Shown: one piece after another, positions 1 through 64,000 of the stretch
Layout of the letters: every line of letters begins with the position of its first letter
Position numbering within the stretch: position 1 is the stretch's first letter
From: Candidatus Woesebacteria bacterium GW2011_GWB1_39_10
GTDB taxonomy: Bacteria > Patescibacteriota > Microgenomatia > UBA8517
Direction of reading: 5' to 3'
Length of the DNA stretch: 64,000 bases
Assembly (NCBI GenBank): GCA_000993205.1
Contig: LBVU01000001.1
Coordinates: 8,155 to 72,154, forward strand
Notes under the pieces: model-generated
What the model was told of the DNA's origin: nothing
Database searches by the model: none
What the model saw: the letters and a program-made list of their open reading frames with translations, nothing else
Made by a program: the position numbers and the translations under genes

Positions 1-287
1 ATGGTGCTAGGGCCACTCCCATTTATAGAGATGTAAATGGCGATCCAATTCAGGAAATACAGTTTGTAATCACAAAACCCAACTGGAAAGGAACACTTCT
101 TGTTACAACCAATTGGGACTATCCCAAAACCCCGCCTCTAATTCAGGTAATTTCGGATGTCGATCCGACACGACCAGGAAAAGAGCTTCACGAGGTAAAG
201 TTGGATGCAGACGGCAAGCCAATTTGGACATCAGAATCGGATTTCATCGATGTGGTGTTTGAGTTGGAAAAGCTCGAGGAGTTGTAA
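1..287 (+). CDS. hypothetical protein, C-terminal fragment running in from the window edge; weak UBC/UEV-like (E2-fold) resemblance
   Basis: Frame-3 open reading from position 3 to the TAA at 285-287, which overlaps the ATG of the next gene (TAATG). The segment TLLVTTNWDYPKTPPLIQV resembles the E2 'F..YPF.PPKV' strand motif. No HPN-Cys active-site motif was seen in the downstream part of the fragment. Confidence 0.35.
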   Translation, partial: GARATPIYRDVNGDPIQEIQFVITKPNWKGTLLVTTNWDYPKTPPLIQVISDVDPTRPGKELHEVKLDADGKPIWTSESDFIDVVFELEKLEEL

Positions 288-1237
288 TGCAAACATTTCG
301 AACGCACGGGCTCCTTCCTTCTGAGGCATTGAAAAAGACGGTTGTCGTTTTAGGATTAGGAAGTGTGGGAGCAAGTTTTGTGGCTGACATACCTTACGAA
401 TTCGGTATGTTGGTCTTGGTTGACCCAGGTAAGTTAAAGGTCGAGAATGTCGAGAGACATCCCCTTGGAAAGTCTCATCTGGGTTGGAATAAAGCAGATG
501 CGGCCAAAGACTTTCTTGTCAAAGAAAAGGGAGTGCCTGCCGGACGTATTAAGGCGTTTTCCCAGACTGACAAGGAAGTATTGCCACTTTTTACCAATGC
601 CGATCTTGTGGTTTGTGCGATCGATGATAAGCCCTCTTGTCGTCGCGTAAATGACTGGTGTTTTGAGCATAGCACACCCAAGCACAATATTCCTGCTATT
701 TACGGAGGCGTATATCCACTGGGTTTGGGTGGGGAGGTTATCGCCATTCCAACTCCGAGGGAAGTTTGCTATCGTTGCGCTGAACGCCAGAGAGCAACCA
801 AAGTTCTCCCTCCGGCACATGCTGGGAATTATGGATTAAACCCCGAACTTCTTGGCAGCGCCGATAGTCCAAAAGCAATCCCGGCTCTTAAAGCGAGTAT
901 TACGGCGATTGTTTCCGAAATGGTGCCTTTGGCCTGGAGAATGCTTTTTCCTGGTGACGATCCAGTTACTCCTCAGATAAGATTTCGTGCGCTTGAGGGG
1001 TGGATCGAAGTTGCAAGGATACCACGGGGTTCTACTGAACTCGAAATTGAAGTCAGAGAAATCGGTATACACAAAAAGTTGCTTTTGGCCGAAAATAACG
1101 CTAAAATAACCCCTGTTGATCCGGAAGGATACCACGGATACCTTATCCGCAGGCAGCCTTGGCCGAAGTTAGTTGTTCAATGGTCGCGATGTCCGTCACC
1201 ACATGGTGGACAGAACGTCCAATTTTCAGATCTTTAA
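287..1237 (+). CDS. E1-like adenylating enzyme, ThiF/MoeB/HesA family
   Basis: Rossmann motif VVVLGLGSVGASF near the N-terminus. An AIDDKPSCRRVNDWC segment resembles the MoeB Mg/ATP site. A CYRC (CxxC) motif is present. Length of 316 aa fits stand-alone bacterial E1-like proteins. Confidence 0.7.
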   Translation: MQTFRTHGLLPSEALKKTVVVLGLGSVGASFVADIPYEFGMLVLVDPGKLKVENVERHPLGKSHLGWNKADAAKDFLVKEKGVPAGRIKAFSQTDKEVLPLFTNADLVVCAIDDKPSCRRVNDWCFEHSTPKHNIPAIYGGVYPLGLGGEVIAIPTPREVCYRCAERQRATKVLPPAHAGNYGLNPELLGSADSPKAIPALKASITAIVSEMVPLAWRMLFPGDDPVTPQIRFRALEGWIEVARIPRGSTELEIEVREIGIHKKLLLAENNAKITPVDPEGYHGYLIRRQPWPKLVVQWSRCPSPHGGQNVQFSDL

Positions 1238-1249
1238 AAGGAGATTGTT

Positions 1250-1576
1250 ATGACCGCCGTTTTGAATAATCGTATGCCCGAAAGTGTCAAGCTGGTTGAA
1301 GATGCCAAGGCGACCTATGAAGCCCTGGCCGCGATGGTCCTTGATGACAGCCATCCTGTCGTCGTTTTGCCAGCCGATGCCAAAGAGCTTCCAGGCGTTG
1401 AACTTCTGGTGAGCCTTGGTGGAGCGACTTTCGTTCCCGAAACCCGCGAGGTGACCCTCCTGGTCGAGGCGCCCGTCGCCCCCGAACAAAAACCGCCTGC
1501 AGGTGTCAAAGAAGCTGCCGCAGCGCAGTCTTCGTTCGCTGGTCAGGGACGCCGCGAAGAAGAACGCCGCGAGTAA
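1250..1576 (+). CDS. small acidic hypothetical protein (108 aa), GC-rich
   Basis: Strong SD (AAGGAG) 8 nt upstream of the ATG. Contains an internal LSLGG at residues about 55-59, followed by an Ala/Pro/Glu-rich tail. No recognisable family. Confidence 0.4.
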   Translation: MTAVLNNRMPESVKLVEDAKATYEALAAMVLDDSHPVVVLPADAKELPGVELLVSLGGATFVPETREVTLLVEAPVAPEQKPPAGVKEAAAAQSSFAGQGRREEERRE

Positions 1577-1806
1577 TTCGCCGGCACGATCTAGAATGAT
1601 CCAGTTTAAACTGGAGTGAGTGCATATACTGCAGTTTTCTAATCCCTCCTTGGGAAAAGAGAACTGCAGTATTTTTTTGGCCAAAACACTTGACCCATAG
1701 TTGATTTTTCTTCTTTTATCCTATAAACTCCCTAAGTTACTAAAGTTGTGATTTTCGTCACAATTGCTCTTTGTCAATTCAAACGTTTACCCAAAAGGAG
1801 TAATAA

Positions 1807-2772
1807 ATGGCTAAAAGTGATAGTAAACCTGCAGGTAAGGCCGACGCCTCATCGCCAAGGGATTCAGCTCCCGGTTCAGATCCTGTCAAGACCGTTTCCC
1901 AGGTCCCCGCGGTTCCTGCCGCACCTCCCGCGCCTGAAGTCATGAATGCCGCAGATCTGGTTGAACGCATTCTCGGTGATATGCTGTCCCTGCGACCTGT
2001 GAGGCCGCTCTTAAGTCGCGTTGCTGCGCTGCTTTCCTATAAGCAGATGGGTGTACCTGTGGAAGAGGCTCTTGCCGAACTGGATTTGGCAGATATCTCG
2101 CTGAGGACCATCACTCCTGGGATCGGTGCGATGATCAAGGCCGCCGATGAAGCTGACCTGGCTTTAGTGCGGGAATTCAATGAAAAAGCTGGCGAGGGTC
2201 GCTTGGTGAAAGTTGATGATATGGATCCTGGTCCCGCCAAAGAAGCAGAGCTAAAAGAGCATGCTGATAATCGCCAAAAGGCGGCAGCGCTTTTAGGTCG
2301 AGCGCAACCTCTTTTGACCGCAATTTTTGCGGTGGAAGATAAAGGTGGGGTAGCTGGCTGGTTCCGTAAGGCTGTGGACAAAGTTGACGAACTCACCTTG
2401 GTTAAACCTGGGGAAAGCCCCGCTGAATTTCCCGGGTGGCAGACTGCTCCCAAACTCAATGAGAGCATTCCTGCTGTGAAAGCCCTCCTGAGCGAGCTGA
2501 AGTTGATCGAGAGTACCTACGCCCGCGTTCGGGATCCCAGAAAGGCTCTCGCACAACTCGCCAACCTGAACATCAAGTTCACGGCTGAACGGGTTCGTTT
2601 CGTTCTCGATTCCTGTGTGGAATTGGCCAATGCTCAGGTTGCCCAGTCGGCGAAGGCGGAAGGAGTTGCTGAAGCCGATACTGCCGCTTTTGTGGCCAAA
2701 GCACAAAAGAATGACTCCGTTCGCGAGATCGCTCAAAGCGCTCAGGATTACCTGGATTCCGCCAAGAAGTAG
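1807..2772 (+). CDS. hypothetical protein with a disordered Pro/Ala-rich N-terminus and a helical C-terminus
   Basis: Long ORF with an RBS (AAAAGGAG) upstream. GC is about 58%, far above the window average. No recognisable motifs. Confidence 0.5.
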   Translation: MAKSDSKPAGKADASSPRDSAPGSDPVKTVSQVPAVPAAPPAPEVMNAADLVERILGDMLSLRPVRPLLSRVAALLSYKQMGVPVEEALAELDLADISLRTITPGIGAMIKAADEADLALVREFNEKAGEGRLVKVDDMDPGPAKEAELKEHADNRQKAAALLGRAQPLLTAIFAVEDKGGVAGWFRKAVDKVDELTLVKPGESPAEFPGWQTAPKLNESIPAVKALLSELKLIESTYARVRDPRKALAQLANLNIKFTAERVRFVLDSCVELANAQVAQSAKAEGVAEADTAAFVAKAQKNDSVREIAQSAQDYLDSAKK

Positions 2773-2803
2773 GGGAAAAAACGTTTGAAGTAAGAATTGC
2801 CGG

Positions 2804-3673
2804 ATGAGGCTTGTTTTTAGCCTTGTCCGGCAATATTTTTTTAATATTATGCAAATAGAACAAGAAATACATGATTCAGAACAAAAATTAGATTATGTTT
2901 TTGGAGTAATCCAAAAACCGGCCAGTCGTGGCAAAAACTTCATTATTGGATGGGACATAAGCGGAAATCCGGTAGTAAAATTGACTGTCAGGGAAGATGA
3001 AGCAATTACCAGGAAGGGTTATGAGACTCGAGGCAGAAATGCAGTGCTGGAGTTCCCTTTTAGCAGGGAAATTGCAGAATTTACGCCCAGAGCCCTTGAG
3101 TTTCTAGAGATGGCGAAGCCTCAGGACAATGCAGATCAAGGAAGGCAATTTACAGAAGATGTTGTTAACATTGCCTGTGCCAATGGGACTGGGTCTACAA
3201 GTTTCTTACAGGTAAAAGAAAGGGTTTTATTGGGTGCAATAATGGATACGCAGTTAACATGGGGGATAGGAAATCCGCCCAGGTCTTCATATAGTGTGGC
3301 CATTCCAGAAGAAGAAACAGGAACTTTGAACTTTTTGCTTTTTAGCCCTGGCAACGGCGCTTCTAACGAATTTGCATATAGAAGATTTTTACTTGGGGTG
3401 ATAAAAACTTTGGCCACAATTGATAGAAATCAGAATCCACCTGACCAAAAAGGATATGTGTATGTTGTAGAACAAGTAGTACAGAAACTTGAGAGTCTGG
3501 CTCAGGCTGAGAGATCGCAGGCTGGAGTTTTGGAAAAAATACAAATGGAAATGGGTGTTTTGGATCAAATTCGGGGTGTTGCGCTTCTTAACACACTTCC
3601 CGTAGATGGTTTACGAGTGGTTTTGAGGAACTTCAAAAATGTAGTAGACGAGAGTTTTGCTAACGGAAAGTAA
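2804..3673 (+). CDS. hypothetical protein (the true start is possibly the ATG near 2849)
   Basis: Long ORF followed by a hairpin terminator. No family recognised. Confidence 0.45.
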   Translation: MRLVFSLVRQYFFNIMQIEQEIHDSEQKLDYVFGVIQKPASRGKNFIIGWDISGNPVVKLTVREDEAITRKGYETRGRNAVLEFPFSREIAEFTPRALEFLEMAKPQDNADQGRQFTEDVVNIACANGTGSTSFLQVKERVLLGAIMDTQLTWGIGNPPRSSYSVAIPEEETGTLNFLLFSPGNGASNEFAYRRFLLGVIKTLATIDRNQNPPDQKGYVYVVEQVVQKLESLAQAERSQAGVLEKIQMEMGVLDQIRGVALLNTLPVDGLRVVLRNFKNVVDESFANGK

Positions 3674-3704
3674 TGCTTCTTCTTTTCGGATTTTGCCAAA
3701 AAAA

Positions 3705-3758
3705 GTGCCGGTACGGTTGTTGCTGACTGTGTGTCAACGTTAACCGCACCGGCATTTA
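3705..3758. terminator. bidirectional intrinsic terminator hairpin between convergent genes
   Basis: TGCCGGTACGGTT ... AACCGCACCGGCA forms a 13-bp stem with one mismatch. An A-run lies upstream and TTT downstream. Confidence 0.5.
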
Positions 3759-3787
3759 CTTACAAGAACCTATCTAGTCTTGCGCTC

Positions 3788-5626
3788 TTAGCGTAGTGAA
3801 CCGGGGTTAATCTTGACCTCGATTCGGACATAACGATCGGCCTGGTTAATGGCCGGATCGCAGGACAAAGTCCCGACCCGTGCGTACACAGAGATGAGCG
3901 GTGCGGGGATTCCTGCGCCTTGAATCAAGGCAAACTGGATGTTTGTAGCCCGCTGTAGAGCGAACTCTCGAACATATTCTTCACTATACTGGCACCACCC
4001 GGCTGCGCTACCCGTAATCAGGATAACGACGTTTTGTGTCTGCGCCATCAACTGCTGAAGCGATTTAGAACAGACAACGAGGTTGTCGTAGTCTGGTGTG
4101 TTTGGTCGGAGGAAATCCTCTCCAGCCTTGTAGCTGAGTTGGCTCACGCAGTTGAGCTCAAAAGCCGTGGGTAAGTTAACTAGCTGGGAGCCGTCCAACG
4201 CAGCAGAGGGCAAAACCTGGAAAGGTGTGTAACTGGTATTGGGCAGGGTCGTACCACTTCGAGGCCGAAGTTCCGGGTGCTGGGTGACGTATGTGGCCAA
4301 TTGCCCGAGATATTTAGTTTCACGCAAGTCGGCAACGTCATTAAGCGTTCCCAAAGGCACACCACCGTAGGCCCAAATAGCACCAAAGTCAACAAACCGT
4401 TTGTCCAGGATGTCAGTTTGGTTTGCCAGAAGTAGGTTGGAATCCAGGCTAGCCAGGCCATATGTATCAAGCCAAAGATGCATATCATTTTCGGCCGACT
4501 CTGGAAAGACATACGTCCAGTCGTTGGTATTGTATTCAATACCGTTGAAAGTAAATGTCCAACTGGCGATGGCTTCACCGGCTGCCTTCAGATTTTCCTG
4601 CTGAACCTTCAAACCTCCAAACCAATCAACCAGGAACCAGAAAACAGCATCAGGCTTTTCCGCGTTTGCCTTGTGGCTAACCACGATAATGTCTTTGAGG
4701 TTGCGGAGCCAGGTGCTGTTGACCAGAATTTGGCTTTGGGATGGGTCGCCTATTCCTTCGTCGATACAAGGAATCCAGCCGGCCACGGCGTCAGATTTGC
4801 CGTCAGCAAAGGCTTGGCATGCGTCTTCTACTGAAAAGTCGTGCCACATTCCACTGGTGTCGTACTCGCCTGTAAGCCAGGTGACGCTATTTGGAGACAT
4901 CCCTGCGGCACTCATAACAGAAAGCACTTGGAATTGACCGGCTGCGTTGGGGCTAACTGCGATAACGCAACCTTCCAGGTCATTGAACCGGGCGATGGGT
5001 TTGCCTGGACAACCAACTCGACCCACAAGGAGTGCTCGTGTTTTGTCGGCTCCGTCGGAAACACCTACATCAGTGATCCACTTACCCATCTGGGGGTTGA
5101 GCCTCAGTGTGTCACTGGTAGTCAAGATAATATCGCAAGTTCCATCCTGCATCCATCTTGCTTGGTCGCCCTCGTCATCACTTATCAAGACGTTTCCGTC
5201 AAGGTCGGTGAACCCCAGTGGGAGCACGTTCAAAATGTAGGGACGATTACTGTTGTCGGCGACAGCTGCCTGGAGAACCGAAAAATACGGTCCAAAGTAG
5301 AAAAGGCAAACCGTGATAGTTTGCTTTTCTGCGCCGGCAGGTGGAATCTGGGGAACGTTTTGTTGCTCACCATCATTACCTCCGGGTTGCGGCGCGGGCA
5401 CATAGGGCGTGTCGTTGGTTGGTGTCGTCGGTTCGGCGGGGAGGTTGTTATAGAGGTAAATACCTCCGGCGCTCACAATCAGACAAACAATGATCAGCAC
5501 ACTCAAACCTCCCCAGAATAGCCCGTTGCGTTGGCGACGGGGTGGGCGAGGGGTTTGGGGATTTCCCAAATCTCCAAGATCCAATGTCGTTGGTTGATTC
5601 AGTCCACGAAAACTTCGATTTGCCAT
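3788..5626 (-). CDS. membrane-anchored extracytoplasmic protein (N-terminal TM helix, large secreted domain)
   Basis: 612 aa. A hydrophobic segment GLSVLIIVCLIVSAGGIYL follows a basic N-terminus. Otherwise unknown; possibly a solute-binding-like domain. Confidence 0.55.
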   Translation of the reverse strand: MANRSFRGLNQPTTLDLGDLGNPQTPRPPRRQRNGLFWGGLSVLIIVCLIVSAGGIYLYNNLPAEPTTPTNDTPYVPAPQPGGNDGEQQNVPQIPPAGAEKQTITVCLFYFGPYFSVLQAAVADNSNRPYILNVLPLGFTDLDGNVLISDDEGDQARWMQDGTCDIILTTSDTLRLNPQMGKWITDVGVSDGADKTRALLVGRVGCPGKPIARFNDLEGCVIAVSPNAAGQFQVLSVMSAAGMSPNSVTWLTGEYDTSGMWHDFSVEDACQAFADGKSDAVAGWIPCIDEGIGDPSQSQILVNSTWLRNLKDIIVVSHKANAEKPDAVFWFLVDWFGGLKVQQENLKAAGEAIASWTFTFNGIEYNTNDWTYVFPESAENDMHLWLDTYGLASLDSNLLLANQTDILDKRFVDFGAIWAYGGVPLGTLNDVADLRETKYLGQLATYVTQHPELRPRSGTTLPNTSYTPFQVLPSAALDGSQLVNLPTAFELNCVSQLSYKAGEDFLRPNTPDYDNLVVCSKSLQQLMAQTQNVVILITGSAAGWCQYSEEYVREFALQRATNIQFALIQGAGIPAPLISVYARVGTLSCDPAINQADRYVRIEVKINPGSLR

Positions 5627-5678
5627 TTTCTTTCTCCTTTTGAGTGAAAATTGACCTGGTTTTGGAATTCAGCAGATA

Positions 5679-5722
5679 AAGAAATCACCTCTTTTTTGAG
5701 AAGTTGGATTAGGTGATTTCTT
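5679..5722. other. 12-bp-stem inverted repeat (AAGAAATCACCT / AGGTGATTTCTT) with a 20-nt loop in a divergent/terminal intergenic region
   Basis: Perfect inverted repeat read directly from the sequence. Function unknown. Confidence 0.35.
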
Positions 5723-5864
5723 GAGCATACACCACAGTTTGGAACTCAATTCATGGATGTGGTGTCTGTAGGTTTTGTTAAAGAACAACTAAACCTTATT
5801 AACCAGGGAGGATTAATTTGCTGGAAGATTTTATATCAAGAAGGGGTATTTGTCAAGCCTATAA

Positions 5865-7367
5865 TTATTTAAAAAGTGGTATAAAGCTGTCAGAAAATCC
5901 GACAATACCACTTTGTTCACGGATGGTGGCTCGGCCTCCACCTACGATACGTGTTCTACCAGAAGAATCTTTCCAAATATAGACCTGAACCGGTTCGGGC
6001 AAACCGCAATGGTTAACTATTTTTTGTTCTCTGGGATTGCCGACGCCGCCAAGAACGTCTTGGTAGGCTCCAATACAAGGCGCGGCGACAACCAGCCCTT
6101 TAAAGTTGTTGGTCATTACGACACTGGCCCTTGGATTGGCGGTTAACTGCTCTTTTGTAGGTACTGTACTATTCGAGTCGCAGCTCAAATCATGGAAACG
6201 GACGCGAGTGAGGGGGGAATTTGCGTTATTTGCAGGTATAAAATTGAAAGAGTCCTCCTGAATCCATAAATCCGGTATATTCAGTAAGTTTCCACCCAGC
6301 TCAAGCCATGGGATTCCGTCTGAACTATTAATAAATGTGTTGGTTATCGGATAAACGAGGTGTTCACAGTTTGTGGCTATAAAGCTTCCGCTTTCTATAA
6401 CTATTGTAGGTAATTCTACACCGTAACGTTCACAGATATTTTTAACGCCTCGCAAAAAGGGAACTAGGAATTCCTGGTGTTTGTATCCGCTATCAATTGA
6501 CGGAAATCCGCCACCGAGATTGAGGTCGGTGAGTGTTGGGTATTTACGCTTTAAAACAGCATATTGTTCGGCAGCGATTAGAGCACTTTTGGCAAAAGCT
6601 TCCGGGTTTACTGCGCTTGCGGCACTGCTCATGGCGTGAAGCATTGTAAATTTGAGATTTGGTGACGCCGCTATTTTAGCTGCCTCGTTTTGGACTCCTT
6701 CCCAATCGAATCCGAATGGAGACACCACACCCGGCAATTGTTTTTTGTCTTCCAAAACGGCAAATTTAGATCTTATACCCACACTCATTCTGCCTTTTCT
6801 GACATTTCGTCTAAAAAAGTCGGACTCACCTTGGACAAGAACGGGTGTAATATCGAGTCCTTTTTCAAATGCCTCAATTATGGTTTCTGCGTAGCCCTTA
6901 TCAAAGCGGTGAACACGCAGTTTTGGGCCATTACAAATTACTTTCTTGTCTTGCGCGATTAGACCTTTGCTTCTCAGCCACATAAAATTATGAAGGCCAA
7001 GTTCACCGCTTGTTTCCATGTGCAGCTCCTTAAGGGCGGCGGCCACAACAGGCGCCTTGAAGTTGGCTTTTTCGGCAAAATGAAATCGGAACTTGTCTTG
7101 AGGGTAACCAGCTACCTCTGCGGCTGTTTTGCAGATTCTTTTTATATCGCGCCCTCTTTTTTCAGGGATGGTGAGATCTGTAATCTGGGTTGGGGCATCG
7201 AATTTTTGGCCATGTTCTTGGTGAATGTCAATTACTCTTAATCCGTGTTCGCGAAAACAAAGATTCCAATCCCTGTCATAGGCAAAAATTTCCCAGACAG
7301 CAGGGTTTTTAAGTGTTTCTCTGAGTAATGTTTCTGCTGTTGTTTGACCGATTGTTCTTTCCCACAT
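5865..7367 (-). CDS. PLP-dependent decarboxylase, Orn/DAP/Arg decarboxylase fold (SpeA-like arginine decarboxylase candidate)
   Basis: 500 aa. Motifs ESGSFIATNCEHLVYPI and a C-terminal beta-domain CGLPEP... are typical of fold-III decarboxylases. Confidence 0.6.
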   Translation of the reverse strand: MWERTIGQTTAETLLRETLKNPAVWEIFAYDRDWNLCFREHGLRVIDIHQEHGQKFDAPTQITDLTIPEKRGRDIKRICKTAAEVAGYPQDKFRFHFAEKANFKAPVVAAALKELHMETSGELGLHNFMWLRSKGLIAQDKKVICNGPKLRVHRFDKGYAETIIEAFEKGLDITPVLVQGESDFFRRNVRKGRMSVGIRSKFAVLEDKKQLPGVVSPFGFDWEGVQNEAAKIAASPNLKFTMLHAMSSAASAVNPEAFAKSALIAAEQYAVLKRKYPTLTDLNLGGGFPSIDSGYKHQEFLVPFLRGVKNICERYGVELPTIVIESGSFIATNCEHLVYPITNTFINSSDGIPWLELGGNLLNIPDLWIQEDSFNFIPANNANSPLTRVRFHDLSCDSNSTVPTKEQLTANPRASVVMTNNFKGLVVAAPCIGAYQDVLGGVGNPREQKIVNHCGLPEPVQVYIWKDSSGRTRIVGGGRATIREQSGIVGFSDSFIPLFK

Positions 7368-7370
7368 ATG

Positions 7371-8081
7371 TTATTTGTCTTTTCCGGCGATATCTTTGGC
7401 CTTTTGGACCAAGGGGTTGTTGTCATCTAAGCCAAGCTTTTCTGCCTCAGAAAGCCACTCAGTTAGATGTCTTTCGATTATTTTTTCTTGGACAATCTGG
7501 GTAACGCGTTTGACTTTGAAAACCATGCTGTCACGGCTACCACCAAACCCCATAGGAGCGGTTTCGTCCAAGGTGTCGCTATCGGCACCACCTTGCCATT
7601 TAGCGTAATAACTTTGCAGAGCGTTAAGTCTATAAAGAAGTCTTTGATCGGCGGACAGACTATCCCAACCCGGAATCGACTCTTCGTTTAACTGCGCTAT
7701 TGCTCCCTTTTCAACAAAAACATCTATTGTCTCAAGTGTCTCTGGAGACACGGGGCTTGCTTCTGGGAAAACTGGTTTGACGTTGGGGAAGAGTAGTCCA
7801 ATGGTCTTTGAGGCTGCTGCGCCAAGTTCTTTCAATCTCCCGCGAAGTCTATTTTGGGATTCTTCATCCATGAGCCCGACTGCTGGACCTCCGCTTAGAC
7901 TTTGTATCTCAGCATTAATCATCCCATACCTTGCAAGATAAAAAGGTCTGGGTTGTTCACCCGAAAACGTCGGAAAAGCTTCGACTGTTAGGGCCTCCCA
8001 GTTTCCACTTTCGACAGCAGCTTTTAAGGCCTCTTGTTCCGGCACAAGCCCGACTTTGGCTGCGGACATCTCAGTTATCAT
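7371..8081 (-). CDS. hypothetical protein, probably co-transcribed upstream of the decarboxylase
   Basis: ORF ends 3 nt before the decarboxylase start. No family recognised. Confidence 0.45.
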   Translation of the reverse strand: MITEMSAAKVGLVPEQEALKAAVESGNWEALTVEAFPTFSGEQPRPFYLARYGMINAEIQSLSGGPAVGLMDEESQNRLRGRLKELGAAASKTIGLLFPNVKPVFPEASPVSPETLETIDVFVEKGAIAQLNEESIPGWDSLSADQRLLYRLNALQSYYAKWQGGADSDTLDETAPMGFGGSRDSMVFKVKRVTQIVQEKIIERHLTEWLSEAEKLGLDDNNPLVQKAKDIAGKDK

Positions 8082-8114
8082 AAGGCCTGTAGTATATAGA
8101 TAGGGTTTTGGGAT

Positions 8115-8142
8115 GTCAAGACTTTAAGATTGGTCGTATAAT
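8115..8142 (+). promoter_or_regulatory. putative sigma70-type promoter of epmA (perfect TATAAT -10 at 8137-8142)
   Basis: TATAAT sits 13 nt upstream of the ATG at 8156. The -35 candidate is weak. Confidence 0.3.
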
Positions 8143-8155
8143 AGCCTAGAAAAGT

Positions 8156-9187
8156 ATGATAAAAACTTGGCAAAGGATCAAAAACGATCCTAAACTCTTA
8201 AAAACTTATTTTATTCGTGAGCGGGTAATTCAAACCATCCGCGATTTTTTCAAAAAGGGAGGGTTTCATGAGGTTTTTACGCCAATTATGGTTCCGGTCC
8301 CTTCAATCGAACCCAATCTGGAAGTTTTTGAAACCCAGCTTAGAACCTCTCAAGGATTAAAGAAACGGGCCTTTTTGATTTCCAGTCCGGAATACGCGCA
8401 CAAAAGGCTTCTTGCTGCCGGGGTAGGGAGTTTGTTTGAGATCACCAGATCCTTTAGAAATGAGGAAGAGGTGAGCCGTCTACATTCACCAGAATTTACC
8501 ATACTTGAGTGGTATAGGGTTAATGCCGATTATAAGGACACAATGAAGGATTTTGAACAATTATTTTTGGAAATAATAGGTCATACTGAAATGCTGTATC
8601 AGGGACAAGAATATGATTTATCGCTACCCTGGCCAAGAATTACCGTGGCGGAAGCCTTCCAAAGATACTCGAGCATAGATACCGAGATACTCTTAGATGA
8701 GAAAAAACTAATAGAGGTGGGGAAAGAAAGGGGCTACAAAGTTGAGAGTAGTACAACGTGGGAACAAATGTTTTATCAGATATTTTTGAATGAGATTGAA
8801 ACTAAAATAAGAGATTCTCATAAGCCTACGTTTATTTACGATTATCCTTTAGCTCAGGCGTCCCTTAGCCGACCCAAGAAAGAAGACCTAGGGTTTGCGG
8901 AACGATTTGAAGTGTTTTTGGCCGGTGTGGAACTTGGAAATTGTTTTAGCGAATTAACGGATGCTGAGGCGCAACACAAAAGGTTCGAGGCAGATAAGAC
9001 CCTGAGACAAGCTCAGGGCAAGCTAGATTTTCCGATTGATGAAGATTTTGTTGAGGCCCTTAGGTCGGGAATGCCGATGTCATCCGGTATTGCCGTCGGC
9101 GTCGACCGCCTGGTAATGTTGGCTGCTGACGTTCCCAGCGTCTCCGACACAATTTTCTTCCCCGACAACGAACTCTTTAGCCTTTAA
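8156..9187 (+). CDS. epmA: EF-P beta-lysine ligase (EpmA/PoxA/GenX), a class II LysRS-like catalytic domain without the anticodon-binding domain
   Basis: 343 aa. Class II aaRS motifs are present (FRNEE, GxGxGxDR at the C-terminus). Lies immediately upstream of efp. Confidence 0.75.
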   Translation: MIKTWQRIKNDPKLLKTYFIRERVIQTIRDFFKKGGFHEVFTPIMVPVPSIEPNLEVFETQLRTSQGLKKRAFLISSPEYAHKRLLAAGVGSLFEITRSFRNEEEVSRLHSPEFTILEWYRVNADYKDTMKDFEQLFLEIIGHTEMLYQGQEYDLSLPWPRITVAEAFQRYSSIDTEILLDEKKLIEVGKERGYKVESSTTWEQMFYQIFLNEIETKIRDSHKPTFIYDYPLAQASLSRPKKEDLGFAERFEVFLAGVELGNCFSELTDAEAQHKRFEADKTLRQAQGKLDFPIDEDFVEALRSGMPMSSGIAVGVDRLVMLAADVPSVSDTIFFPDNELFSL

Positions 9188-9303
9188 AGGGTAACCCTTG
9201 CAAGGTAATGGGAAAGGACTTCTTCTTGTCAAGGTTATGGGTCTTGAGTTACAATATCGAGGCTGAGCTATTAGTTCTTCACTCTTAGCTTTTAGCTGTT
9301 TTT

Positions 9304-9870
9304 ATGATCACAGTTAACGCCGGCAATATTACCAAGGGAATGTATCTTATTTTTAAGGACAAACCGCATTTGGTCACAAAAACTGAATTTATGTCACCTG
9401 GAAAGGGGAGCGCGGTTATGCGGGTTAAGTATAGAAGCATAGAAAACGGCGCGGCTTTAGAGTTTACATATAAAACCAATGAACAAGTGGAAGTGGCCGA
9501 TGTTGAAAAGCGCGAAATGGAATTTCTTTACCGATCGGGAGATGATCTTTTTTTCATGAATTCCAAGACCTTTGATCAGGTCGAGGTTCCAATGAGTTTA
9601 ATTGAAGCTCAAATTGGCTATCTTATTCCGAATTTAAAATGCTGGGTGCTTTGGTATAAAGATAAGGCGATTGGTGTCGGACTTCCACCAAACGTAGTTT
9701 TAAAAGTTGTCGAATCCCCCAATGAAGTGGCGGGAAATAGAATCAACGCTCCTAAAAAAACTGTGAAGTTGGAAACGGGAATTGAAGCAATGGTGCCAAT
9801 ATTTATTAAAACCGGAGAAAAAGTGTTGATCGATACAACCTCGGGAGAGTATTTGGGAAGGGTTAAATGA
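9304..9870 (+). CDS. efp: translation elongation factor P
   Basis: 188 aa. KPG-loop-like SPGKGSA with a conserved Lys. Three-domain EF-P architecture. Confidence 0.85.
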   Translation: MITVNAGNITKGMYLIFKDKPHLVTKTEFMSPGKGSAVMRVKYRSIENGAALEFTYKTNEQVEVADVEKREMEFLYRSGDDLFFMNSKTFDQVEVPMSLIEAQIGYLIPNLKCWVLWYKDKAIGVGLPPNVVLKVVESPNEVAGNRINAPKKTVKLETGIEAMVPIFIKTGEKVLIDTTSGEYLGRVK

Positions 9871-10333
9871 GCTCGTCTAATTCCGATACCGGTAGATAGA
9901 ATTTTGCCAATTCAATTTCCGGCATACTATTTGTTATTTGTTCCCCCTTTTCGATATAAGTATGTGTAACCTCTTCCAATATTTGGGGCGGTGTGGCGTT
10001 TCCCGGGAAATTACCCTTTAATTTAGCTTCAGCTAGGGCTAGACGGTGAATTTCTTTATGGCAATCTTTACAAAGACAAACTGAATCATTTTTTCCGTTT
10101 TCGTAACCAATAACAGAGGATCTACTTATTGTTTTTCCTTTTAATATTGAATGTCCGCCGGATGCATGAGTAACTCTATATCTTGGTTTTTTTGAGTTCT
10201 CTTCTCTGACTAAATGTAAACCGGTTTTGGAATGAAGTTCGCCTTCATCGGGGGAGCTGAATTTTTTATCACACGCCGCGCAAGAGAATGTGGCAAGTTT
10301 TTCTTCACGACAAACGCGCTCTGGAAATGGCAT
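9863..10333 (-). CDS. HNH endonuclease-like zinc-finger protein
   Basis: N-terminal CxxC...CxxC zinc ribbon. A GYENGKNDSVCLCKDCHKEIH segment matches an HNH motif. Confidence 0.5.
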   Translation of the reverse strand: MPFPERVCREEKLATFSCAACDKKFSSPDEGELHSKTGLHLVREENSKKPRYRVTHASGGHSILKGKTISRSSVIGYENGKNDSVCLCKDCHKEIHRLALAEAKLKGNFPGNATPPQILEEVTHTYIEKGEQITNSMPEIELAKFYLPVSELDELI

Positions 10334-10383
10334 AATCCGGGATTATAACAAGGACTCGCAAAAAATAGTAATATCAACTAGAA

Positions 10384-11010
10384 TTGGAGCATATGACAAT
10401 GCAGAATTCCGACTCCGACTTTTTTGGTCGGCAGGGGGATGAAAAAATTCTCTACGTGGTTCGCCCACATCCTCTGGCAACTACGGCCGCTCTTATCAAA
10501 ATTTATATAATTTCACTTGCAATTTTTTTTGTTTTGGTGGTTCTCGGGAGTCAGATTCGCGTTGTATCCTCCATCTTTTATGTCGGGGGGATGGTCTTGG
10601 CTCTCCTGATAATAACCATAGGTACGAAAATCATGATGGATTATCAAAAACGGGATGTTGCATATATTACCGACCGCAGGCTGGTACGCTTTGAACCCAC
10701 AACTCTTTTTGCAACAAATTCCAGAACACTTACCTGGGATGAGGTAGTTAAAGTTAAAACCTATCCTCCCAATATGATTTGGAAACAGTTGGCAATTGGC
10801 AACGTGGTGGTACATGCCAGGACCCCTGCGCGCCCGGATGATTTTGGACACGGAGATGTTACGGCGGATGACATTTTATTAAATGATGTTTATTATTACC
10901 GGGATTTGGGCAACTATATAGATAAAATCCTTTTTACCTATAAACAAAAACCTAAAGAGATGGATGAGATCAGGCCGTTCATACCAAAACCTCGCGGCGA
11001 GAGATACTAA
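10384..11010 (+). CDS. membrane protein with a bacterial PH-like (bPH_2/YdbT-like) domain
   Basis: Two TM helices followed by a domain resembling DUF304/bPH. Confidence 0.45.
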   Translation: MEHMTMQNSDSDFFGRQGDEKILYVVRPHPLATTAALIKIYIISLAIFFVLVVLGSQIRVVSSIFYVGGMVLALLIITIGTKIMMDYQKRDVAYITDRRLVRFEPTTLFATNSRTLTWDEVVKVKTYPPNMIWKQLAIGNVVVHARTPARPDDFGHGDVTADDILLNDVYYYRDLGNYIDKILFTYKQKPKEMDEIRPFIPKPRGERY

Positions 11011-11063
11011 ATAAAATATAAAATTTAACATTATCCACTTAATTACTATATAGTATTGAAGTA

Positions 11064-11861
11064 CTAAAATTTGGATTCACAGGGTTTGCAGATGTTGCAT
11101 GGTCCAACCCAAGTAGAACCACCGCACACTCTGCATGTTCCGCTATGCCACCCAATGACATCAATATTGTACTCAAGACCGATTGTTGTATTCGAGTAGT
11201 TGTTATTTGAATTAGTAGATCCAGTTGGACAACTAATTGTGTTTTCTCCTAAAAAACCAGATCTTTGCATCTCTTCAATAACCGCGTAGGGAGACATGCC
11301 CGAAATAACTTGGTCTCTATAATAAATCGCTTTGGAAAATGATGTGGGATTGGGACATGTATCAACTGTTTTATTTGAAATCCTTTTTATCCAAGACAGT
11401 ATCTTAGAAATGTTTATTTCATTGTCTGATAACGTATACAATGTTTTTCGTTTGTACTCAGGATTAATAATTTCGGCCTCAAATAATATTGCGCTATTTA
11501 ATACAATCTTTTCTTGCCTCTGGTTGTAGGCGATTCTGTGAATAATAATTTTTGGGCAAGGGTAAACACCTTCTTTAGCCGGACTAACCCACAAAGCCAT
11601 TCCCTCTTCTGTTTTAGAAGCCCATTCTTGTAAGTCACGAGCCAAATTTTTTTCCGGGCCTTCTGCAATGAACTCTAAAATGTTTCTGTCGGTGTTTGGG
11701 TCTATTATTAGATTCTCCTTAACAACGAAATGGTATGAATCTGGTTTTCTGTTGGTTTCTTGGGAAATTGAAATGAGTTCCGCAAGGAGGCTGTTTGGAT
11801 CTGTGGAGTTCCAAGTTGATGAGAATCTAGTGATAGTGTTTATTGGATTTTCAGATACCAT
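11064..11861 (-). CDS. hypothetical protein with a C-terminal Cys-rich motif (CRVCGG...CNICKPC)
   Basis: 265-aa ORF. No family recognised. Confidence 0.45.
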   Translation of the reverse strand: MVSENPINTITRFSSTWNSTDPNSLLAELISISQETNRKPDSYHFVVKENLIIDPNTDRNILEFIAEGPEKNLARDLQEWASKTEEGMALWVSPAKEGVYPCPKIIIHRIAYNQRQEKIVLNSAILFEAEIINPEYKRKTLYTLSDNEINISKILSWIKRISNKTVDTCPNPTSFSKAIYYRDQVISGMSPYAVIEEMQRSGFLGENTISCPTGSTNSNNNYSNTTIGLEYNIDVIGWHSGTCRVCGGSTWVGPCNICKPCESKF

Positions 11862-12133
11862 TCTTCTTGCTCGAGAAATTAAAATTGGGCTCCGGGTATA
11901 GACGGTAGCGGCACTCCCACGGATGTTCGCCGTGATTCACCAATTGGTTAAATCTACTATATAATCATTTTGTGGTCAACCCTTTAATAATAATTCTGAT
12001 TCTTTCCCTCATTATTATTCCGGTCTATTTTAAAACAACCAGATTTAATGGTTTTTGGGGAATATTAATGTTTGTTTTTGGATTTTAGGCCTTTATAATA
12101 AGGAGACATTTTTCCCATCACTCCTTTTGATCG

Positions 12134-12454
12134 GTGCCCCTGCCGTATATTTTATTTGGAGGGTTACAGCAGATATTTTTTCTTTGGGTATTCACTGACA
12201 CATTTTATTATTTGTTTGGAAACATTAAATTTACCTTACTGGCCTCAATTATGTTTTTTCTTACTTTTCATTTGACAAGACGGTCATCAATTAAAAAATA
12301 TTGGATACTCTTAGGCATCTTTGAAGTAATTAATGTTTGGACGTACGTTGTCTTGGGAAATATACTACCGCAAATGCTTGTTCACGGACTTGCGGGGTCA
12401 ATTCTTTTTACTGAATTTACCGACCATGATGAGATAAAAGATAGGTTGGGGTGA
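12134..12454 (+). CDS. small hypothetical membrane protein
   Basis: Hydrophobic 106-aa ORF. Confidence 0.35.
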   Translation: MPLPYILFGGLQQIFFLWVFTDTFYYLFGNIKFTLLASIMFFLTFHLTRRSSIKKYWILLGIFEVINVWTYVVLGNILPQMLVHGLAGSILFTEFTDHDEIKDRLG

Positions 12455-12496
12455 GGCTTGCGGAGTTTCTGCGGTAAATATGCGGGAATCGGGGAC

Positions 12497-12525
12497 TTGA
12501 CAAAGATAGGGGACGGTGTTATCTT
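12497..12525 (+). promoter_or_regulatory. sigma70-like promoter (TTGACA, 17-nt spacer, TATCTT)
   Basis: Consensus -35 with 17-nt spacing, upstream of the ATG at 12534. Confidence 0.4.
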
Positions 12526-12533
12526 CGCTCAAG

Positions 12534-13022
12534 ATGAAAACGAGAGATATAATAGTTGGTTTTTTAGTTCTGGTTGTTCTTATTACCGGAGTTCTTCTTA
12601 TTAAAAATTCTAAAAAGAACAAGGCTGTCAATCTTCCCGCTCAAACTCCATCGATATCTCAAAAAATAACTGAAAAGTTCGGCGGTATAACTATTCCACC
12701 CAATGCGGACAAAGCTGATCTTTTGCCGGTTGCCGGAAATGAAGGGCTTGGAGAAGTTGTACGCGTGTTTGATAATGGAAAATTTGAACTCACGGTTCTT
12801 GCCGACCTCGGTCAATCTAAAAATGGTTATTTTTATCAGGCTTGGATGAGTGATGGTACAACGTTTATTTCTTTGGGCAAGCTTAATTTAGCCAAAGGGG
12901 GGTATCTGGTCAATTTTTCCTCCACCAAAAATTATTCGGGTTATAAAAAGATCGTGGTAACTCTCGAGAAAGTGTTCGATCAAACACCTGAAGAAGTTGT
13001 CCTCCAAGGTTCTTTCAATTAA
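12534..13022 (+). CDS. membrane-anchored hypothetical protein (start chosen downstream of the promoter rather than the upstream ATG 12516)
   Basis: N-terminal TM helix IIVGFLVLVVLITGVLLI. Unknown domain. Confidence 0.45.
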   Translation: MKTRDIIVGFLVLVVLITGVLLIKNSKKNKAVNLPAQTPSISQKITEKFGGITIPPNADKADLLPVAGNEGLGEVVRVFDNGKFELTVLADLGQSKNGYFYQAWMSDGTTFISLGKLNLAKGGYLVNFSSTKNYSGYKKIVVTLEKVFDQTPEEVVLQGSFN

Positions 13023-13276
13023 ACCCTAGGGGTAGCAAGAATTGAGTCCAGTTTTCCTTTATCAAAACCCAAAATAGTCTCTTTGCTTCCATCGTCTTTA
13101 GTAACAACACTAAAAGGAACCCCCAAAAAACCACCGGAAGATGCTGTCATTTCGTCCCTGGCTGCGTCATCGATATCAACAAACTTTTCAGTAAAAGGCA
13201 GATTCTTTTGTCCAAGATAATCCTTAAGCATCTTGCAGTAAGGGCATGTTGTGGTTGAATAAATTGTAATGGTCAT
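13019..13276 (-). CDS. glutaredoxin-like thiol-disulfide oxidoreductase
   Basis: 85 aa. CPYC active-site motif after a beta-strand (IYSTTTCPYC). Confidence 0.7.
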   Translation of the reverse strand: MTITIYSTTTCPYCKMLKDYLGQKNLPFTEKFVDIDDAARDEMTASSGGFLGVPFSVVTKDDGSKETILGFDKGKLDSILATPRV

Positions 13277-13327
13277 TTGGATATCGGGTAAATCATATAG
13301 TATTATGTAATTGTTATCAAATCAACA

Positions 13328-13987
13328 ATGATATTTGTTAATTACAAAACGTATGAAGAGGGAAGCGGGCAGAAAGCGGTCACTTTGACCAAGGTTTTGG
13401 AAGAGGTAGCCCGGGAGTCTCAAATAAAAATTATTCCCGTTGTGCAGGTAATTGATGCCGAAACAATTATAGCATCCACTACATTGGAGGTTTGGGTTCA
13501 ACATGTGGACCCTTTAAGTTACGGGGCTCACACGGGTTGGACATTACCCGAAGAGGTTGCCAGGATTGGTATCTCCGGGGTCTTTTTAAATCACTCCGAG
13601 CACAAATTTGATAATTTTGATGCGCTTTATACCGCCTGTGAAAAAGCAATAGCATCAAATCTTAAGACGCTGGTCTTTGCAGGAAGCTTAGATGAACTTA
13701 CCAAGGTTTCCGAGCTTGGGACAACATATGTTGCCTACGAACCGCCGGAGCTTATCGGTTCGACTACAACTTCAGTCACCCAGGCGCAGCCTGAAATTAT
13801 TTCCAAAGCCGCCGATATTGCCAGAAGTAAAGGACTACCATTAGTAGTTGGCGCGGGGGTTCATTCAATGGCTGACGTTAAAAAAAGCTTGGAGCTGGGG
13901 GCGGTTGGGGTTGCAGTAGCTACAGATATAGTTAAGTCGGAAGATCCAAGGCGCGAGTTAATGGATTTGGTGGAGGGATTTAAATGA
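13328..13987 (+). CDS. tpiA: triosephosphate isomerase
   Basis: 219 aa. LNHSEH catalytic motif. Sits in a glycolytic gene cluster. Confidence 0.8.
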   Translation: MIFVNYKTYEEGSGQKAVTLTKVLEEVARESQIKIIPVVQVIDAETIIASTTLEVWVQHVDPLSYGAHTGWTLPEEVARIGISGVFLNHSEHKFDNFDALYTACEKAIASNLKTLVFAGSLDELTKVSELGTTYVAYEPPELIGSTTTSVTQAQPEIISKAADIARSKGLPLVVGAGVHSMADVKKSLELGAVGVAVATDIVKSEDPRRELMDLVEGFK

Positions 13988-14433
13988 AGATATACTTAGG
14001 TGCGGATCACCGCGGATATTTACTCAAAGAAAAAATTGCAATCTGGCTTTTTGAGATGGAACATGCGTACATGGATCTTGGAGCCGAAAAGTTAGATCCC
14101 CATGACGATTACACAAAATATGCCGAGGAAGTTGCCTCGCTTGTTGCTAAAAATGAAGGATCCCGCGGTGTTCTTCTTTGCGGTAGCGGAGTAGGAGTGG
14201 ATGTGGTTGCAAATAAATTTGATGGAATAAGGGCTTCAATCGGAAAAAGCGTTTTACAGGTCGAGGCCGGAAGACGCGATGATGATATGAACGTTCTTGT
14301 GATCGCGGCTGACTACACAACTGAAAAAGAGACAAAGGCGATGTTGATTGCGTTTCTTGAGACAAAATTTTCCGGTAAGGCGCGGTACGAGGAACGACTT
14401 GAGGAGATAGAAAGAATCGAGGCAAACAACTAG
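13984..14433 (+). CDS. rpiB: ribose-5-phosphate isomerase B (RpiB/LacAB family)
   Basis: 149 aa. N-terminus MKIYLGADHRGY. 4-nt overlap with tpiA. Confidence 0.8.
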   Translation: MKIYLGADHRGYLLKEKIAIWLFEMEHAYMDLGAEKLDPHDDYTKYAEEVASLVAKNEGSRGVLLCGSGVGVDVVANKFDGIRASIGKSVLQVEAGRRDDDMNVLVIAADYTTEKETKAMLIAFLETKFSGKARYEERLEEIERIEANN

Positions 14434-14442
14434 ACTTCGAAC

Positions 14443-15402
14443 ATGGACTTGCCCAAGCTTACAAAATTAGACGTCTCAGGAAAAAGAGTTTTACTTCGGT
14501 TGGATCTTGACACGAGTCCAGACCCAAACGATTTAAGGATAAAGGCCTCGGAGGAAACTCTGAATTATCTAAAAGAAAAAGGTGCAGAAATTATTATTTT
14601 GGCTCATCGGGGAAGACCGGATGGAAAAGTAGACGAGGGTTTATCCCTTGCGCCATTTCAACCAATTTTTGACAAGTGGAGGGCAAAAGTAGAGGAGAAC
14701 CTGAGATTTGATGCAGGAGAAGAGAAGAACGATTTGGAATACGCCAAGAAGCTGGCTTCTCTCGGTGATGTTTATGTTAATGAAGCCTTTGGTTCATCTC
14801 ATCGCGAGCATGCTTCGATAGTTGGTCTTCCGAAGTTATTGCCCCATGCTGCAGGTTTTCATTTTTCTAAAGAAATTGAAAACTTAAGACGTGTCATGGA
14901 AAATCCGGAAAGACCGGTTGTAATTATAATTAGCGGGATAAAGAAAGACAAAGTGAACATGATTGGACCTCTGTCCGAAATCGCCGACAAGGTCCTCGTC
15001 GGGGGAAGGCTTCCGGAATTTTTGGGGGACTCGGCCCTGGAAAGTGTCAGGTCACAAAATGGGAAGGTGATTATTGGAAATTTAGTAATGGATAAAGAAG
15101 ATATTACTCTAAATACAATTGACAGATTCATTAAAGAAATAAAACTGGCAAAGACGATAGTTTTGGCAGGAGTACTGGGGAAGTATGAGGATGAAGGCCA
15201 CCGAATGGGGACAGAAAAAGTCTTTTCGGCGGTGGCTGATTCGAATACTTTCAAAATTGTTGGTGGCGGGGACAGTTTGGAAGCGGTACGGATATATCAT
15301 CTGGAAGATAAATTTAGTTGGATTTCGGTAGGCGGTGGTGCAATGCTTGAATTCCTCTCCAAAAAGACCCTACCAGGCATCGAAGCAATGAAAAATGGGT
15401 GA
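14443..15402 (+). CDS. pgk: phosphoglycerate kinase (compact 319-aa form)
   Basis: PGK signatures are present: LRLDLD, AHRGRP, NEAFGSSHREHAS, GGGD. Confidence 0.75.
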   Translation: MDLPKLTKLDVSGKRVLLRLDLDTSPDPNDLRIKASEETLNYLKEKGAEIIILAHRGRPDGKVDEGLSLAPFQPIFDKWRAKVEENLRFDAGEEKNDLEYAKKLASLGDVYVNEAFGSSHREHASIVGLPKLLPHAAGFHFSKEIENLRRVMENPERPVVIIISGIKKDKVNMIGPLSEIADKVLVGGRLPEFLGDSALESVRSQNGKVIIGNLVMDKEDITLNTIDRFIKEIKLAKTIVLAGVLGKYEDEGHRMGTEKVFSAVADSNTFKIVGGGDSLEAVRIYHLEDKFSWISVGGGAMLEFLSKKTLPGIEAMKNG

Positions 15403-15966
15403 AAAAGTCGTAATTGAACCACCATTTTTATCTCCAATAATCGCCGATCCGACTTTCTTGCCTCCAAAAGATTCACCTGATGGTAAATTTCACCTTTTTG
15501 CCCATTCTATTTGGGGATTGCATCATTATATTTCCGATGACGGAGTAAACTGGAAAAACTTTAAATTCGTAAAAGCGTTTTCCATCCGCCCATATATCTT
15601 CAAAGAAAAAAATACTTATTATCTTTTTTATGAAAAATTAAAATTTATTATTCCGGGTACAACAATATATTTTTCTGAAATCCAAGTCATTTCTTCATCA
15701 GACTTAATAAGTTGGAGTAAACCCAAAACTGTTTTAATGCCAACTCTGCCGTGGCAGGGGTATATTTGAATGGAAAAGAGTTTCTAAAACCCTCTCAAGA
15801 CTTCAAAAAAGCCTTTGTCTACGTTTGCGATGGTAAAAAAGTCGGCAAAAAGTTATATGTTTATTTCAACGCCCGTGATGGTTGGTTTTGGGGGAAGGAG
15901 AGAATAGGACTTGTTGTAGAGAAACAAAAAGTGGTAATGTTGAATAAGGGATTAGTGAGGGGGTGA
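15395..15966 (+). pseudogene. possible frameshifted beta-propeller glycoside-hydrolase-like gene (two adjacent ORFs in different frames, overlapping by 19 nt)
   Basis: ORFs 15395-15769 and 15751-15966 are contiguous and change frame. The first contains a DG..YYLFY-like motif typical of 5-bladed propeller hydrolases. Confidence 0.3.
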
Positions 15967-16166
15967 TTAATATGAAATTAAAAACCTTTTCTAAATGGTT
16001 GGTAGTTATAGGAGCCATAAACTGGGGTTTAGTAGGACTCTTTGACTTTAATTTGGTTACATTTTTGTTGGGTGGTTGGTCATGGTTGGTAACCTTGGTT
16101 TATATATTGGTCGGACTCTCCGGATTTTGGGGAGCATATGCGATGCTGATGGGTAATAAGAAATAA
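15963..16166 (+). CDS. small membrane protein, DUF378-like
   Basis: 67 aa. Two TM helices with an INWGLVG motif. Confidence 0.5.
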   Translation: MINMKLKTFSKWLVVIGAINWGLVGLFDFNLVTFLLGGWSWLVTLVYILVGLSGFWGAYAMLMGNKK

Positions 16167-16167
16167 T

Positions 16168-17352
16168 CTACTCCCCGAAGTGTAGGATATCTTTGTAGAG
16201 CCTCTCAAGTTTTTTGATTGAAAGGTTTGGTCTGTTTTTTAGTGCGATTTTCCTGTTGTATTTACCCATCTTGGCTCTTAACCCATCGTCTACAAGAATT
16301 TCGATAATTTTGTCTGCCATTTTGTGGCTATTTGGAGTCGGAATCAAAAAACCATTTACACCGTTTTTAATCATTCCCGCCACTCCGGCTTTATTGATTC
16401 CCACAATGGGAAGACCACATGACATTGCCTCCAATACTGTTAACGGTTGGACTTCCATTGCAGACCCAGTGGCAAAAATATCACACCTGTTGTAATAACT
16501 CACGAGTTTTTCTCTTGGAACATAGCCACAAAAAACAACCATTTTTGTCAAACCAAGTTTTTTAACCAAAATTTTTAACGTTTTCGCGGCCGGTCCATCA
16601 CCTACAATTTCCAGTGTTGCCTCATTAATCTTTTTGCGAATAATCTTGAATGCTTTTATGATCACGTCTACATTTTTTTCAGCGCTAAGTCTTCCTATAT
16701 ACAAAATTCTAAAATTTGTTTTAGTTCGTATTTTTGGTACAAATTTGTTGGTATCTACACCGTTTGAAATAACTACAATTTTACTTTTAGAGTTGTGTAA
16801 TATTAGTTCATCTTTGATAATATTTGCGGGAGAAATAATCACGTCACAATAATCAAAAATTTTATTACTGACTTTCCAAATTGTATCCCTAAGTAAATCA
16901 TCCTGACCAATTTGGTTTCTAAAGAAGCTATTGATTACTCTAAAAGGTGGAAGTGGGGGGAGTGTTTCGGACCAAAGAGTATGATATGTGGTAATTAAGG
17001 GAATTTTAAGATATTTGGCAATGATCATGGAGGAAATACCAATTGTTAAAGGGGTATGGAAGTGAATTACATCAGGGTTAAATTTTTTAACCGATCTATA
17101 CATTTTTCCGATATCAACAAAAGGTATATGAACTTCTTTGTAATAAATAACAGGACCGGAAGGATACCTTTCAATAATTAAATTTCCCTTTTCCAGTCTT
17201 TCGATCGAGCTTCTTAGACCATAAGCTGGCGCGTAAATTCTAACTTTATTTTTTTTGGCAAGAAATCTGGCGTGAGTATCGACTACGTACGTAACGCCAT
17301 TTACCTGGGGAATGTAAGTATCTGTAAAATATGCAATCTTCATTGGGTGCAT
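16168..17352 (-). CDS. glycosyltransferase family 4 (GT-B fold)
   Basis: 394 aa. N-terminal MKIAYFTDTY..NGV and a C-terminal E..G.P.V motif. Confidence 0.75.
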   Translation of the reverse strand: MHPMKIAYFTDTYIPQVNGVTYVVDTHARFLAKKNKVRIYAPAYGLRSSIERLEKGNLIIERYPSGPVIYYKEVHIPFVDIGKMYRSVKKFNPDVIHFHTPLTIGISSMIIAKYLKIPLITTYHTLWSETLPPLPPFRVINSFFRNQIGQDDLLRDTIWKVSNKIFDYCDVIISPANIIKDELILHNSKSKIVVISNGVDTNKFVPKIRTKTNFRILYIGRLSAEKNVDVIIKAFKIIRKKINEATLEIVGDGPAAKTLKILVKKLGLTKMVVFCGYVPREKLVSYYNRCDIFATGSAMEVQPLTVLEAMSCGLPIVGINKAGVAGMIKNGVNGFLIPTPNSHKMADKIIEILVDDGLRAKMGKYNRKIALKNRPNLSIKKLERLYKDILHFGE

Positions 17353-17384
17353 TTTACCATTTAATAATGATATTATGATTATAT

Positions 17385-18506
17385 ATGGTGAAAGTGGGCA
17401 TAAATGGTTTTGGTCGAATAGGTAGACTCGCTTTTAGAATCGGAGTTCTAAAGCATTCCGATGAAATTGAGTTTGGGGCAATTAACACTCCGGGGTCTAT
17501 GAATACGGCAAGTTGGGCACATCTTACGAATTTTGATACGATGTACAGAGAATTTCAGTACAAAGTACAAAGTACAGAGTACACCCCACTTCGCCAAGGC
17601 TCCGAGGGGCAAGGAGATCCGTTGATAGGTTATCTAATGGTGTCAGAAAAAAACCTAAAGGTGCCCGTTTTAGCACAGAAAGATCCCTCCTTGATTCCAT
17701 GGAGCAAATACGGAGTTGATGTGGTAATTGAAGCCACTGGGCACTTTATTGATGAAGAAGGTGCTAAAAAGCATGCAGTGGGAGGAGCTAAGCGAGTTGT
17801 GATTTCGGCTCCGGCCAAAGGGGGTAACGTCGGAACTTATGTTTTAGGAGTAAACGAAATGGACGGAAAGGATCCGGAGGGGATGGTAATAAGTAACGCT
17901 AGCTGTACAACAAATTGTGTTGCTCCGGTTGCCGCGGTTATGCAGGCAAAATTTGGAATTGAAAAGGCGATGATGACAACGATTCATAGTTATACGGACG
18001 ATCAAGTTTTGCAGGATAGCAGCCATAAAGATTTGAGAAGGGCGCGTGCGGCTGGGCAAAATATTATTCCAACAACAACAGGGGCTATAGTTGCAACTAC
18101 AGAAACGATACCGGAGCTCAAAGGACTTTTTGATGGTATGAGTTTAAGGGTCCCGACGACCACGGGGTCAATTACAGACTTTACATTTATTTTGAAAAGA
18201 AATGTAACTAAAGAAGAAGTAAATCAGGCATTTAAGGACGCCATAAATAACCCCATATACAAGGGTATATTGGCAGTTTCTGAGGGATTTTTGGTATCAA
18301 GCGATATCATTGGCAGAAGCGAGTCTGCAATAGTTGACTTGCCATTAACACAGGTGGTTGCGGGAAATATGGTTAAGGTTTTTGCATGGTACGACAACGA
18401 GTGGGGATACGCCAACCGCTTAGTAGAACAGGTGATACGGGTAGGAAGAACCCTGGAAGGAAACTCTGTGCCAACAGATCCGATTACACTTTCTTTTTCA
18501 AAATAA
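17385..18506 (+). CDS. gap: glyceraldehyde-3-phosphate dehydrogenase with an in-frame insertion of about 15 aa in the N-terminal domain
   Basis: INGFGRIGR and SNASCTTNC motifs. The extra segment QYKVQSTEYTPLRQGSEGQGD is encoded by repeat DNA. Confidence 0.85.
   Translation: MVKVGINGFGRIGRLAFRIGVLKHSDEIEFGAINTPGSMNTASWAHLTNFDTMYREFQYKVQSTEYTPLRQGSEGQGDPLIGYLMVSEKNLKVPVLAQKDPSLIPWSKYGVDVVIEATGHFIDEEGAKKHAVGGAKRVVISAPAKGGNVGTYVLGVNEMDGKDPEGMVISNASCTTNCVAPVAAVMQAKFGIEKAMMTTIHSYTDDQVLQDSSHKDLRRARAAGQNIIPTTTGAIVATTETIPELKGLFDGMSLRVPTTTGSITDFTFILKRNVTKEEVNQAFKDAINNPIYKGILAVSEGFLVSSDIIGRSESAIVDLPLTQVVAGNMVKVFAWYDNEWGYANRLVEQVIRVGRTLEGNSVPTDPITLSFSK
17557..17584 (+). repeat. tandem heptamer array (AGTACAR)x4 inside gap
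   Basis: agtacaa agtacaa agtacag agtacac, read directly from the sequence. Confidence 0.8.
17584..17610 (+). repeat. GC-rich 25-nt element, copy 1 (CCCACTTCGCCAAGGCTCCGAGGGG), inside gap
   Basis: Near-identical copies at 58004-58028 and 62047-62072. Confidence 0.8.
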
Positions 18507-18532
18507 AACATATCGGATAAATCAGAATTACC

Positions 18533-19198
18533 ATGATTAATATTATCCCTGCAATTCTTACAAATAACGTGACTGAACTTGAAGAAAAAGTTAAAAGGAT
18601 TAACGATGTTTCGTACATTGAGGGGACAACTGTTAGGACAATTCAAATCGACATAATCGACGGTGTGTTTGCAGACAACCGTACCGTTGATCCCGCAAAC
18701 CTAGTCGGACTGGATACAGATTTGGGGCTCGATTTTCATTTGATGGTAAAAGAACCGATTAATTGGATAGAAAAATGCGCCAACGCAGGTGCGGACCGTA
18801 TTATCGGTCAGATCGAAATGATGAAGAATCAGGTTGAATTTGTGGGGAAAGTACAGGAAACAGGATTATATGTTGGTTTGGCACTTGATCTCGAAACTCC
18901 GGTCACTGAGCTTGATTCCCTTATTTTAAATAATGTTGATGTCGTTCTTCTCATGGCTGTAAAAGCCGGTTGGGGAGGGCAAAGATTTGACAAGAGAGTA
19001 TTTGATAAAATTAAAGAATTGGATGAAATTAGATCCAGAGACAAGACACCATTTAAAATATGTGTAGATGGGGGGGAAACAACTGACGTTATTGATGACA
19101 CTCACTATGCGGGGGCAGATGAGGTTGTGATTGGGAAAAGATTGTTTGACGGAGATTTGGCAGCCAATTTTAAAAAATTTATAGAAGCAGCCCACTAA
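18533..19198 (+). CDS. rpe: ribulose-phosphate 3-epimerase
   Basis: IDIIDGVF and HLMV motifs. Confidence 0.8.
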   Translation: MINIIPAILTNNVTELEEKVKRINDVSYIEGTTVRTIQIDIIDGVFADNRTVDPANLVGLDTDLGLDFHLMVKEPINWIEKCANAGADRIIGQIEMMKNQVEFVGKVQETGLYVGLALDLETPVTELDSLILNNVDVVLLMAVKAGWGGQRFDKRVFDKIKELDEIRSRDKTPFKICVDGGETTDVIDDTHYAGADEVVIGKRLFDGDLAANFKKFIEAAH

Positions 19199-19199
19199 C

Positions 19200-19829
19200 A
19201 TGCCACAAGACTTTTTAGACAAAAAAATCAGACAAATTTCTTATTTTGGTTTTGCCGATGCAAAACCTGGAGACCCGCTTTTTGAGGAGGCTTTTGAATG
19301 CGCGAAATTTTTAACGAGTAAGGGTTATGTGGCAATAAATGGGGGAGGACCCGGAACAATGAGGGCTGTTTCGGAGGGGGCAAAAGCCGTTAACGGGACT
19401 GCGGTAGGGGTCACTTTTTATCCGAAAGATGTCGCCAATTATGAGGGTAGAGACAAAAATAACCCCTTTGATATTGAAATAAAAACGAAAAACTATTTGG
19501 AGCGGACTTTAAAATTATTAGAAATGGGAGATGCTTATGTTATTTTTAGAGGCGGAACGGGGACGATTTCAGAATTTGGAATGGCTTGGGGTTTGGCGCG
19601 TCTTTACTTTGGACACCATAAACCCCTTATTCTTTACGGCGAATTTTGGAATAACATAATTAAAGCCTTTGGTGAAAATATGAGAATAAGATCTGAAGAG
19701 CTTGAAGTTTTTAGAGTGGTTTCGACTCCCGAGGAAGCATATGCCGCGATTCAGATTTTTGAAGGAGCATTAAAAAGGAAAGAAGGGGCAAATAATGAAG
19801 AAAGCCCATTCCAAATTAAAGCCAGATAA
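19200..19829 (+). CDS. LOG-family protein (Rossmann-fold nucleotide-binding / cytokinin riboside 5'-monophosphate phosphoribohydrolase family)
   Basis: GGGPGTM and RGGTGT motifs. Confidence 0.7.
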   Translation: MPQDFLDKKIRQISYFGFADAKPGDPLFEEAFECAKFLTSKGYVAINGGGPGTMRAVSEGAKAVNGTAVGVTFYPKDVANYEGRDKNNPFDIEIKTKNYLERTLKLLEMGDAYVIFRGGTGTISEFGMAWGLARLYFGHHKPLILYGEFWNNIIKAFGENMRIRSEELEVFRVVSTPEEAYAAIQIFEGALKRKEGANNEESPFQIKAR

Positions 19830-19831
19830 AT

Positions 19832-20710
19832 ATGCAAAAATTCTCTGTTCACGAACTTGAAGAAAAGGCCAATATAATACGCGAAGATATAATTAAAATG
19901 CTTGTTGAAGCGGGGAGTGGTCATTCGGCAGGTCCCCTTGGAATGGCTGATGTTTTTGCGGCGCTCTACTTTCATATATTAAATCACGATTCACACAATC
20001 CCGCATGGGAAGAGCGCGACAGATTGATGCTTTCTAATGGTCATATTTGTCCGGTCCGTTATGCCGCCATGGCTGAAGCAGGATATTTTCCGGTTAGTGA
20101 GCTTTTAACTTTGAGAAAATTAGGGTCCAGACTTCAAGGTCATCCCGAAAGATTAAAACTTCCCGGAGTTGAAACGACATCGGGTCCTTTGGGGAGTGGG
20201 CTGGCTCAGGCTGCAGGATATGCTTATGCGGCCAAAATGGACGGCCGTAAATTTAGAGTTTACTGCGTGACAAGCGATGGAGAACACCAGGAGGGGAACC
20301 ATTGGGAAGCGGTTATGTTTGCAGCAAAATATAATCTTTCTAATTTAACCGCAATAGTCGACAGAAATAATATTCAGATTGATGGTTATACAGAAGACAT
20401 TATGCCACTTGAACCAATGGTCGAGAAATATAAAGCTTATAACTGGAGTGTTATTGAAATTGACGGGCACAATATGCAGGAAATTATCGATGCCACGGGC
20501 AAGGCAAAGGCAATATTTGAAAATCCGACAGTTATTATTGCTCACACCATTCCCGGAAAAGGAGTCGACTTTATGGAAGGGGATTATAAATGGCATGGAA
20601 ACCCTCCGGGAACAAATATTCCCGGTGAGCCGTCGAAAGACGAACAGGCAAAAATAGCTTTGCGGGAATTAAGAACATTGGGAGGAAAGATAAGATCTGA
20701 ACATCAGTAA
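19832..20710 (+). CDS. tktA: transketolase, N-terminal subunit
   Basis: GSGHSAGPLGMADVFAALYFH thiamine-diphosphate-binding region. Split-gene organisation. Confidence 0.8.
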   Translation: MQKFSVHELEEKANIIREDIIKMLVEAGSGHSAGPLGMADVFAALYFHILNHDSHNPAWEERDRLMLSNGHICPVRYAAMAEAGYFPVSELLTLRKLGSRLQGHPERLKLPGVETTSGPLGSGLAQAAGYAYAAKMDGRKFRVYCVTSDGEHQEGNHWEAVMFAAKYNLSNLTAIVDRNNIQIDGYTEDIMPLEPMVEKYKAYNWSVIEIDGHNMQEIIDATGKAKAIFENPTVIIAHTIPGKGVDFMEGDYKWHGNPPGTNIPGEPSKDEQAKIALRELRTLGGKIRSEHQ

Positions 20711-20800
20711 TTGACCTAATTATTCTAATTGCTCTAATTTTTAAATTGGGACTTATTTAGGACAATTAGATTAATTAGAACTTAGAAATTGTAGAGAGAT
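20701..20800. repeat. AT-rich CTAATT / AATTGGGA / AATTAGA intergenic repeat, copy 1 (between the tkt halves)
   Basis: Shares AATTGGGAyTTATTTAG...AATTAGA...TAATTAGAA with 60768-60865. Confidence 0.6.
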
Positions 20801-21791
20801 GTTGAATATGAAACTTAAACTAAATAATAAGCTGTTTGACGAAGATGTAGAACAATCACCAACCAGAAATGGTTACGGAGAAGGACTTGTCATCGCCGGG
20901 GAGAAAGATCCAAATGTTGTTGTTTTATGCGCAGATTTGACTGAATCCACGAGGTCTAATTTTTTCAAAGAAAAATTTCCGGGAAGATTTGTTGAAATGG
21001 GAGTGGCCGAGCAGGGGATGGCGACTGTTGCCGCCGGAATGGCAAATTACGGAAAAATTCCCTTTATCTCTTCTTACGCGGCCTTCTCGCCGGGACGTAA
21101 TTGGGAACAAATTAGAACAACAATTGCGTTAAACGACGTTCCCGTAAAAATTGCCGGGGCGCATGCTGGTTTAACTGTGGGACCGGATGGGGCAACACAT
21201 CAGATGTTGGAAGACATTGCATTAATGCGGGCAATGCCAAACATGATTGTGATTTACCCTGCGGATTCCATTGAAGCAAAGAAAGCAACTATCGCTGCAG
21301 CCACAAACGGAAAGCCAACATATATTCGTCTTGCCCGTGAGAAAACTCCCATTGTGACAATCGAGGCGACTCCTTTTAAAATCGGCAAAGCAGAAGTTTT
21401 TTGGACGTCTAAAGATCCTCAAGTTGCGATAATAGCCTCAGGCCCACTTCTTTACGAAGCACTTCTTGCTGCAAAAGAACTGACAGGGTCGCACCCTGTC
21501 ATTGTTCTCAATTGTCACACAATAAAACCGATCGATGAACAAACAATAATTCATGCAGCAAAAATATGCGGAGCAGTTGTAACTGTCGAAGAACATCAAA
21601 TCATGGGTGGGCTTGGAGGGGCAGTTGCCGAACTTTTGTCCAAAAATATTCCAACGCCGCAGGAATTTATTGGAATGCCTGATTGTTTTGGAGAATCAGG
21701 ACAACCAGACGAACTATTGGAAAAATATCATATGAAGGCAAAGGATATTATGGAAGCTGTTAAAAAAGCAATCGTCAGAAAAAACTCTTGA
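20799..21791 (+). CDS. tktB: transketolase, C-terminal subunit
   Basis: GVAEQGMATVAAGMA motif and a C-terminal domain. Confidence 0.8.
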   Translation: MLNMKLKLNNKLFDEDVEQSPTRNGYGEGLVIAGEKDPNVVVLCADLTESTRSNFFKEKFPGRFVEMGVAEQGMATVAAGMANYGKIPFISSYAAFSPGRNWEQIRTTIALNDVPVKIAGAHAGLTVGPDGATHQMLEDIALMRAMPNMIVIYPADSIEAKKATIAAATNGKPTYIRLAREKTPIVTIEATPFKIGKAEVFWTSKDPQVAIIASGPLLYEALLAAKELTGSHPVIVLNCHTIKPIDEQTIIHAAKICGAVVTVEEHQIMGGLGGAVAELLSKNIPTPQEFIGMPDCFGESGQPDELLEKYHMKAKDIMEAVKKAIVRKNS

Positions 21792-21816
21792 CAAATGTAT
21801 TGATATAGTATATACT
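21788..21816 (+). promoter_or_regulatory. sigma70 promoter (TTGACA, 17 nt, TATACT) for brnT
   Basis: Consensus hexamers ending 6 nt before the ATG at 21822. Confidence 0.5.
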
Positions 21817-21821
21817 CTTTT

Positions 21822-22133
21822 ATGAATTCAGACATTATCCCTGAACCAATTGAATTTGAATGGGACAAGGGGAACACAGATAAAAATTTCAAAAAACATG
21901 GTATCTCAAATGAAGAGGCTGAAGAAGTCTTTTTAAACGGGCCTTTTATATATAAAGACTTTGAACATTCAAAGATTGAGAAAAGATATAATTGTTTAGG
22001 AGAAACAGACAAAAGAAAGAAGATTTTTATAAGTTTCACCATCAGGGGGGATAAAACAAGATTAATATCGATAAGATTAATGAGCAAGAAAGAAAGACAA
22101 AAATATGCAAAAAATATACAAGAAAATTCCTAG
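21822..22133 (+). CDS. brnT: BrnT-like toxin (type II toxin-antitoxin ribonuclease, DUF497)
   Basis: FEWDKGNTDKNFKKHGISNEEAEEVF is the BrnT signature. Confidence 0.7.
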   Translation: MNSDIIPEPIEFEWDKGNTDKNFKKHGISNEEAEEVFLNGPFIYKDFEHSKIEKRYNCLGETDKRKKIFISFTIRGDKTRLISIRLMSKKERQKYAKNIQENS

Positions 22134-22383
22134 TTTTAAAACCGAAGATGACGAAAGAAAGTTCTGGGATACCCATGATTCTACAGATTATATAGATTGG
22201 TCAAAAGCAAAAAGGACAATATTCCCCAATTTACAATTAACCAGAAAGCCAATTTCATTAAGAATGACGACCAGTTTATTGGCCAAAATCAAGGTTATTG
22301 CAAACAAAAAAGACATGCCGTACCAAACTTTAATTAAACAATATATTTCGGAGGGGATAGATAAGGATTATCAAGTTTTCTGA
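22105..22383 (+). CDS. brnA: BrnA-like antitoxin
   Basis: Overlaps brnT. FWDTHDSTDY motif. RHH-like C-terminus. Confidence 0.65.
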   Translation: MQKIYKKIPSFKTEDDERKFWDTHDSTDYIDWSKAKRTIFPNLQLTRKPISLRMTTSLLAKIKVIANKKDMPYQTLIKQYISEGIDKDYQVF

Positions 22384-22392
22384 TTAAAACTT

Positions 22393-22545
22393 ATGAGCTA
22401 TACTGTGAAGGTAATTGAGTTTAAAGGACAGTTGTGTGTTCCTATCCCAAAACCCCTAGTGAAAAAATTGGGATGGAAAGAAGGTGATGAAATAATCGTT
22501 GACTACGACAAGGTTAAGAATGTGGTTACAATGCGCAAGAAATAA
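22393..22545 (+). CDS. small AbrB/MazE/SpoVT-like protein (50 aa), possible orphan antitoxin
   Basis: Translation MSYTVKVIEFKGQLCVPIPKPLVKKLGWKEGDEIIVDYDK resembles a swapped-hairpin domain. Below the ORF-track size cutoff. Confidence 0.3.
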   Translation: MSYTVKVIEFKGQLCVPIPKPLVKKLGWKEGDEIIVDYDKVKNVVTMRKK

Positions 22546-22587
22546 GCTCCAAATTTTTTCCTGTCTCAAAAAACATTCAAAGAAGAT

Positions 22588-23400
22588 CTAAGGGCAAGGA
22601 GCAAATTCACAATTTGGTCCGGTTCTACCTACATAACTTCCATCAGGGCAAAGTTTTGCTTCTTTTGTGCAAGCAATGGGTTTGGCTGATGGCGAGGCTA
22701 CTGGATTAATGAATTTGAAAGTAGAAAGGATTTGATCAAAAATTTCAAGATCGTTCTGACCCTCGCTGTTAATGTAGATGTTATATATCAAACCATCCTT
22801 GTGTCTAAAAACAAAATTTGTGCCGCTTACAACATTCGAATACTTAGTTTTATAACCACTTATACCATTAATGGTAACTGGTGTTTGTTTGATGATTTTC
22901 GATTCAGTAAGACTGTTGAAGTTTTGCGGTTCTGTCGGAATTTCTCGCACTTCAATACCACCGATTCCAGATTTGGAATCGGCATTTAATCCAAAGAGGG
23001 TGTTGGCACTTGCACTTTGACTAACAACAGCTGACCAATCAGATGGATATTTGAATTGATATTTATAGGTTGGATGTGTATATGTTTTCCAATTTGCAGT
23101 TGGATCCGCCGTCGCTAAAGCTGTGGCGGACGAAGTCGGTGTCGGAGCTACTTGGTAGTTAGCAAGCATTTTCTTTAACTGTTGATTTTGGTAATACAGG
23201 AAGCCAACAGCAGAGAGAGATAAAAGGACAAACACAGCCATGCTTATTACAGTAATATTGTGTGAGCCATTTGTAATTTGTGATTTGTCATTTGGAATTT
23301 GGTCTAGAATTGGTACTTGTGGATCCATATCCAAAGTATACAACATGCCGTTGAACTCCCCAACAGTTAACTGATAGACTGGAATATATATAAATATCAT
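22588..23400 (-). CDS. membrane-anchored hypothetical protein (true start probably the internal Met near 23346)
   Basis: TM helix ISMAVFVLLSLSAVGFLYY. A C-terminal Cys pair. Confidence 0.45.
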   Translation of the reverse strand: MIFIYIPVYQLTVGEFNGMLYTLDMDPQVPILDQIPNDKSQITNGSHNITVISMAVFVLLSLSAVGFLYYQNQQLKKMLANYQVAPTPTSSATALATADPTANWKTYTHPTYKYQFKYPSDWSAVVSQSASANTLFGLNADSKSGIGGIEVREIPTEPQNFNSLTESKIIKQTPVTINGISGYKTKYSNVVSGTNFVFRHKDGLIYNIYINSEGQNDLEIFDQILSTFKFINPVASPSAKPIACTKEAKLCPDGSYVGRTGPNCEFAPCP

Positions 23401-24361
23401 GGAAGAAACTGTTCAAAAACTACTCGTTTCTAGAAAAGGACTACTTGCCGCTGACGAATCGACTAAAACAATTACAAAAAGGTTTGCGGCTTTGGGTCTG
23501 ACTTCGACTCCCGAGCTTAATAAAAAATACAGGGAAATGCTATTTACCACACCCGGTGTGGAAAATTATATAAGTGGTGTTATTTTATTTGACGAATCTG
23601 TTCGCCAAGATCTTCACAAGATCTTGGAGTCAAAGCGAATTATTCCCGGCATCAAAGTTGACGAGGGACTCATGTCATTTAACGATACTCCCGAGCAAGT
23701 AACAGAAGGTTTGGAAACACTGGACGTACGGCTTAAAGAATACGCGCAGATGGGAATGAAATTTGCCAAATGGAGAGGTGTTTTTAAAATCACAGACATG
23801 TATCCATCAAAAGTTTTTTATGACGAAAACTTAGGAAGGATGGCTAAATATGCCAAGATTACCCAAGAAAACGGAATAGTCCCAATAGTTGAACCTGAGG
23901 TTCTTCTCGAAGGAAACCATACAACTACAAGATGCGGTGAAACTATGGACGCGACTTTAAAAATTCTTTTTGAAAAGTTGAATACCGAAGGAGTAGATCT
24001 TAAAAATCTGATAGTCAAAACCAGCATGGCCTTACCTGGTCCGGATAGTGGAGTAAAGGCACTTCCCTTGGAGGTGGCAAACGCGACTCTCAGGGCACTC
24101 AACAGATCTGTTCCGCCCGAAGTCCCGGGAATAGTTTTCCTTTCCGGCGGACAAACCTCGGATGAGGCAACTAACAATCTAAATGAAATAGTGAAACTTA
24201 AAGAAAATTCGCCTTGGGTTTTGACGTTTTCGTTTTCCCGGGCTTTACAAAACGAAGCAATGGAAACATGGGCCGGAAAAGATGAAAACACCGCTAACGC
24301 TCAGCAAGTTTTTATCAAAAGGCTTGAAATGGTTTCAAAAGCCGCGAAAGGAGAACTCTAA
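23399..24361 (+). CDS. fba: fructose-bisphosphate aldolase, class I
   Basis: LLAADESTKT and ILFDES motifs typical of class I (Schiff-base) aldolases. Confidence 0.8.
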   Translation: MEETVQKLLVSRKGLLAADESTKTITKRFAALGLTSTPELNKKYREMLFTTPGVENYISGVILFDESVRQDLHKILESKRIIPGIKVDEGLMSFNDTPEQVTEGLETLDVRLKEYAQMGMKFAKWRGVFKITDMYPSKVFYDENLGRMAKYAKITQENGIVPIVEPEVLLEGNHTTTRCGETMDATLKILFEKLNTEGVDLKNLIVKTSMALPGPDSGVKALPLEVANATLRALNRSVPPEVPGIVFLSGGQTSDEATNNLNEIVKLKENSPWVLTFSFSRALQNEAMETWAGKDENTANAQQVFIKRLEMVSKAAKGEL

Positions 24362-25360
24362 ATGAAACCATCAGATTTACTTTCAATAGGGGACTCTTCG
24401 ATTGACACATTCATGACCCCACTCGAAACCGAAACTCTTTGTACCATAGACAAAAAGCAGTGCCTAATAGCATTCGCCTATGGGGAAAAAATACCCGTTA
24501 AGAATTTAGAATTTGCTGTGGGTGGAAATGCCGGAAATAATGCTGTAGGAGCAAAGAGGTTGGGAATAAATTCTTCAATTGTTTTGACTTTGGGGGATGA
24601 CAGTATTGGAAATTTAATTGTTGAAAAATTGAAAAATGAAGGGGTAGATATGACCTTTGTGATTCAGCAACCCGGAACCACGTCTAACTACTCAACGGTA
24701 ATTAATTATATGGGAGAGCGCACAATTTTTGTTTATCATGCACCCCGAAGTTATGAATTTCCGGTACAGCTCCCGGTGGTACCTTGGGTTTATCTAACCA
24801 GTATGGGGGAAAGTTTCAGACCCTTTTACAACCATTTAACTGAGTGGTTTAAGAAAAACCCGACTGTTAAGGTGGCCTTTAATCCCGGAAGTTGGCAACT
24901 TAGGGAAGGGTACGATGCAATAAAAGAAATAATAAAAATCGCTCATATAATTTATGTGAATAGACAGGAAGCCGAAAAGCTTATCGGTTTTGGAGATTCT
25001 GCCGGACGCGATCGAGATCTACTAATTGCCTTAAATAAGCTTGGCCCCAAGATTTGTATCATAACGGATGGAGGCGCTGGGGCATTTGCCTATGACAGCA
25101 TAAACGGAAAATTTATAAAAGTCGGCATTCTTCCCGTTGACGCATACGAGCGGACGGGTGCGGGGGATGCGTTTGGGAGCGGTTCGCTTTCTGCAATAAT
25201 TCATGGGAAAACATTGGAAGAAGCGCTTCTTTGGGGAACAGTCAACTCCGCGTCAGTTATTGGTTATACGGGTCCGCAAAAAGGTCTTTTGAAACTTGAA
25301 GAGATGGAGGTGTGGCTTGCCAGATGCAAAAGTAGTGGGGTTTCTGTGACTGCAATATAA
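24362..25360 (+). CDS. PfkB-family carbohydrate kinase (ribokinase-like)
   Basis: GAGDAFGSG motif near the C-terminus. Confidence 0.7.
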   Translation: MKPSDLLSIGDSSIDTFMTPLETETLCTIDKKQCLIAFAYGEKIPVKNLEFAVGGNAGNNAVGAKRLGINSSIVLTLGDDSIGNLIVEKLKNEGVDMTFVIQQPGTTSNYSTVINYMGERTIFVYHAPRSYEFPVQLPVVPWVYLTSMGESFRPFYNHLTEWFKKNPTVKVAFNPGSWQLREGYDAIKEIIKIAHIIYVNRQEAEKLIGFGDSAGRDRDLLIALNKLGPKICIITDGGAGAFAYDSINGKFIKVGILPVDAYERTGAGDAFGSGSLSAIIHGKTLEEALLWGTVNSASVIGYTGPQKGLLKLEEMEVWLARCKSSGVSVTAI

Positions 25361-25367
25361 ATATAAT

Positions 25368-26354
25368 ATGAAGATTTTTGTTACAAGAAAAATCCCGGGA
25401 GATTTTATTGAAAGCTTGAAGGTTAACGGCAATGAAGTTGTGATTTCCGAATTTAATAGACCGCTTACCCAAGTAGAACTTCTCGAAAAAGCAAAGGGAG
25501 TAGACTTTCTTTTGGCTCTTTTGACCGACCGCATAGACGGAGACGTAATGGATGCTGTTGGTCCCCAACTCAAAATGATAAGTAATTATGCGGTTGGATT
25601 TGATAATGTGGATATTAAAGCTGCAAGTGATCGCGGAATTGTTGTGACCAATACCCCCAGTGACGAAGTGAACGAATCCGTTGCAGAACACACATGGGCT
25701 TTAATATTGGCGCTGGCCCGAAGAATTGTTGAGGCAGATGAAGCAACCAGACGCGGTGCATACAAAGGGTGGGAGCCGGATATCTTTCTGGGGCACAATA
25801 TAATAGGCAAGACGTTGGGAATTATAGGGCTGGGGAGAATCGGATCAATGGTTGCCAGGCGCTCCCAGGGTTATAAAATGACGGTTTTTTATAATAAGCG
25901 TGAACCAGATCCGAAAGCGGAACAGGAACTTGGAGTCAAATTTGTTTCACTCGACGATTTATATAAACAGAGTGATTTTATTTCGCTCCATGTTCCTTTG
26001 ACCGAAGAAACTAGACACATGATAAATAAGGACGCTTTTGTCAAAATGAAAAAAGGAGTTTTTTTGGTAAACACCGCAAGGGGTCCGGTTGTTGATGAAC
26101 GTGACTTAGTTGACGCCTTAAGAAATGGACAACTTGCCGGTGCCGGTCTTGATGTTTTTGATAACGAACCCAATATTTCTCCCGAGCTTTACAATGCTCC
26201 CAACGTCATAACAACCCCGCACATTGCCTCGGCAACCTGGGAAGCCAGAAACAAAATGGGCGAACAAGCAGTGGGGCAAATTTTATCCGTTATCACCGGC
26301 CAAAAACCAGAGAATCTGGTGAACCCTGAAGTTTGGGAGAAAAGAAGAAGATAG
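25368..26354 (+). CDS. D-isomer-specific 2-hydroxyacid dehydrogenase (glyoxylate / hydroxypyruvate reductase-like)
   Basis: NAD-binding GLGRIGSMVARR. Catalytic His region TPHIAS. Confidence 0.75.
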   Translation: MKIFVTRKIPGDFIESLKVNGNEVVISEFNRPLTQVELLEKAKGVDFLLALLTDRIDGDVMDAVGPQLKMISNYAVGFDNVDIKAASDRGIVVTNTPSDEVNESVAEHTWALILALARRIVEADEATRRGAYKGWEPDIFLGHNIIGKTLGIIGLGRIGSMVARRSQGYKMTVFYNKREPDPKAEQELGVKFVSLDDLYKQSDFISLHVPLTEETRHMINKDAFVKMKKGVFLVNTARGPVVDERDLVDALRNGQLAGAGLDVFDNEPNISPELYNAPNVITTPHIASATWEARNKMGEQAVGQILSVITGQKPENLVNPEVWEKRRR

Positions 26355-26359
26355 CCCCA

Positions 26360-26388
26360 TTGACATTATGACAAATTCGTCATAAAAT
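26360..26388 (+). promoter_or_regulatory. sigma70 promoter (TTGACA, 17 nt, TAAAAT) containing the palindrome TATGACAAATTCGTCATA (candidate HigA operator)
   Basis: Ends 1 nt before the ATG at 26390. Inverted repeat TATGAC..GTCATA. Confidence 0.5.
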
Positions 26389-26389
26389 T

Positions 26390-26689
26390 ATGAAAGTTAT
26401 ATATCATCCAGAAGTTGATAAAACAATTCGGGATTTATCGAATAAGGAAAATTCTAGGGTAGTAAAAGTAGTCGATTTTTTTGAGAGCAGTAAGTTTTTG
26501 TTAGATCAAAAATATCTCAAAAAGATAATGAAAGGCCTTTGGGAATTAAGAGCGGGGAGGTACAGATTATTATTTGGCATATCGGGTGGAAATGCGATTG
26601 TAACAAGATTATTTCTGAAGAAAACTCAAAAAACACCAGACAGGGAAATTAAATTGGCGATAAAAAGACTAAACGAATATGAACAATAA
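26390..26689 (+). CDS. higB: HigB/RelE-like toxin (Gp49-like family)
   Basis: 99 aa. Toxin-first order with the overlapping HTH gene. Confidence 0.6.
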   Translation: MKVIYHPEVDKTIRDLSNKENSRVVKVVDFFESSKFLLDQKYLKKIMKGLWELRAGRYRLLFGISGGNAIVTRLFLKKTQKTPDREIKLAIKRLNEYEQ

Positions 26690-26969
26690 AATTAAATGGG
26701 TTTCGCATGAAAAACTAAAGTCGGATTTAATGAAAGATCCGGAATTTCGTCGTGAGTACGATGCGCTTCAACCAGAATTTGAGATTGCAGAGCAAATAAT
26801 TAAAGCTAGGATTGAAAGAAAGATTTCTCAAGCGGAGCTTGCTAAAAGGATGAAGACCGGTCAAGCAGTTGTATCACGCCTTGAAGGCGCAAATGGAAGT
26901 CCTTCTTTAGCTTTATTAAAACGCCTTGCCCGTGCACTTGGGATTAAACTCCAATTAACTATTCAGTGA
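26679..26969 (+). CDS. higA: HigA-like XRE-family HTH antitoxin
   Basis: HTH segment ISQAELAKRMKTGQAVVSRLE. Confidence 0.65.
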   Translation: MNNKIKWVSHEKLKSDLMKDPEFRREYDALQPEFEIAEQIIKARIERKISQAELAKRMKTGQAVVSRLEGANGSPSLALLKRLARALGIKLQLTIQ

Positions 26970-27333
26970 CAACTTTCTGGAGTTCAGCAACTTTTTCTGG
27001 AGAAAGGTTGGGTTCTATCTTTGACATAAAACTTTCTAAAACAGATTTGGATGATTCGGCAATCGCGTTTTCCATATCAAAACCAGTTTCCTTGAGTTTT
27101 TCTTGGGCAAAAGCGATATTTTTATCGATATCCTCAACTGTTTTTGGGGGATTTGTTGCCATTTGATCCAAGAAAACTTTATTTTTTGGGTCAATACCAA
27201 TCTTTGCAGTCAAATCTAAATAAAGACTGGCTAATAAATTCGTTTTTAATTCTTTAATCTCTGATTCAGGGGTGGAACCAACAATTGAAATAATTTTATC
27301 TATTTTTTGAAGAAAATTTTGGGTGAGATTCAT
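26959..27333 (-). CDS. hypothetical helical protein
   Basis: 124-aa ORF in an operon with 27335-27775. Confidence 0.4.
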   Translation of the reverse strand: MNLTQNFLQKIDKIISIVGSTPESEIKELKTNLLASLYLDLTAKIGIDPKNKVFLDQMATNPPKTVEDIDKNIAFAQEKLKETGFDMENAIAESSKSVLESFMSKIEPNLSPEKVAELQKVVTE

Positions 27334-27334
27334 T

Positions 27335-27775
27335 TTATTCCTTTACAGTGCTCCCACTTTTTGCCGGATTTGATCGATCAACCCAGTCACGAAACATTGC
27401 AAGACTACCACTTGCTGGGATTGTAGCAAATGATGCATTAAGAGCGGCAAACATTATTCTTTGGCTTGGTTCAAGGGCTGGCGCATTATATGCGGCAACA
27501 CTAAGTAATACGGTTTGGGTGGCTGCTAAGGCCAAAAAACTAGCCATAGCAAACTCATCTTTATTGGGAAAATTTTTAAAAGCTTCAATTGCTTTATTTC
27601 TATAGTCAATCAGAACATTTCTAGATGCGCCTATCAAATCAGTAGCCTTCTCTTTTCCGGACTCGACTGCACGGCCAACCCCTCTTTTTATTTCTCTTCC
27701 GGCTGCACCCAGGCCAATTCCAACAGACTTAAGAGCAGTCTTTTTCCAATCAAATTGCTCGTTATTTTCTGACAT
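27335..27775 (-). CDS. hypothetical protein
   Basis: 146-aa ORF. No family recognised. Confidence 0.4.
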   Translation of the reverse strand: MSENNEQFDWKKTALKSVGIGLGAAGREIKRGVGRAVESGKEKATDLIGASRNVLIDYRNKAIEAFKNFPNKDEFAMASFLALAATQTVLLSVAAYNAPALEPSQRIMFAALNASFATIPASGSLAMFRDWVDRSNPAKSGSTVKE

Positions 27776-27790
27776 TCTACTGTGATTTTA

Positions 27791-27805
27791 GTGTGTGTGT
27801 GTGTG
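27791..27805. repeat. (GT)7.5 dinucleotide microsatellite in an intergenic region
   Basis: gtgtgtgtgtgtgtg. Confidence 0.8.
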
Positions 27806-27836
27806 AATGTCAATAATAGTTTGTTAGAATAGATTT

Positions 27837-28184
27837 ATGGGGATTTTTGGAAGAAAAAATGAGGAAGATTATGATGAGGAGGATGGTTTTCGTGAGGAAG
27901 AGGAACTAAAAGACCGGAAACTAACCAGAAAATTCAAAGATCTAAAACCTGAGAATAAAAAAAAGAGAAAAGAACCGCCCAAGCCCTGGGGCAGACGTGA
28001 GAGAATTACACTCTTAATAATAATTTTGATGACGGTATTGATTTCCGGGATTCTCACTCTCACTTCAGAAAGCAAAAGATTCTTGAATTTGCCCAAACTC
28101 AATTTTAGTTTTCCAAAGATAAATTTTGGCTCTCTTAACTTTTTTAAAGAGGAGACAATAACGATCAAAAAAAGCGGGAATTAG
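27837..28184 (+). CDS. small membrane protein with a highly charged N-terminus
   Basis: TM helix ITLLIIILMTVLISGILTL. Confidence 0.35.
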   Translation: MGIFGRKNEEDYDEEDGFREEEELKDRKLTRKFKDLKPENKKKRKEPPKPWGRRERITLLIIILMTVLISGILTLTSESKRFLNLPKLNFSFPKINFGSLNFFKEETITIKKSGN

Positions 28185-28194
28185 TCTTACACAG

Positions 28195-30564
28195 TCATTG
28201 ACTTCCGGTTGCGGCACCAGAATTCAGAATATTCCCTTCTTGGATAATTGGTGCGGGTGTGGCGCAAATGCGGTGGGTTGGTCTCTTTTCATCCAAAAAC
28301 CATTCCTGTTTTGTTGGACAGCCATTACAGGGAAGATTGCCGGTGAGTGTGCAAATATTAACCTTACTTATGCCCTCTGGCACTTTCCAGTCAATTGACG
28401 GCGCTTCTCCCAGAATCCCCGACATTATCTTATTCCATATTGGGGATGCTCCGGTTACACCTGAGGCAATGCGGCTCATTGGTGAATTGTCATTATTTCC
28501 TACCCAGGTTAATACCAGAAAGTTTTGATTAAATCCCACAGCCCAATTATCTCTAAGGTCATTACTTGTGCCGGTTTTTACTGCTACCTCGGGATGATTT
28601 TTAATAACAAGATATGAATTTAATCCAAATTCAGGGGCGCGGGCGAGGTTGTCTTTTAAAATATCAATAAGCATAAATGCTATGCGTGGATCAAGTATCC
28701 TTTCCCCGCTGACTTCATTCGATGTGTTGCGCGCAAGTAGAACCCTGCCTTTGTAGTCTTTGACTGTTAGAATCGGGATAAAATCCGGACGTTTTCCGTA
28801 ACTTGCGAGAACACTATATACTTTTGCCAAGTCAATTGCTTTGACGGCTCCTCCTCCCAAAGTCAGAGAAAGCCCGAATTTGGAGGGATCATTCCACGAA
28901 GTGATACCCATTTTTTGTCCCTGTTCGATCATTTTGGATACACCGTAACTTACAAGGATCTTGACTGCCGGAATGTTACGCGATTGGGCAAGGGCGTTTC
29001 TAAGAGGAATATTTCCGACGAATTTCCCGTCATAGTTTTGTGGCGAATAGGGAGGTGAACCGGGAGTAACATACGTAATCGGTGAATCATTGATGATTGT
29101 GGCAGGAGTAAAACCGTTACCTAGGGCGTAGGCGTAATTGACAACTTTTATTGAACTTCCGGGTTGTCTGAGTCTTGTCAAGACATTTACATTACCATCA
29201 CCTGTGGTATCAAAATAATTTTTGGAGCCCACCATGCTTAGAATCTCTCCTGTCTGTGGGTTGACGACTAAAGCGGCGCCGTTACCCACATGAAGACCTT
29301 TAATTTTATCGACTTCCTGCGATACCACTTTTTCTACCAAGTTCTGAACATTGAGGTCCAACGAAGTTGTCACTTCAAGTCCACCCTTTTCTACCATATC
29401 CTCGCCGTATTTGTCCACCAAAATTTGTCTGACATACATAACAAAATGGGGGGCCTTGATCTCGGTTTTTTTAGGTAGAAATTTTAGCTTTTGATTCATA
29501 GCTTCAGTTTCTTGGTTTTTTGTGATAAATTTGTTCACTACCATTAGGTGAAGGACTTCTTTTTGTCTTTCAAACGCTAGGTCCGGATTTTGTCCGAAAG
29601 GCGAATAAAGAGTTGGACTTTTGGGTAAACCGGCAAGTAATGCCGCTTCCCCAAGTGTTAAATCGGCAGCATCTTTTCCAAAATAAGAAAGACTTGCTTC
29701 CTCAATTCCGTAAGCGGTGCCTCCGTAACTTACTTCATTAAGGTACATTTCCAGTATTCGATCTTTTGTATAAGATGTTTCAACTTCGACGGACAAGACC
29801 ACTTCCTTTATTTTTCTAAGTATTGTTTTTTCGGGTGAGAGAAGGGTATTTTTGACGAGCTGTTGGGTTATGGTTGAGCCGCCCTGCAGAGACCCGTTTT
29901 GCAAATCAGTGACTGCCGCTCTAAAAATCCCTTTTATGGAAAATCCGGGGTGAGAATAAAATTCAGCATCCTCTGCGGCCAGAGTTGCAAGACGGACATG
30001 GGGAGGAATTTGAGTTAGTGGTACGATCGTCCGGTTTTTGTCTTTATAAATTTTATAAAGTAAATTACCGTTTCTATCATAAATTTTGGTGGACACTTCC
30101 GGTTCTCTGGTGCCAAGATCCTTAGGAGAGGGAAGACCGCGGAAAATTAATAAATAAGAATCAAGAATTAAGAATAATAGGACAGCAACAATGGCGAAAA
30201 ATTTGGATTTATAATTTGGCCTAAATTTTCTGATAGGGTTTACAATCTTTCCGATAATCCTTTTAAAATTAAAGAGAATTTTTAATTCAAGAAGTGCAAT
30301 CCTCAGGCTTTGGAGTTTGAAAATAATTTTGAAATTTGGAAAACTAGACCTTGGTAATTTTACCTTTCTCTTTTCTGTGTTTGTTTTTCGGGTAGTTTTG
30401 CCAACCGTAAATAAAATATAAAAGATCGCAATTACAGTATGGGATAAAACGAAGTAGATTGGTTTTCCAACCAGAGCCAGACCCTCAATAATTATTCTGA
30501 TGAGAGAGTGTCTAAAATTTTGGGCAGGCGTTTCATTTGGTTTGACGTTTGGCTGTTTCGCCAT
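28195..30564 (-). CDS. class A penicillin-binding protein (bifunctional transglycosylase / transpeptidase, PBP1A family)
   Basis: GT51 motifs (EDAEFYSHPGF, GGSTITQQL) and a transpeptidase domain. Confidence 0.8.
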   Translation of the reverse strand: MAKQPNVKPNETPAQNFRHSLIRIIIEGLALVGKPIYFVLSHTVIAIFYILFTVGKTTRKTNTEKRKVKLPRSSFPNFKIIFKLQSLRIALLELKILFNFKRIIGKIVNPIRKFRPNYKSKFFAIVAVLLFLILDSYLLIFRGLPSPKDLGTREPEVSTKIYDRNGNLLYKIYKDKNRTIVPLTQIPPHVRLATLAAEDAEFYSHPGFSIKGIFRAAVTDLQNGSLQGGSTITQQLVKNTLLSPEKTILRKIKEVVLSVEVETSYTKDRILEMYLNEVSYGGTAYGIEEASLSYFGKDAADLTLGEAALLAGLPKSPTLYSPFGQNPDLAFERQKEVLHLMVVNKFITKNQETEAMNQKLKFLPKKTEIKAPHFVMYVRQILVDKYGEDMVEKGGLEVTTSLDLNVQNLVEKVVSQEVDKIKGLHVGNGAALVVNPQTGEILSMVGSKNYFDTTGDGNVNVLTRLRQPGSSIKVVNYAYALGNGFTPATIINDSPITYVTPGSPPYSPQNYDGKFVGNIPLRNALAQSRNIPAVKILVSYGVSKMIEQGQKMGITSWNDPSKFGLSLTLGGGAVKAIDLAKVYSVLASYGKRPDFIPILTVKDYKGRVLLARNTSNEVSGERILDPRIAFMLIDILKDNLARAPEFGLNSYLVIKNHPEVAVKTGTSNDLRDNWAVGFNQNFLVLTWVGNNDNSPMSRIASGVTGASPIWNKIMSGILGEAPSIDWKVPEGISKVNICTLTGNLPCNGCPTKQEWFLDEKRPTHRICATPAPIIQEGNILNSGAATGSQ

Positions 30565-30612
30565 TACGGGGTATTGTACCAGCCAAGCCTGAATTTTAAA
30601 AGGAAATTATAC

Positions 30613-32880
30613 TTACTGAAGAGGATATCTGATTGTGGCGGATGAGCTGGCAATAGGGCAATCCAGACAATAAACCGCGCCGGTAGGGTCTGTATAAATT
30701 TGGCGGTTTTCTGCATGGATTTGTGACGGATCGGCATTTGCCGGGGCCTGTTGACCCGTGTCATTAAAAATGAAAATATCCTGATTTGTAATTAAAGAAG
30801 TGGCGGGAATGGTCCCGTCCAGGAAATATTCAAATCTTGTTTGACATCCGGGATTATTCGGGTCGCTTGAAGGGGGAGATCCTCCGGTATTGGTACATAT
30901 GTTGGCTCCAGTTACGCCTTCAGGTTGTTTTGGCCAGGCGTGACCACGGTTGCCGGCGGGTATGCTTTTTCCATCTAATTCATATGCACCAGCCTCAGCT
31001 TTATCAAGCACGGCTTTCATGACTTTATTCCAAATAGGGGAAGCGCCACTTATTCCCGATACGGCACCGCTCATTTGAGAGTTATCGTTGTTTCCTACCC
31101 AGGTGACTACAACCGCGTCTCCTGTATAACCAATAGTCCAATTGTCACGTCTGTCGTTGGTCGTTCCTGTTTTGACCGAAACTTCGGAATGACCCTTTAC
31201 ATTAAGTTGGGAATTTGTTCCAAAAGCCGCGCTTCTGGCCCCGTTATCAAGTAATATATGGGAAATAAGAAAAGTTACAGTTGGGTCAAGAACACGTGTT
31301 CCGGTCAGTTCTTGTTTTTTGACATCGGTTTGTTCAAGAGTAATTCCTTTCCAATCGGTTACTTTTGTTATGGCGATAAGAGGCTCTCTTATTCCTTGAT
31401 TTGCAAACACCCCAAAAGCTTCAGCCATGTCATATGGTCTAACTTCACCCCCACCAAGAGTCAGAGAAAGGCCGTAGTTCTTTGGATCAATGAAAGTCGA
31501 AATACCAATTTGATTAGCAAATCCGACAAAATTGTCAACACCGTTAATGGCAAGTATTTTGACTGCCGGGATATTAAATGAATTTCCTAAGGCGAAACGG
31601 GTTTGAACTAAACCGTGAAACATTCCATCATAATTAACTGGACAATAAAGAGGCTGTCCTGGAACTTGAAAACAAGAAGGAACGTCCGACAAGGCTGTTG
31701 CCAGTGTAATCTTTTTGTCCCTTATGGCAAGAGCGTAATTAAGAGGTTTAATTGAGCTCCCGGGCTGTCTTTGGGCCAGAATCACATTTACTTTTCCGTC
31801 TTCGTCTGACGCAAAATAATCCTTTGATCCGACCATGGCTAAGATTTCTCCCGTAGAAGGTTGTGTTACGATCACTGCGCCATTGTGGACATTTTGTTTT
31901 TTAAGTTTTCCGACTTCTGTAGCCACGGCTTGTTGGGCAATATCCTGGATATCAAGGTCGAGCGTTGTGTAAACCCTTAAACCCCCCTGTTCGACTTTTT
32001 GTACACCGTATTTATCGGTTAGTTGTTCTTTTATCCAGAGGGCGAAGTGAGGGGCGGCGGGAGGTTTAATGCTTGTATATTTTAACGTTTCTTTACCGGC
32101 ATTAGTAGCATCATCTGTGCTTATATATTTATTAGCCACCATCTGTTTTAGAACTTCTTCCTGCCTCAACTTTGCAAGTTCAGGGTGTGCCCCGAAGGGA
32201 GAATAAGTTGATGGTCTTTGCGGAAGCCCAACCAGCAGGGCCGCTTCGGCAAGATTTAGATCTTTGGCTTGTTTGCCGAAGTAGGTCTCGCTGGCAGTCT
32301 CGATTCCGTAGGCGGTTCCTCCGTATGGGATTTCGTTAAGGTACATTTCGAGTATTTGATCTTTTGTATATATACCCTCAACGATTATTGTTAGAACCAC
32401 TTCCTGAGCTTTACGTCTTATCGTTCGCTCTTGTGTTAAAAGGGCATTTTTAACGAGCTGTTGGCTAATTGTGGAACCTCCCTGAAGATCTCTCTTAAAC
32501 ACATTGTTGTAAATAGCCCTTGTAATTCCAGTTACAGAAAACCCTTGATGTTTATAAAAATCTTTATCCTCAATTGAGATTGTAGCCTCGGGGATAAATT
32601 TAGGAAGCTCAGAGAGCTTAATGGGGGAACGTTTTTTGTCAGTATAAATTTCATAAATTAATTTTTCATTACGGTCAAAAATTTTTGTTGAGACGGGTAG
32701 ATTTTGTGATGCAAGACGTGTTGGGAGGGGAATGCCCCAAAAAAGATACAGAAACGTTCCTCCGAAAATTCCAAAAAATATGATACGTTTGACATTCCGT
32801 CTAATCGAAAGATGTTCCTCGATTTTTTTAAGTATGTTTTTCATCTGCGGAAGGATTATATAATATAATAAGTATATCAA
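30613..32880 (-). CDS. class A penicillin-binding protein (second tandem paralog)
   Basis: EDKDFYKHQGF and GGSTISQQL motifs. Transpeptidase SxxK/SxN regions. Confidence 0.8.
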   Translation of the reverse strand: MIYLLYYIILPQMKNILKKIEEHLSIRRNVKRIIFFGIFGGTFLYLFWGIPLPTRLASQNLPVSTKIFDRNEKLIYEIYTDKKRSPIKLSELPKFIPEATISIEDKDFYKHQGFSVTGITRAIYNNVFKRDLQGGSTISQQLVKNALLTQERTIRRKAQEVVLTIIVEGIYTKDQILEMYLNEIPYGGTAYGIETASETYFGKQAKDLNLAEAALLVGLPQRPSTYSPFGAHPELAKLRQEEVLKQMVANKYISTDDATNAGKETLKYTSIKPPAAPHFALWIKEQLTDKYGVQKVEQGGLRVYTTLDLDIQDIAQQAVATEVGKLKKQNVHNGAVIVTQPSTGEILAMVGSKDYFASDEDGKVNVILAQRQPGSSIKPLNYALAIRDKKITLATALSDVPSCFQVPGQPLYCPVNYDGMFHGLVQTRFALGNSFNIPAVKILAINGVDNFVGFANQIGISTFIDPKNYGLSLTLGGGEVRPYDMAEAFGVFANQGIREPLIAITKVTDWKGITLEQTDVKKQELTGTRVLDPTVTFLISHILLDNGARSAAFGTNSQLNVKGHSEVSVKTGTTNDRRDNWTIGYTGDAVVVTWVGNNDNSQMSGAVSGISGASPIWNKVMKAVLDKAEAGAYELDGKSIPAGNRGHAWPKQPEGVTGANICTNTGGSPPSSDPNNPGCQTRFEYFLDGTIPATSLITNQDIFIFNDTGQQAPANADPSQIHAENRQIYTDPTGAVYCLDCPIASSSATIRYPLQ

Positions 32881-32883
32881 TTA

Positions 32884-33402
32884 ATGGAAACACTGGAACA
32901 ATTATCAGAAAAAATATGGTGGGGTTACCTTGGGGAGGATCTTCAAAAACTTCTTAAGGAGTCGGAATTTATTTATTCTACAGTAAAAAGCTGGGGCGCG
33001 GATTTACCGGGTGGAAGACGAGAATTTGATGATTACTCATTTGTTGTTTTTCCTGCAGCCAAAGCCTACGAAGGTTTTTTAAAGAAACTTTTCCTGGACT
33101 TAAATTTTATTACAGATATAGATTATTATGGAAAACATTTCAGGATTGGTAAGGCCCTAAATCCGTCTCTTCCGAAGGAATCCCGACGTGACGGAGTTTA
33201 CGACAAGATTGTCAAGTATTGTGGAGGCGCGGAGCTGGCCGAAAAGCTTTGGGAAACCTGGAAAGAGTCACGGAATCTGATTTTTCATTGGTTCCCAAAC
33301 GAAAAGAATGCTATTTCACTTGAGGAATCCGGCAAAAGAATCGAAATGATAATTGGGGCAATCGATAGAGCTTTCAGGGAATGCAGATTAGATACTAAGT
33401 GA
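32884..33402 (+). CDS. hypothetical protein with a possible HEPN-like R-x4-H motif (SRNLIFH)
   Basis: 172 aa. The last codons and stop (LDTK*) are formed by GATACTAAGTGA repeat DNA. Confidence 0.35.
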   Translation: METLEQLSEKIWWGYLGEDLQKLLKESEFIYSTVKSWGADLPGGRREFDDYSFVVFPAAKAYEGFLKKLFLDLNFITDIDYYGKHFRIGKALNPSLPKESRRDGVYDKIVKYCGGAELAEKLWETWKESRNLIFHWFPNEKNAISLEESGKRIEMIIGAIDRAFRECRLDTK

Positions 33403-33470
33403 CTCGATACTAAGATATTGAGTGGGCGTGACTTTTTTCCAGGATCCTAGTATCATAGTATCATAGTATC
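33390..33470. repeat. GATACTA-type tandem repeats plus a (TAGTATCA)x3 octamer array
   Basis: agatactaagtgactcgatactaag ... tagtatcatagtatcatagtatcc. Confidence 0.7.
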
Positions 33471-33482
33471 CTTTTTTACTTT

Positions 33483-34139
33483 ATGACTGTCAAAACATCA
33501 AATATTTCGATATTAAAAAACGTCACGATCTACGCTACGTATCTGATCATAATTTGGGCGTTTTACAGATTTCTTTTCCGCTTCCCCGATGAAATTGAGG
33601 AGTTGGTTATCAAACCGATTGTTTGGCTCATTCCTCTTTTTTACTTTGTTAAAAAAGAAGGGTTTGGAATTTCTTCACTTGGGTTTACTTTTAAGAATCT
33701 TTTTCCTGCAATCTATCTCTCGATAGGGTTAGGCGCGGTATTCGTGATGGAGGGGGTTTTAACCAATTTCGTAAAATACGGAAAATTAAATTTTGGAGCA
33801 AATATTGGAAGCACTCCGCTTATGATGTCGCTTGGACTTTCTTTTATTACAGCTTTTTCTGAAGAGGCTGCTTTTAGGGGATATATTTTTAGCAGGCTCT
33901 CTTTTGCTCTTAAAAATGAATGGTCAGCGAACATTATCCAGACTCTTCTCTGGACGGGGATCCATGTTCCGATAGCGTTTTTTATTTGGGGTTATACTCT
34001 ACCGCAAGGAATCGTGTACTTAAGCTTAACGGCGATATTCGGACTTGGGAGCGCGTTCATTTTCGGTAGGACCAAAAATATTTTTGGAAGTATATTATTG
34101 CATGTTTTGTGGGAATGGCCAATAATTCTTTTTAGGTAG
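33483..34139 (+). CDS. CPBP-family intramembrane metalloprotease (CAAX protease / Abi domain)
   Basis: EEAAFRGYIF and FxxxH/W motifs. Multiple TM helices. Confidence 0.7.
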   Translation: MTVKTSNISILKNVTIYATYLIIIWAFYRFLFRFPDEIEELVIKPIVWLIPLFYFVKKEGFGISSLGFTFKNLFPAIYLSIGLGAVFVMEGVLTNFVKYGKLNFGANIGSTPLMMSLGLSFITAFSEEAAFRGYIFSRLSFALKNEWSANIIQTLLWTGIHVPIAFFIWGYTLPQGIVYLSLTAIFGLGSAFIFGRTKNIFGSILLHVLWEWPIILFR

Positions 34140-34147
34140 CTTCAAAC

Positions 34148-34184
34148 TTGACAAATTATTTCAATGTGATATCATGATATCACT
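34148..34184 (+). promoter_or_regulatory. promoter (-35 TTGACA) plus the 18-bp perfect palindrome GTGATATCATGATATCAC, a candidate VapB operator
   Basis: Palindrome at 34166-34183, directly upstream of the ATG at 34185. Confidence 0.45.
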
Positions 34185-34442
34185 ATGGTAGCTACAATAA
34201 TCAGACTTCCAGAAGAAGAACATGAATTTTATAAAGAGTATGCCTACAAAAATGGTATGAGTCTAAATGATTTTTTTAGGTTTTCTGCCCGAGAAATAGC
34301 GGGTAAAAAAGCAATTAAGAGCAAACATTCCTTTTTTGATCTTGGAACAAAGGTTGTGTTTAAAAGTGGCCCAAAAGACGGATCGATAAATCATGATAAA
34401 TATCTTTACGAATTTGAAGATAAGAAAATGCATTCTAAATGA
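34185..34442 (+). CDS. VapB-like antitoxin
   Basis: 85-aa ORF overlapping the downstream PIN gene by 4 nt. Confidence 0.45.
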   Translation: MVATIIRLPEEEHEFYKEYAYKNGMSLNDFFRFSAREIAGKKAIKSKHSFFDLGTKVVFKSGPKDGSINHDKYLYEFEDKKMHSK

Positions 34443-34840
34443 TTTTTGTAGACACCTCTGCGATAGCTGCCTTAACTTTTACGAAAGATTCGTTTCATTC
34501 ACGCGCAGAATTATGGTTTTCGGATCACCAAAAAGAGAATTTCATTGTTACAAATTTAGTGATAATCGAAATTCTGAATTGGGTAAGATATAGACTTGGC
34601 AAAAATAAAGCCATTGAATTAGGAGAAAAACTCTATTCAGGCAATGGAATTAGTATTGTTAAAGTTTCTCCTGAGGATGAAAAGAATGCTTGGAGGCTCT
34701 TTAAGAAATTAGGCGGAAAGGGTATTTCGATGGTTGATTGCACTTCTTTTGTTGTAATGAAGAGACTAAAAATTAAAAAGGTGTTTGCATTTGACACCGA
34801 TTTTAAAAAAGCAGGGTTTGACCTCCTTCCCGCGACTTGA
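34439..34840 (+). CDS. vapC: VapC-like PIN-domain toxin
   Basis: N-terminal MIFVDTSAI with conserved acidic residues. Confidence 0.7.
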   Translation: MIFVDTSAIAALTFTKDSFHSRAELWFSDHQKENFIVTNLVIIEILNWVRYRLGKNKAIELGEKLYSGNGISIVKVSPEDEKNAWRLFKKLGGKGISMVDCTSFVVMKRLKIKKVFAFDTDFKKAGFDLLPAT

Positions 34841-34877
34841 CTTCGATTGAATACAGTCCTACCATTACAATTACCCG

Positions 34878-35507
34878 ATGTTTAAGAAATATTTGTACGG
34901 AATCCCCCTTTTTGTCCTTGCTTTCGCAATTCTTTCGGTTTCGGTCATGAGATCTACAGCCGTATCTTATGTTTTTGCAACCCCGTTGTCCTCTCCGACA
35001 GCTGTATTAAATAAGGTTACTGAAATAGATTACGAACTTCCATTTCCGGGCAAGGTCTTACCGGATAGTATGTTTTGGGTATTTAAAGTCATGAGGGACA
35101 AATTGTGGTACGGACTGTCATTCTCTCATTTAAAGAAAGCCGAGTTAGCTCTTCTTTTTTCGGACAAACGTCTGGGTGCCGCCAAAATTTTATTTGAAAA
35201 GAAAAAGCCGGATATCGCGCTTTCTACATTGTCTAAAAGCGAGAGATATGTGGAAATCGCAACCAATGAGGAGGATAGGGCGAGAAAAGAGGGGGTAGAC
35301 ACCTCAAAGTTTTTGGAGAAAATGACGGTCGCCGCTCTTAAACATAGGCAGGTTATCGAGGAGGAGATACTGCCGATTTCTCCCGAAGACGCAAAACCGG
35401 AAGTTATCAGACTTGAGAACTACAGTAAAAATGCATACAAGACGTCGAGAGATGCGTTATATTCAAAAGGTAGGTCTGTTCCAATTAATCCGTTTGATAG
35501 GCCATAA
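34878..35507 (+). CDS. secreted/membrane-anchored hypothetical protein (DUF5667-like)
   Basis: Signal-anchor sequence followed by a helical domain. Confidence 0.4.
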   Translation: MFKKYLYGIPLFVLAFAILSVSVMRSTAVSYVFATPLSSPTAVLNKVTEIDYELPFPGKVLPDSMFWVFKVMRDKLWYGLSFSHLKKAELALLFSDKRLGAAKILFEKKKPDIALSTLSKSERYVEIATNEEDRARKEGVDTSKFLEKMTVAALKHRQVIEEEILPISPEDAKPEVIRLENYSKNAYKTSRDALYSKGRSVPINPFDRP

Positions 35508-35742
35508 CCAGCGCTATTGTTTATCTTTTTTGAACCATTCTTTCTAATTTCAAATTTTTGATTTCCGCAAGATTCCCCGCGAGCAAAATAAATTCAAAAA
35601 AACTGGCCTCAATCGACGCCTAAGGTGATACGTTTTGCTATAAATGTTGGCAGTTGATAGTCTAGAGGTAGTGTCTAATAATCACCTTTATCACTAGTTG
35701 TAGAGCGTTTGCTTTACACAAGTGAAAAGATAAAAACTAAAT

Positions 35743-36177
35743 ATGAAATGTCCATTTTGCGGAGCGGCAGATACGAGCGTTCTCGAAAGCAGGACTGTTG
35801 ATGGAAAAGTTAGGCGGAGGCGGGAGTGCAGCAAATGTGAGAAAAGATTTACAACTTTTGAAGAAGTAAAAAAAACCTTCCTCTGGGTGATTAAAAAAGA
35901 TGGACGGCGCGAGCCGTTTGATAAGGAAAAGATCAGAAGGGGAATATTGAGGGCAATACTTAAGCGTCCGGTCTCGATGGATCAGGTAGAGGGGGTTTTG
36001 GAAGATGTCGAACGGGAAATGCTTAAAGCGGAGGAAGCTGAGGTCCAAAGTAGAGCTATAGGAAATGCAATTTTGAAAAGACTTAAGAAACTGGATAAAG
36101 TAGCGTGGTTAAGATTCGCCAGCGTCTATCTTGAATTTGAAGACCTAAGTGATTTTGAAAAAGCCATAGAGAAGTAG
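35743..36177 (+). CDS. nrdR: transcriptional repressor NrdR (zinc ribbon + ATP-cone)
   Basis: MKCPFCG...CSKCEKRFTTFE zinc ribbon. ATP-cone motif KRDG.REPF. Confidence 0.85.
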   Translation: MKCPFCGAADTSVLESRTVDGKVRRRRECSKCEKRFTTFEEVKKTFLWVIKKDGRREPFDKEKIRRGILRAILKRPVSMDQVEGVLEDVEREMLKAEEAEVQSRAIGNAILKRLKKLDKVAWLRFASVYLEFEDLSDFEKAIEK

Positions 36178-36205
36178 GACTTCTCTGGCACTAGGTTCAG
36201 TCGCG

Positions 36206-36223
36206 CACACAACAAGTTGTGTG
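36206..36223. promoter_or_regulatory. candidate NrdR box (CACACAACAAGTTGTGTG palindrome)
   Basis: The inner 16 bp match 13/16 positions of the NrdR-box consensus acaCwAtATaTwGtgt. Confidence 0.4.
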
Positions 36224-36257
36224 GCTTCTGAAATCTATTGTTGAGAAATAGAATAAG

Positions 36258-36278
36258 ATCCTGAAACAAGTTCAGGAT
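36258..36278 (+). repeat. hairpin element, copy 1 (ATCCTGAA-ACAAG-TTCAGGAT); overlaps the AGGA Shine-Dalgarno of nrdJ
   Basis: Second copy at 58734-58754, inside recF. Confidence 0.6.
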
Positions 36279-36286
36279 GACAAAAT

Positions 36287-38746
36287 ATGCCGGAAACAAT
36301 ACAAATACAAAAACCAAAAAAGAAACACACAAATGGGAAAAGCAAAAAACATTTAACGAATGCAGATTTTGTTTTTGAAGCTCCTGCAAATTCTACGTTA
36401 CTTGAAGGGATAAGAAAAGACGTTTTTCTTGACAGATATTCACTTAAGGACGAAACCGGCACACCGCTTGAGCAGTATCCCGAACAAATGTGGAAGAGAG
36501 TAGCTTTGGGGATTTCCCAACAAGAAAAACCGGCGCTAAGGAAAGTTTGGGAAGAAAAATTCTATAACGCGATGAGCGGATTTAAATTTGTCCCGGCGGG
36601 GCGTATTCTGTCCGGCGCCGGGACTCCTTATCAGGTTACTTATTACAACTGTTATGTAATTCCATCACCCAAAGACAGTCGTGGTGGAATTATGGAAAAC
36701 ATTACGATGACAGTAGAAATTCAGGCCAGAGGCGGTGGAGTCGGGGTGAATTTAAGTTCTTTAAGACCCAGGGGATCAAGAGTTAAAAAAGTAAATGGGA
36801 CCTCCTCCGGCCCTGTTAATTGGGCCGCTCTTTATTCAACGGCAAATCATGATGTGATCCAGCAGGGCGGTTCCCGCCGTGGGGCCCTGATGATAATGAT
36901 TAATGATTGGCACCCCGATGTTGAAGAATTTATTACAGTTAAACAGGATCTCACGAAAATTCCCGGCGCGAATCTTTCAGTATGTGTCTCCGACGCATTT
37001 ATGGATGCTGTTAAAACGGATGCCGATTGGAATTTAGTCTTTCCGGATAATGCCTATTATAAGTACGACGATGAGTGGGATGGAGACTTGGACAAATGGA
37101 AGGAGAAAGATTATCCGCTGATAGTTCACAAAACCATAAAAGCCAGAGAACTATGGAATTTGATTGGAGAAGCAGCATGGAAATCGGCCGAGCCGGGGGT
37201 GGTTTTTATTGACAGGTACAATAAATTGAGTAATACCTGGTATTTTGAAAAAATCATTGCCACCAACCCGTGTGGAGAGCAGGGCTTGGGAGCTTGGGGG
37301 GTTTGCAACCTGGGGCATTTGAATCTTCCGTCATTCATTCACGACGGGGCTGTCGACTTTAAACTTCTTGCAGAACACGCCTCAATTGCTACACGATTTT
37401 TAGACAATGTGGTAGATGCCAACTATTATTTTTATGAAGAAAATAAAAAGGCGCAACTGAATATAAGACGCACGGGACTCGGAACTTTGGGACTTGCGGA
37501 TGCATTAATCAAAATGAAACTTAAATACGGAAGCCCAGAATCCTTGGGGGTTATCGAAAAAATATACACAACGATTCGCGACGCGGCTTATACGACTTCA
37601 GCGCTTCTCGCCAAAGAAAAAGGATCTTTTGGAGGGTTCAGTAAAGAAAAATACCTAAAAGGTGTGTTTATCCAAAAACTTCCGGTAAAAATTAAACACA
37701 TGATTTCTAACCACGGAATAAGAAATGCTATAATTTTGACCCAAGCACCGACCGGTACAATCTCTCTTCTTGCGGGAGTTTCTTCCGGTATCGAGCCGGT
37801 TTACGAATTTAGTTATAAAAGAAACGATAGAACGGGGGAGCATATTGTTAATCACCCTCTTTACGACGAATGGTTTAAGAATCATCCGTCGGAAAAGATT
37901 CCGGATTATTTTGTCAGTGCCAGTGCCTTAACCCCAGAGGATCATGTGAAAGTTCAGGCAATGATCCAAAATTTAACTGACTCCTCGATAAGTAAGACCG
38001 TAAATGCTCCCAATTCTCACACGGTGGAAGATGTTAAAAAACTCTACCAGCTTGCATATGAACTTGGGTGTAAAGGTGTTACATATTTTAGAGACGGAAG
38101 TCGAACCGGAGTGTTATCCAAAGTTGACGACAAGCCTCAAGAAACTAAGTCAATCGTTACAGAACGCCCCTTAAGGGTTGACGGAGCAACATATAGAATT
38201 CCAACCCCGCTTGGTGTTGCCTTTATTACAGTAAATCAAGACCCGCTGGGAAATCCTTTTGAGGTATTTATTACCATAGGGAAGGCGGGAAGTGAGGTGG
38301 CTGCCCTTGCCGAGGCATTGGGTCGTATGATTTCTACAACTCTCAGATTTGGAAATCACAAGCCTCCTATCGAGCGGGCGCGTGAGATTATGGAACAACT
38401 TAAAGGAATTGGCGGAGGCAGATCGGTGGGGTTTGGACCGAATAAAATAAGATCGCTTCCCGATGCTGTGGCACGGGCGATATCTCTTCATTTTGGTTTC
38501 GGGGCTGACAAACACGATGCTGTAAACGGGGTTACTTTGCAGGTTGGAATGACTGTTTTGGCAGATGGTGCAGTACCAATGGACACGGCTTTAGTCGATT
38601 CAGCACCCGTTCCTGCCGCGCCCTCACCTTTGTTTGCTCAGGCACCTGTTAAAGCCGGAGACATTTGCCCTTCCTGCGGAAGTAGCGCCCTAGTTTATGA
38701 AGAGGGTTGTGCAAAGTGCCATGTGTGCGGACATTCAGAATGCTGA
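36287..38746 (+). CDS. nrdJ: adenosylcobalamin-dependent ribonucleotide reductase (class II, NrdJ) with a C-terminal zinc ribbon
   Basis: NPCGEQ active-site motif and CNLG. C-terminal CPSCG...CAKCHVCG. Confidence 0.85.
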   Translation: MPETIQIQKPKKKHTNGKSKKHLTNADFVFEAPANSTLLEGIRKDVFLDRYSLKDETGTPLEQYPEQMWKRVALGISQQEKPALRKVWEEKFYNAMSGFKFVPAGRILSGAGTPYQVTYYNCYVIPSPKDSRGGIMENITMTVEIQARGGGVGVNLSSLRPRGSRVKKVNGTSSGPVNWAALYSTANHDVIQQGGSRRGALMIMINDWHPDVEEFITVKQDLTKIPGANLSVCVSDAFMDAVKTDADWNLVFPDNAYYKYDDEWDGDLDKWKEKDYPLIVHKTIKARELWNLIGEAAWKSAEPGVVFIDRYNKLSNTWYFEKIIATNPCGEQGLGAWGVCNLGHLNLPSFIHDGAVDFKLLAEHASIATRFLDNVVDANYYFYEENKKAQLNIRRTGLGTLGLADALIKMKLKYGSPESLGVIEKIYTTIRDAAYTTSALLAKEKGSFGGFSKEKYLKGVFIQKLPVKIKHMISNHGIRNAIILTQAPTGTISLLAGVSSGIEPVYEFSYKRNDRTGEHIVNHPLYDEWFKNHPSEKIPDYFVSASALTPEDHVKVQAMIQNLTDSSISKTVNAPNSHTVEDVKKLYQLAYELGCKGVTYFRDGSRTGVLSKVDDKPQETKSIVTERPLRVDGATYRIPTPLGVAFITVNQDPLGNPFEVFITIGKAGSEVAALAEALGRMISTTLRFGNHKPPIERAREIMEQLKGIGGGRSVGFGPNKIRSLPDAVARAISLHFGFGADKHDAVNGVTLQVGMTVLADGAVPMDTALVDSAPVPAAPSPLFAQAPVKAGDICPSCGSSALVYEEGCAKCHVCGHSEC

Positions 38747-38768
38747 AAGCATTCTGAATATGAACTCA
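38744..38768. terminator. perfect palindrome TTCAGAATGCT-GAA-AGCATTCTGAA overlapping the nrdJ stop codon, followed by an imperfect long inverted repeat (38772-38855)
   Basis: Read directly from the sequence. No clear T-run. Confidence 0.35.
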
Positions 38769-38861
38769 AATCTAATATCTCAAATCTCAAAACTGTTCTG
38801 GATTTTAAATTTTAGATATAGATTTGAATTTTGATATTTGAGTTTTGAGTTATAATACTTC

Positions 38862-39431
38862 ATGTCAATTTACACAAAAACAGGAGATGAAGGAACTACA
38901 AAGGTTTTTGATAAAAAATCCGGTCAACTCGTTGGCATACGTAAAGATTCTTGTACGATCGCAGCGATTGGCGCCATTGACGAACTGAATTCTTTTTTGG
39001 GAATAATAAAAGCAGAGATATTAGGATATAAAGATACTAAGATATTAAGTGAGAAAAAAACTGCAATAAAAATAGAAGAAATACAGGGGAATCTTTTTAC
39101 GATAAATTCAATTCTTGCCGGGGCAAACCTGAGGTTTTCTAAAACAAAAACTAAAAAACTGGAAAAAGAGATTGATAAATGGGAGGGAGAGTTGCCCGTC
39201 CAAAAAAACTTCATTTTTTACGGGGGAACTCCAAGAGCTTCACAGCTCTTTTATGCGCGTGCCATCTGTCGCCGTGCTGAGCGTGCTCTGGTAGTACAGA
39301 GTACAGAGTACAAAGTACCTAGCGAGTTAATGATGTATATAAATCGCCTGTCTGATTATCTGTTTATGATGGCGAGAAGCGAAAACTTCAAAAATAAAGT
39401 TAAAGAAAATTTTTGGAAAAGTTCAAAATGA
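38862..39431 (+). CDS. pduO: ATP:cob(I)alamin adenosyltransferase, PduO-type, with an in-frame repeat insertion
   Basis: YTKTGDEGTT motif. The QSTEYKV segment is encoded by a heptamer array. Confidence 0.75.
   Translation: MSIYTKTGDEGTTKVFDKKSGQLVGIRKDSCTIAAIGAIDELNSFLGIIKAEILGYKDTKILSEKKTAIKIEEIQGNLFTINSILAGANLRFSKTKTKKLEKEIDKWEGELPVQKNFIFYGGTPRASQLFYARAICRRAERALVVQSTEYKVPSELMMYINRLSDYLFMMARSENFKNKVKENFWKSSK
39294..39318 (+). repeat. tandem heptamer array (AGTACAR)x3.5 inside pduO
   Basis: agtacag agtacag agtacaa agtacc. Confidence 0.8.
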
Positions 39432-39656
39432 ATCTTGCTTAAAATATTCTATCGAGAGTTTTTCGAAAACGCCATCCAGCATTTTTAGTTGCTTATGAAT
39501 ATTATCTAGCGTCTCTTTTAATTCAGGCTTCAGCCTAAAGTCCAACACATTGTTTATTTCAGCATACTGCATTAGCAATTGTTTCCTTCGGTTTTCCACC
39601 CTTTATCTTTTCCGAAAGTTCTTCAGGTTCCATGAATCAATTATACAGCACAGGAC

Positions 39657-39691
39657 TTGACAAACTTTAAGTAACATGTTACTTTATATGT
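39657..39691 (+). promoter_or_regulatory. promoter (-35 TTGACA) plus the 16-bp perfect palindrome AAGTAACATGTTACTT, a candidate antitoxin operator
   Basis: Palindrome at 39669-39684, upstream of the ATG at 39692. Confidence 0.4.
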
Positions 39692-39946
39692 ATGTTAACT
39701 AAACGCACTAATGTATTGTTCACGGAGGAAGATCATGCGATGCTTACCAATTTAGCCAGAGAGTCCAATAAAACAATAGGGGAGCTTGTGAGACATGCTG
39801 TTAAAAAGACATACAAAGCTAGGGTGGTAAAAGGTGGTATTAACAAAAGTTTGGAGCTAGCAATAAAGAAGTCTTGGAAAGCTGTTCTTCACCCCGAAAT
39901 ACCTATTGATTACAAAGCTCTGATTGAATATGGCCGCAAATATTAA
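39692..39946 (+). CDS. RHH (CopG-like) antitoxin
   Basis: 84 aa. N-terminal ribbon-helix-helix-like segment. Confidence 0.5.
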   Translation: MLTKRTNVLFTEEDHAMLTNLARESNKTIGELVRHAVKKTYKARVVKGGINKSLELAIKKSWKAVLHPEIPIDYKALIEYGRKY

Positions 39947-40325
39947 AAATTTTGTTTTAGATGCTTCATTTTTACTATCAGTATTACTTCCAGATGAACA
40001 AGGAACTCAGGTGGCAAAAGCAAACGCCAAACTATTAGTTGACGAAAAAAACAACTTTTTTGCACCCAAATTATTAGAGTTTGAAGTTTTAAATAGTATA
40101 AAAAGCGCAATAGTTAACAAAAGAATTAAGAAGGGTTCGATAAACGATGTACTACACGCGTTTGAAAAAACTAGAATTGTCTATGTAGATATAGATAGGA
40201 AAAAAGTTTTAAATCTTTCGATAAAGAATAGTCTCAGTTTTTACGATGCCTCATATTTATATCTTACTAGAGCAAATAAGACTAAACTACTTACTTTAGA
40301 CAAGAAGCTCAAGATGCTACTATAG
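39924..40325 (+). CDS. PIN-domain toxin (VapC-like)
   Basis: FVLDASFLL and a later SFYDASYL acidic motif. Confidence 0.65.
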   Translation: MNMAANIKNFVLDASFLLSVLLPDEQGTQVAKANAKLLVDEKNNFFAPKLLEFEVLNSIKSAIVNKRIKKGSINDVLHAFEKTRIVYVDIDRKKVLNLSIKNSLSFYDASYLYLTRANKTKLLTLDKKLKMLL

Positions 40326-40388
40326 CCTCCTAGGCTAGAGCTAAAAAGCCATAGCTAAAAAGCTATGGAAGTTTTACAATAAGGTTGT

Positions 40389-40736
40389 ATGGCTGCCACC
40401 CCTGAAACATTAAGACCGGAAGTTCCTCAAGTTGTTGAGCGACAAGAGGAGTTTGTTGTTCCCGAAACTCTTTCGGGGAGTGGGATCAAGGTGGTGCAGA
40501 AAAATTTTAAAGCTCAGGTTAAAAACGATAAAGGAGTTCCCGTCATCCAAACTCCTCCGACCCAAGTAATTACTGTTCAACCTCCTGCAGATACAGTTGC
40601 TCTTACAGCCTGGTCCAAAGGGGACACAACATTGGGAGCGACATGGCTTGGGGTTTTTTGGCTGCGAGTGATCAAAAAGGCATTGCATTTTGGTTGGAAG
40701 GTACTCGGGCTACGCCCGACGGATACTAGTAACTAG
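40389..40736 (+). CDS. small hypothetical protein with a C-terminal hydrophobic helix, upstream of the coupling-protein-like ATPase
   Basis: 115 aa. The last codons plus stop (PTDTSN*) are formed by GATACTAG repeat DNA. Confidence 0.4.
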   Translation: MAATPETLRPEVPQVVERQEEFVVPETLSGSGIKVVQKNFKAQVKNDKGVPVIQTPPTQVITVQPPADTVALTAWSKGDTTLGATWLGVFWLRVIKKALHFGWKVLGLRPTDTSN

Positions 40737-40758
40737 ATACTAGATACTGGCGGCTAGG
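40722..40758. repeat. GATACTA heptamer tandem array (GATACTA GTAACTA GATACTA GATACTG)
   Basis: Read directly from the sequence. Confidence 0.75.
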
Positions 40759-40767
40759 TTTCTAAAT

Positions 40768-43101
40768 ATGTTTATAGATCAGATAAATTTTACCGGCATA
40801 TTGTTTGCAGCGATCGCGATTGCGGTCTTGATTTTAATGCTATCGGCTCTGGGGTATGCAATTTTTATATTTTTTAAGAATAAGAATAGGGAAGAGGCAT
40901 CAATTGATTCGGTTCTTTTGCAGGTGGCGCTTCCCAGGAATAACGAATCAAAAATTGATGTGATGGAGCAGTTGTTTTCATCGCTTTACACCTTAAAGAA
41001 GGGGGGTTGGAAACAGAAGTTTTCAATTCAACCCACAGTTTCTTTTGAAATTGTTGCCAAACAGGAAGATATCAGGTTTTATGTTTGGTGTCCCAAGAAA
41101 ATAAAGGATTTGGTAGAAAAACAAATTAACGGCGCATACGCAGATGCTGAGATAATTGAAATTGACGAATATAACGTTTTTACAAAAGAGGGCAGAGTTG
41201 CTTATAAGTCATTCCAACTGGGTAAAGGCAATTTTTATCCAATCAAAACCTTTAAAGATTTACCCACGGATCCAATGAGCGCCATTACCTCGGCTTTGGC
41301 CAAAATGGGCCCTGAAGAGGCGGCTGTTATCCAGGTGCTACTTTCACCTGCGGAAAGCGATTGGCAAAAAGAAGGGGGAAAGTTTATCTCCGATACTAAA
41401 AAACAGGAAAGCGACCCCGAAAAGGCAAAATATTCTACCCCTGCAAAGACCTTAGAGGCTGTTGAAAATAAAATCGCAAAACCCGGTTTTGAAACCTCTG
41501 TTCGCATTGTGGTCGTTTCGACCGATGAAGATTCAGCAAAAAGCCATGTAACGAATATTGCAGGGGCCTTTGCCCTGTTTGCCGGTGACTTAAACAACCT
41601 AAAAAGCAGAAAAATATGGAGAAAGGGATCGTTTATGGAAGATTTTCTTTACAGGTACCAGCCAATGTTCAATCTTTTTGGGAATCACACATCAATTTTA
41701 AATTCCGAAGAACTTGCCACGATCTTTCATTTTCCCAATAGACAGATAACAACACCTCACATTTTTTGGTTAAATTCAAAAACAGCGCCGGCCCCGGCAC
41801 AAATTCCAACGGAAGGTCTCTATTTGGGGGTAAGCAATTACAGAGGAATAAAGCGTCCGGTATTTTTGGGAAATGAAGACAGAATGAGGCATGTTTACAT
41901 CATCGGAAAAACCGGAACCGGAAAGTCTGAGATTTTGAAGGATATGGTTATTCAGGATATTAAAGAGGGGAAAGGTGTTTGTTTTATGGATCCTCACGGT
42001 GACGCGATTGAAGATATTTTAAAAATGGTTCCGCCGGAGAGGGCCGAAGATGTAATTTATTTTAATCCCAGTGACACTGAAAGGCCTTTAGGGCTTAATC
42101 TTCTTGAAGCCAGAACCGAGGACGAAAAGCATTTTGCCGCAACAGCTGTAATTAACATGATGTACAAACTTTTTGACCCCTACAAAACGGGAATTGTAGG
42201 GCCCAGATTTGAACATGCAGTCAGAAATGCCATGCTTACGGCAATGTACGAGCCGGGAAGCACATTTGTCGAAATTATGAGGATTCTGACCGACTCAAAG
42301 TTTGTTCAAGAGCTTTTGCCAAAAGTTACAGACCCGATTATTAGACGTTATTGGACAGATCAAATTGCCCAGACTTCCGACTTTCATAAATCAGAAGTTT
42401 TGGATTACATTACATCAAAGTTCGGAAGATTCGTTACAAATAAATTAATTAGAAACATAATCGGGCAATCTCAAAGTTCTTTTGATCTACGTAAAGTTAT
42501 GGATGAAGGAAAAATTCTTTTAATTAATTTAGCCAAAGGAAGTTTAGGAGAGGAAAACTCAAACTTTTTAGGACTAATCCTTGTTCCACGCGTTTTAATG
42601 GCTGCCATGAGCAGGGTGGATATGCCGATGGAACAAAGAAAGGACTTTTATTTCTACGTAGACGAGTTTCAGAATTTTGCCACACCAGATTTTGCTGTAA
42701 TTTTGTCAGAGGCCCGTAAGTACCGGCTTGGGCTTTGTGTCGCCAACCAGTTTATAGGGCAAGTTGAAGAAGAGGTTAAAAACGCAGTCTTCGGAAATGT
42801 TGGTACGATTGTCGCTTTCAGAGTTGGTGTAACAGATGCTAATTATTTGGCTCACGAATTTGCTCCCGTTTTCGGTGAAGATGATTTACTTAATGTTGAG
42901 CGTTATCATGCGTTTTGTAAAACAATAGTTAGCAACGAACCCGTTCCTCCTTTTTCAATGGACCTTACAAAAGACATGAGTAAACAAAAAGCCGCCGAGA
43001 GTGAACGAATTGCAGAAATCATAAAAGAAATGAGCCGTCTTAAATATGGACGAGACGAAAAATTAGTGGAAGCGGAGATAACCCGCAGAGCGAAGCTCTG
43101 A
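40768..43101 (+). CDS. FtsK/HerA/TrwB-superfamily P-loop ATPase with an N-terminal TM anchor (type IV secretion coupling-protein-like, TraD/VirD4/TrwB_AAD_bind-like)
   Basis: Walker A YIIGKTGTGKSE and Walker B YFYVDEFQNF. N-terminal TM helix. 777 aa. Confidence 0.55.
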   Translation: MFIDQINFTGILFAAIAIAVLILMLSALGYAIFIFFKNKNREEASIDSVLLQVALPRNNESKIDVMEQLFSSLYTLKKGGWKQKFSIQPTVSFEIVAKQEDIRFYVWCPKKIKDLVEKQINGAYADAEIIEIDEYNVFTKEGRVAYKSFQLGKGNFYPIKTFKDLPTDPMSAITSALAKMGPEEAAVIQVLLSPAESDWQKEGGKFISDTKKQESDPEKAKYSTPAKTLEAVENKIAKPGFETSVRIVVVSTDEDSAKSHVTNIAGAFALFAGDLNNLKSRKIWRKGSFMEDFLYRYQPMFNLFGNHTSILNSEELATIFHFPNRQITTPHIFWLNSKTAPAPAQIPTEGLYLGVSNYRGIKRPVFLGNEDRMRHVYIIGKTGTGKSEILKDMVIQDIKEGKGVCFMDPHGDAIEDILKMVPPERAEDVIYFNPSDTERPLGLNLLEARTEDEKHFAATAVINMMYKLFDPYKTGIVGPRFEHAVRNAMLTAMYEPGSTFVEIMRILTDSKFVQELLPKVTDPIIRRYWTDQIAQTSDFHKSEVLDYITSKFGRFVTNKLIRNIIGQSQSSFDLRKVMDEGKILLINLAKGSLGEENSNFLGLILVPRVLMAAMSRVDMPMEQRKDFYFYVDEFQNFATPDFAVILSEARKYRLGLCVANQFIGQVEEEVKNAVFGNVGTIVAFRVGVTDANYLAHEFAPVFGEDDLLNVERYHAFCKTIVSNEPVPPFSMDLTKDMSKQKAAESERIAEIIKEMSRLKYGRDEKLVEAEITRRAKL

Positions 43102-43190
43102 CGGGGGAGACTAGAGCCTAGATACTTAGATACTGGCAACTTCACTACTTGAGTTTTTCCTTTTAATATCCTAGTATCGGGTATCTAATC
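43100..43190. repeat. TAGATACT repeats (CCTAGATACTTAGATACTGGC ... CCTAGTATCGGGTATC)
   Basis: Shares TAGATACT(T)AGATACTGGC with 40735-40755. Confidence 0.65.
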
Positions 43191-43192
43191 AT

Positions 43193-44056
43193 ATGAATAT
43201 CGGTGTTATTGGCTACGGTTTTGTTGGGCGGGCTACAGGAGAAGGTTTTGTGTCAAATCCAAAAAACAAGGTTTTTTGGTATGACAAATTCAAGGAATCT
43301 CCAAATACGCTGGAGGAGGTTGTAAAGAAGTCAGACTTCGTTTTTGTCTGTGTTCCAACCCCGATATTTGAAGATTACTCCGGAATGGACATGGGTATAG
43401 TTATTGGTGTGGTTGACCAAGTCGCGGAAATTTTGTCCTCCTCCGCTAAAGCTACGGAGGATAAAGTTTTAATTATCAAATCTACATCACTGCCTGGTAC
43501 AGCAAAGAAATTGGCCATCAAGTATCCAAAGATCAACTTTATTATGAATCCGGAGTTTCTTACTCAAAAAAATGCAAACCATGATTTTCTTAATCCTTCA
43601 CGAACCGTGATCGGGGCAGAATCAAAAGATGTTGCCTTAAAAGTAATAAAAATTTATAAAACGATCCTTTCAAAGAATCAGCCATACGTTGTTACTGACA
43701 CCACTAGCGCGGAAGTAATTAAGTATATGAGCAATTTGATGTTGGCCAGTAAAGTCCTTCTTGCCAATGAATTTTACGAATTGTCTAAAAAGGTCGGGGC
43801 AAATTATTTGGATGTTCAAAAAGCGGTCGAAAGTGATCCAAGAATTGGCACACACCTCGGGGTTCCCGGGCCGGATGGCGATATGGGATTCGGGGGAGCG
43901 TGTTTCCCCAAAGACATGGTTGGCATACTCGGATTGGCTAAAAAACTCAAACTGGATGTTTCCGCTCTCGAAGCCATTTGGAAGAAAAATCTCAAAGTTA
44001 GGAAACACAGAGATTGGGAAGAAATGCCACAGGCTTTTAAGAAAGATACTAAGTGA
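43193..44056 (+). CDS. UDP-glucose/GDP-mannose 6-dehydrogenase-family protein (short form lacking the C-terminal nucleotide-sugar-binding domain)
   Basis: N-terminal GYGFVGR Rossmann motif. Catalytic Cys motif GFGGACFPKD. Terminal codons KDTK* come from repeat DNA. Confidence 0.65.
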   Translation: MNIGVIGYGFVGRATGEGFVSNPKNKVFWYDKFKESPNTLEEVVKKSDFVFVCVPTPIFEDYSGMDMGIVIGVVDQVAEILSSSAKATEDKVLIIKSTSLPGTAKKLAIKYPKINFIMNPEFLTQKNANHDFLNPSRTVIGAESKDVALKVIKIYKTILSKNQPYVVTDTTSAEVIKYMSNLMLASKVLLANEFYELSKKVGANYLDVQKAVESDPRIGTHLGVPGPDGDMGFGGACFPKDMVGILGLAKKLKLDVSALEAIWKKNLKVRKHRDWEEMPQAFKKDTK

Positions 44057-44095
44057 TTAGATACTAAGATACTAAGTAGGGATACAAAGCAGCTT
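44040..44095. repeat. GATACTAAG(T) tandem repeats
   Basis: agatactaagtgattagatactaagatactaagtaggg. Homologous to 33397-33425. Confidence 0.7.
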
Positions 44096-44120
44096 CAGAA
44101 TGGTATAATAGCCTCATTAC

Positions 44121-44192
44121 AGGCCTGTCGTTCAACGGTTAGGACACTTGTCTTATAAACAGGTGACAATGGTTCGACTCCATTCAGGCCTA
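44121..44192 (+). tRNA. tRNA-Ile with anticodon UAU (CCA not encoded)
   Basis: Manual cloverleaf fold. Acceptor AGGCCTG/CAGGCCT with A73, close to the E. coli tRNA-Ile acceptor. D-stem GTTC/GGAC. Anticodon stem CTTGT/ACAGG with loop CTTATAA. T-arm AATGG-TTCGACT-CCATT. Confidence 0.65.
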
Positions 44193-44204
44193 CACAGAAT
44201 TAAA

Positions 44205-44240
44205 TTTGACCAATTTGGCTAATTAGTCTAACTTGGGTAT
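44205..44240. repeat. direct repeat, left copy (CCAATTTGGCTAATTAGTCTAACTTGGG), flanking the four-helix-bundle gene
   Basis: The right copy at 44765-44815 overlaps the last codons of the ORF. Confidence 0.6.
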
Positions 44241-44789
44241 ATGGGTGGCTACAAAAACCTTCTTGTTTACAGGCTATCTGTAACAATTTTTGATTTTACT
44301 GTTATTTTTTGTGATAAATATTTATTTGATTTGAAGTTCAAAAGAACCGTTGAGCAAATGGTTCAGGCCGGGAGAAGTGGCAAACAAAACATAGTCGAAG
44401 GCTCTAAGGAAATTTCTTCAGCCTCGGACATGATGCTTACCAGTGTTAGTAGGGCTTCTTACTCGGAACTTTCAGAAGACTATGAAGACTATTTAAGGCA
44501 ACGGCATTTACCAATTTGGGATAAAAATGATCCGAGAGTGTTAAAAATTAGAAGTTTTAAAGAAACAATTAGCAAGGAAACTAGTTTGTCCAATTTGTCA
44601 AAGTGGACCAATTTAGACTACAACAACTCTGAAAACTTTGCAAATTTAATGGTTTGTTTGTGTATGAAACAGGGCTATTTGTTAGATCAACTTATAAGGG
44701 CAAAAGAACAAAAATTCGTACAAGAGGGTGGATTTAGGGAAAACTTGTTTAAGAAGCGCAGGGAAAACAAATTTGGCAAATTGGACTAA
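44241..44789 (+). CDS. four-helix-bundle protein (23S rRNA intervening-sequence protein-like / TIGR02436-like)
   Basis: Core RTVEQMVQAGRSGKQNIVEGSKEISSASDMMLTSVSRASYSELSEDYEDYL resembles the four-helix-bundle family consensus (R.A.SI..NIAEG ... GS..EL). Confidence 0.5.
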   Translation: MGGYKNLLVYRLSVTIFDFTVIFCDKYLFDLKFKRTVEQMVQAGRSGKQNIVEGSKEISSASDMMLTSVSRASYSELSEDYEDYLRQRHLPIWDKNDPRVLKIRSFKETISKETSLSNLSKWTNLDYNNSENFANLMVCLCMKQGYLLDQLIRAKEQKFVQEGGFRENLFKKRRENKFGKLD

Positions 44790-44815
44790 TTAGTCTAATT
44801 GGGCAAATTAGAGTT
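44765..44815. repeat. direct repeat, right copy (CAAATTTGGCAAATTGGACTAATTAGTCTAATTGGG)
   Basis: Matches 44205-44240. Confidence 0.6.
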
Positions 44816-45671
44816 CTATAAGGGTTTGTTTCTTTCCAGGTTCGGTTATTTGGGCAAGCTCCAGATATCTTTCAGTAGTAGAAAGACGCTTGTGTCCTGA
44901 AACCTGAGAAAGAAGGACAATATCCACTCCGGCTTTAAGATTTTCCACCATAAAAGTTGTTCTTAAATCGTTTACAGAATAACTTGGAAGTTCGGCCCTT
45001 TGCATGTATCTGGAAATTGAGGCCCTGATGTTTCTTACTGCCAGTGGTTTACCGTTTTTGCTGATAAAAACATAAGGGGAATCGGATTTAGGCCTAATTT
45101 TCATATAAGAATCAAGAACCTCTTGGGCCGGTTTGTTCAAAGGAGCTGTTCTTTCCGGTTGGGTGGCATAAGATTCAATTTTAAGAGATCCGTCTGTTGA
45201 ACGTTCAATCTTGAGATTTGCAACCTCAGAGATTCTAAGGCCGGTTTGTAGGATAAGTTCGACTATGGCCGCAATTCTGACATCGTTTCTTACTACGTCC
45301 CTGAGGGCCCTGTACTCAAGCTGTGAGAGGAATTTGGGTAAGGCATTGTCAATCTTAGGGTGGGCAACAGAGGAACTTGGGTCAAAGCTGATTGCGTTTT
45401 CTGTAATCATCCATCTAAAAAATGTCTTAACGGCGTTTAGCTTGCGGCTAACGGACTTGGGTGTGTATTTGTCGGCCAAAAGCTGGTCACGGAATGAATC
45501 CAAATCCTCTGGTTTTACCTGATCGGGGGTGGCTCTTTCCCTTTTTAACAAATAGCCGGTAAGTTGTTCAAGATCGCTTCTATATGCAAGAATAGTCGCA
45601 GGAGAGCGCCCTTTAACTTTGAGGGACTCTATAAATTTGGGAAGCAGATTTTTGATTGTATCTTGTGTCAT
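44808..45671 (-). CDS. tyrosine site-specific recombinase, XerC/XerD-like
   Basis: N-terminal core-binding segment (ILAYRSDL). Catalytic R..H-x-x-R..Y segment (GLRISE, HKRLSTTERYL). Confidence 0.75.
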   Translation of the reverse strand: MTQDTIKNLLPKFIESLKVKGRSPATILAYRSDLEQLTGYLLKRERATPDQVKPEDLDSFRDQLLADKYTPKSVSRKLNAVKTFFRWMITENAISFDPSSSVAHPKIDNALPKFLSQLEYRALRDVVRNDVRIAAIVELILQTGLRISEVANLKIERSTDGSLKIESYATQPERTAPLNKPAQEVLDSYMKIRPKSDSPYVFISKNGKPLAVRNIRASISRYMQRAELPSYSVNDLRTTFMVENLKAGVDIVLLSQVSGHKRLSTTERYLELAQITEPGKKQTLIEL

Positions 45672-45740
45672 ACTATATGCTTAGAGGCTAATTATACCTC
45701 ATATTTTGTGAATGTCAACATTACAGGATGTAATTTACCT

Positions 45741-46139
45741 ATGAAAAACGATTTTGTCAAGAGGCTAAAAGTTAAGTTTGATAAGCTTGGCGGGTACGTT
45801 ATTTGGATTTTGGTCGTGCTTTTGACCCTTTCTTTGGTTCAAAATATAGGTAAAGTTAAGAGGATTAGAGGGGAAATTGCTGCCGAAAAGGCGAAAATTG
45901 TAAAGATGAAAGCCGCCAATGAGATTCTTGCCAACCAAGTTGCCCAGGCTCAAAAACCCGAGTTTATAGATAAAGAGATTAGGAATAAGCTTGGACTGGT
46001 TAAGACGGGGGAAACAATAGTTGTTTTGCCCAATGAGGAGGTTTTAAGAAGTTTGGCGCCAAAACTAGAAACTGAGCAGGAAGCCCTGCCTGATCCTAAT
46101 TGGAAGAAATGGGTAAATCTATTCTTGCTCCAAAAATAA
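45741..46139 (+). CDS. FtsB/DivIC-like septum formation initiator (start chosen at the ATG 45741 rather than 45564, which overlaps the recombinase)
   Basis: N-terminal TM helix followed by a coiled coil (RIRGEIAAEKAKIVKMKAANEILANQV). Confidence 0.55.
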   Translation: MKNDFVKRLKVKFDKLGGYVIWILVVLLTLSLVQNIGKVKRIRGEIAAEKAKIVKMKAANEILANQVAQAQKPEFIDKEIRNKLGLVKTGETIVVLPNEEVLRSLAPKLETEQEALPDPNWKKWVNLFLLQK

Positions 46140-46502
46140 CCTCCCCAGATTCTTGGATGAATCCACGTTCAGACGAACCGTGTTTTTCTGTTTGTTGCGG
46201 GGTCAGGAGTTGCGCCTGACCTGAAAGATTATGAGCCTTTCGTGCACTGTACACTACCCCGCATGTATCTAACCTCGGAATTATAACATTTTGTTCGTGT
46301 AACTCCAAAACCAAAACCACGCTACCATAATTCGAGTTATAGTAGTATGAGGCAAGCTATTGGTCATTTGAGTGTGAAATGCTAAAATAGCCGTATGTCA
46401 GGGTAGCCCCGCCTGCATCCGCCAGCAACTGCGTAGCTGTGGGCGGAAGCATTGCGGGCAGGTCAGTGGTAGTAGCGGACGTTTCATGATACATATTTGG
46501 AG

Positions 46503-46540
46503 CCTGGGTAGCTCAGTTGGTTAGAGCGTGGCAATCATGA
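46503..46540 (+). other. orphan partial copy of the tRNA-Met 5' half (acceptor 5' strand + D-arm + anticodon stem 5' side)
   Basis: CTGGGTAGCTCAGTTGGTTAGAGCGTGGCAATCAT duplicates the start of the tRNA at 46550 with 2 mismatches. Confidence 0.6.
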
Positions 46541-46549
46541 AATAAATTT

Positions 46550-46626
46550 GACTGGGTAGCTCAGTTGGTTAGAGCACGGCAATCATAACGCCGGGGTCGA
46601 GAGTCCGAATCTCTCCCCAGTCACCA
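46550..46626 (+). tRNA. tRNA-Met (anticodon CAU), CCA encoded
   Basis: Manual fold. Acceptor GACTGGG/CCCAGTC. D-arm GCTC-AGTTGGTTA-GAGC. Anticodon loop ATCATAA. T-arm GAGAG-TCCGAAT-CTCTC. 3' end ACCA. One A-C mismatch at the base of the anticodon stem. Confidence 0.7.
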
Positions 46627-46638
46627 AATTTATTGCTA

Positions 46639-46700
46639 ACAGGAATTTCATTTCTGTTATAACGCTGAGGTCGAGGGTTCGAATCCCTCCCCTGGCACCA
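46639..46700 (+). other. tRNA 3'-half-like fragment (anticodon-loop remnant through T-arm, acceptor 3' strand and CCA), preceded by a 7-bp-stem hairpin
   Basis: TTATAACGCTGAGGTCGAGGGTTCGAATCCCTCCCCTGGCACCA. No matching 5' acceptor strand upstream. Confidence 0.5.
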
Positions 46701-46712
46701 AATGCGCAACAG

Positions 46713-46773
46713 ACAGGAGTCGGGCTCCTGTCATAAGCGTCAGGTCACAGGTTCGATCCCTGTTGCCGGCACA
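46713..46773 (+). other. second tRNA 3'-half-like fragment preceded by a hairpin
   Basis: ACAGGAGTCGGGCTCCTGT hairpin, then CATAAGCGTCAGGTCACAGGTTCGATCCCTGTTGCCGGCACA. T-arm present. No 5' half. Confidence 0.45.
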
Positions 46774-46948
46774 GGGAATATGGGAGAAAAATTTGTTTCC
46801 AGTGTCTTAGATTTACCACCTTCCTACGAGGAGGTAGTGGCCATACAGGGGGAGCGGTTCACTTCGAAAATTCGATGAACACTCACAGTGTTGTAGTTTC
46901 TCAGAAATATGTTGAGTGAGATGAATGTAAAGTTAGTGTTAGGTATTC

Positions 46949-47986
46949 GTGATAAACTTAGTCATGGATAATAAGCAAAGCTTGCTATCAGATAGTAAGA
47001 GAATTTTAACCGGTGATAGGCCCACAGGCAAAATGCATCTGGGGCATTATGTTGGGAGCTTGAAGAATAGAGTAAAGCTTCAGGATAGTTATGACCAATT
47101 TGTGATGATCGCAGATGTCCAAGCGCTAACCGACAACTTTGAAAATCCCGAAAAAGTCCGCGCGAGTATTCGCGAAGTCCTTCTTGATTATCTTGCGGTT
47201 GGAATTGATCCAACTAAAACCACAATTTTAATTCAATCTATGATACCGGAAATTGCGGAGCTTACAGTTTATTACCTCAATTTGGTTACTCTTGAGCGCG
47301 TTTTAAGAAATCCTACTGTTAAAGATGAAATAAAACAAAAAAGGTTTGAAAAATCTCTTCCCGCAGGTTTTGCAATGTATCCGGTTTCCCAAGCTGCCGA
47401 CATTACAATTTTCAATGCAGACCTTGTTCCAGTGGGAGAGGACCAGGTTCCCATGATCGAGCAAACGCGAGAGATCGTCCGCAAATTCAATTCATTATAT
47501 GGTGACGTTTTTGTAGAACCGGAAGCATTGGTGGGGGAAGTTAAACGCCTCCCAGGAATTGACGGAAATAGTAAAATGGGCAAAAGTTTGGGGAATGCAA
47601 TTTATCTAAGCGACAGCGAAGAAGAGTTGAAGAAAAAAGTAATGGGAATGTATACGGATCCTACCAGAATTCATGCCACAGACCCGGGCAAAGTTGAAGG
47701 AAACCCTGTTTTTATTTATCACGATGTTTTTAATCCCGATAAAGATGAGGTGGAAGACTTGAAAGATCGTTATCAAAAAGGGACTGTGGGGGACGTTGAA
47801 GTTAAAGAAAAATTATTTGTCGCTCTTAATGATTTTCTCAAACCGATTAGAGAGAGAAGAAAAGACTTTGAAAATAATTCGGAAGAATTAAACAAAATTC
47901 TTAAAGTGGGAACAGAAAAAGCGAGAAATGTTGCTAAAGAAACAATGCAAAAAGTAAGAAAAGCTATGAAGATCGATTATTTTTGA
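46949..47986 (+). CDS. trpS: tryptophanyl-tRNA synthetase
   Basis: HIGH-like [10 protein letters not shown] and KMGKS (KMSKS) motifs. 345 aa. Confidence 0.8.
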
Positions 47987-47987
47987 C

Positions 47988-48380
47988 ATGGACGAAATTT
48001 CATTCGATCAGTTTGAAGCAGTGGATATAAGAATCGGAACTGTTGTTAAAGCAGAAGTTCCTGAGTGGAGTCATTGGGTAATTAGGTTGGAAGTAGATTT
48101 TGGGCCCTCCTTCGCTGAAGCTACGGACGGCAAATCCACGAGGATTTGTTTTTCCGGTATCATGAAGTTCTTCAAACCCGAAGATCTTGTCGGCAAACAA
48201 TTTCCATTTGTAGTCAACTTAAAACCCCGGCCAATCGGTCCTGATAAAGAACTCTCCGAGGCGATGATGATTATGGCCTGTCCGGGGGACACCTCGGAAG
48301 ATAAGAAAGTTCAGGAAGAAACTCCTACAGTTTTGTTTAATCTTCAGGAAAAAGTTCCGGATGGGACAAAAGTAAGATAA
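47988..48380 (+). CDS. tRNA-binding domain protein (CsaA / Trbp111-like OB fold)
   Basis: VDIRIGTVV...VVNLKPRPI resembles the tRNA_bind (Myf) domain. Confidence 0.65.
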   Translation: MDEISFDQFEAVDIRIGTVVKAEVPEWSHWVIRLEVDFGPSFAEATDGKSTRICFSGIMKFFKPEDLVGKQFPFVVNLKPRPIGPDKELSEAMMIMACPGDTSEDKKVQEETPTVLFNLQEKVPDGTKVR

Positions 48381-48401
48381 TAGGATATAATTGACGTTCG
48401 A

Positions 48402-50264
48402 ATGGATCCGAAACAATTACTCAAAACCAAAAACCCAAGTGGAAAGAAGCAAGTCCAATTCAAGTTAAAAATCAATCTTTGGACGGTTGCTTTGGGCTTC
48501 CTTGTAATATTTTTTGTGATTCCTCTTGTTGTGACCGGAGTTCAAATGGCTGGTGGTGACAATAATGTAGAAATTTCCCAACTCCTAAACGATATCAAGT
48601 CGAATAAAGTGGATAAAGTCCAGATTCAGGCTAATAAGATGATTGTGACATACAAAGATGGAACTACGAAGTTGTCCACAAAAGAAGATTCAGAAGGGTT
48701 TAGCCAGCTTCTTAAAGATTCGGGGATTGACCCTACAAGCGTAAAATTTGCAGTTCTTGACCAATCTTTAACAAAAACTCTTGCAGATATAGCGGGAATT
48801 GTTTTACCTTTAATTCTTATGGCGGCCTTCTTCTACTATATTATGAGGGCTCAAAGCAAGGGCGCTCAGGATATTTTCTCCTTCGGTAGAAGCAGAGCAA
48901 AAATTTTTGCCAAAGGTAAACAAGATACAACTTTTAAAGATGTTGCCGGTGTCGATGAAGCCAAAAAAGAACTCGAAGAGCTTGTAGACTTTCTTAAATT
49001 CCCGTCAAAATATAGAAAGATGGGTGCTAGAACTCCCAAAGGAGCACTTCTTTTTGGCCCCGCCGGAGTTGGTAAAACTCTTTTGGCAAAGGCCGTGGCG
49101 GGAGAGGCAGGAGTTCCATTTTTCAGTATGGCCGGATCGGAATTTATGGAAATGCTGGTTGGCGTTGGGGCCTCCCGAGTGCGTGATCTTTTTGGCCAGG
49201 CAAAGGCAAGCGCTCCTTCAATAATTTTTATTGACGAAATTGACGCAATTGGAAGGTCTCGCGGCCGCGGAATGATGGGTGGACACGACGAGCGTGAACA
49301 AACACTAAATCAGATATTGGTCGAGATGGACGGGTTTACACCGAACGATAATGTTGTGGTTCTTGCTGCCACAAACCGCGGAGATCTTCTTGACCCGGCA
49401 CTTCTTAGACCCGGGAGGTTTGACAGACGGGTGGTATTGGATATGCCGGACAAAGAGGGACGACTTGCAATTCTTTTGATCCATGCAAAAGGTAAAAAAT
49501 TTGCAAAGAAAATCGATTGGGGCAGAGTTGCGGACAGAACTGTAGGATTTTCCGGAGCGGATTTAGAGAACATGCTCAACGAAGCTGCGATCGGGGCGGC
49601 CAGAAACGGTAAAGAGGAAATTACAATGGAGGATATTGAAGAGTCTGCTACAAAAGTAAAACTTGGACCGGCAAAAAAGAGGCTTCAAAGCGACGAAGAT
49701 AAAAAAATCACCGCATACCACGAAGCAGGACATGGAATCGTTACACGGTTTTTGAAAGGGATGGATCCGGTTCACCGAATCTCAATCGTTGCCCGGGGAA
49801 TGAGTTTGGGACACACATTAATTCCTCCGGCCGCGGATAGAACCCATGAAACGAAATCGAGACTCCTAAATCAAATTACAGCAATGCTAGGAGGTCGAGC
49901 CGCCGAGGAACTTATTTTTAATGAGATGACTTCTGGCGCGAGTAATGATATCGCTCAGGCAACCAAAATCGCTAGGGCAATGGTTGTTGAATTTGGAATG
50001 AGTGAGTTGGGACCAATGAATTTTGGAGACGATATGGGAATGGGGGACTTTGGTCAGATGGAATGGTATGAAGGTGCAAAAAACTCACCTGCGTTTTTGG
50101 AAAAAATAGATAATGAAGTCAAGAAAATACTTGATTTTTGTTACAAAGTCGCAGTAAAAATGGTTAAAGAAAAAAGAAAGATTTTGGATAAAGTTTCTGA
50201 GGCTTTAATGATTAAAGAAACACTTGATAGGGACGAGTTTGAAAAGATAGTTGGTGCGAAGTAG
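48402..50264 (+). CDS. ftsH: ATP-dependent zinc metalloprotease FtsH
   Basis: N-terminal TM helix. AAA Walker A GPAGVGKT. Second region of homology. HEAGHG zinc site. Confidence 0.85.
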   Translation: MDPKQLLKTKNPSGKKQVQFKLKINLWTVALGFLVIFFVIPLVVTGVQMAGGDNNVEISQLLNDIKSNKVDKVQIQANKMIVTYKDGTTKLSTKEDSEGFSQLLKDSGIDPTSVKFAVLDQSLTKTLADIAGIVLPLILMAAFFYYIMRAQSKGAQDIFSFGRSRAKIFAKGKQDTTFKDVAGVDEAKKELEELVDFLKFPSKYRKMGARTPKGALLFGPAGVGKTLLAKAVAGEAGVPFFSMAGSEFMEMLVGVGASRVRDLFGQAKASAPSIIFIDEIDAIGRSRGRGMMGGHDEREQTLNQILVEMDGFTPNDNVVVLAATNRGDLLDPALLRPGRFDRRVVLDMPDKEGRLAILLIHAKGKKFAKKIDWGRVADRTVGFSGADLENMLNEAAIGAARNGKEEITMEDIEESATKVKLGPAKKRLQSDEDKKITAYHEAGHGIVTRFLKGMDPVHRISIVARGMSLGHTLIPPAADRTHETKSRLLNQITAMLGGRAAEELIFNEMTSGASNDIAQATKIARAMVVEFGMSELGPMNFGDDMGMGDFGQMEWYEGAKNSPAFLEKIDNEVKKILDFCYKVAVKMVKEKRKILDKVSEALMIKETLDRDEFEKIVGAK

Positions 50265-50308
50265 TAATAAGCTTTATGCTTTATGCTATATGGTGGTAAA
50301 ATAGCTTC

Positions 50309-51244
50309 ATGTCTTCTAAATTGGTAATCATCGATGGGAATGCCATAATGCATCGGGCGTTTCATGCCATTCCCCCCTTGACCACCCCAAAAGGGGAACC
50401 TATAAACGCGGTTTACGGTCTTACCTCTATGCTTCTTAAGGTAATCGGAGAAATTAAACCGACACATTTTGCCGTGGCATTTGACAGAAAAGAGCCGACT
50501 TTTAGACAAAAAGAATTACCCACATACCAAGCCCAGCGTCCGCCAATGGCCAGTGAACTCTCTTGCCAGTTTGAAAAAGCCAGAGAATTCTTAACTGCAG
50601 CCGGAATTCCTGTTTATTCAAAAGCGGGGTTTGAAGCGGATGATGTGATTGGTACGCTTGCTGAGCAAGCGACCAAAAATCCGAAATCCGAAATCCGAAA
50701 TCCGAAATTTGACGGAGTTGTGATAGTGACCGGAGACAGAGATCAATTACAACTTATAGATGACAAACTTAATATAAAACTTTACATGCCGGTTGCAGGA
50801 ATATTGAATGCAAAGTTATATGGAGAGGTGGATACGATTGAGAGAATGGGGGTTCCACCAACTCAAATTGTTGACCTCAAGGCGCTGACGGGAGATACCT
50901 CCGATAATTATTTTGGAGTTCCTGGTATTGGGCCAAAAACAGCGATCAATCTGTTACAGTGTTCTAGAACAATAGAACAGATATATAAGGATTTGGACAA
51001 ATTGCCTGGTAAATTGAGAGAGAAACTTGAGAAAGGGAAGAAGTCGGCTGATCAATCTTATTTCTTGGCGACGATAGATCGAAATGTTCCAATAGATATT
51101 GATTTCGAAGGAATGGGAAAGTGGAACATCGCCGGACAAAACGTATTAAACTTATTTGAAGAATTCGGATTTAAAACACTGACTAAAAGAATTCAAGACG
51201 TCGGACGCAAAATTGAAGAGGAAAAACAAGGGTCATTATTCTGA
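50309..51244 (+). CDS. 5'-3' exonuclease (stand-alone Pol I N-terminal / FEN-like domain) with an in-frame heptamer-repeat insertion
   Basis: VIIDGNAIMHRAFHA...INAVYG. The KNPKSEIRNPKF segment is encoded by (AAATCCG)x4. Confidence 0.75.
   Translation: MSSKLVIIDGNAIMHRAFHAIPPLTTPKGEPINAVYGLTSMLLKVIGEIKPTHFAVAFDRKEPTFRQKELPTYQAQRPPMASELSCQFEKAREFLTAAGIPVYSKAGFEADDVIGTLAEQATKNPKSEIRNPKFDGVVIVTGDRDQLQLIDDKLNIKLYMPVAGILNAKLYGEVDTIERMGVPPTQIVDLKALTGDTSDNYFGVPGIGPKTAINLLQCSRTIEQIYKDLDKLPGKLREKLEKGKKSADQSYFLATIDRNVPIDIDFEGMGKWNIAGQNVLNLFEEFGFKTLTKRIQDVGRKIEEEKQGSLF
50677..50708 (+). repeat. tandem heptamer array (AAATCCG)x4 inside the 5'-3' exonuclease gene
   Basis: aaatccg aaatccg aaatccg aaatccg aaat. 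Confidence 0.85.
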
Positions 51245-51249
51245 CTAAA

Positions 51250-51285
51250 ATACTTCAATACTATATAGTATTGAAGTGATGTAAT
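51250..51285. repeat. 26-nt perfect palindrome ACTTCAATACTATATAGTATTGAAGT (terminator-like); partial copy at 11040-11070
   Basis: Read directly. Shares ACTATATAGTATTGAAGT with 11048-11068. Confidence 0.6.
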
Positions 51286-51289
51286 AGAA

Positions 51290-52435
51290 ATGAAGAAATT
51301 AAAAATTGCCATAGTACATGATTATTTAAAAGAATATGGTGGGGCGGAAAGGGTAGTGGAGGCCATGCTTGAAATTTGGCCCGATGCCCCAGTTTATACG
51401 ACGGTTTTTTTGCCGGAATTTTTAGGTCCGCATAGAACGCGTGTCGAGAAATGGGATATAAGAACTTCTTTTTTGCAAAAAATCCCATTTAACGCAAAGC
51501 TTATAAGTTTGTTTAGGTTTATAGCTCCGTTTGTATTCTCGACGATGGATTTAACAAAGTATGACGTTGTGGTAGTGTCATCTGCCGGCACGTACACAAG
51601 CCCAAATTTTATACGAATGAATAAAAAAAGTACTCTAGTGTGTTATTATCATACACCTCCTAGATATCTGTACGGCTATCCTGTTGCAAATGACTGGAGA
51701 AATAATATTTTCCGCAGGATGTTATTAGCACTGGGTCAGATCCCGATGTTCTTTCTAAGGATTCTTGACAAACGCGCTGCACAAATTCCAGACTACGTGT
51801 TAGCTAATTCAAAGGAGGTGGCAGGGAGGATTAGAAGGTTTTATAACAGAGAAGCTACAGTAATTTATCCACCTGTGGAGATACCCAAACTCGAAATCCG
51901 AAACTCGAAATCCGAAACTCGAAACTACTACCTAATTGGGAGCAGGGTATCACGCCACAAAGGACACGATATTGCAATAAAAGCTTTTACAAAATTAGGT
52001 TATAAACTAAATGTTTTTGGTGGAACTTTTGCTTCGTATGGTTTGGACCAATTTAAAAAAGATGCCGGTGCAAATATTAAATTTTTGGGCGAAGTGACGG
52101 AAGACGAAAAATTGGATTTAATGAAAAATGCAAAAGCTTTTATTTATCCATCAGAACATGAGGATTTTGGAATCGTCCCTGTAGAAACTATGGCAGCAGG
52201 GACTCCCGTAATCGCATTAGCCCAAGGCGGCCCGCTCGAAACTATTATTGACGGCAAGACTGGGGTGTTTTTTAAAGAAAGGACGATTGAAAGTTTGATT
52301 GCTGCTGTTAAAAAATCTGAGAAGATGAAATTTAAATCTGAAGACTGTGTCTCTCAAGCAAAAAAATTTAGCAAGGAAAGATTTAAACGCGAAATGCTAC
52401 AATTTGTTGACACCCATGCCCAAAACGAAAAATAG
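51290..52435 (+). CDS. glycosyltransferase family 4 with an in-frame heptamer-repeat insertion
   Basis: C-terminal GT-B motifs (EDFGIVPVETMAAGTPVI). The LEIRNSKSETRN segment is encoded by a GAAAYYC array. Confidence 0.7.
   Translation: MKKLKIAIVHDYLKEYGGAERVVEAMLEIWPDAPVYTTVFLPEFLGPHRTRVEKWDIRTSFLQKIPFNAKLISLFRFIAPFVFSTMDLTKYDVVVVSSAGTYTSPNFIRMNKKSTLVCYYHTPPRYLYGYPVANDWRNNIFRRMLLALGQIPMFFLRILDKRAAQIPDYVLANSKEVAGRIRRFYNREATVIYPPVEIPKLEIRNSKSETRNYYLIGSRVSRHKGHDIAIKAFTKLGYKLNVFGGTFASYGLDQFKKDAGANIKFLGEVTEDEKLDLMKNAKAFIYPSEHEDFGIVPVETMAAGTPVIALAQGGPLETIIDGKTGVFFKERTIESLIAAVKKSEKMKFKSEDCVSQAKKFSKERFKREMLQFVDTHAQNEK
51887..51926 (+). repeat. tandem heptamer array (CGAAATC / CGAAACT) x about 5.5 inside the GT4 gene
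   Basis: aaactcgaaatccgaaactcgaaatccgaaactcgaaact. Confidence 0.85.
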
Positions 52436-52880
52436 GCTTTTTAGGTTGGTACAACTCCAGGCAATTGCTTTCGTAGTAGTTTACTTTCTTATTTCCAACT
52501 TGTTTGTTGTTAAATTTATTACCAATCCAAATATTTATATTTCTTTTTTCTCTTCATTAATTTTTGGTTCTGTTTCTGTGTTTGCTTTCCTATATCTTTT
52601 TTCTCATCAGAATTTCCTTCCGTTTTTTAAGAACCTACAAGGCAGTCAAGACAAAAAGGAAAAAAAGTATTTAAAAAGTTATATAAAATATGGAAAATTT
52701 TTAGCTTGCATAATTGTAGGAATATTGGGTGGGCCGATATTTTTGGCTTTAACAATTAGATTCTTGTTCCCGCGATCAAAGAATAAATATTTGATAGGTT
52801 TTGTTTCTACTTTTGTATCTACAGTAATAGTAATATTTTTTGGAAAGAGTATTTTGGAGTTAATTAGATTTAAATTTTAA
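52416..52880 (+). CDS. small polytopic membrane protein (paralog of 57350-57778)
   Basis: Shares FLY(L/F)FSH...KYGKF...G(I/V)..GP(I/L)...RFL with the other copy. Confidence 0.4.
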   Translation: MPKTKNRLFRLVQLQAIAFVVVYFLISNLFVVKFITNPNIYISFFSSLIFGSVSVFAFLYLFSHQNFLPFFKNLQGSQDKKEKKYLKSYIKYGKFLACIIVGILGGPIFLALTIRFLFPRSKNKYLIGFVSTFVSTVIVIFFGKSILELIRFKF

Positions 52881-52886
52881 AAAACA

Positions 52887-53750
52887 ATGCCGGAATTACC
52901 AGAGGTCGAGTCAATGAAACTTCAGCTTGCAAAGTTCCTTGTCGGGCACAAGATACTTGGCGTAGAAATTCGAAATCCGAAATACGAAATTCGAAAAGAT
53001 ATCATAGGAGGGAAGATAACAGGAATCAGAAGATTTGGGAAAGTTTCTGTGATAGATCTTGATAATGGTTATTCAATCCTTACACACGTAAAACTTACTG
53101 GCCAATATATTTATCGTGGTCCAAATTTACCTAAACCCTATACGCTATCCGCTAAAGTTATCGGAGGTATCCCCGGGCCACATACTTTGGTAATTTTCAA
53201 ATTAGATCACGATGGTGTTTTGTATTACAACGATGTTCGTCGTTTTGGGTGGATAAAAATTGTGGATAGCGGACAGGTGATAGCGGATAGGTTTATAGAT
53301 AAACTGGGACCAGAGCCCTTCGGCAAGCCTCAGGGTAAACCCTCTCTTCTAACCTTGGATTTGTTCAAACAAATATTATCCAAAACTTCCCGTCCAATTA
53401 AAATCGTTCTTATGGACCAGACGAAAGTGGGGGGGGTGGGGAATATTTATGCAAACGATGCGCTTTGGCTTGCCAAAATTAATCCAAAGCGAAAAGCGAA
53501 TAGTGTAGAAGGAAAAGAGGCTAAAGAATTATATGAAGCAATATTAACTGTATTAAGAGAAGGGTTAAAATACGGAGGGGCAAGTGAGCTTGCATTTGTG
53601 ACGCCGGATGGGAAAGAGGGAAAATATCAAAATCATACGTTGGCTTATGGACATGAAGGAGAACTTTGCGGCCGTTGTCATAAGGCTAAATTTATTAAAT
53701 ATTTTCTCGGCGGGCGCGGGACTTATGTTTGCCCAAACTGTCAGAAATAG
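52887..53750 (+). CDS. formamidopyrimidine-DNA glycosylase / endonuclease VIII family (Fpg/Nei) with an in-frame heptamer-repeat insertion
   Basis: N-terminal MPELPEVE. C-terminal zinc finger CGRCH...CPNCQ. The EIRNPKYEIRKD segment comes from a GAAAYYC array. Confidence 0.75.
   Translation: MPELPEVESMKLQLAKFLVGHKILGVEIRNPKYEIRKDIIGGKITGIRRFGKVSVIDLDNGYSILTHVKLTGQYIYRGPNLPKPYTLSAKVIGGIPGPHTLVIFKLDHDGVLYYNDVRRFGWIKIVDSGQVIADRFIDKLGPEPFGKPQGKPSLLTLDLFKQILSKTSRPIKIVLMDQTKVGGVGNIYANDALWLAKINPKRKANSVEGKEAKELYEAILTVLREGLKYGGASELAFVTPDGKEGKYQNHTLAYGHEGELCGRCHKAKFIKYFLGGRGTYVCPNCQK
52965..52998 (+). repeat. tandem heptamer array (GAAATYC)x about 5 inside the fpg gene
   Basis: gaaattc gaaatcc gaaatac gaaattc gaaaag. 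Confidence 0.85.
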
Positions 53751-53788
53751 GGAAACACAAGACAAAATATTGTCATTTGGCTTACAAT

Positions 53789-54397
53789 ATGGGTATGCAT
53801 TTGACCACACCGGAGATAATAGATCTTCTTTTTAAATTCAGATACGCAATCTTGTTTCCTGTTGCCTTTCTTGAGGGTCCGGCAGTGGCGGTTGTCGCCG
53901 GATTTATGATCGCCATTGGCTTTATGAGTTTTATACCCGCCTATCTAATTTTGATATCAGCTAATATTTTGGGAGATATTGTCTATTATTTTATAGGAAG
54001 ATTGACACCTCGTAAAAAGTTAGATAAAGCATTAATGTTTTTTAGAATTAACGATAAGAGCATAAAAAGAGCTGAGGAATTGTTTGTCAAAAACAGAAAA
54101 AAGGCAATAATTTTTGGTAAAATTGCGCATGCGGTCGGTAGTGTCTTTTTAATAACGGCGGGAATAGTAAAGATTCCTCTGAATGAGTATTTAAAGCTGG
54201 GTACATTAATCGAACTGCCGAAGGCACTTATTTTCTTAATGATCGGCTACTATTTAGGCCACTCGGTGAGTAATCTTGGCAAAGTTGTTGACTACTCTAT
54301 AATAGGCTTTATATTGGTAACGATAATACTAATTGTGATTGGTCACTTAGTCAGTAAATATGCAGATAAACAGATAGAGAATCCAGATATAAAATGA
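53789..54397 (+). CDS. DedA-family (VTT domain) membrane protein (start chosen at the internal ATG 53789; the ORF-track start 53729 overlaps fpg)
   Basis: LFPVAFLEGPAVAVVAGF motif. Multiple TM helices. Confidence 0.65.
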   Translation: MGMHLTTPEIIDLLFKFRYAILFPVAFLEGPAVAVVAGFMIAIGFMSFIPAYLILISANILGDIVYYFIGRLTPRKKLDKALMFFRINDKSIKRAEELFVKNRKKAIIFGKIAHAVGSVFLITAGIVKIPLNEYLKLGTLIELPKALIFLMIGYYLGHSVSNLGKVVDYSIIGFILVTIILIVIGHLVSKYADKQIENPDIK

Positions 54398-55785
54398 AGA
54401 TAATTTTTGCGACAGATTTTTACTATCCACAGACCGGTGGTATTGAGGTGTCTACCCGTAGGCTATCTCAGAAGTTGTCTGAGGCTTGTAATCAGGTTTT
54501 TATAATCGCACCTTCGAAATCGTTTCGCGATAAAACATATAGGGAGGGGTCTGTGACAATATTTGGAATGGGGTCTATTCAGATACCTTTTTACAAGAGT
54601 GCTAGATATTCACCTTCGTTGCTATTAAAAAACAAAATTTCCAAAATACTTACTGAAATTAAACCAGACGTGGTCCATGTACAGACCAATTTGTCGATTG
54701 GGCGTTTGGCGAGTGTATGCGCACAAAGGTTGGGAATTTCTACTGTTGCAACTGGCCATTTTATGGCAGAGGATTTTGTACGCACCTTGAAATTGCCTCA
54801 TTTTTCATGGAAATTTATTAACGATATTTCGCACACTTTCTCTTATTCGATTTGGAAGAAGGTTGATATCTTTACAGTGCCAACAGACACAGCTGCCAAC
54901 TATTTTGCTGAAAAACATGGTTTTGAGAAGAAGATCTTAACAATTTCAAATGGCGTTGATATAAAGAAATTTAAATCGAACAGGTCAAATCAGAAGCAAG
55001 TTCCTACAATCGCAGTAGTTGGGAGATTGGATTCAGCAAAAAGAGTCGATGTAGTAATAAAAGCTTTACCGGATATCTTAAAGAAGATGAGAGTGAATTT
55101 AATTATTGTTGGATCTGGTTTAGAAATGCAAAATCTTAAAAACATGGCTAGAAATTTAGGAGTTAGAGGACATGTACGTTTTAAGGGTTTTTTGCCGGAA
55201 CAAAAAGTAGCGGAATTATATAGAAGAGTAAATCTCCTAGCGACCGCTTCGGTAATAGAGACACAAGGTTTAGCAGTATTAGAAGCGTTAGCGTCCGGTT
55301 TACCGGTAGTGGCGGCTAATGCTGGGGCAACTCCAGAGCTTGTAAGAGAAGGTGTCAATGGATACCTATTCAACCCGGATGACCCAGCTTCATTTGCAAC
55401 CAGGGTGATTAAGATTCTCTCAAATAAAAAATTGATGATTAAAATGGGTAAAGAAAGTGTAAAAATAGCCAAAAAACACGATATCGACGAAGTTGTTGTA
55501 AAGATGCAGGGTTTGTATCAAAAGGCAATAGCAATTAATTCGATGCGGGCATTAAACACGAAGTATGTACCTTTCTATAGATCAAAAGGTTTTATTGTAA
55601 GGCTCGCAGTTGTCGGACTTGTGTTATCATTCCTTTTCAGAAACGTTCTGGCGTCACCATCCAAAGTTAGTGCCAGGGAGCTGGTAATCAAAAATAAAAT
55701 AATGAATTCTAAGATTGTTAAAAAGATAGAGAATTTGGACATAAAAGTGAAAGAAAAATTTCCCCTTCGTAACCCTTCAAGATAG
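54394..55785 (+). CDS. glycosyltransferase family 4
   Basis: MKIIFATDFYYPQTGG N-terminus. C-terminal E..A.G.PVV motif. Confidence 0.7.
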   Translation: MKIIFATDFYYPQTGGIEVSTRRLSQKLSEACNQVFIIAPSKSFRDKTYREGSVTIFGMGSIQIPFYKSARYSPSLLLKNKISKILTEIKPDVVHVQTNLSIGRLASVCAQRLGISTVATGHFMAEDFVRTLKLPHFSWKFINDISHTFSYSIWKKVDIFTVPTDTAANYFAEKHGFEKKILTISNGVDIKKFKSNRSNQKQVPTIAVVGRLDSAKRVDVVIKALPDILKKMRVNLIIVGSGLEMQNLKNMARNLGVRGHVRFKGFLPEQKVAELYRRVNLLATASVIETQGLAVLEALASGLPVVAANAGATPELVREGVNGYLFNPDDPASFATRVIKILSNKKLMIKMGKESVKIAKKHDIDEVVVKMQGLYQKAIAINSMRALNTKYVPFYRSKGFIVRLAVVGLVLSFLFRNVLASPSKVSARELVIKNKIMNSKIVKKIENLDIKVKEKFPLRNPSR

Positions 55786-57357
55786 TTGTGTTATTATAAT
55801 TTAATGCTCAAGGATATCGAGAATTCAAGTTATGAAATTTTAGGGGATGATAATCTTCAGATAGACAGAATTATTTCAAAAGAAAATAACAATTTAATAC
55901 TTCAACTACGGGCGCGAAACACTTCAAATAAACCGGTTAAGATTTTTTCTTTTGTGGTTGCGGATTTTATTCTTCCCAGCAAAATCGAAAAAGTCTTGGA
56001 ACATGGCTGGCTTCAGTGCAGTGAAGTTTCTTGGAAAAACCCCGATGAGCCCACGAAAGAAACCAAACTGTTCCTGCAACGGGACCAGAATCATTTTTCG
56101 TTTAAGAAAGAGTATGGATATATAGAAAACTCAGTTATTAGCGAGTGGTTTACGTTAATAAAAATGTATGGAGGTGATTTGTTTATCGGGGCGGTTACCA
56201 CCGCTGATCAGTTCTCTCAAATTTTTGTTAAAAAAGAAGAGGGTGGGACAAGGGTTAGGGTTACATGCCAATACGACGGACTAACTTTAAGTCCGGGACA
56301 AGTTGTAAAAAGCGAGAAAATATTTTTTGCGGTTGGGGAGGAGAGCAAAATTAAAAAAGATTTTGCTGAAAGCCTGGCGAAACATATGAATGTAAAAAAA
56401 GTCGCCCCACCAATCCGAGCGATGTGTAATTCATATTATTGGAATGAGAATAAGATAGACGACAAAATAATAAACAATGAGTTAGACGCTATCGAGAAGA
56501 TGTCAGAACATCTCAATCTTGATTATTTTGAGCTCGATGCAGGTTATACAAAATATTTTGGTGACTGGTTGGATTATAAGGATCGGTTTCCAAAAGGTTT
56601 TGAACGAATTATAAGCAAGATTGAAGCTCTTGGTTATAAGCCTGCTATATGGATTTCTCCCTTTGCAATAAGCCCTGCTACCAAACTTCATGACCACCAC
56701 GCAAGTTGGCTTTTGAAAAGCAGCCACAAAAAACATTTTGAAGGAAGATGGACAAGCCCGGTAGATAACTTGTCCAACGATATAGACCTTGAGGTTTTGG
56801 ATCCGACTAACGATGAAGTCAAAAAATATCTCAAGGGAGTTTTAACTCATTTTATGGACTTGGGATTTGAACTTTTTAATACCGATTTTATGTATCCTGT
56901 ATGTTTGGCTGAAAAATATTCAAAACCTGTCACGAGGGCCCAAGCATTGCGGGAGGGGGTACAGTTTATTAGGGATACCGTAGGTGACCTAAAGTTAAAA
57001 TCCTGCATAACCCAACTTTCTCCAATGGTTGGATTGATAGATTATGTAAGAACCGGAATTGACACATTAAATCCGTTCGTTTGTTTCATCCCTGGGGTTA
57101 ACAGGATGATAAACGACTTCATGCTTGAGAAAAATATTCAAGAAAGTGAGGAACGATTATTCCTAAACAGGGTAGTGTGGAATGCAGATCCCGACGTATT
57201 GGTTTTTAGAGACGGAACAGGAATCGACGAAGCCGTGATTAGTAAGCATAAAAAAATGGCCAAGGAAAATAATATGTCGCTTTGGTTTGGGGACAGTGTT
57301 GCCAACATGGACGAGGTCACCAGAGAAAAGGTTTTGAAATTTTTCAATAATGTTTAA
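55786..57357 (+). CDS. hypothetical protein, possible TIM-barrel glycoside hydrolase (alpha-galactosidase-like)
   Basis: A LDAGYTKYFGDW...KPAIWISPF segment resembles GH27/36-type barrels. Weak call. Confidence 0.35.
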   Translation: MCYYNLMLKDIENSSYEILGDDNLQIDRIISKENNNLILQLRARNTSNKPVKIFSFVVADFILPSKIEKVLEHGWLQCSEVSWKNPDEPTKETKLFLQRDQNHFSFKKEYGYIENSVISEWFTLIKMYGGDLFIGAVTTADQFSQIFVKKEEGGTRVRVTCQYDGLTLSPGQVVKSEKIFFAVGEESKIKKDFAESLAKHMNVKKVAPPIRAMCNSYYWNENKIDDKIINNELDAIEKMSEHLNLDYFELDAGYTKYFGDWLDYKDRFPKGFERIISKIEALGYKPAIWISPFAISPATKLHDHHASWLLKSSHKKHFEGRWTSPVDNLSNDIDLEVLDPTNDEVKKYLKGVLTHFMDLGFELFNTDFMYPVCLAEKYSKPVTRAQALREGVQFIRDTVGDLKLKSCITQLSPMVGLIDYVRTGIDTLNPFVCFIPGVNRMINDFMLEKNIQESEERLFLNRVVWNADPDVLVFRDGTGIDEAVISKHKKMAKENNMSLWFGDSVANMDEVTREKVLKFFNNV

Positions 57358-57778
57358 ATCGGTTCACCTAAAGGCCTTATTTGTATGGATAGTTTATTCG
57401 GTAATCACAAAAGCATCTTTTTTGGCTGGTTCCATTAAAACCGAGGTTATGTCCGCCTTTTCATTAAATGTTTTTTTAAGTGTATTCTTTGGAATTTTAT
57501 TTTTATATTTTTTTAGTCACGAAGATTTTTTTAAATTTGCAAAAGAAATCGAAAACAAAAACATCAAAAGCGAGAGGCGATGGGAACACAGGTTTTTACA
57601 TTATGGAAAATTGACATCGGCTATATTAATTGGAGTTGCGACAGGGCCCTTGATTGGGGCCTTGGCAGCGAGGTTTTTATTGGTAAAATTTAAGTATAAA
57701 TATTTGACAGTAAGTTTGTCTTCAGCTTTAGGGTCAATTTTTTGGCTTGGGGTTGCAAGAGGTATCATCCGCATTTAA
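57350..57778 (+). CDS. small polytopic membrane protein (paralog of 52416-52880)
   Basis: See the paralog. Also follows a sugar-active enzyme gene. Confidence 0.4.
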   Translation: MFKSVHLKALFVWIVYSVITKASFLAGSIKTEVMSAFSLNVFLSVFFGILFLYFFSHEDFFKFAKEIENKNIKSERRWEHRFLHYGKLTSAILIGVATGPLIGALAARFLLVKFKYKYLTVSLSSALGSIFWLGVARGIIRI

Positions 57779-57790
57779 ACTTACGTCTCA

Positions 57791-58909
57791 ATGATATCCA
57801 GCATAAAACTTTCCAATTTCAGAAATTTTAAATCTAAGAATTTTGAATTTTCTGACAAAATCACAACAATTGTCGGGCCGAACGCTTCAGGGAAAACTAA
57901 TATTTTAGAAGCTCTTTACCTTCTTTCGACGGGAAAAAGTTTCAAAGCCAGAACTGAGGTGGAAATGATTCAATATGGGAGTGAATTAGCTAGTGTAGAA
58001 GGGTCCCACTTCGCCAAGGCTACGAGGGACGACCGATCTCTTTTAAAGGTAATTATTACAAATAAAATTAATGGATGGCCCGGAAAAAGAGTTTTATTAA
58101 ATAATGTACCCAAGAGATTGGTCGATTTTGCGGGAAATTTTAAGACGGTTTTGTTTGGACCTTGGGACATGGATTTGGTAACAGATTCCCCGTCGCTTCG
58201 GCGAAAATTTTTAGATACGGTTTTATCCCAGACTGATAGAGAATATCGCCGCTCAATTCTTTCTTATGAAAAAGGAATAAGACAAAGAAACAAACTTTTG
58301 TGGAGAATACGCGAGGACCCTTCATTACATTCAGGGCGAGAGGGGTTATTGCTTTTTTGGAACCAGCTGTTAATTAAATCCGGCAATTATATTACCGATC
58401 AAAGGGAAAAATTTATTGTTTTCGCGAATACTACCAATGAACACCAATTCCAAAGTGTTCACGCTGGTGCGATAAATACCAATTACCAATTGAAATACGA
58501 TCAGTCCACAATATCTGAAGGACGGTTGGAACAGTATTCTAAAGAAGAGGTGATGGCGGCGACAACTTTAGTTGGACCACATAGGGATGATATGCAATTT
58601 AAAATTAATAATTCAAAATTTAAAATTGAGAGGAACTTGGCCGCATTCGGGAGCAGGGGGGAGCAAAGAATGGGAGTTTTGTGGTTAAAGTTGGCGGAGT
58701 TGGATTATATTGAACTTCAAAGCAAGAATGAAGGTCCTGAAACAAGTTCAGGACGTCCAACGTTGTTGTTGGACGACATATTTTCCGAACTTGACCATGA
58801 ACACAGAGACGTTGTAATGGAGTTGGCCAAGAGACAACAGACGGTAATAACAACCGCAGATGAGCATTTTTTGAACAAAGGTAAATTTGGTGGTAAAATC
58901 GAACTCTAA
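57791..58909 (+). CDS. recF: DNA replication and repair protein RecF carrying two in-frame repeat-element insertions
   Basis: Walker A GPNASGKTN. Walker B / D-loop LLLDDIFSELD. Extra segments SHFAKATRDD and GPETSSGRP come from repeat elements. Confidence 0.8.
   Translation: MISSIKLSNFRNFKSKNFEFSDKITTIVGPNASGKTNILEALYLLSTGKSFKARTEVEMIQYGSELASVEGSHFAKATRDDRSLLKVIITNKINGWPGKRVLLNNVPKRLVDFAGNFKTVLFGPWDMDLVTDSPSLRRKFLDTVLSQTDREYRRSILSYEKGIRQRNKLLWRIREDPSLHSGREGLLLFWNQLLIKSGNYITDQREKFIVFANTTNEHQFQSVHAGAINTNYQLKYDQSTISEGRLEQYSKEEVMAATTLVGPHRDDMQFKINNSKFKIERNLAAFGSRGEQRMGVLWLKLAELDYIELQSKNEGPETSSGRPTLLLDDIFSELDHEHRDVVMELAKRQQTVITTADEHFLNKGKFGGKIEL
58004..58028 (+). repeat. GC-rich 25-nt element, copy 2 (TCCCACTTCGCCAAGGCTACGAGGG), inside recF
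   Basis: Matches 17584-17610 and 62047-62072. Confidence 0.8.
58734..58754 (+). repeat. hairpin element, copy 2 (GTCCTGAA-ACAAG-TTCAGGAC), inside recF
   Basis: Matches 36258-36278. Confidence 0.7.
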
Positions 58910-59184
58910 TGGAGGCCAATAGAGGACCACAATACACAGAAAGGCAATTATTACTTTTGAAGGGAGAAGTCGAACCGAAAGACGATGAAGAGTGGAAATA
59001 TTTGCATGATCATGCCAACGATGTTCTCCCAAAGGATCAAAAAACATTCCGTCCGTTTAGTATTACGGGGGAAGATTTAGAAAGAAGCAGACAATTTGAC
59101 AAGGGGTCCACTCAGGCTGGACATATAGGTGAAGCTTTAGATAGGAAGACTAAATTTAAGTATGGAAAGAGAAATACAGTTTGA
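58909..59184 (+). CDS. hypothetical protein
   Basis: 91-aa ORF with an ATG overlapping the recF stop. Confidence 0.3.
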   Translation: MEANRGPQYTERQLLLLKGEVEPKDDEEWKYLHDHANDVLPKDQKTFRPFSITGEDLERSRQFDKGSTQAGHIGEALDRKTKFKYGKRNTV

Positions 59185-59656
59185 TCCGGCGGAAACCAAA
59201 AAATTGTTTAGTCCGGAAGACGGAACTAAAAATGGACAAATTACAATAATTGGTGGATCCGAACTTTTCCACGGCGCACCGCTTTTGTCATTAACAGTTG
59301 CTTCAAAAATTGTTGATATGGTTTATTTTTCCTCACCTGACCCATCTGTTGGGGAGGTGGCCAACGCCGCCAAGTCAAAACTATTTTCATTTATATGGGT
59401 TCCATGGGAAGATGTTGGTAAGTGTATTGAGGTTTCCGGGGGTAATGCCGGAATGGCAAAGGGAGGAACGGGAGATACACTTGCCGGGCTTGTCGTCGCT
59501 TTGTTTGCAAAAAATGAAGCATCTCTTGCAGCTTCGTGCGCATCATATATAACCAAAACCGCCGGTGATGAATTGTACGGAAAAGTTAGAACCAATTTTA
59601 ATGCAGATGATTTGGCGGCAAAAGTGCCGGAGGTTTTGGGTAGACTTCAAAGATAG
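59162..59656 (+). CDS. YjeF C-terminal-like (NAD(P)H-hydrate dehydratase family) protein, truncated 164-aa form
   Basis: GGSELFHGAP and GTGDTLAG motifs. Confidence 0.4.
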   Translation: MEREIQFDPAETKKLFSPEDGTKNGQITIIGGSELFHGAPLLSLTVASKIVDMVYFSSPDPSVGEVANAAKSKLFSFIWVPWEDVGKCIEVSGGNAGMAKGGTGDTLAGLVVALFAKNEASLAASCASYITKTAGDELYGKVRTNFNADDLAAKVPEVLGRLQR

Positions 59657-59702
59657 TTAGTATCTTGTTTTCTCCGCAGAAAATGCGTTAATATGAAGTG
59701 AT

Positions 59703-60767
59703 ATGTATTCCCCTAAGTTTACAATTTCAAATAAAGTTCTCAAAAACATTGGGTCTATTGAAGCGAGTAAGGAGGTAATTGAAAACGCCCCGCTTGTGCC
59801 TTCATTTGAAAAACAGTTTCAGTCAGACGCGATGATCCGGACCATCCATCACGGCACACACATTGAGGGGAATGATTTAACTCTTTATCAGACTAAAAGA
59901 ATTCTTGAAGGGGAAGAAGTTTACGCTCGGGCGCGTGACATCCAAGAGGTTGTTAACTATCGGAATGTAACACAACTTCTTGACGAACTGGCAGTCAAAA
60001 GGGGCGGGTATGACCCCGATATGCTTCGCGATATTCATAAATCGACGGTTGATAGAATTATTGTTCCAGAAAAAGTTGGAGTTTTTAGAACTACGGAAGT
60101 GGTAATTAAAGAAGAAGGTACAGGAAGAGTTATTTTTTCTCCGCCTCCGGCTAACGAAGTCCCATATCTTGTTGAAGATTTTTTTGAATGGCTAAATGAT
60201 TCTTCCGGAAAAGAGATCCATCCGATTCTCCGCGCCGGTATTGCTCACTATATTCTGGTTGCAATTCATCCTTTTGTGGAAGGGAACGGCAGAACCGTGC
60301 GCGCTTTTTCTACACTTATTCTTATGAGGGAAAGCTATAATATTAAAAAGTTTTTTTCACTTGAGGAACATTTTGATCAGGACCCCGCCGCTTATTATGA
60401 AGCAATTTCAATAGTTGATAGACAATCTTCAAACCTTGGAAACCGAGACGTTACTTTGTGGTTGGAATATTTTACGGAAGTTGTGGCGATAGAGCTTGCG
60501 AAAGTCAAAGAAAAAGTCAGGAAACTTTCGGTCGACTCGCGTTTGAAGGTTAAATTTGGTGAACAGATTTCTTTATCCGAGCGTCAGATGAGGCTTATTG
60601 AATATGTATCCGATCAGGGTAGCGGAGGAATGGGAGAGCTCAAAAAAGTTTTACCTATGGTTTCTGAGGACACAATCTTGAGGGAATTAAGAGACCTTTT
60701 GGAAAAAGGGATCTTGAAGAAAACAGGAAGCACGAAGGCCAGCAAGTATGTGATAGCGAGTAAGTAG
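59703..60767 (+). CDS. Fic-family protein (AMPylator-type Fic motif) with a C-terminal wHTH-like domain
   Basis: HPFVEGNGRTVRA matches HxFx(D/E)GNGRxxR. Confidence 0.75.
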   Translation: MYSPKFTISNKVLKNIGSIEASKEVIENAPLVPSFEKQFQSDAMIRTIHHGTHIEGNDLTLYQTKRILEGEEVYARARDIQEVVNYRNVTQLLDELAVKRGGYDPDMLRDIHKSTVDRIIVPEKVGVFRTTEVVIKEEGTGRVIFSPPPANEVPYLVEDFFEWLNDSSGKEIHPILRAGIAHYILVAIHPFVEGNGRTVRAFSTLILMRESYNIKKFFSLEEHFDQDPAAYYEAISIVDRQSSNLGNRDVTLWLEYFTEVVAIELAKVKEKVRKLSVDSRLKVKFGEQISLSERQMRLIEYVSDQGSGGMGELKKVLPMVSEDTILRELRDLLEKGILKKTGSTKASKYVIASK

Positions 60768-60865
60768 AATTAACCTAATTACTAATTAACCTAATTGACC
60801 TAAACAAGCTCCAATTGGGATTTATTTAGAAATTAGAATAATTAGAGTAATTAGAAATTTAAATA
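60768..60865. repeat. AT-rich CTAATT/AATTGGGA/AATTAGA intergenic repeat, copy 2
   Basis: Matches 20701-20800. Confidence 0.6.
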
Positions 60866-61077
60866 TGAGTACAACTGATCCGCAATTTTTGTATATGATT
60901 TTGGTATTACCGAGCTTGTTCGGATTGACCCTTTTGGGTGAAGGACTCAATAAGGTCGTTCATGAGGAATGGGGAGGTGGAGTTCTTTCAATAATTTTCG
61001 GATTGATTTTTTTGGGAGCAGTCGTTTTTGCCTATCTATTCTTCTCAACTTATCTTGTTACACATAAAGCGATTTAA
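60865..61077 (+). CDS. small membrane protein (70 aa, two TM helices)
   Basis: Hydrophobic ORF. Confidence 0.3.
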   Translation: MSTTDPQFLYMILVLPSLFGLTLLGEGLNKVVHEEWGGGVLSIIFGLIFLGAVVFAYLFFSTYLVTHKAI

Positions 61078-61144
61078 GGCGACACGAATACGCTGATTGC
61101 ACGCGAATGACACGAATTTTTGATGTGTCGTATAATGTAACGAA

Positions 61145-62869
61145 ATGAAATTTAAAGTATTTGCTGAATATTTAGAAAAACTGGAGAAGACGCCTTCGAG
61201 GCTGGAAATAACCAGGATTTTGACTGACCTTTTTAAAGATACTTCTTCAGGTGAAATCCAAAAAACCGTATATTTATCGCTTGGTGTTTTGGCCCCGAAT
61301 TATGAAGGTGTTTTATTAAATCTGGCTGAGAAGATGGTGGCGAGAGCCATTGCAATCGCGTATAAACAAGATCTTCAGACGGTCTCGAAGACGTATAAGG
61401 AAAAAGGGGATATGGGGGATGTTGCGGAACACTACCATAATTCGAATTATGGTAGTGCTATGAATAAAAATTTGTCTGTTACAGATGTATACGAAAAGTT
61501 ATTAGAAATTGCGAGGGATGACGGGGAGGGGAGTGCGGATCGGAAAATAAAAAAAATGGCAGACATACTTGCGAGGGTTGATCCCTTGTCTGCGAGGTAT
61601 TTAGCCAGAATTCCGGTCGGAAAACTCAGACTTGGATTTTCTGAAAAAACTGTGATAGCTGCTTTAGCGAAAAGTGACAAGAAACAAGAGGTGGAGATAG
61701 AAAAGGCCTACAACATTAGACCGGATATTGGCTATATTGCCCGGTTGGTAAAAAGTAACAAGTTACAAGAAACAAGACCGGAGGTGGGGGTTCCGGTAGT
61801 TCCTATGCTTGCACAAAGACTGAACTCAACTAGCGAAATGATAAAAAAGATGAGAGAGGTGTCGGTTGAACCAAAATTCGATGGGCTTAGAATTTTTATT
61901 CATTTTCGGCGCAAGGACAATCTAATCAAAATATTCACACGCAATATGAATGCGATTGATATAAACACTTTTCCGGAACTCCTAGATGTTGGCAAGTACA
62001 TCAAAGCTGATGAGACCATTTTGGATACTGAAGCAATTGGTCTGGACCCCACTTCGCCAAGGCTTCGCGGGGCAGGCCCCGTTTTTCTTGACTTTCAAAG
62101 AACTATCCAACGTCGTCGTAAACATGATATTGCAAAAAACGCCTCAGAAATTCCACTCCAATTTCAGGTATTCGATATACTTCTTGTCAACGGAAAAAGT
62201 CTTATCAATACCCCGTATGTTGCCAGAAGAGAAGAGTTAGAGAAGGTTGTTGTTAATGGAGGTCTACTCAGAGTGGACGAGAATACAATAACAGATAATC
62301 CTGAGGTAATTAAAAAGTATCACGAAAAATATTTAAAAATGGGACTTGAAGGCGTTGTTGTTAAAAAAGCTAATGCAGGCTATGTCTCGGGAAGAACTGG
62401 ATGGAACTGGATAAAGATGAAGGAGGCCGAGGGTCAGTCGGGAAGATTATCCGATACAGTCGATTGCGTTGTAATGGGGTATTCAGTTGGGAAGGGTAAG
62501 CGATCCGGTTTTGGGGTTGGACAATTTTTAGTTGGCGTTAAAGATGGAGATGTATTCAAATCTGTTACAAAAGTTGGTACAGGGCTTACAGATGAACAGT
62601 TTAGGGAATTAAACACAAGACTCAGAAAACTTTCGACAAAAGAAAAACCCAAAGAGTACGAAGTTCACAATGATCTAACTCCCGATTATTGGGTCAGCCC
62701 CAGTCTTGTAGTAGAGCTTGCGGCCGATGAGATTACGAAAAGCCCTAAACACACTTCGGGTCTTGCCCTCCGGTTCCCGCGGCTCGTCAATTTCCGTGAT
62801 GACAAAAGTGTCGGCGAAGCCACAACTATCAAAGAGCTTCGAGAAATGTTAAGAATGCAGAAAGTCTAA
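61145..62869 (+). CDS. ATP-dependent DNA ligase carrying an in-frame repeat-element insertion
   Basis: Motif I KFDGLR. Adenylation and OB domains. The extra segment DPTSPRLRGAGP comes from the 25-nt element. Confidence 0.8.
   Translation: MKFKVFAEYLEKLEKTPSRLEITRILTDLFKDTSSGEIQKTVYLSLGVLAPNYEGVLLNLAEKMVARAIAIAYKQDLQTVSKTYKEKGDMGDVAEHYHNSNYGSAMNKNLSVTDVYEKLLEIARDDGEGSADRKIKKMADILARVDPLSARYLARIPVGKLRLGFSEKTVIAALAKSDKKQEVEIEKAYNIRPDIGYIARLVKSNKLQETRPEVGVPVVPMLAQRLNSTSEMIKKMREVSVEPKFDGLRIFIHFRRKDNLIKIFTRNMNAIDINTFPELLDVGKYIKADETILDTEAIGLDPTSPRLRGAGPVFLDFQRTIQRRRKHDIAKNASEIPLQFQVFDILLVNGKSLINTPYVARREELEKVVVNGGLLRVDENTITDNPEVIKKYHEKYLKMGLEGVVVKKANAGYVSGRTGWNWIKMKEAEGQSGRLSDTVDCVVMGYSVGKGKRSGFGVGQFLVGVKDGDVFKSVTKVGTGLTDEQFRELNTRLRKLSTKEKPKEYEVHNDLTPDYWVSPSLVVELAADEITKSPKHTSGLALRFPRLVNFRDDKSVGEATTIKELREMLRMQKV
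62047..62072 (+). repeat. GC-rich 25-nt element, copy 3 (CCCCACTTCGCCAAGGCTTCGCGGGG), inside the ligase gene
   Basis: Matches 17584-17610 and 58004-58028. Confidence 0.8.
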
Positions 62870-62889
62870 TGTTTTGTTAACATTAATTA

Positions 62890-64000
62890 ATGCTTGAGGA
62901 TCACAAAATCGGAACGATGCCCGATGCCCCAAAATTCAGAAGTCTTTTTGGACCTTCTTTTATTCTTCTTGGTTTGGGGCTGGGGAGCGGGGAAGTAATT
63001 CTTTGGCCGTATCTTACCGCGAACTTTGGAATGGGAATAATTTGGGCCGCAATACTTGGGATCACGCTCCAATTTTTTATCAATATGGAAATTGAAAGAT
63101 ATTCTTTAGTTCGCGGCGAAAGTATTTTTGTGGGATTTGCCAGAAAGTTCAAATACGCTCCTGTCTGGTTTATTTTTTCTACACTTGCGGGATTCATTTG
63201 GCCCGGAATTGTAGCGGCTTCAGCAAAGTTGATTGGTATCGTTTTTGGTATAGCCGAAACACATTTTATTGCAATCGGAATGTTGGTTTTAATGGGTTTA
63301 ATTCTAACTTTGGGACCGATTTTGTACAAAACTATGGAAAAATTTTCAATGATTCTCATTGGACTCGGAGTACCTGCAATTTTTGTGTTGACTGTATATT
63401 TGGCCAATTCGGCCGATTGGACAAGTTTGTTTAAGGGCATAATAGGAATTGGAGAGGGATACAATTTTTTGCCGGCGGGTATTCCCATTGCTTCATTTTT
63501 AGCTGCATTTGCCTTTTCGGGCGCCGGGGGAAATCTTAATTTGGCTCAATCTTTTTATATTAAGGAAAAAGGATACGGAATGGGAAAGTTTGGCGGACGT
63601 ATTACAAGTATCTTGACGGGGAAAGTTGAAGATATTCGACTTGAAGGAACGAGATTTGAAATAAATAACGACAATTTGAGGAAATTTAAGACTTGGTGGA
63701 ATTTGATAAACAAAGAACATTTCATGGTATTTTGGGCAACGGGGGCGTTCACAATCTGTTTATTGGCTCTCTTGTCATATTCGACCGTGTTTGGGAACGT
63801 TACCCCGGGATCCGGAATCAATTTTGTTATCTTTGAGGCCGCAGCAATTGCCAAAGCCTCCGCTCCTTTTGTTGGGACACTGTTCCTTATAATTGGAGGA
63901 ATAATGCTTTTTTCAACTCAAATGACCGTGATGGACGCAACCAGCAGAATCATGTCCGAAAATCTTTTAATTTTGAATAGACACAAATGGGAGACAAAAA
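62890..64000 (+). CDS. NRAMP-family-like polytopic metal-ion transporter, 5' partial (runs off the window end); the canonical DPGN motif is replaced by GSGE
   Basis: No stop before the window end. GPSFILLGLGLGSGEVILWPYL...ITLQFFINMEIERY parallels MntH GPG..DPGN...LLQ...E..R. Antisense ORFs 62901-63488 and 63555-63854 are rejected. Confidence 0.45.
   Translation, partial: MLEDHKIGTMPDAPKFRSLFGPSFILLGLGLGSGEVILWPYLTANFGMGIIWAAILGITLQFFINMEIERYSLVRGESIFVGFARKFKYAPVWFIFSTLAGFIWPGIVAASAKLIGIVFGIAETHFIAIGMLVLMGLILTLGPILYKTMEKFSMILIGLGVPAIFVLTVYLANSADWTSLFKGIIGIGEGYNFLPAGIPIASFLAAFAFSGAGGNLNLAQSFYIKEKGYGMGKFGGRITSILTGKVEDIRLEGTRFEINNDNLRKFKTWWNLINKEHFMVFWATGAFTICLLALLSYSTVFGNVTPGSGINFVIFEAAAIAKASAPFVGTLFLIIGGIMLFSTQMTVMDATSRIMSENLLILNRHKWETK

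What the first reader, a model, noticed from the sequence alone, without database searches (positions are those of the whole stretch)
36258..58754. A hairpin element (7-9-bp stem, ACAAG loop) sits on the nrdJ ribosome-binding site and is duplicated in frame inside recF
ATCCTGAA-ACAAG-TTCAGGAT lies at 36258-36278. Its 3' arm contains the AGGA Shine-Dalgarno located 10 nt before the nrdJ ATG, so the hairpin could gate translation initiation of the B12-dependent RNR. A near-identical copy at 58734-58754 is inside recF, encoding GPETSSGRP just before the conserved LLLDD Walker B region. recF therefore carries two unrelated repeat insertions.
Basis: partly seen in the sequence, partly recalled or inferred. 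Interest (0 to 1): 0.55.

Follow-up and report, generated by a model that had tools for sequence, protein, structure and literature searches.

The report
Known CGTC-type REP hairpin repeat
The hairpin in front of nrdJ and inside recF is a copy of a small palindromic repeat (a "CGTC-tagged REP") already described in many bacterial phyla; it is here seen in a candidate-phyla-radiation bacterium, and nothing indicates it is a dedicated switch for nrdJ.

Summary
ATCCTGAAACAAGTTCAGGAT lies at 36258-36278, 8 nt before the nrdJ ATG. GTCCTGAAACAAGTTCAGGAC lies at 58734-58754, in frame in recF. A third, diverged copy lies at 9000-9018 in epmA.

The hairpin is not specific to nrdJ. An exact scan of species-representative genomes found the same 17-mer in many phyla. 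It nearly always has the same flanks (G-stem-ACAAG-stem-GAC[G/A]), and about half the sites have an inverted partner nearby. This matches the CGTC-tagged REP superfamily of Di Nocera et al. 2013, most likely family CGTC-2. That family has an 8-bp stem starting with AT, a 5-nt loop and a CGTC or TGTC tag. The paper also reports intragenic copies in DNA-repair genes.

No relative examined has the element upstream of nrdJ, and one has a matching spacer that lacks it. The AGGA is part of the REP consensus, and this genome shows no Shine-Dalgarno enrichment. So a regulated translational gate is not supported, although a passive effect of a -8.4 kcal/mol hairpin is possible.

In recF the element encodes a loop between the signature helix and Walker B, at a site where many Woesebacteria RecFs carry variable inserts.

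Verdict: a new member of a known kind, of modest interest.

The parts
36254..36284 (+). Canonical CGTC-2-type REP copy in the nrdR-nrdJ spacer. It has a 5' G (36257), stem arms at 36258-36265 and 36271-36278, and an ACAAG loop at 36266-36270. The unpaired tag GACA at 36279-36282 reads TGTC on the - strand, so the tag-first orientation used by Di Nocera et al. is the - strand.
   Evidence: Model R1 scores it 48.7 bits, E = 8e-13, and it matches the consensus at every specified position. RNA hairpin energy is -8.4 kcal/mol.
58730..58760 (+). In-frame intragenic REP copy in recF: aaG-GTCCTGAA-ACAAG-TTCAGGAC-GTC. It encodes (E)GPETSSG(R). The consensus A-T base pair is G-C here, and the tag's TGA stop is absent (GGA CGT instead of GGA TGA).
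   Evidence: R1 scores it 34.2 bits. Orthologue L142 has GGACGAC, one base from the consensus GGATGAC. It lies in a low-confidence loop (residues 313-323) of the AlphaFold model.
8995..9025 (+). REP-like hairpin inside epmA/genX: aaG-ACCCTGAG-ACAAG-CTCAGGGC-AAG, with a 7-bp perfect stem. It encodes TLRQAQG. It has no tag and causes no length change in the protein. Membership of the family is probable but its origin is unresolved.
   Evidence: R1 scores it 22.3 bits, E = 2e-4. There is no indel against 120 homologues or Salmonella GenX 3G1Z. Close relative L226 has no hairpin.
35743..36177 (+). nrdR, the gene upstream of the hairpin.
   Evidence: Pfam Zn_ribbon_NrdR plus ATP-cone.
36287..38746 (+). 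nrdJ, a class II ribonucleotide reductase. Its ATG is 8 nt after the hairpin stem.
   Evidence: Pfam Ribonuc_red_lgC/lgN and TSCPD. A cobalamin adenosyltransferase gene follows at 38862-39431.
57791..58909 (+). recF, the host gene of the intragenic copy.
   Evidence: Pfam SMC_N/AAA. Homologues are named RecF by their sources.
8156..9187 (+). epmA/genX (EF-P lysine aminoacylase, a class II LysRS paralogue), host gene of the third hairpin.
   Evidence: Pfam tRNA-synt_2. It is identical to a protein of Candidatus Woesebacteria GW2011_GWA2_40_7, and homologues are named EpmA/GenX. Best PDB matches are GenX 3G1Z and 3A5Z.
36207..36222 (.). Context only, not part of the repeat: a likely NrdR box, ACACAACAAGTTGTGT, in the same spacer.
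   Evidence: It has C4, A6, A8, T11 and G13 of the published box. It shares ACAAGTTGTG with the S. coelicolor nrdRJ box 2 (PMC13584703). It is kept with compensatory changes in L128.

Best explanation
The hairpin is a member of the CGTC-tagged REP (repetitive extragenic palindrome) superfamily, most likely family CGTC-2. These are small stem-loop repeats scattered in bacterial genomes, singly or as inverted pairs.

Shown here:
- The nrdJ-proximal copy is a full-consensus unit: G, an 8-bp stem starting AT, an ACAAG loop, and a GACA (= TGTC) tag.
- It is absent from every related nrdR-nrdJ locus examined, so it is a lineage-specific insertion in that spacer.
- The recF copy is the same unit sitting in frame in a surface loop between the signature-motif helix and the Walker B strand. 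The stop codon carried by the tag has been mutated away.
- The epmA copy is a diverged, untagged version embedded without any change in protein length.

Inferred:
- The units arrived by the still unknown mobilisation route of CGTC REPs. No dedicated transposase is known. An ssDNA hairpin handled by an HUH-type enzyme, as for GTAG REPs and RAYT, is the analogy.
- Copies survive where they do no harm: in spacers, or in frame, free of stops, in tolerant protein loops.
- Pairing is kept either by weak selection on the hairpin or by template-switch correction of near-palindromes.
- In RNA the unit folds into a -8 to -11 kcal/mol stem-loop. At nrdJ this may passively affect mRNA stability or initiation, but it is not a regulated gate.
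For: 1. Distribution. Hits fall in Sphingomonadales, Bacteroidota, Treponema, Gracilibacteria, Patescibacteria, Gastranaerophilales, a Rickettsia endosymbiont, Nitrospinota and others.
2. Shared anatomy. Of 141 sites, 119 carry the GAC tag (GACG 73 = CGTC, GACA 37 = TGTC). 127 have the 5' G. 111 have both outer base pairs complementary. 77 have an inverted GTC-tagged partner within 170 nt. Stem variants covary: UA/CG/AU and CG/GC/UA.
3. Match to the published definition (Di Nocera et al. 2013, PMC3733652): a CGTC or TGTC tag, 8-bp stems with AT first, a 5-nt loop for family 2, head-to-head dimers, no associated transposase, and intragenic copies in repair genes and tRNA synthetases. Their Sulfurovum CGTC-2 insert RHSELVSGS back-translates to this hairpin on the other strand. 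A Sulfurovum plasmid copy lies in a 4Fe-4S protein gene.
4. No recurrent neighbouring gene across the 120 loci.
5. The window copies score 48.7, 34.2 and 22.3 bits with a model built from other phyla.
6. Related nrdJ loci lack the element, and L128 provides an empty site.
7. RecF. Most homologues read IEEKT-GE-RPTLLLDD. Roughly a quarter carry family-type inserts such as GPETSSG, GTETSSA, PEINSG and DPETSSGLNS. DNA confirms this for L142, L143 and L144, and shows empty sites in L146 and L147. The insert lies in a low-pLDDT loop.
Against: - Figure 2 of the 2013 paper, which holds the family consensus sequences, could not be read. Assignment to subfamily CGTC-2 rests on the text description and one back-translated example.
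- All window copies are singletons, and only three were found in 64 kb. About 180 kb from relatives held none outside recF. This is not a high-copy family in these genomes.
- The recF and epmA copies lack the defining tag.
- The epmA hairpin involves no insertion, and a relative with 88% amino-acid identity has no hairpin there. It may have arisen in place.
- Mobilisation was not observed. It is inferred only from presence/absence between diverged genomes.
Confidence: 0.85

Rival explanations
1. One reading: the hairpin is a cis-regulatory element that hides the nrdJ Shine-Dalgarno sequence and gates translation of the B12-dependent reductase.
For: The hairpin is predicted in the minimum-energy fold of the spacer and is stable at -8.4 kcal/mol. 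Its 3' arm holds AGGA, 9 nt before the ATG. Di Nocera et al. note that REPs near 5' ends may act post-transcriptionally.
Against: The AGGA belongs to the repeat consensus found in many phyla. The genome shows no Shine-Dalgarno enrichment: 8 of 59 genes against 11% of random 14-mers. The element is absent from every related nrdR-nrdJ locus examined. Rfam has no match, and I saw no alternative or sensing structure. A likely NrdR box already supplies regulation in this spacer. A -10-like TAGAAT at 36249-36254 would place a transcription start inside the 5' arm; this last point is inference only.
Confidence: 0.06
2. The copies are REP-derived but co-opted. The hairpin is kept by selection at the nucleotide level, for example as an mRNA stabiliser or translation damper at nrdJ, or as an RNA or DNA structure within recF.
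For: Among four RecF genes with 64-68% amino-acid identity to the window's, conserved residues keep the same codon in all four only 15% of the time outside the hairpin (30 of 195). Inside it the figure is 3 of 4, and the one change, ACA to ACG, is a loop variant the family allows. The stop in the tag was removed by a change that kept pairing (GAT..ATG to GGT..ACG). In epmA the stem holds a compensated G-C pair not seen in 142 other copies.
Against: Only four sequences were compared. Recent independent insertions of the same consensus would look identical. Template-switch correction of near-palindromes produces compensatory changes without selection (established knowledge, not tested here). The epmA hairpin is lost in close relatives, and the nrdJ copy is not conserved.
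Confidence: 0.15
3. For the epmA copy only: it is not a transposed REP. It is a native coding segment (LRQAQGK, a variant of the usual AERKRLGK) that became a perfect palindrome in place, and it resembles the family by convergence.
For: There is no length change against 120 homologues or Salmonella GenX. Four relatives encode LRQAQ with CTT CGR CAR GCY CAG, which does not fold. The window differs from them by synonymous changes (CTG AGA) that complete the stem. The tag is missing.
Against: My estimate of the chance that TLRQAQG is encoded by exactly the hairpin-forming codons is below 1e-3. The model E-value is 2e-4. Homologues show T..G, M..H and I..D pairs whose codons (ACC..GGC, ATG..CAC, ATC..GAC) match the family's three main stem variants.
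Confidence: 0.35
4. The hairpin is a double-stranded operator for a dimeric DNA-binding protein, either NrdR or another regulator.
For: It is palindromic, it sits next to a likely NrdR box, and it shares the core AACAAGTT with that box.
Against: It does not fit the NrdR box. No 16-mer centred on it has C4 and G13 (read from the sequence against PMC13584703). The conserved asymmetric loop and one-sided tag are not features of a symmetric operator. Copies lie inside genes and in unrelated contexts across phyla.
Confidence: 0.03

Closest known systems
CGTC-tagged REPs, family CGTC-2 (Di Nocera, De Gregorio and Rocco, BMC Genomics 2013; PMC3733652)
   Same: An unpaired CGTC or TGTC tag at one end. 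An 8-bp stem whose first two pairs are A-T and T-A. A 5-nt loop. Single units and head-to-head dimers. No linked transposase. Occurrence in Alphaproteobacteria, Bacteroidetes, Spirochaetes and Sulfurovum. Occasional in-frame copies in DNA-repair genes and tRNA-synthetase-type genes.
   Different: The host here is a Patescibacteria/CPR bacterium (Woesebacteria), a group not among the five phyla listed in 2013. Copy number is low and all copies are singletons. Two of the three copies are intragenic. The recF and epmA copies have lost the tag. The tail is CTT rather than CCA.
Rickettsia palindromic elements (RPE). By the 2013 paper, RPE-4 and RPE-6 are CGTC-4 and CGTC-1 repeats
   Same: Palindromic repeats inserted in frame into conserved protein genes, adding short peptide loops that the protein tolerates.
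   Different: The classic RPE-1 is 100-150 bp. Here a single 21-25 nt unit adds about 8 residues. The host is a CPR bacterium, not an obligate intracellular alphaproteobacterium.
GTAG REPs, REPINs and their RAYT (TnpA-REP) transposases
   Same: The same general design: a short hairpin with an unpaired tetranucleotide at its foot, inverted doublets and intergenic dispersal. This is the best available analogy for how such units could move as single-stranded hairpins.
   Different: The tag is CGTC/TGTC, not GTAG. No RAYT-like or other gene recurs beside the copies. GTAG REP sequences are lineage-specific, whereas this 25-mer is nearly identical across phyla.
Translational riboregulators that occlude the ribosome-binding site (RNA thermometers, riboswitch expression platforms)
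   Same: A stem-loop whose 3' arm covers a purine-rich motif just upstream of a start codon.
   Different: It is not conserved at orthologous genes. It has no sensing domain or alternative fold. The purine motif belongs to a repeat consensus, in a genome that shows no Shine-Dalgarno enrichment.

Membership tests
CGTC-tagged REP superfamily (Di Nocera et al. 2013) | Short stem-loop with an 8-9 bp stem and a 4-5 nt loop (8 bp and 5 nt for family 2) | tested here: met
   nrdJ and recF copies: 8-bp perfect stem and 5-nt loop. epmA copy: 7 bp and 5 nt. Definition.
CGTC-tagged REP superfamily (Di Nocera et al. 2013) | [quoted passage not shown] | tested here: met
   nrdJ copy: GACA at 36279-36282, which is TGTC on the - strand. 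recF copy: GGAC in the window and GGTC in L142, so degenerate. epmA copy: absent. In other phyla 119 of 141 copies have GAC, with GACG 73 and GACA 37.
CGTC-tagged REP superfamily (Di Nocera et al. 2013) | Stem begins with complementary A and T residues in the first and second positions | tested here: met
   nrdJ copy: AT...AT. recF copy: GT...AC, where the first pair changed to G-C and the pairing was kept. epmA copy: A/C mismatch, then C-G.
CGTC-tagged REP superfamily (Di Nocera et al. 2013) | Short unpaired tail at the untagged end, consensus CCA | tested here: inconclusive
   The tail of the nrdJ copy on the - strand is CTT, so only the first C fits. The C (G on the + strand) is present in 127 of 141 copies elsewhere. 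Sphingomonad copies read ...GGATCCAT, which fits CCA.
CGTC-tagged REP superfamily (Di Nocera et al. 2013) | Repeated and dispersed in the genome, with units mostly paired head-to-head | tested here: inconclusive
   Three copies in 64 kb, all single. Elsewhere 77 of 141 copies have an inverted tagged partner. A REP-like dimer lies in the epmA-efp spacer of relative L226. The whole genome was not available.
CGTC-tagged REP superfamily (Di Nocera et al. 2013) | Sequence identity with listed CGTC-2 members | tested here: met
   The Sulfurovum CGTC-2 insert RHSELVSGS fits CGTCATTCTGAACTTGTTTCAGGATC by back-translation. Identical 25-mers occur in Novosphingobium, Sphingobium, Sphingopyxis, Erythrobacter and on a Sulfurovum plasmid. 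The consensus figure itself could not be read.
CGTC-tagged REP superfamily (Di Nocera et al. 2013) | No dedicated transposase gene flanked by the repeats | tested here: met
   All-against-all clustering of ORFs from 120 loci found only generic families, none linked to the element. This is consistent with the family but is not a positive criterion.
GTAG REP / REPIN-RAYT | GTAG (GTRG) tetranucleotide at the hairpin foot and association with a RAYT gene | tested here: not met
   The foot is GTC(A) or CGTC. No RAYT-like neighbour was found.
Cis-regulatory RNA that occludes the ribosome-binding site | Conservation of the structure upstream of orthologous genes, and a functional Shine-Dalgarno sequence being masked | tested here: not met
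   Absent from all 18 related nrdJ loci that hold upstream sequence. No Shine-Dalgarno enrichment in the window. No Rfam family.
NrdR operator | 16-bp box with C4, A6, A8, T9, T11 and G13, paired with a second box 15-16 bp away (PMC13584703) | tested here: not met
   No 16-mer centred on the hairpin has C4 and G13 (read). The neighbouring palindrome at 36207-36222 does fit.

The most novel reading that the evidence does not exclude
CGTC REPs may still be active or selected in Woesebacteria. The same RecF loop, between the signature helix and Walker B, carries family-type hairpins in many lineages that are interspersed with empty-site lineages. These copies include different stem and loop variants (ACAAG, ACGAG and, judged from the peptide only, ATAAA), and their synonymous sites are frozen. 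Either a site-selective mobilisation system for this superfamily exists in CPR bacteria, although no transposase for it has ever been found, or the hairpin has a function inside recF. The latter would echo the unexplained excess of REPs in DNA-repair genes noted in 2013.
Probability: 0.15. Interest if true: 0.6.

Novelty: new member of a known kind. Interest (0 to 1): 0.3.

Why it matters
Mainly this prevents a misreading. A tidy hairpin over a purine-rich motif in front of a B12-dependent reductase looks like a riboregulator, but it is a generic repeat.

It also extends CGTC-tagged REPs to the Patescibacteria/CPR. It shows that in these compact genomes most copies seen (two of three here, and all three copies of a second repeat family) lie in frame inside conserved genes, including recF.

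If insertion into the RecF loop proves recurrent or selected, Woesebacteria metagenomes would offer natural presence/absence series. These could address two open questions: how CGTC REPs move, and why REPs so often sit in repair genes.

Tried and rejected
- Rfam, at gathering threshold on the window and on 16 loci, and with permissive E-values on 36150-36330, gave only tRNAs, chance snoRNA-like hits and Flavo-1.
- Full-text searches for the nucleotide strings and the encoded peptides found nothing relevant. A search combining palindromic, in-frame and Patescibacteria found nothing. The family was found through a RAYT/REPIN search.
- A search for a gene recurrently linked to the element (RAYT, transposase) among 2,651 ORFs from 120 loci found none.
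- The hairpin as an NrdR box was rejected on the positions of C4 and G13.
- I considered from memory, and dropped without a formal test, a tRNA anticodon or T-arm mimic, a parS half-site (TGTTTCAG against TGTTTCAC), a LexA/Cheo box and a hammerhead core. None fits the conserved positions.
- A promoter scan found no consensus-type promoter in the nrdR-nrdJ spacer. The TAGAAT I mention is my own reading.
- A fourth weak model hit at 26400-26438 on the - strand (18 bits, 13-nt loop, inside an ORF) is treated as doubtful.
- DNA for RecF homologue P0016 could not be fetched. PEINSG-type inserts, which imply an ATAAA loop, are therefore inferred from peptides only.
- A neighbour-joining tree of RecF is star-like, so the number of independent gains cannot be counted reliably.

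Full report
**Observation.** ATCCTGAAACAAGTTCAGGAT lies at 36258-36278 and GTCCTGAAACAAGTTCAGGAC at 58734-58754. Each is a perfect 8-bp stem with an ACAAG loop. The first ends 8 nt before the ATG of a class II ribonucleotide reductase gene, nrdJ (36287-38746). It lies 80 nt after the stop of nrdR (35743-36177). A cobalamin adenosyltransferase gene follows nrdJ. The second is in frame in recF (57791-58909) and reads GPETSSG just before RPT-LLLDD.

A hairpin scan found a third copy, CCCTGAGACAAGCTCAGGG, at 9000-9018. It lies inside a class II LysRS paralogue, epmA/genX, and reads TLRQAQG in a different frame. Three exact matches to the degenerate core compare with 0.41 expected even with three mismatches allowed. 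The organism is a Candidatus Woesebacteria (Patescibacteria/CPR). The EpmA protein is identical to one from Woesebacteria GW2011_GWA2_40_7.

**The element is not local to this genome.** The hosts include Sphingomonadales, Bacteroidota, Treponema, Gracilibacteria, a Patescibacteria MAG, Gastranaerophilales, a Rickettsia endosymbiont, Nitrospinota and Dadabacteria.

The flanks, which were not part of the query, are conserved. Of 141 sites, 127 have G just 5' of the stem and 119 have GAC just 3' of it (GACG 73, GACA 37). In 111 sites both outer base pairs are complementary (gaT..Atg or gaC..Gtg). In 77 sites an inverted, GTC-tagged hairpin lies within 170 nt on the untagged side.

Related hairpins in the same loci use other stems (GCTGAA, TCTGAA, GCCGAA) and loops (ACGAG, ATAAA, TCAAG), always with matching arms. 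Most sites are intergenic: the median longest covering ORF is 73 aa, against 375 aa for random positions. About a fifth lie in long open frames. No gene recurs next to the element.

Copies also occur on sphingomonad, Treponema and Sulfurovum megaplasmids, where they are unannotated. They occur on 73 viral or proviral contigs, and 56 of 81 sites there carry the full flanks. The nrdJ copy (taaG-ATCCTGAA-ACAAG-TTCAGGAT-GACAaa) equals this cross-phylum consensus at every specified position.

**Identification.** The anatomy is that of the CGTC-tagged REP superfamily described by Di Nocera, De Gregorio and Rocco (2013, PMC3733652). Read on the other strand, the unit is (C/T)GTC-AT-CCTGAA-CTTGT-TTCAGG-AT-C. 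The paper states the following:
[quoted passage not shown] - Loops are 4 nt in family 1 and 5 nt in families 2-4.
- The units end in a short tail.
- Head-to-head dimers predominate.
- The repeats occur in Proteobacteria (mainly alpha), Chlorobi, Bacteroidetes, Spirochaetes and Thermotogae.
- No dedicated transposase is associated with them.

An 8-bp stem with a 5-nt loop indicates family CGTC-2. Their supplementary table lists a Sulfurovum CGTC-2 unit inside a ferredoxin-like protein that encodes RHSELVSGS. This back-translates to CGT CAT TCT GAA CTT GTT TCA GGA TC, the same hairpin. My best plasmid hit is a Sulfurovum copy inside a 4Fe-4S protein gene.

The paper also reports intragenic REPs. 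Many lie in replication and repair genes (uvrABCD, recBCD, polA, dnaE2) and some in tRNA synthetases. That parallels recF and the LysRS paralogue epmA here. I could not read the figure that holds the family consensus sequences, so the subfamily label is probable rather than certain. Rfam has no family for the unit. A 2025 REP survey does not mention Patescibacteria.

**The nrdJ copy.** I fetched 19 related nrdJ loci from metagenomes. In most, nrdR and nrdJ are 1-45 nt apart and there is no hairpin. L128 (83% amino-acid identity) has a long spacer homologous to the window's, including the upstream palindrome. It runs ...gttgaagat|aaaaatATG where the window has ...aataagat-CCTGAAACAAGTTCAGGATGAC-aaaatATG. 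A covariance model built from 90 copies from other phyla finds no copy at any of these loci. So the element is a lineage-specific insertion, not a conserved control element.

The AGGA in the 3' arm is part of the repeat consensus. In this window only 8 of 59 genes have GGAG, GAGG or AGGA at -18 to -5, against 11% of random 14-mers. Many genes instead have TATAAT-like hexamers a few bases before the ATG, so Shine-Dalgarno-led initiation does not appear to be the rule.

The spacer already holds a good NrdR box, ACACAACAAGTTGTGT, at 36207-36222. It has C4, A6, A8, T11 and G13, and it shares ACAAGTTGTG with the validated S. coelicolor nrdRJ box 2. L128 keeps this box with compensatory changes. A weak second box at 36239-36254 contains a -10-like TAGAAT. 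If that hexamer is used, transcription would start inside the 5' arm of the hairpin. This is inference only.

The hairpin does fold in the predicted structure of the spacer, with an energy of -8.4 kcal/mol. A passive effect on read-through transcripts from nrdR is therefore possible.

**The recF copy.** Among 120 Woesebacteria-type RecF proteins (334-398 aa), most read ...IEEKT-GE-RPTLLLDD. Roughly a quarter carry family-type peptides at exactly this point: GPETSSG, GTETSSA, GLETSSG, PEINSG, DPETSSGLNS. Others carry different hairpin-like inserts: RLRQGSGEA, SGQAG, STSLTIRRS.

DNA from four insert-bearing genes confirms the unit:
- Window: ggt cct gaa aca agt tca gga cgt.
- L142: ...gaa acg agt tca gga cga c. 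This is GGACGAC, one base from the consensus GGATGAC. The change removes the TGA stop, while GAT to GGT on the other arm keeps the pairing.
- L143: ggt act gaa aca agt tca gca.
- L144: gac cct gaa aca agt tca ggg ttg aac.

Two empty sites read agt gga gag caa cca (L146) and aca ggt gag aaa ccg (L147).

Residues conserved in all four genes keep the same codon in all four in 30 of 195 cases outside the hairpin, but in 3 of 4 cases inside it. The single change inside (ACA to ACG) is a loop variant the family allows.

On a neighbour-joining tree the insert-bearing sequences are scattered among empty-site ones, but the tree is star-like. Either the same loop has been hit repeatedly, or an old insertion has been kept at the nucleotide level and lost many times. 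I cannot decide between these.

An AlphaFold model (mean pLDDT 71.6) places residues 313-323 in a low-confidence loop between helix 289-312 (after the signature motif) and the Walker B strand 324-328. This fits a tolerated surface insertion.

**The epmA copy.** This case is different. The 120 homologues and Salmonella GenX (3G1Z) align here without any gap...RFEADKTLRQAQGKLDFPIDEDF against ...[23 protein letters not shown]. The common Woesebacteria sequence is DLAERKRLGKT.

Several homologues read TLRQAQG, MLRQAQH or ILRQAQD. Their outer codons (ACC..GGC, ATG..CAC, ATC..GAC) correspond to the three main stem variants of the family. But in four relatives, including one with 88% identity, LRQAQ is encoded by CTT CGR CAR GCY CAG, which does not fold. 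The model does not detect those relatives.

The perfect 7-bp stem is therefore specific to the window lineage and lacks the tag. It may be an old embedded unit that was re-perfected, or a native near-palindrome completed in place. I give the second reading about one chance in three.

**How it most likely works.**
- Shown: the unit belongs to a widespread, structurally constrained hairpin repeat. Its presence at nrdJ is recent and not shared. In recF it is translated as a loop.
- Inferred: it spread by the still unknown route of CGTC REPs, by analogy with GTAG REPs handled as single-stranded hairpins by RAYT transposases. It persists where harmless. Its stem is kept by weak selection or by template-switch correction.
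- In compact CPR genomes with little spacer DNA, tolerated positions are often inside genes. That may explain why two of three copies here, and all three copies of a second repeat family, are intragenic.

**Verdict.** The translational-gate interpretation is not supported. The element is a new member, in a new host phylum, of a known kind of repeat. The residual interest lies in the recurrent or conserved occupation of one RecF loop.

Noticed in passing
window 58005-58021 (recF), 17585-17601 (ORF 17385-18506), 62048-62064 (ORF 61145-62869): A second short repeat, CCCACTTCGCCAAGGCT, within a CCCC...GGGG hairpin. All three copies lie inside ORFs, in three different frames (HFAKATR, PLRQGSEG, PTSPRLRG). 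The core CTTCGCCAAGGCT also forms the RLRQGSGEA insert at the Walker B-proximal RecF site of relative L145.
   Followed up: partly
window 36207-36222; L128 about 1400-1420: ACACAACAAGTTGTGT fits the NrdR box (C4, A6, A8, T11, G13) and shares ACAAGTTGTG with the S. coelicolor nrdRJ box 2. It sits inside a longer hairpin (TTCAG...CTGAA). L128 keeps both stems through compensatory changes (CATACAACGAGTTGTATG, TTCAA...TTGAA). A second box 15-16 bp away is only weak (36239-36254).
   Followed up: partly
RecF alignment (window residues about 77, 92, 180, 218-229, 276-279, 318): Woesebacteria RecF proteins range from 334 to 398 aa. This is because several fixed hot spots carry variable short inserts that look like translated hairpin repeats, for example GPVGSSSRSTFLADAAGAQRDS, PFGRSG and INTNKYKYPI. 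The window RecF has inserts at three or four of these spots, all in low-pLDDT parts of the model.
   Followed up: partly
whole window, 25 nt upstream of 59 ORFs: There is no Shine-Dalgarno enrichment (8 of 59 genes, against 11% at random). Many genes have TATAAT-like hexamers 3-13 nt before the ATG, which suggests leaderless or very short-leader mRNAs in this genome.
   Followed up: partly
window 58754-58775: Directly after the recF REP there is a second inverted repeat, CGTCCAAC-GTTGTT-GTTGGACG. It encodes RPTLLLDD, the Walker B motif. It may be chance or may relate to the insertion site.
   Followed up: no
L226 1417-1493 against window 9187-9304: A relative with 88% EpmA identity has about 137 extra nt in the epmA-efp spacer. 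This includes a head-to-head pair of CGTC-like hairpins: TGTC-ATTCTCG..CGGAAT-C and G-GATTCCCAG-TCAAA-CTGGGAAA-GAC. The pair is absent from the window.
   Followed up: partly
L032 2396-2412 (Patescibacteria MAG JAHJQJ010000031.1): A full-consensus unit lies in frame (ILKQVQDD) inside a 485-aa open frame that looks like a membrane protein. This is another intragenic copy in a CPR genome.
   Followed up: partly
L078 1-89 and L080 about 5775-5810 (Flavobacterium): Two units sit back to back (GTCCTGAACTTGTTTCAGGAT-CCTGAAACAAGTTCAGGAC). In L078 they fall within the span of a match to the Flavo-1 RNA family (49.7 bits, cut off at the locus 5' end). The match covers more sequence than the model positions it aligns to, so the dimer may be an insertion into that RNA gene.
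   Followed up: no
L038 1709-1725 (Rickettsia endosymbiont of Polydrusus): The unit and a diverged inverted partner lie inside a 1,137-aa open frame that looks like isoleucyl-tRNA synthetase, in a segment that reads like a palindromic-element insertion.
   Followed up: no
window 26400-26438 (- strand): A weak model hit (18 bits), AAATCCCGAA-13 nt-TTCTGGATGAT, lies inside ORF 26390-26689. It is probably chance.
   Followed up: partly

Follow-up and report, generated by a model that had tools for sequence, protein, structure and literature searches.

A segment of 614 nt in the genome of Candidatus Woesebacteria bacterium GW2011_GWB1_39_10 is probably a small selfish cassette of the kind found as intervening sequences (IVSs) in 23S rRNA. 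The cassette occupies positions 44194–44807 of the window, by which we mean the whole 64,000-nucleotide stretch of DNA that was analysed, and it lies just 3′ of tRNA-Ile(UAU); the gap that it occupies is hypervariable and extends to the 3′ end of a xer gene. It consists of a gene for a four-helix-bundle protein placed between two arrays of a 9-nt unit, with a third array inside the gene, and this design, in which nonamer arrays surround and interrupt the genes of one protein family, spans many bacterial phyla. The tRNA-Ile, the four-helix-bundle gene, the repeats and a recombinase on the opposite strand had all been named in an initial annotation of the locus, and all four lie where it placed them. 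The features of the locus, together with two related elements elsewhere in the window, are as follows.

44101–44109, plus strand: extended −10-like box TGgTATAAT, 11 nt upstream of the tRNA (read from the sequence)
44121–44193, plus strand: tRNA-Ile, anticodon UAU (TAT) (ARAGORN; Rfam RF00005, 63.4 bits)
44194–44807, plus strand: proposed inserted cassette of array A, ORF and array B, 614 nt (empty sites in relatives)
44202–44240, no strand assigned: array A, about four units of the nonamer NAATTNGNC (repeat search, TRF, pattern search, lag-9 scan)
44241–44789, plus strand: four-helix-bundle ORF with suffix domain, 182 aa (ORF call, TIGR04258)
44582–44617, plus strand: internal in-frame nonamer array (69% repeat copy; TRF period 9)
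44765–44813, no strand assigned: array B, about five nonamer units (repeat search, pattern search, lag-9 scan, TRF)
44808–45671, minus strand: Xer-like tyrosine recombinase, 287 aa, convergent with the four-helix-bundle gene (Pfam, NCBIfam)
45691–45718, minus strand: xer promoter, TTGACA, 16-nt spacer, TATAAT (12/12 consensus match)
20708–20790, no strand assigned: solo nonamer-array element without an ORF (array scans, TRF)
60766–60862, no strand assigned: second solo nonamer-array element, also without an ORF (array scan, TRF)

The case for an inserted cassette begins with the related loci. The genes around the cassette are TraG-like, sugar dehydrogenase, tRNA, xer and divIC. The synteny of divIC and xer is kept in 80 of 80 related loci; tRNA-Ile adjoins xer in 56 of them, that is, in every locus that reaches the tRNA, and UGDH and TraG follow in most. 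The four-helix-bundle gene is found in none of the 80, and the segment 44194–44807 is missing from the same site in most relatives. In 23 of the 56 loci the tRNA lies only 1–47 nt from the xer stop codon, with no array between the two, and these loci are therefore empty sites. In the other 33 the gap between xer and the tRNA holds 72–1771 nt of unrelated content, which in some cases includes tRNA 3′ remnants; in the window it holds nothing but the arrays and the ORF. Loci that are filled (the window together with L001, L005 and L007) occupy three places on the Xer tree, a distribution that fits either gain or repeated loss. The initial annotation had suggested that related genomes might lack the four-helix-bundle gene and retain one copy of the repeat. 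The gene is indeed absent, but no single copy is left behind; because the empty sites keep no repeat, both arrays belong to the inserted DNA. Conserved synteny without any empty site, which the same annotation had named as the pattern that would speak against a cassette, is not what the relatives display. No DNA-mobility enzyme is encoded within the cassette, and no target duplication is visible at 44194–44807.

The xer gene stays put whether the cassette is present or absent. Since its synteny is conserved throughout the related loci and it has its own promoter, it is not part of the cassette: xer is a core chromosomal gene that lies outside it. The second of two possibilities raised in the initial annotation, namely that Xer is a housekeeping protein and the four-helix-bundle gene alone is a cassette, is thus the one borne out by the empty sites and by the three positions on the Xer tree.

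The PF05635 family (IVS protein, ‘S23p’, Avd-like) has been known since 1993 without an assigned function. The 182-aa protein of the window belongs to TIGR04258 (‘4helix_suffix’), which scores 47.3 bits on residues 130–176, above the curated cut-off of 40 bits, and its close homologues carry the name ‘four helix bundle suffix’ in the source databases. Its scores fall below the cut-offs of TIGR02436 (20 versus 24) and PF05635 itself (19 bits versus 33.8), and a precomputed PF05635 match is present in some homologues of 65–75% identity. On the basis of an AlphaFold (AF2) model (pLDDT 84.7, pTM 0.79), the protein is predicted to have the four-helix-bundle fold of Xcc0516 and BT_0352. The top nine Foldseek matches of the model are all chains of 2GSC or 2RLD, which are S23/IVS-protein structures, with probabilities of 0.91–1.0 and a target-normalised TM of at most 0.83; Avd chains of 8UB7 match too. 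When solved structures were searched by sequence alone, the family profile returned no relevant relative. In the predicted model the fourth helix of the bundle comes from the ‘suffix’ part, and an insert of about 40 aa separates helices 3 and 4 of the PF05635/IVS-protein/Avd fold. The motif GxxRxxxSxxxNxxE has been described for the family (Zhang and Ye 2013, PMC3936711); the window protein has S46-x3-N50-x2-E53 followed by G54, with the Arg one residue before the Ser and not four, and R45, S46, N50 and E53 are invariant across 29 homologues. In total, 3885 homologues were found. The suffix branch forms 919 clusters at 50% identity (E ≤ 1e-10) and has matches in at least 544 GTDB species genomes, and the papers that we found still describe the rRNA-IVS four-helix-bundle family as functionally uncharacterised.

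The repeats around the gene were initially described as direct repeats of about 30 nt. They do bracket the gene, but they are arrays of a 9-nt unit that are both direct and inverted and that have a third copy inside the ORF. Positions 44202–44236 and 44769–44803 are 83% identical over 35 nt and also 85% complementary over 33 nt, and they can be read in both ways because they are arrays of this unit. TRF reports a period of 9 at 44203–44236 in array A. Array B is palindromic around TAATTA, and the two convergent genes both have their stop codons within it. A 29-nt degenerate pattern derived from the repeats is found at this locus only in the 64 kb (0 expected from 100 shuffles). The internal array, a weaker copy, encodes part of the insert between helices 3 and 4, SLSNLSKWTNLD. 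In eight genes of the NAATTNGNC dialect, Asn inside the array is always AAT (26/26, versus 52/85 outside) and Leu is always TTR (21/21, versus 74/154 outside), so that synonymous sites within the internal array are fixed (p = 4e-5 and 1e-6).

The same unit also occurs without an ORF. The solo element at 20708–20790 fills the gap between the genes for two transketolase subunits, and that at 60766–60862 sits after a Fic-domain gene; both share a plan of left arm, centre AATTGGGAYTTATTTAG and right arm. Hairpins are predicted for the first of these elements (z −2.15), for the second (−19.3 kcal/mol, z −4.0) and for array B (−14.9 kcal/mol, z −4.7). Outside the gene, NAATTNGNC arrays number 11 in approximately 136 kb of loci that have the gene, versus three in 462 kb of related loci that do not.

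Comparison of 81 loci, which represent homologues of the four-helix-bundle gene from many phyla, extends these observations to the protein family. At period 9, 72% of the 81 loci have flanks whose self-similarity lies above the 95th percentile for that locus, whereas control periods of 6–8 and 10–12 pass the same test in 4–16%. The sequence of the array unit differs between lineages, TATAAGNCC being an example of a nonamer other than NAATTNGNC; in these other lineages, too, the unit that makes up the flanks also codes for the linker between helices 3 and 4. In 48 of 78 loci, interior and flank arrays match each other more closely than in any control. Array orientation is mixed; a rule relating the orientation of interior and flank arrays was rejected, as direct and inverted matches score alike. 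A plain family member of 119 aa (L117, L124) is enclosed by inverted GTAATANNN arrays, and a copy in Prevotella nigrescens has a CCTAGNNNN array downstream of its stop codon. About one-quarter of family loci are without any flank array (L011, for example). Further solo arrays lie near homologues in L008, L011, L016 and L021; in 10-kb loci, solo arrays of the cognate unit number three against 1.1 expected, a non-significant excess in a strict test that was too insensitive. In other scans, lag-9 thresholds that had been set too strictly missed known arrays. Homologues in CPR bacteria are often beside or between tRNA genes, and the four-helix-bundle family had already been noted inside CRISPR-cas loci. 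We found no description in the literature of nonamer or 9-nt repeats linked to this family, one of the searches being obscured by an unrelated abbreviation.

How the cassette is expressed can be proposed from its position. The TGgTATAAT box is the probable promoter of tRNA-Ile, and by read-through it would also be that of the cassette; the promoter scan yielded no candidate site belonging to the ORF itself. In the minimum free energy fold of 44194–44830, arrays A and B are predicted to pair with each other across 32 bp, with the ORF enclosed (A:B duplex, −33.7 kcal/mol, z −6.2), and the arrays flanking the plain gene in L117 are predicted to pair likewise. The two arrays may therefore form, in the read-through transcript, a duplex of about 32 bp that encloses the ORF, and a double-strand-specific RNase, for example RNase III, might cut this duplex as it does in rRNA IVSs and so separate the cassette RNA from the tRNA. 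Such a terminal stem is not universal in the family: complementarity between the 5′ and 3′ sides is significant in only 15 of 77 loci, about a quarter of loci have no flank array, and the idea of a stem common to all members was rejected. Local RNA hairpins were likewise dropped as a general explanation of the arrays, since a comparison of sense and antisense hairpin energies at 79 loci did not favour the sense strand and gave modest z-scores. Together with the mixed orientation of the arrays, the lack of a sense-strand preference means that recognition of double-stranded DNA fits at least as well as a role in RNA.

The closest known counterpart of the cassette is the 23S rRNA IVS with a homologous ORF, as found in Leptospira and in Coxiella burnetii, where the IVS is 428 nt long and has a 28-bp terminal stem that is cut by RNase III, with the S23p ORF in the loop (PMC4990558). 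The ORFs are homologous in fold, as the matches to 2GSC and 2RLD indicate; the sizes are similar (614 nt here, 428–444 nt for IVSs); both elements have a terminal stem around the ORF (predicted, and of 32 bp, in the cassette); the cassette, like an IVS, would lie in a stable-RNA transcription unit; and both are sporadic among relatives. They also differ. The cassette is 3′ of a tRNA gene and not in a helix of 23S rRNA (no rRNA match was obtained with Rfam in the 64-kb window), and its homologues are also found in protein operons. Its ORF has the insert of about 40 aa and the ‘suffix’ architecture of TIGR04258, its termini are 9-nt-unit arrays with a third array in the ORF, and copies without an ORF are dispersed. 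Cleavage by RNase III is known for the Coxiella stem, whereas for the cassette it is a prediction. IVS-type elements would thus not be confined to rRNA genes, the same design being found beside tRNA genes in CPR bacteria.

A broader proposal, which we regard as possible but put forward tentatively, is that PF05635 proteins are sequence-specific binders of arrays of 9-nt units. Protein and arrays would then form a new selfish repeat/protein pair in which the protein sets the ‘dialect’ of the unit, and the pair would spread across phyla and into stable-RNA and defence operons such as cas. Already in the narrower explanation as an IVS-like cassette, the arrays would be the cis-acting sites of the element, probably bound by its own Avd-like oligomeric protein with one unit per subunit, a binding that is proposed from co-variation. 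Recognition by the element's own protein would explain why one unit is common to the flanks, the interior and the solo copies, and it could underlie the spread of copies with and without the ORF. As 9 nt is equal to three codons, arrays might also fit inside coding sequence with the frame unbroken. If the broader proposal is correct, an array would stand at each end of the protein's own gene and within it, and ORF-less copies would occupy intergenic gaps, the flanks of tRNA genes and in-frame positions inside genes. The conserved nonamer element that accompanies the gene offers a first tangible lead to the target of these proteins.

There are precedents for parts of this arrangement. In REP/REPIN-RAYT systems a gene is flanked by short palindromic repeats that are also dispersed through the genome. 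Both there and here a single gene is bracketed by a repeat that occurs alone in gaps as hairpin-forming doublets, and each lineage of the associated gene has a repeat sequence of its own; however, the protein here is an Avd/IVS four-helix bundle and not an HUH/Y1 (IS200/IS605-type) transposase, arrays with a period of 9 nt take the place of a single REP hairpin, and the solo copies counted here are two in 64 kb. In-frame insertion into genes is known from Rickettsia palindromic elements and from MITE-like repeats. The nonamer arrays, with their three-codon period, are similarly in frame in the four-helix-bundle gene and, four times, in an unrelated protein of 1487 aa in L021; they differ in being much shorter, periodic and tied to one protein family.

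The small oligomeric repressors MetJ and omega bind contiguous short repeats, and they provide a precedent for the strongest alternative to a selfish cassette, which is that the four-helix-bundle protein is resident, binds nucleic acid and regulates its own gene. Its binding sites, similar to operators, would be the arrays upstream of, within and downstream of that gene; with those at a few other loci they would make up a small regulon, and the patchy distribution of the gene would result from frequent loss in a variable gap, not from mobility. Each unit is quasi-palindromic, [GNC] N [AATT or TATA] N, and reads alike on the two strands, as contiguous operator repeats do; array A extends right up to the ATG of the ORF; and solo arrays are found directly upstream of genes. 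We nevertheless think this explanation unlikely. The gene and its arrays occur together in unrelated contexts (tRNA-Ala pairs, LysM/rho, cas operons), and filled sites are scattered on the Xer tree. Where the window has the 20708–20790 element, relatives have an ORF of 206 aa, an array built of another unit, or 36 nt from which this array is absent, and arrays also lie in frame inside the unrelated 1487-aa protein. Autoregulation and an IVS-like cassette are not mutually exclusive, and both can hold.

The remaining alternatives involve the recombinase or the repeats themselves. The recombinase has the two-domain architecture of Xer proteins (PF02899, SAM_1, 52 bits; PF00589, Phage_integrase, 93.5 bits), and XerA and XerD are its closest solved structures. 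R146, R237, H260 and Y269 are invariant across 75 sequences. It thus resembles XerC, XerD and XerA in domain architecture, best HMM matches, closest structures and core synteny; it departs from them in scoring below the equivalog cut-offs (151, 142 and 150 bits for the best NCBIfam models XerC, XerD and XerA, versus 335, 330 and 220), and in having Asn234 at the position of the first catalytic His in all 75 sequences of the clade; no dif site was recognised beside the gene. The xer promoter, a perfect match of the sigma-70 type, is conserved in relatives; beside it lies ATCCTGTAAT, which is invariant and overlaps the ribosome-binding site of divIC.

A module that exploits Xer, or that resembles the pdif modules of Acinetobacter plasmids, would have arrays that serve as Xer sites, the adjacent Xer inserting and excising the cassette and the other cargo of the gap. 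The cassette directly adjoins the xer stop codon, a perfect 12-bp palindrome, GACTAATTAGTC, lies in array B, the gap between xer and the tRNA is hypervariable in relatives, and 17 related loci have the tRNA in the opposite orientation. Against this, the empty sites have neither an array nor another palindromic site, and arrays accompany homologues in many phyla, with differing units and no xer nearby. Other cargo of the gap is without such arrays, a dialect-free scan of 462 kb having turned up one instance besides the L117/L124 pair and nothing more. Next to xer, no dif-like site of 11-6-11 layout was recognised; the conserved block of ATCCTGTAAT, TTGACA and TATAAT was considered as a dif site and rejected, as it consists of the divIC ribosome-binding site and the xer promoter. 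We consider a module of this kind very improbable.

More improbable still is a tRNA-targeting integrative mini-island composed of tRNA-Ile, repeats, gene and Xer-like integrase, which was the first reading given in the initial annotation. In L001, L005 and L007 the tRNA-Ile is surrounded by 5′ and 3′ tRNA-Ile halves that are broken in the anticodon loop. These halves are scars of integrase-type insertions and, with the tRNA 3′ remnants in other gaps, they indicate that tRNA-Ile is an integration target in this lineage. In the window itself, however, there is no partial copy of tRNA-Ile, and the flanking repeats are unrelated to the tRNA. The recombinase scores as an Xer (about 150 bits) and not as a phage or integron integrase (48 bits), and its gene is present in all 80 loci that do not have the four-helix-bundle gene, with conserved neighbours and its own promoter. 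The empty sites already contradict this reading, and the pairing of tRNA and tyrosine recombinase does not here denote site-specific integration; for annotation, it is a warning that such a pair is not always an integrative island. An affiliation with phages or defence systems was also rejected, there being no PHROG or PADLOC matches and no relatives in viral contigs.

Avd is an accessory protein of diversity-generating retroelements (DGRs); it is pentameric and binds both nucleic acid and the reverse transcriptase (PMC10053308). The cassette protein shares its fold, as the match to the 8UB7 chains indicates, but the cassette has neither a reverse transcriptase nor a template or variable repeat nearby, and its repeats differ by more than adenine-specific changes; a DGR was rejected for want of a reverse transcriptase nearby. 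The least probable explanation, that the repeats are low-complexity or slippage products of an AT-rich genome and the gene an orphan DGR remnant (Avd without its reverse transcriptase), can draw on the shared fold (Foldseek; PMC10053308) and on the many further short tandem arrays that TRF reports in the window, mostly of period 7–8, but only period 9 is enriched, and only at the flanks of the gene, across phyla of differing base composition, flank and interior units co-vary, shuffled window sequence yields no arrays in either the pattern or the lag-9 scan, and the protein is highly conserved, with 53 invariant columns across 29 sequences.

The variable DNA at this locus is exactly a 614-nt cassette (44194-44807), in which two repeat arrays enclose an open reading frame (ORF) for a four-helix-bundle protein. 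It lies between a tRNA-Ile gene and xer, a core gene encoding a Xer-like tyrosine recombinase. The four parts described by the initial annotation are all present at the place that it flagged:

44121-44193, tRNA-Ile, anticodon UAU (ARAGORN, Rfam)
44202-44236 and 44769-44803, repeat pair, 83% identity across 35 nt
44241-44789, four-helix-bundle ORF, 182 aa
44808-45671, minus strand, recombinase ORF, 287 aa, convergent to the four-helix-bundle ORF

A degenerate 29-nt pattern made from the repeat pair has no other site in the 64 kb, and no match in 100 shuffles.

A tRNA beside a tyrosine recombinase had first been taken to signify an integrative cassette that includes the recombinase, a reading that we reject: xer keeps its neighbours and its own promoter in loci lacking the four-helix-bundle gene, and no partial copy of tRNA-Ile was found in the window. 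The 287-aa protein carries the Xer domain pair (best models XerC, XerA and XerD) and has XerA and XerD among its closest solved relatives. All 75 aligned members of this Xer clade share the catalytic residues R, R, H and Y, and all have asparagine at position 234 in place of the first catalytic histidine (HxxR). Among 80 metagenome loci with recombinase relatives (62-86% identity), divIC-xer is kept on one side in every locus of sufficient length, while tRNA-Ile(UAU) is reached on the other side of xer in 56, usually followed by sugar dehydrogenase and TraG-like genes. None of the 80 encodes the four-helix-bundle protein. The distance from the tRNA to the xer stop codon is 1-47 nt in 23 loci; in 33 it is 72-1771 nt and holds unrelated small ORFs and tRNA fragments. 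Four other assemblies carry the four-helix-bundle gene at the same site (L001/L002, L005/L006 and L007; L-numbers denote fetched relative loci), and these filled loci fall at three places among empty ones on the Xer tree. The xer promoter is perfect (TTGACA-16-TATAAT) and is kept in relatives; the window holds no xer paralogue. Conserved synteny, empty sites, the scatter of filled loci and the separate promoter together identify xer as a core gene, the xer-tRNA gap as a hot spot and 44194-44807 as the cassette. We hold both the insertion of the cassette and the core status of xer with high confidence, as in the alternative that the initial annotation had offered, of a housekeeping Xer with the four-helix-bundle gene alone as cassette. 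Its prediction that empty sites would retain one repeat copy failed, as the 23 close-set loci contain no array.

The 182-aa protein exceeds the curated threshold of TIGR04258, a 'four helix bundle suffix' model, and scores under those of TIGR02436 and PF05635. AlphaFold models it with confidence (pLDDT 84.7), and the structures that match best are 2GSC and 2RLD, pentameric proteins of the S23/IVS family (IVS, rRNA intervening sequence). In the predicted structure, helices 1-3 are followed by an insert of about 40 residues and a long fourth helix formed from the 'suffix'. The family is large (919 clusters at 50% identity, E <= 1e-10). Its occurrence in rRNA IVSs is already known, and it has also been reported from insertions in CPR rRNA, still as uncharacterised. 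The Avd protein of a diversity-generating retroelement is also among the structural matches, a kinship reported previously (PMC10053308).

Directly after the suffix gene, several loci (L036, L042, L053, L066, L067, L070, L079, L082, L091 and L092, from Desulfobacterota, Nitrospirota and anammox genomes) have an ORF beginning MTYxEDDLIxLSALQHxxFCxRQCAL, which we take to be like a Cas4 N-terminus. In several of them its ATG falls within a nonamer array. Such neighbours agree with earlier reports that the family occurs next to cas4 or cas6 in cas loci (PMC3936711; PMC10910872).

The bracketing copies were initially described as direct repeats of about 30 nt; the copies are there, and their nature is different. 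Each consists of a 9-nt unit, NAATTNGNC, in tandem, and because this unit reads nearly alike on either strand, the two arrays are 85% complementary as well as directly repeated. Tandem Repeats Finder (TRF) reports period 9 at 44203-44236, 44585-44614 and 44768-44809. The middle array is a third copy inside the ORF, in frame, coding for SLSNLSKWTNLD in the insert between helices 3 and 4. The downstream array forms a palindrome across both stop codons and is predicted to fold as a hairpin (z -4.7).

Homologues at 65-77% identity still have arrays in other contexts, beside or between tRNA-Ala genes and by LysM-peptidase and rho genes. A wider sample covered 80 loci of GTDB species genomes (39-73% identity) from CPR, Bacteroidota, Verrucomicrobiota, Desulfobacterota, Planctomycetota, Nitrospirota and other phyla. 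In most of them, arrays of a 9-nt unit extend into the start codon, cover or follow the stop codon, or do both, and the unit varies by lineage: TATAAGNCC/TATAGGTCC in many, with GTCCCATNC, CTTAAGTAA, GGTCCGATC, CCCAANNNN and others elsewhere. In 72% of 81 loci the flanks show period-9 self-similarity above the 95th percentile of that locus, against 4-16% for control periods 6-8 and 10-12. The linker between helices 3 and 4 is coded by the lineage's own unit: NRSYxTYRTY from AATAGGTCCTATAAGACC, SHASHESHRSH from GTCCCATGC and LSNLSNLGDL from CTTAAGTAAC. Of 78 loci, 48 have a better match between interior and flank than any control gave. In eight genes with the window's unit, Asn is AAT in 26/26 codons within the array versus 52/85 outside (p 4e-5), and Leu is TTR in 21/21 versus 74/154 (p 1e-6); such fixed codons argue that constraint acts on nucleotides, not amino acids. 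A plain 119-aa four-helix-bundle gene beside the same tRNA-Ile (L117 6119-6566, L124 3697-4145) is bracketed by inverted GTAATANNN arrays that are predicted to pair into a long RNA stem. It occupies the position of the dehydrogenase gene of other relatives, and neither locus has a dehydrogenase match. That the arrays are a family-wide cis-feature is very probable. Our incomplete coverage of the literature yielded no description of the nonamer arrays, the internal array, co-variation or solo copies, which is absence of evidence. In the cultured Prevotella nigrescens (NZ_CP082843), a CCTAGNNNN period-9 array stands straight after the stop codon (L181 4630-4720) of a gene annotated 'four helix bundle suffix domain-containing protein'; this host could serve as an experimental organism.

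The same unit as in the cassette flanks also occurs in the window as solo elements, which lack the ORF:

20708-20790, solo array element filling the gap between two transketolase subunit genes
60766-60862, solo array element after a Fic-domain gene, filling the whole intergenic gap

Both have a left arm of TAATTNNCC x3-4, a centre AATTGGGAYTTATTTAG and a right arm of AATTAGAN x3-4, and long hairpins are predicted for both (z -2.15 and z -4.0, respectively). On visual inspection, the centre looks like the join that ORF removal would leave between ...TTGGGTAT|ATG and TAA|TTAGTC.... The window belongs to a CPR bacterium, and one transketolase subunit encoded in it is 100% identical to that of Microgenomates bacterium GW2011_GWC1_39_7b. 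The transketolase site has three states in relatives: 36 nt without the window array; an 84-nt array of another unit, CCAATANNN, with inverted ATTGG (L180 1409-1492); and, in one relative, a 206-aa ORF (L178/L179 1377-1997). Near homologues in L008 and L011, solo arrays bracket tRNA genes or lie between LysM-peptidase and rho genes. Just upstream of another homologue, a 1487-aa protein without a Pfam match (L021 483-4946) contains four in-frame arrays, coding for SNESNWSNGSNL-like stretches. A scan for NAATTNGNC covered about 136 kb of gene-bearing sequence, with 11 arrays lying outside the gene, and 462 kb of related loci that lack the gene, with 3; a stricter count of solo arrays of the cognate unit in 10-kb loci, an insensitive test, gave 3 versus 1.1 expected, not significant.

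The promoter scan accepted no site for the ORF, and the tRNA has an extended -10 box (TGgTATAAT, 44101-44109) ahead of it; the cassette may therefore be transcribed by read-through from the tRNA promoter. In the predicted fold of 44194-44830 the two flanking arrays pair over 32 bp around the ORF (-33.7 kcal/mol, z -6.2), and the plain gene in L117 folds likewise. The Coxiella IVS is a 428-nt element whose 28-bp terminal stem is cut by RNase III, with an S23p ORF in the loop (PMC4990558). Such a stem around a family ORF is common to both, whereas the window cassette sits outside rRNA; on this architecture it can be filed as a putative IVS-type element outside rRNA. Cleavage of the stem would separate the tRNA from the ORF RNA. 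The terminal stem is not universal (significant in only 15 of 77 loci) and the arrays have no sense-strand bias, so periodic, lineage-specific arrays need further explanation. As the protein is the only lineage-specific component travelling with the arrays, and its relatives are pentameric nucleic-acid binders, we infer that it might recognise them. Such recognition could explain why the unit sequence is shared and how ORF-bearing and ORF-less forms spread. The cassette encodes no DNA-mobility enzyme. Each mechanistic step is tentative, and rated somewhat below an even chance.

Another short repeat, GATACTAAG-like and of period 7-9, is dispersed over 33406-33470, 39016-39049, 40722-40748, 43119-43178 and 44043-44076 (7 pattern matches versus 0.15 expected). 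Most of these sites fall between genes in the neighbourhood of the TraG-like and dehydrogenase genes, and 44043-44076 runs over the stop codon of the dehydrogenase gene, shortly upstream of the promoter of the tRNA. Between divIC and tRNA-Met there is a non-coding stretch of about 400 nt (46140-46550). ARAGORN calls a tRNA-Met at 46194-46263 on the minus strand, for which Rfam gives no support even at E <= 1; L005 has a similar pair of calls.

In relatives (L001 3652-4000, L005 3587-4000, L007 3232-4000), one or two 5' halves of tRNA-Ile stand before tRNA-Ile(UAU) and one to three 3' halves after it, with the break in the anticodon loop (CTCTTATAA). Such halves resemble the scars of integrase-type insertions, made repeatedly at this tRNA. 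In 17 related loci (including L100, L105, L107, L109, L112, L113, L118-L120, L122, L123, L126 and L137-L139) tRNA-Ile is inverted relative to xer, and the spacer holds a conserved CGTATTATA motif.

Follow-up and report, generated by a model that had tools for sequence, protein, structure and literature searches.

Nested tRNA-Met genes in a Candidatus Woesebacteria genome: probable serial insertion of small replacement cassettes at the anticodon

The 64,000-nt stretch analyzed here (the window) comes from the chromosome of a bacterium of the Candidate Phyla Radiation. The TrpRS encoded in it shows 100% identity to a protein named by NCBI from Candidatus Woesebacteria bacterium GW2011_GWA2_40_7, and the bacterium's relatives are Woesebacteria and Microgenomates MAGs. 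The locus opens with tRNA-Ile(UAU) (44121–44193), followed by an ORF for a four-helix bundle, a Xer-like recombinase gene on the minus strand (44808–45671), a DivIC/FtsB gene, and a tRNA-fMet-like gene, likewise on the minus strand (46194–46263). A tRNA-Met array comes next, and downstream of it lie trpS (from 46964), a gene for a tRNA-binding protein, and FtsH.

The array runs from the 5′ half of an outer tRNA (Z) and the 5′ half of a middle tRNA (Y) through an intact gene (X) to a hairpin with the 3′ half of Y (46637–46700) and a hairpin with the 3′ half of Z (46712–46773). A promoter/terminator scan of the spacer found one promoter-like site and no terminator. The site (46361–46388, plus strand) combines a -35 TGGTCA, a 16-nt spacer, and a TG-extended -10 TAAAAT, and presumably drives the whole nested array, which appears to be transcribed from it; a homologous TAnAAT box lies 7–9 nt before the plain tRNA-Met gene in relatives. 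Eight nucleotides past this site, on the same strand as all features that follow, GTCAGGGTAGC (46397–46407) corresponds to the first 11 nt of a GTCARGG-type tRNA-Met, and its distance to the -10 box equals that of the resident plain tRNA gene in one relative (L087). The fragment is truncated, its 3′ partner is lost, and its profile match is weak (E=0.16); it may be a fourth, oldest layer of the array. Beyond it, a GC-rich filler that folds into a hairpin (46408–46453) has no homologue in any retrieved locus and holds possible extra 5′ debris, GCGTAGCT, at 46431–46438 (weak profile match at 46429–46438, E=0.17).

The decayed 5′ half of Z (46454–46487; GCGGGCA..TCAGTGGTAGTAGCGGACGTTTCAT) is followed by the leader of cassette Y, GATACATATTTGGA (46488–46501, read directly from the sequence), the 5′ half of Y (46502–46538), which ends exactly at the anticodon CAT, and the leader of cassette X, GAAATAAATTT (46539–46549), which forms the 5′ strand of a clamp described below. 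X itself, an innermost tRNA-Met(CAU) with encoded CCA, occupies 46550–46626. Its trailer (46627–46660) consists of the 3′ clamp strand AAATTTATT, hairpin H1 (46637–46659), and a terminal TAT, after which the 3′ half of Y (46661–46700) extends from positions 37–38 (AA) through ACCA. The trailer of cassette Y (46701–46734) comprises AATGCGCAACAG, hairpin H2 (46712–46732), and a terminal CAT, and leads into the 3′ half of Z (46735–46773).

The components named in the original prediction, made from the bare sequence, were recovered. ARAGORN calls the intact tRNA-Met(CAU), which scores 59.1 bits against the Rfam tRNA model. The 5′ copy upstream of it (46502–46538) is 94% identical over 46504–46538 to 46552–46586 and matches a 5′-half profile in the 824-nt spacer at E=1.8e-12. 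The first downstream 3′ half has a profile E-value of 1.7e-14, with 46659–46703 84% identical to 46585–46629, and the second, at 46732–46772, has one of 2.1e-10. The hairpin reported ahead of each 3′ half is also present, and both hairpins beat all 200 shuffles in stability (H1: -7.8 kcal/mol, z=-5.3; H2: -14.7 kcal/mol, z=-4.45). The 3′ halves do not, as had been thought, lack 5′ partners: for each of them a matching 5′ half lies upstream, the order of the 5′ halves mirroring that of the 3′ halves, and the third 5′ piece is that at 46454–46487.

In all, the profile search of the spacer finds three 5′ and three 3′ pieces in mirror order, which identifies the halves as nested partners rather than one 5′ copy followed by a 3′ array. 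The third 5′ piece matches the nhmmer 5′-half profile at 46463–46487 (E=5.5e-5), was extended by eye to 46454, and agrees with the L094 tRNA at 23/24 positions from D-loop to anticodon. Joined with 46735–46771, it forms 6/7 acceptor pairs and 5/5 anticodon-stem pairs, its strand GACGT matching GCGTC of the last 3′ half, whereas with the other 3′ halves only 0–1/5 anticodon-stem pairs form. The partners of two related lineages (L105, with layers V and W, and L097) pair 7/7 and 5/5 (L105 V), 7/7 (L105 W), and 7/7 and 4/5 (L097). When halves were joined in silico, ARAGORN called a tRNA-Met for Z with Z and for Y with Y (5′ Y joined to 46661–46700), made no call for 5′Z+3′X, 5′Z+3′Y, or 5′X+3′Z, and for 5′Y+3′Z returned only an aberrant tRNA whose anticodon has 4 nt (cata). 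It also called tRNA-Met for 5′Y+3′X and 5′X+3′Y, because X and Y are alike; the assignment of Y therefore rests on position and not on pairing. The 5′ half of Y is identical to that of X at 34/37 nt, including a 24-nt identical run, so that some local duplication or gene conversion is superimposed on the nesting. Nesting requires insertion of a whole unit at one point. Genes in tandem or chimeric genes would be the outcome of tandem duplication, of Campbell-type integration, and of an integrase crossover between two copies of the tRNA.

The junctions are precise. Every break lies directly after the anticodon CAT (CAT/AA, between positions 36 and 37), and the 3′ halves resume at AA (37–38), such that all junctions read CAT/... 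and ...YAT/AA, at the same nucleotide in each layer and genome. Each insert is ~120 nt long, plus whatever is nested within it, and has the order 2-nt GA start, leader, complete tRNA-Met, trailer, 7–10 bp hairpin, and T-YAT end; the hairpins thus belong to the 3′ end of each inserted cassette. Leaders measure 11–14 nt, and trailers 34 nt in the window and 11–62 nt in relatives. Across 4–8 junctions, inserts follow (T)CAT and right ends are T-YAT, with no consistent duplication or terminal inverted repeat. We also considered TA/TAA target duplication (IS630, Harbinger), terminal inverted repeats, P-nucleotide-type palindromes, and integron R boxes, none of which fits all junctions.

Because the leader can pair with the trailer, the cassette folds into a cloverleaf with a clamp-lengthened acceptor stem. 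The clamp of cassette X is a 10-nt inverted repeat (46541–46550 and 46625–46634) with 100% complementarity, and in cassette Y, ATTTGG (46495–46500) is complementary to CCAAAT (46698–46703); in the folds, the clamp lengthens the acceptor stem by 8–10 bp after a 3–4 nt bulge. Among 38 intact genes of the same tRNA-Met type, a repeat of at least 9 nt abutting the tRNA occurs only in genes that lie inside an outer 5′ half (3/3 vs 0/35, Fisher p ~1e-4), and the plain genes instead have a -10 box 7–9 nt upstream. The clamp is thus specific to cassettes, and its strands covary between genomes (AATAAATTT/AAATTTATT in the window, CACAAATTT/AAATTTGTG in L105, and CGCAAAATT/AATTTTGCG in L097). At the left cassette end, the clamp strand forms no local hairpin, its partner strand lying beyond the tRNA. 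Together with the short junction repeat, which varies (TCAT, AT, or none), this means that no known transposition chemistry fits cleanly.

The circular junction of a cassette with leader GAAATAAATTT would read ...TTTCTGTTAT/GAAATAAATTT. That of the inner L105 cassette is a perfect 10-bp palindrome, TGTCAT/GACA, and that of window cassette Y matches at 9/10 positions, while the two remaining circular junctions have no palindrome. As the palindrome is present in just two of four circular junctions, we draw no claim from it.

A profile search over about 45 related loci showed that the architecture recurs. Two other Woesebacteria lineages carry it with different sequences: L105 has two layers around an intact gene, with clamps CACAAATTT/AAATTTGTG and TCAAATTT/AAATTTGA, and L097 has one layer with clamp CGCAAAATT/AATTTTGCG, the same in four assemblies. 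Both 5′ and 3′ relics are confined to these two lineages and the window. Four others (L003, L004, L086, and L096) have downstream relics only, starting ATAA or AA, although the upstream sequence of L086 is cut by a contig end; in L004 and L096, a hairpin ending in T-YAT is present as well. All other relatives, about 35, have a plain gene without clamp. A survey of relatives had been proposed in the original prediction as the check that could overturn a reading of the fragments as scars, and the arrangement is missing from most of them.

Parts of the cassettes are shared between genomes. A 22-nt junction of the window X trailer, ATTTCTGTTATAACGCTGAGGT, is identical in L004; 46659–46703 shares 93% identity over 45 nt with a segment of L004 made up of the intact tRNA's 3′ half and the first 3 trailer nucleotides, and the 3′ half of Z is 94% identical over 32 nt to that of the intact tRNA in L013. 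The window Y trailer is homologous to the trailer of the inner L105 cassette (ACAGACAG...TGTCAT), and further trailer/hairpin families are common to L097 and L004. That such families are common to several genomes favours a common cassette lineage over random breakage. The acceptor stems of tRNA-Met differ widely among relatives whose TrpRS are 80–90% identical, which implies frequent replacement of tRNA-Met. By eye, the L090 tRNA and X share positions 8–50, and alleles are swapped at an identical position relative to the promoter, e.g. between L142 and L105. Among the relatives' loci, we found no filled/empty polymorphism within a single population.

The outer copies are decaying. The Z half has lost 2 nt from the D stem and carries a G3xG70 mismatch, Y has a T4xT69 mismatch, and the W half of L105 is cut in the D loop, while L105 V and the outer copy of L097 are still perfectly paired. 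In the L097 population, just two SNPs occur in about 1085 nt, both in outer halves. Y and Z do not look functional and are read as dead relics in the course of decay or deletion, and the best reading of X is as the sole functional copy. Searched against Rfam at a permissive threshold, the array gave no match to a ribozyme, intron, T-box, or known sRNA. Across relatives, 3′ relics are commoner than 5′ relics, an excess consistent with deletion by recombination between the highly similar 5′ halves; the same recombination would account for chimeric genes such as L090 relative to X.

We consider serial, nested, site-specific insertion of small tRNA-Met replacement cassettes the most probable origin of the array, at roughly 70%. 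In this Candidatus Woesebacteria genome, a single ancestral tRNA-Met gene of elongator type, located upstream of trpS, would have been split right after its anticodon by a ~120-nt cassette with a complete foreign tRNA-Met gene, and the incoming gene would later have been split at the same place by the next cassette. The array would be read from the single promoter-like site, with tRNA produced from the innermost X alone. The precise, repeated site, the fixed orientation, the specific clamp and hairpin, and the homologous trailers point to a dedicated, trans-mobilised cassette, and we infer a mobile unit that acts in trans and depends on the resident promoter. The clamp may shield the inner tRNA, during folding or processing, from interference by the outer halves, which are nearly identical to it.

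The fragments had been interpreted as an attL/attR array of displaced 3′ ends left by serial integration or excision. They do appear to be relics of repeated insertion into a tRNA gene; an integrase array is not what the layout shows, since it is nested, with 5′ halves upstream in mirror order. In the integrase scenario, the crossover of tyrosine-integrase elements takes place within the anticodon loop, every integration supplies a new 3′ half, and attR-type 3′ fragments are left once the interiors of the elements are deleted. The break point does lie in the anticodon loop, a classic integrase sublocation in tRNA genes, four relatives (L003, L004, L086, and L096) carry 3′ relics alone, and variable genes, such as toxin-antitoxin pairs and small ORFs, have a hotspot in the tRNA-trpS spacer. 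Such elements nevertheless predict a single 5′ half, whereas two to four orphan 5′ pieces lie upstream, and orphan 5′ halves in mirror order that pair with 3′ halves occur in three lineages. The distance from a tRNA end to the following relic is only 32–35 nt, the repeats enclose no kb-scale element, and candidate attP/attB identity is 2–4 bp only. The sole integrase is the Xer-like gene, whose proximity had been offered as support. This gene is syntenic, between tRNA-Ile and DivIC, in 7/7 other lineages with the flank retrieved (L013, L105, L181/L182, L187, L189/L190, L193, and L198), just two of which, L105 and L193, have relics; because the synteny holds regardless of relics, its proximity is not evidence. 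The protein is a generic XerC/XerA/XerD-like recombinase and not a phage or integron integrase (151 bits to XerC, 48 bits vs a 265-bit integron integrase cut-off, and below every specific-family cut-off). On balance, an integrase origin is unlikely.

Repeated duplication, slippage, or gene conversion in a structured, repetitive locus, with no mobile unit involved, would explain the near-identity of the X and Y 5′ halves (34/37 nt, with the 24-nt run), the chimeric exchange evident in the positions 8–50 common to L090 and X, and the allele swaps at a fixed promoter distance (L142 vs L105). Tandem duplication, though, gives head-to-tail and not nested copies, and the layers represent different tRNA lineages with different acceptor and anticodon stems; the junction nucleotide is constant in every layer and genome, and the clamp and hairpin are cassette-specific and common to several genomes, which makes purely local rearrangement quite improbable. 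Nor is the array likely to be functional as a whole. Its fragments had alternatively been suggested to be split tRNAs or regulatory tRNA mimics, but they are decayed, absent from most relatives, and variable in number and sequence. A nested precursor, in which the outer halves are rejoined after excision of the inner tRNA to yield several tRNA-Met isodecoders per transcript, would be in keeping with a break adjoining the canonical intron position, with the single promoter, with the perfect pairing of L105 V and the outer L097 copy, and with leader/trailer complementarity that recalls the helices bringing split tRNA halves together in Nanoarchaeum. The outer copies in the window are nonetheless damaged (D-stem deletion and acceptor mismatches), L105 W is truncated, most relatives lack the arrangement, and the SNPs of the L097 population concentrate in outer halves; no ribozyme or intron family was detected, and protein-based tRNA splicing is not known in Bacteria. 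We rate such a precursor as very unlikely. Finally, strain mixtures can produce assembly artefacts at repetitive loci, and contigs L177 and L178 do end within the array, at window position 46459. Five other assemblies, from different assemblers, carry the 824-nt spacer base-for-base identical, so that the tRNA-Met locus is not such an artefact; moreover, the junctions share 2–4 nt only, far under any k-mer size, and the L097 lineage is reproduced in four assemblies. The chance of an artefact is accordingly negligible.

Among the ~30 ORFs scanned in the 64-kb window, Pfam found no transposase, HUH, Y1, TnpB, homing endonuclease, or nuclease gene. In L003, an ORF beside tRNA-Met looked LAGLIDADG-like by eye, but sequence searches of Pfam, PHROGs, and PDB support only an N-terminal HTH, and it was therefore dropped as an enzyme candidate. 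No free, circular, or extrachromosomal cassette copy was found among viral contigs, phages, and plasmids: viral contigs gave 13 matches to the junction patterns (right, TYCTGTYATAASSSTSAGGT; left, TCATGAMAYAAATTTGNC), all of them chance matches in coding DNA with no tRNA nearby, and a BLAST search of phages and plasmids with the complete nested core returned generic tRNA-Met/Ile similarity only, which extended into neither flank. Our first guess at the inserting activity is a recombinase or transposase that is encoded elsewhere, depends on a hairpin, and possibly works on single strands; our second guess is homing-type repair after DNA cleavage in the anticodon loop.

A bolder version of the cassette reading, which we hold only tentatively, is that of a minimal selfish element, a ~120-nt mobile tRNA gene that is mobilised in trans, moves between genomes, and carries as cargo a working copy of the gene it destroys. 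Such a cassette, perhaps in the form of a folded DNA single strand, would enter the resident tRNA-Met gene at its anticodon loop; the clamp helix would keep it foldable within its wrecked predecessor, and it may also excise and restore the outer gene.

Cassette insertion can be classed as a kind of target-restoring insertion into tRNA genes. Like tyrosine-integrase islands and prophages that target tRNA genes, whose attP overlaps the anticodon loop or T loop, cassettes enter the anticodon loop and restore a working tRNA with sequence of their own, displaced fragments stay behind as relics, and serial events stack. Unlike them, the cassette is ~120 nt long, brings a whole tRNA gene without integrase or cargo, and has a shared core of 2–4 bp; because it carries the whole gene, both old halves are displaced, and this results in nesting. 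[quoted passage not shown] Such introns have been reported to be frequent among MAGs from unnamed phyla (bioRxiv 10.1101/2020.01.27.920355). The cassette differs from them in having no ribozyme core, in ending in T rather than omega G, and in replacing the host gene instead of being spliced from it. Intron_gpI gave no match at E<=10 in 46000–47000 or at E<=1 in L105 2250–2750, and the insert is too short for a ribozyme, since 77 of its ~120 nt are tRNA.

The split, tri-split, and intron-containing tRNA genes of Archaea (Nanoarchaeum, Caldivirga), reviewed in PMC4033280, resemble the array in that the tRNA is divided near position 37 and the ends of split genes are held together by flanks that pair with each other. 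The array, however, is bacterial, its halves are adjacent, nested, and decaying, and an intact replacement gene lies between them; inspection by eye found no bulge-helix-bulge at the junctions. A tRNA-within-tRNA class is missing from the gene types catalogued in PMC4033280, and the word 'nested' appears nowhere in that paper. None of the literature searched describes one tRNA gene lying inside another, though absence there is no proof of novelty.

Some mobile units come closer in form. Palindrome-associated elements derived from IS200/IS605 and attC cassettes are small, oriented, and enzyme-less, with a 3′ hairpin and a short, fixed insertion motif, and they have neither terminal inverted repeats nor regular target duplication. 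The tRNA-Met cassettes share the small size, orientation, lack of an enzyme, and 3′ hairpin, and, on the 4–8 junctions available, may also share the short fixed target motif and the lack of terminal inverted repeats and regular duplication. They depart from IS200/IS605 elements in having a hairpin at the right end only and the target gene itself as cargo, and from integron cassettes in having no attC R/L box pattern (RYYYAAC...GTTRRRY): H1 has AAC...GTT only, and H2 has GAC...GTC. A DDE-type MITE is also a poor match, as the inverted repeat flanks the tRNA and not the element ends, and the junction repeat varies (TCAT/AT/none). In intronless homing by free-standing homing endonucleases of the T4 seg/mob type, the target is likewise conserved and essential, and the selfish unit is copied in together with an allele that replaces the target and resists cleavage. 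Cassettes, too, have a conserved essential target and come with a replacement allele, but in the window neither the cassette nor its immediate surroundings contain an endonuclease gene, and sloppy repair would not produce cassette ends as precise as these, which are identical in several layers.

For genome annotation, nested loci yield orphan tRNA halves that pipelines miss or miscall, and assemblies break at them, two contigs ending inside the array. The locus also provides a recent, traceable bacterial example of tRNA genes splitting at the anticodon loop and bears on the debate over the origin of split and intron-containing tRNA genes. If truly mobile, the cassette would be about the smallest conceivable "addictive" element, and its insertion enzyme would be a recombinase highly specific for the loop sequence. 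For the bacterium, the array would record repeated replacement of an essential, apparently single-copy tRNA gene in a reduced genome without loss of function. Cassette turnover would explain the very different tRNA-Met sequences of close relatives, and if the cassettes are selfish, they would drive a rapid turnover of tRNA-Met alleles among Woesebacteria.

The tRNA-fMet gene is split by a group I intron in three of the loci fetched from relatives, L006 (2278–2500), L008 (1659–1917) and L012 (3606–3807), each matching the Rfam model Intron_gpI (62–74 bits), and in L012 the exon ends suggest an insertion site between positions 33 and 34. The tRNA-fMet-like gene beside the nested array in the window (46194–46263, minus strand) is called by ARAGORN but falls below the Rfam threshold; its orthologues in relatives score 43–48 bits. 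It has a U1/C1 opposite A72 configuration, an odd D arm and a non-canonical T loop (CGCAACT, not TTCAACT); T-loop variants among the orthologues are TTCAACT, CGCAACT and TGCGACT. Locus L186, from a GWA2_40_7b-like lineage in which the tRNA-Met gene is plain and a Phd/ParE pair comes after it, carries a small ORF with a GIY-YIG domain (820–1080, minus strand) adjoining its tRNA-fMet/tRNA-Met pair.

The relative orientation of tRNA-fMet and tRNA-Met varies between close relatives: across L004, the window, L005 and L013 the two genes are convergent, divergent or tandem, which implies that small inversions have occurred around this locus. L193 and L194 represent two strains of the L097 lineage (a relative with a one-layer nested tRNA-Met). 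Both have the nested tRNA locus, but on the upstream side of L193 position 915 their DNA is entirely different, with DivIC in one and an RNHCP-domain ORF in the other. This points to a rearrangement breakpoint beside the tRNA-fMet gene or, alternatively, to a chimeric contig there. Contigs L177 and L178, from two independent assemblies, both end at window position 46459, exactly within the nested array, at the 5' fragment of its outer tRNA, Z; loci of this kind fragment short-read assemblies.

Between tRNA-Ile and the Xer-like gene, the window carries an inserted ORF (44241–44789) for a 182-aa four-helix-bundle protein of the 23S rRNA intervening-sequence family (TIGR04258/TIGR02436), which is missing from the corresponding spot in L013 and L105. 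A 777-aa type IV coupling protein of the VirD4/TraG type is encoded 3.5 kb upstream of the locus (40768–43101). Positions 1–8000 have a GC content of 45–49%, compared with ∼40% elsewhere, and most large ORFs there are without a Pfam match (one is ThiF-like); this region may be foreign DNA or an island. Upstream of trpS, some relatives have a short T-box-like leader (L005 2373–2462; L004 about 1935–2075) that scores 32 bits, under Rfam's threshold, and has AAGGTGGCACCACGG followed by a terminator. The 190-nt trpS leader of the window (46774–46963) does not match it and has no homologue among the fetched loci.

In L086, a relative with downstream relics only, an orphan tRNA 3' half (41–107) contains an insertion of ∼25 nt within the T loop, and just upstream of it lies a 16-nt motif, AAGCGAAGCTTGCAAG, found again in L002 (7418) and adjoining a tRNA-Ile relic in L012 (2016). 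This L012 relic (1953–2043) is an orphan 5' copy of tRNA-Ile(UAU) immediately upstream of the intact gene, with a differing acceptor strand and a ∼33-nt insert after the anticodon loop; other tRNA genes, too, may thus be subject to a process similar to the nesting at tRNA-Met.
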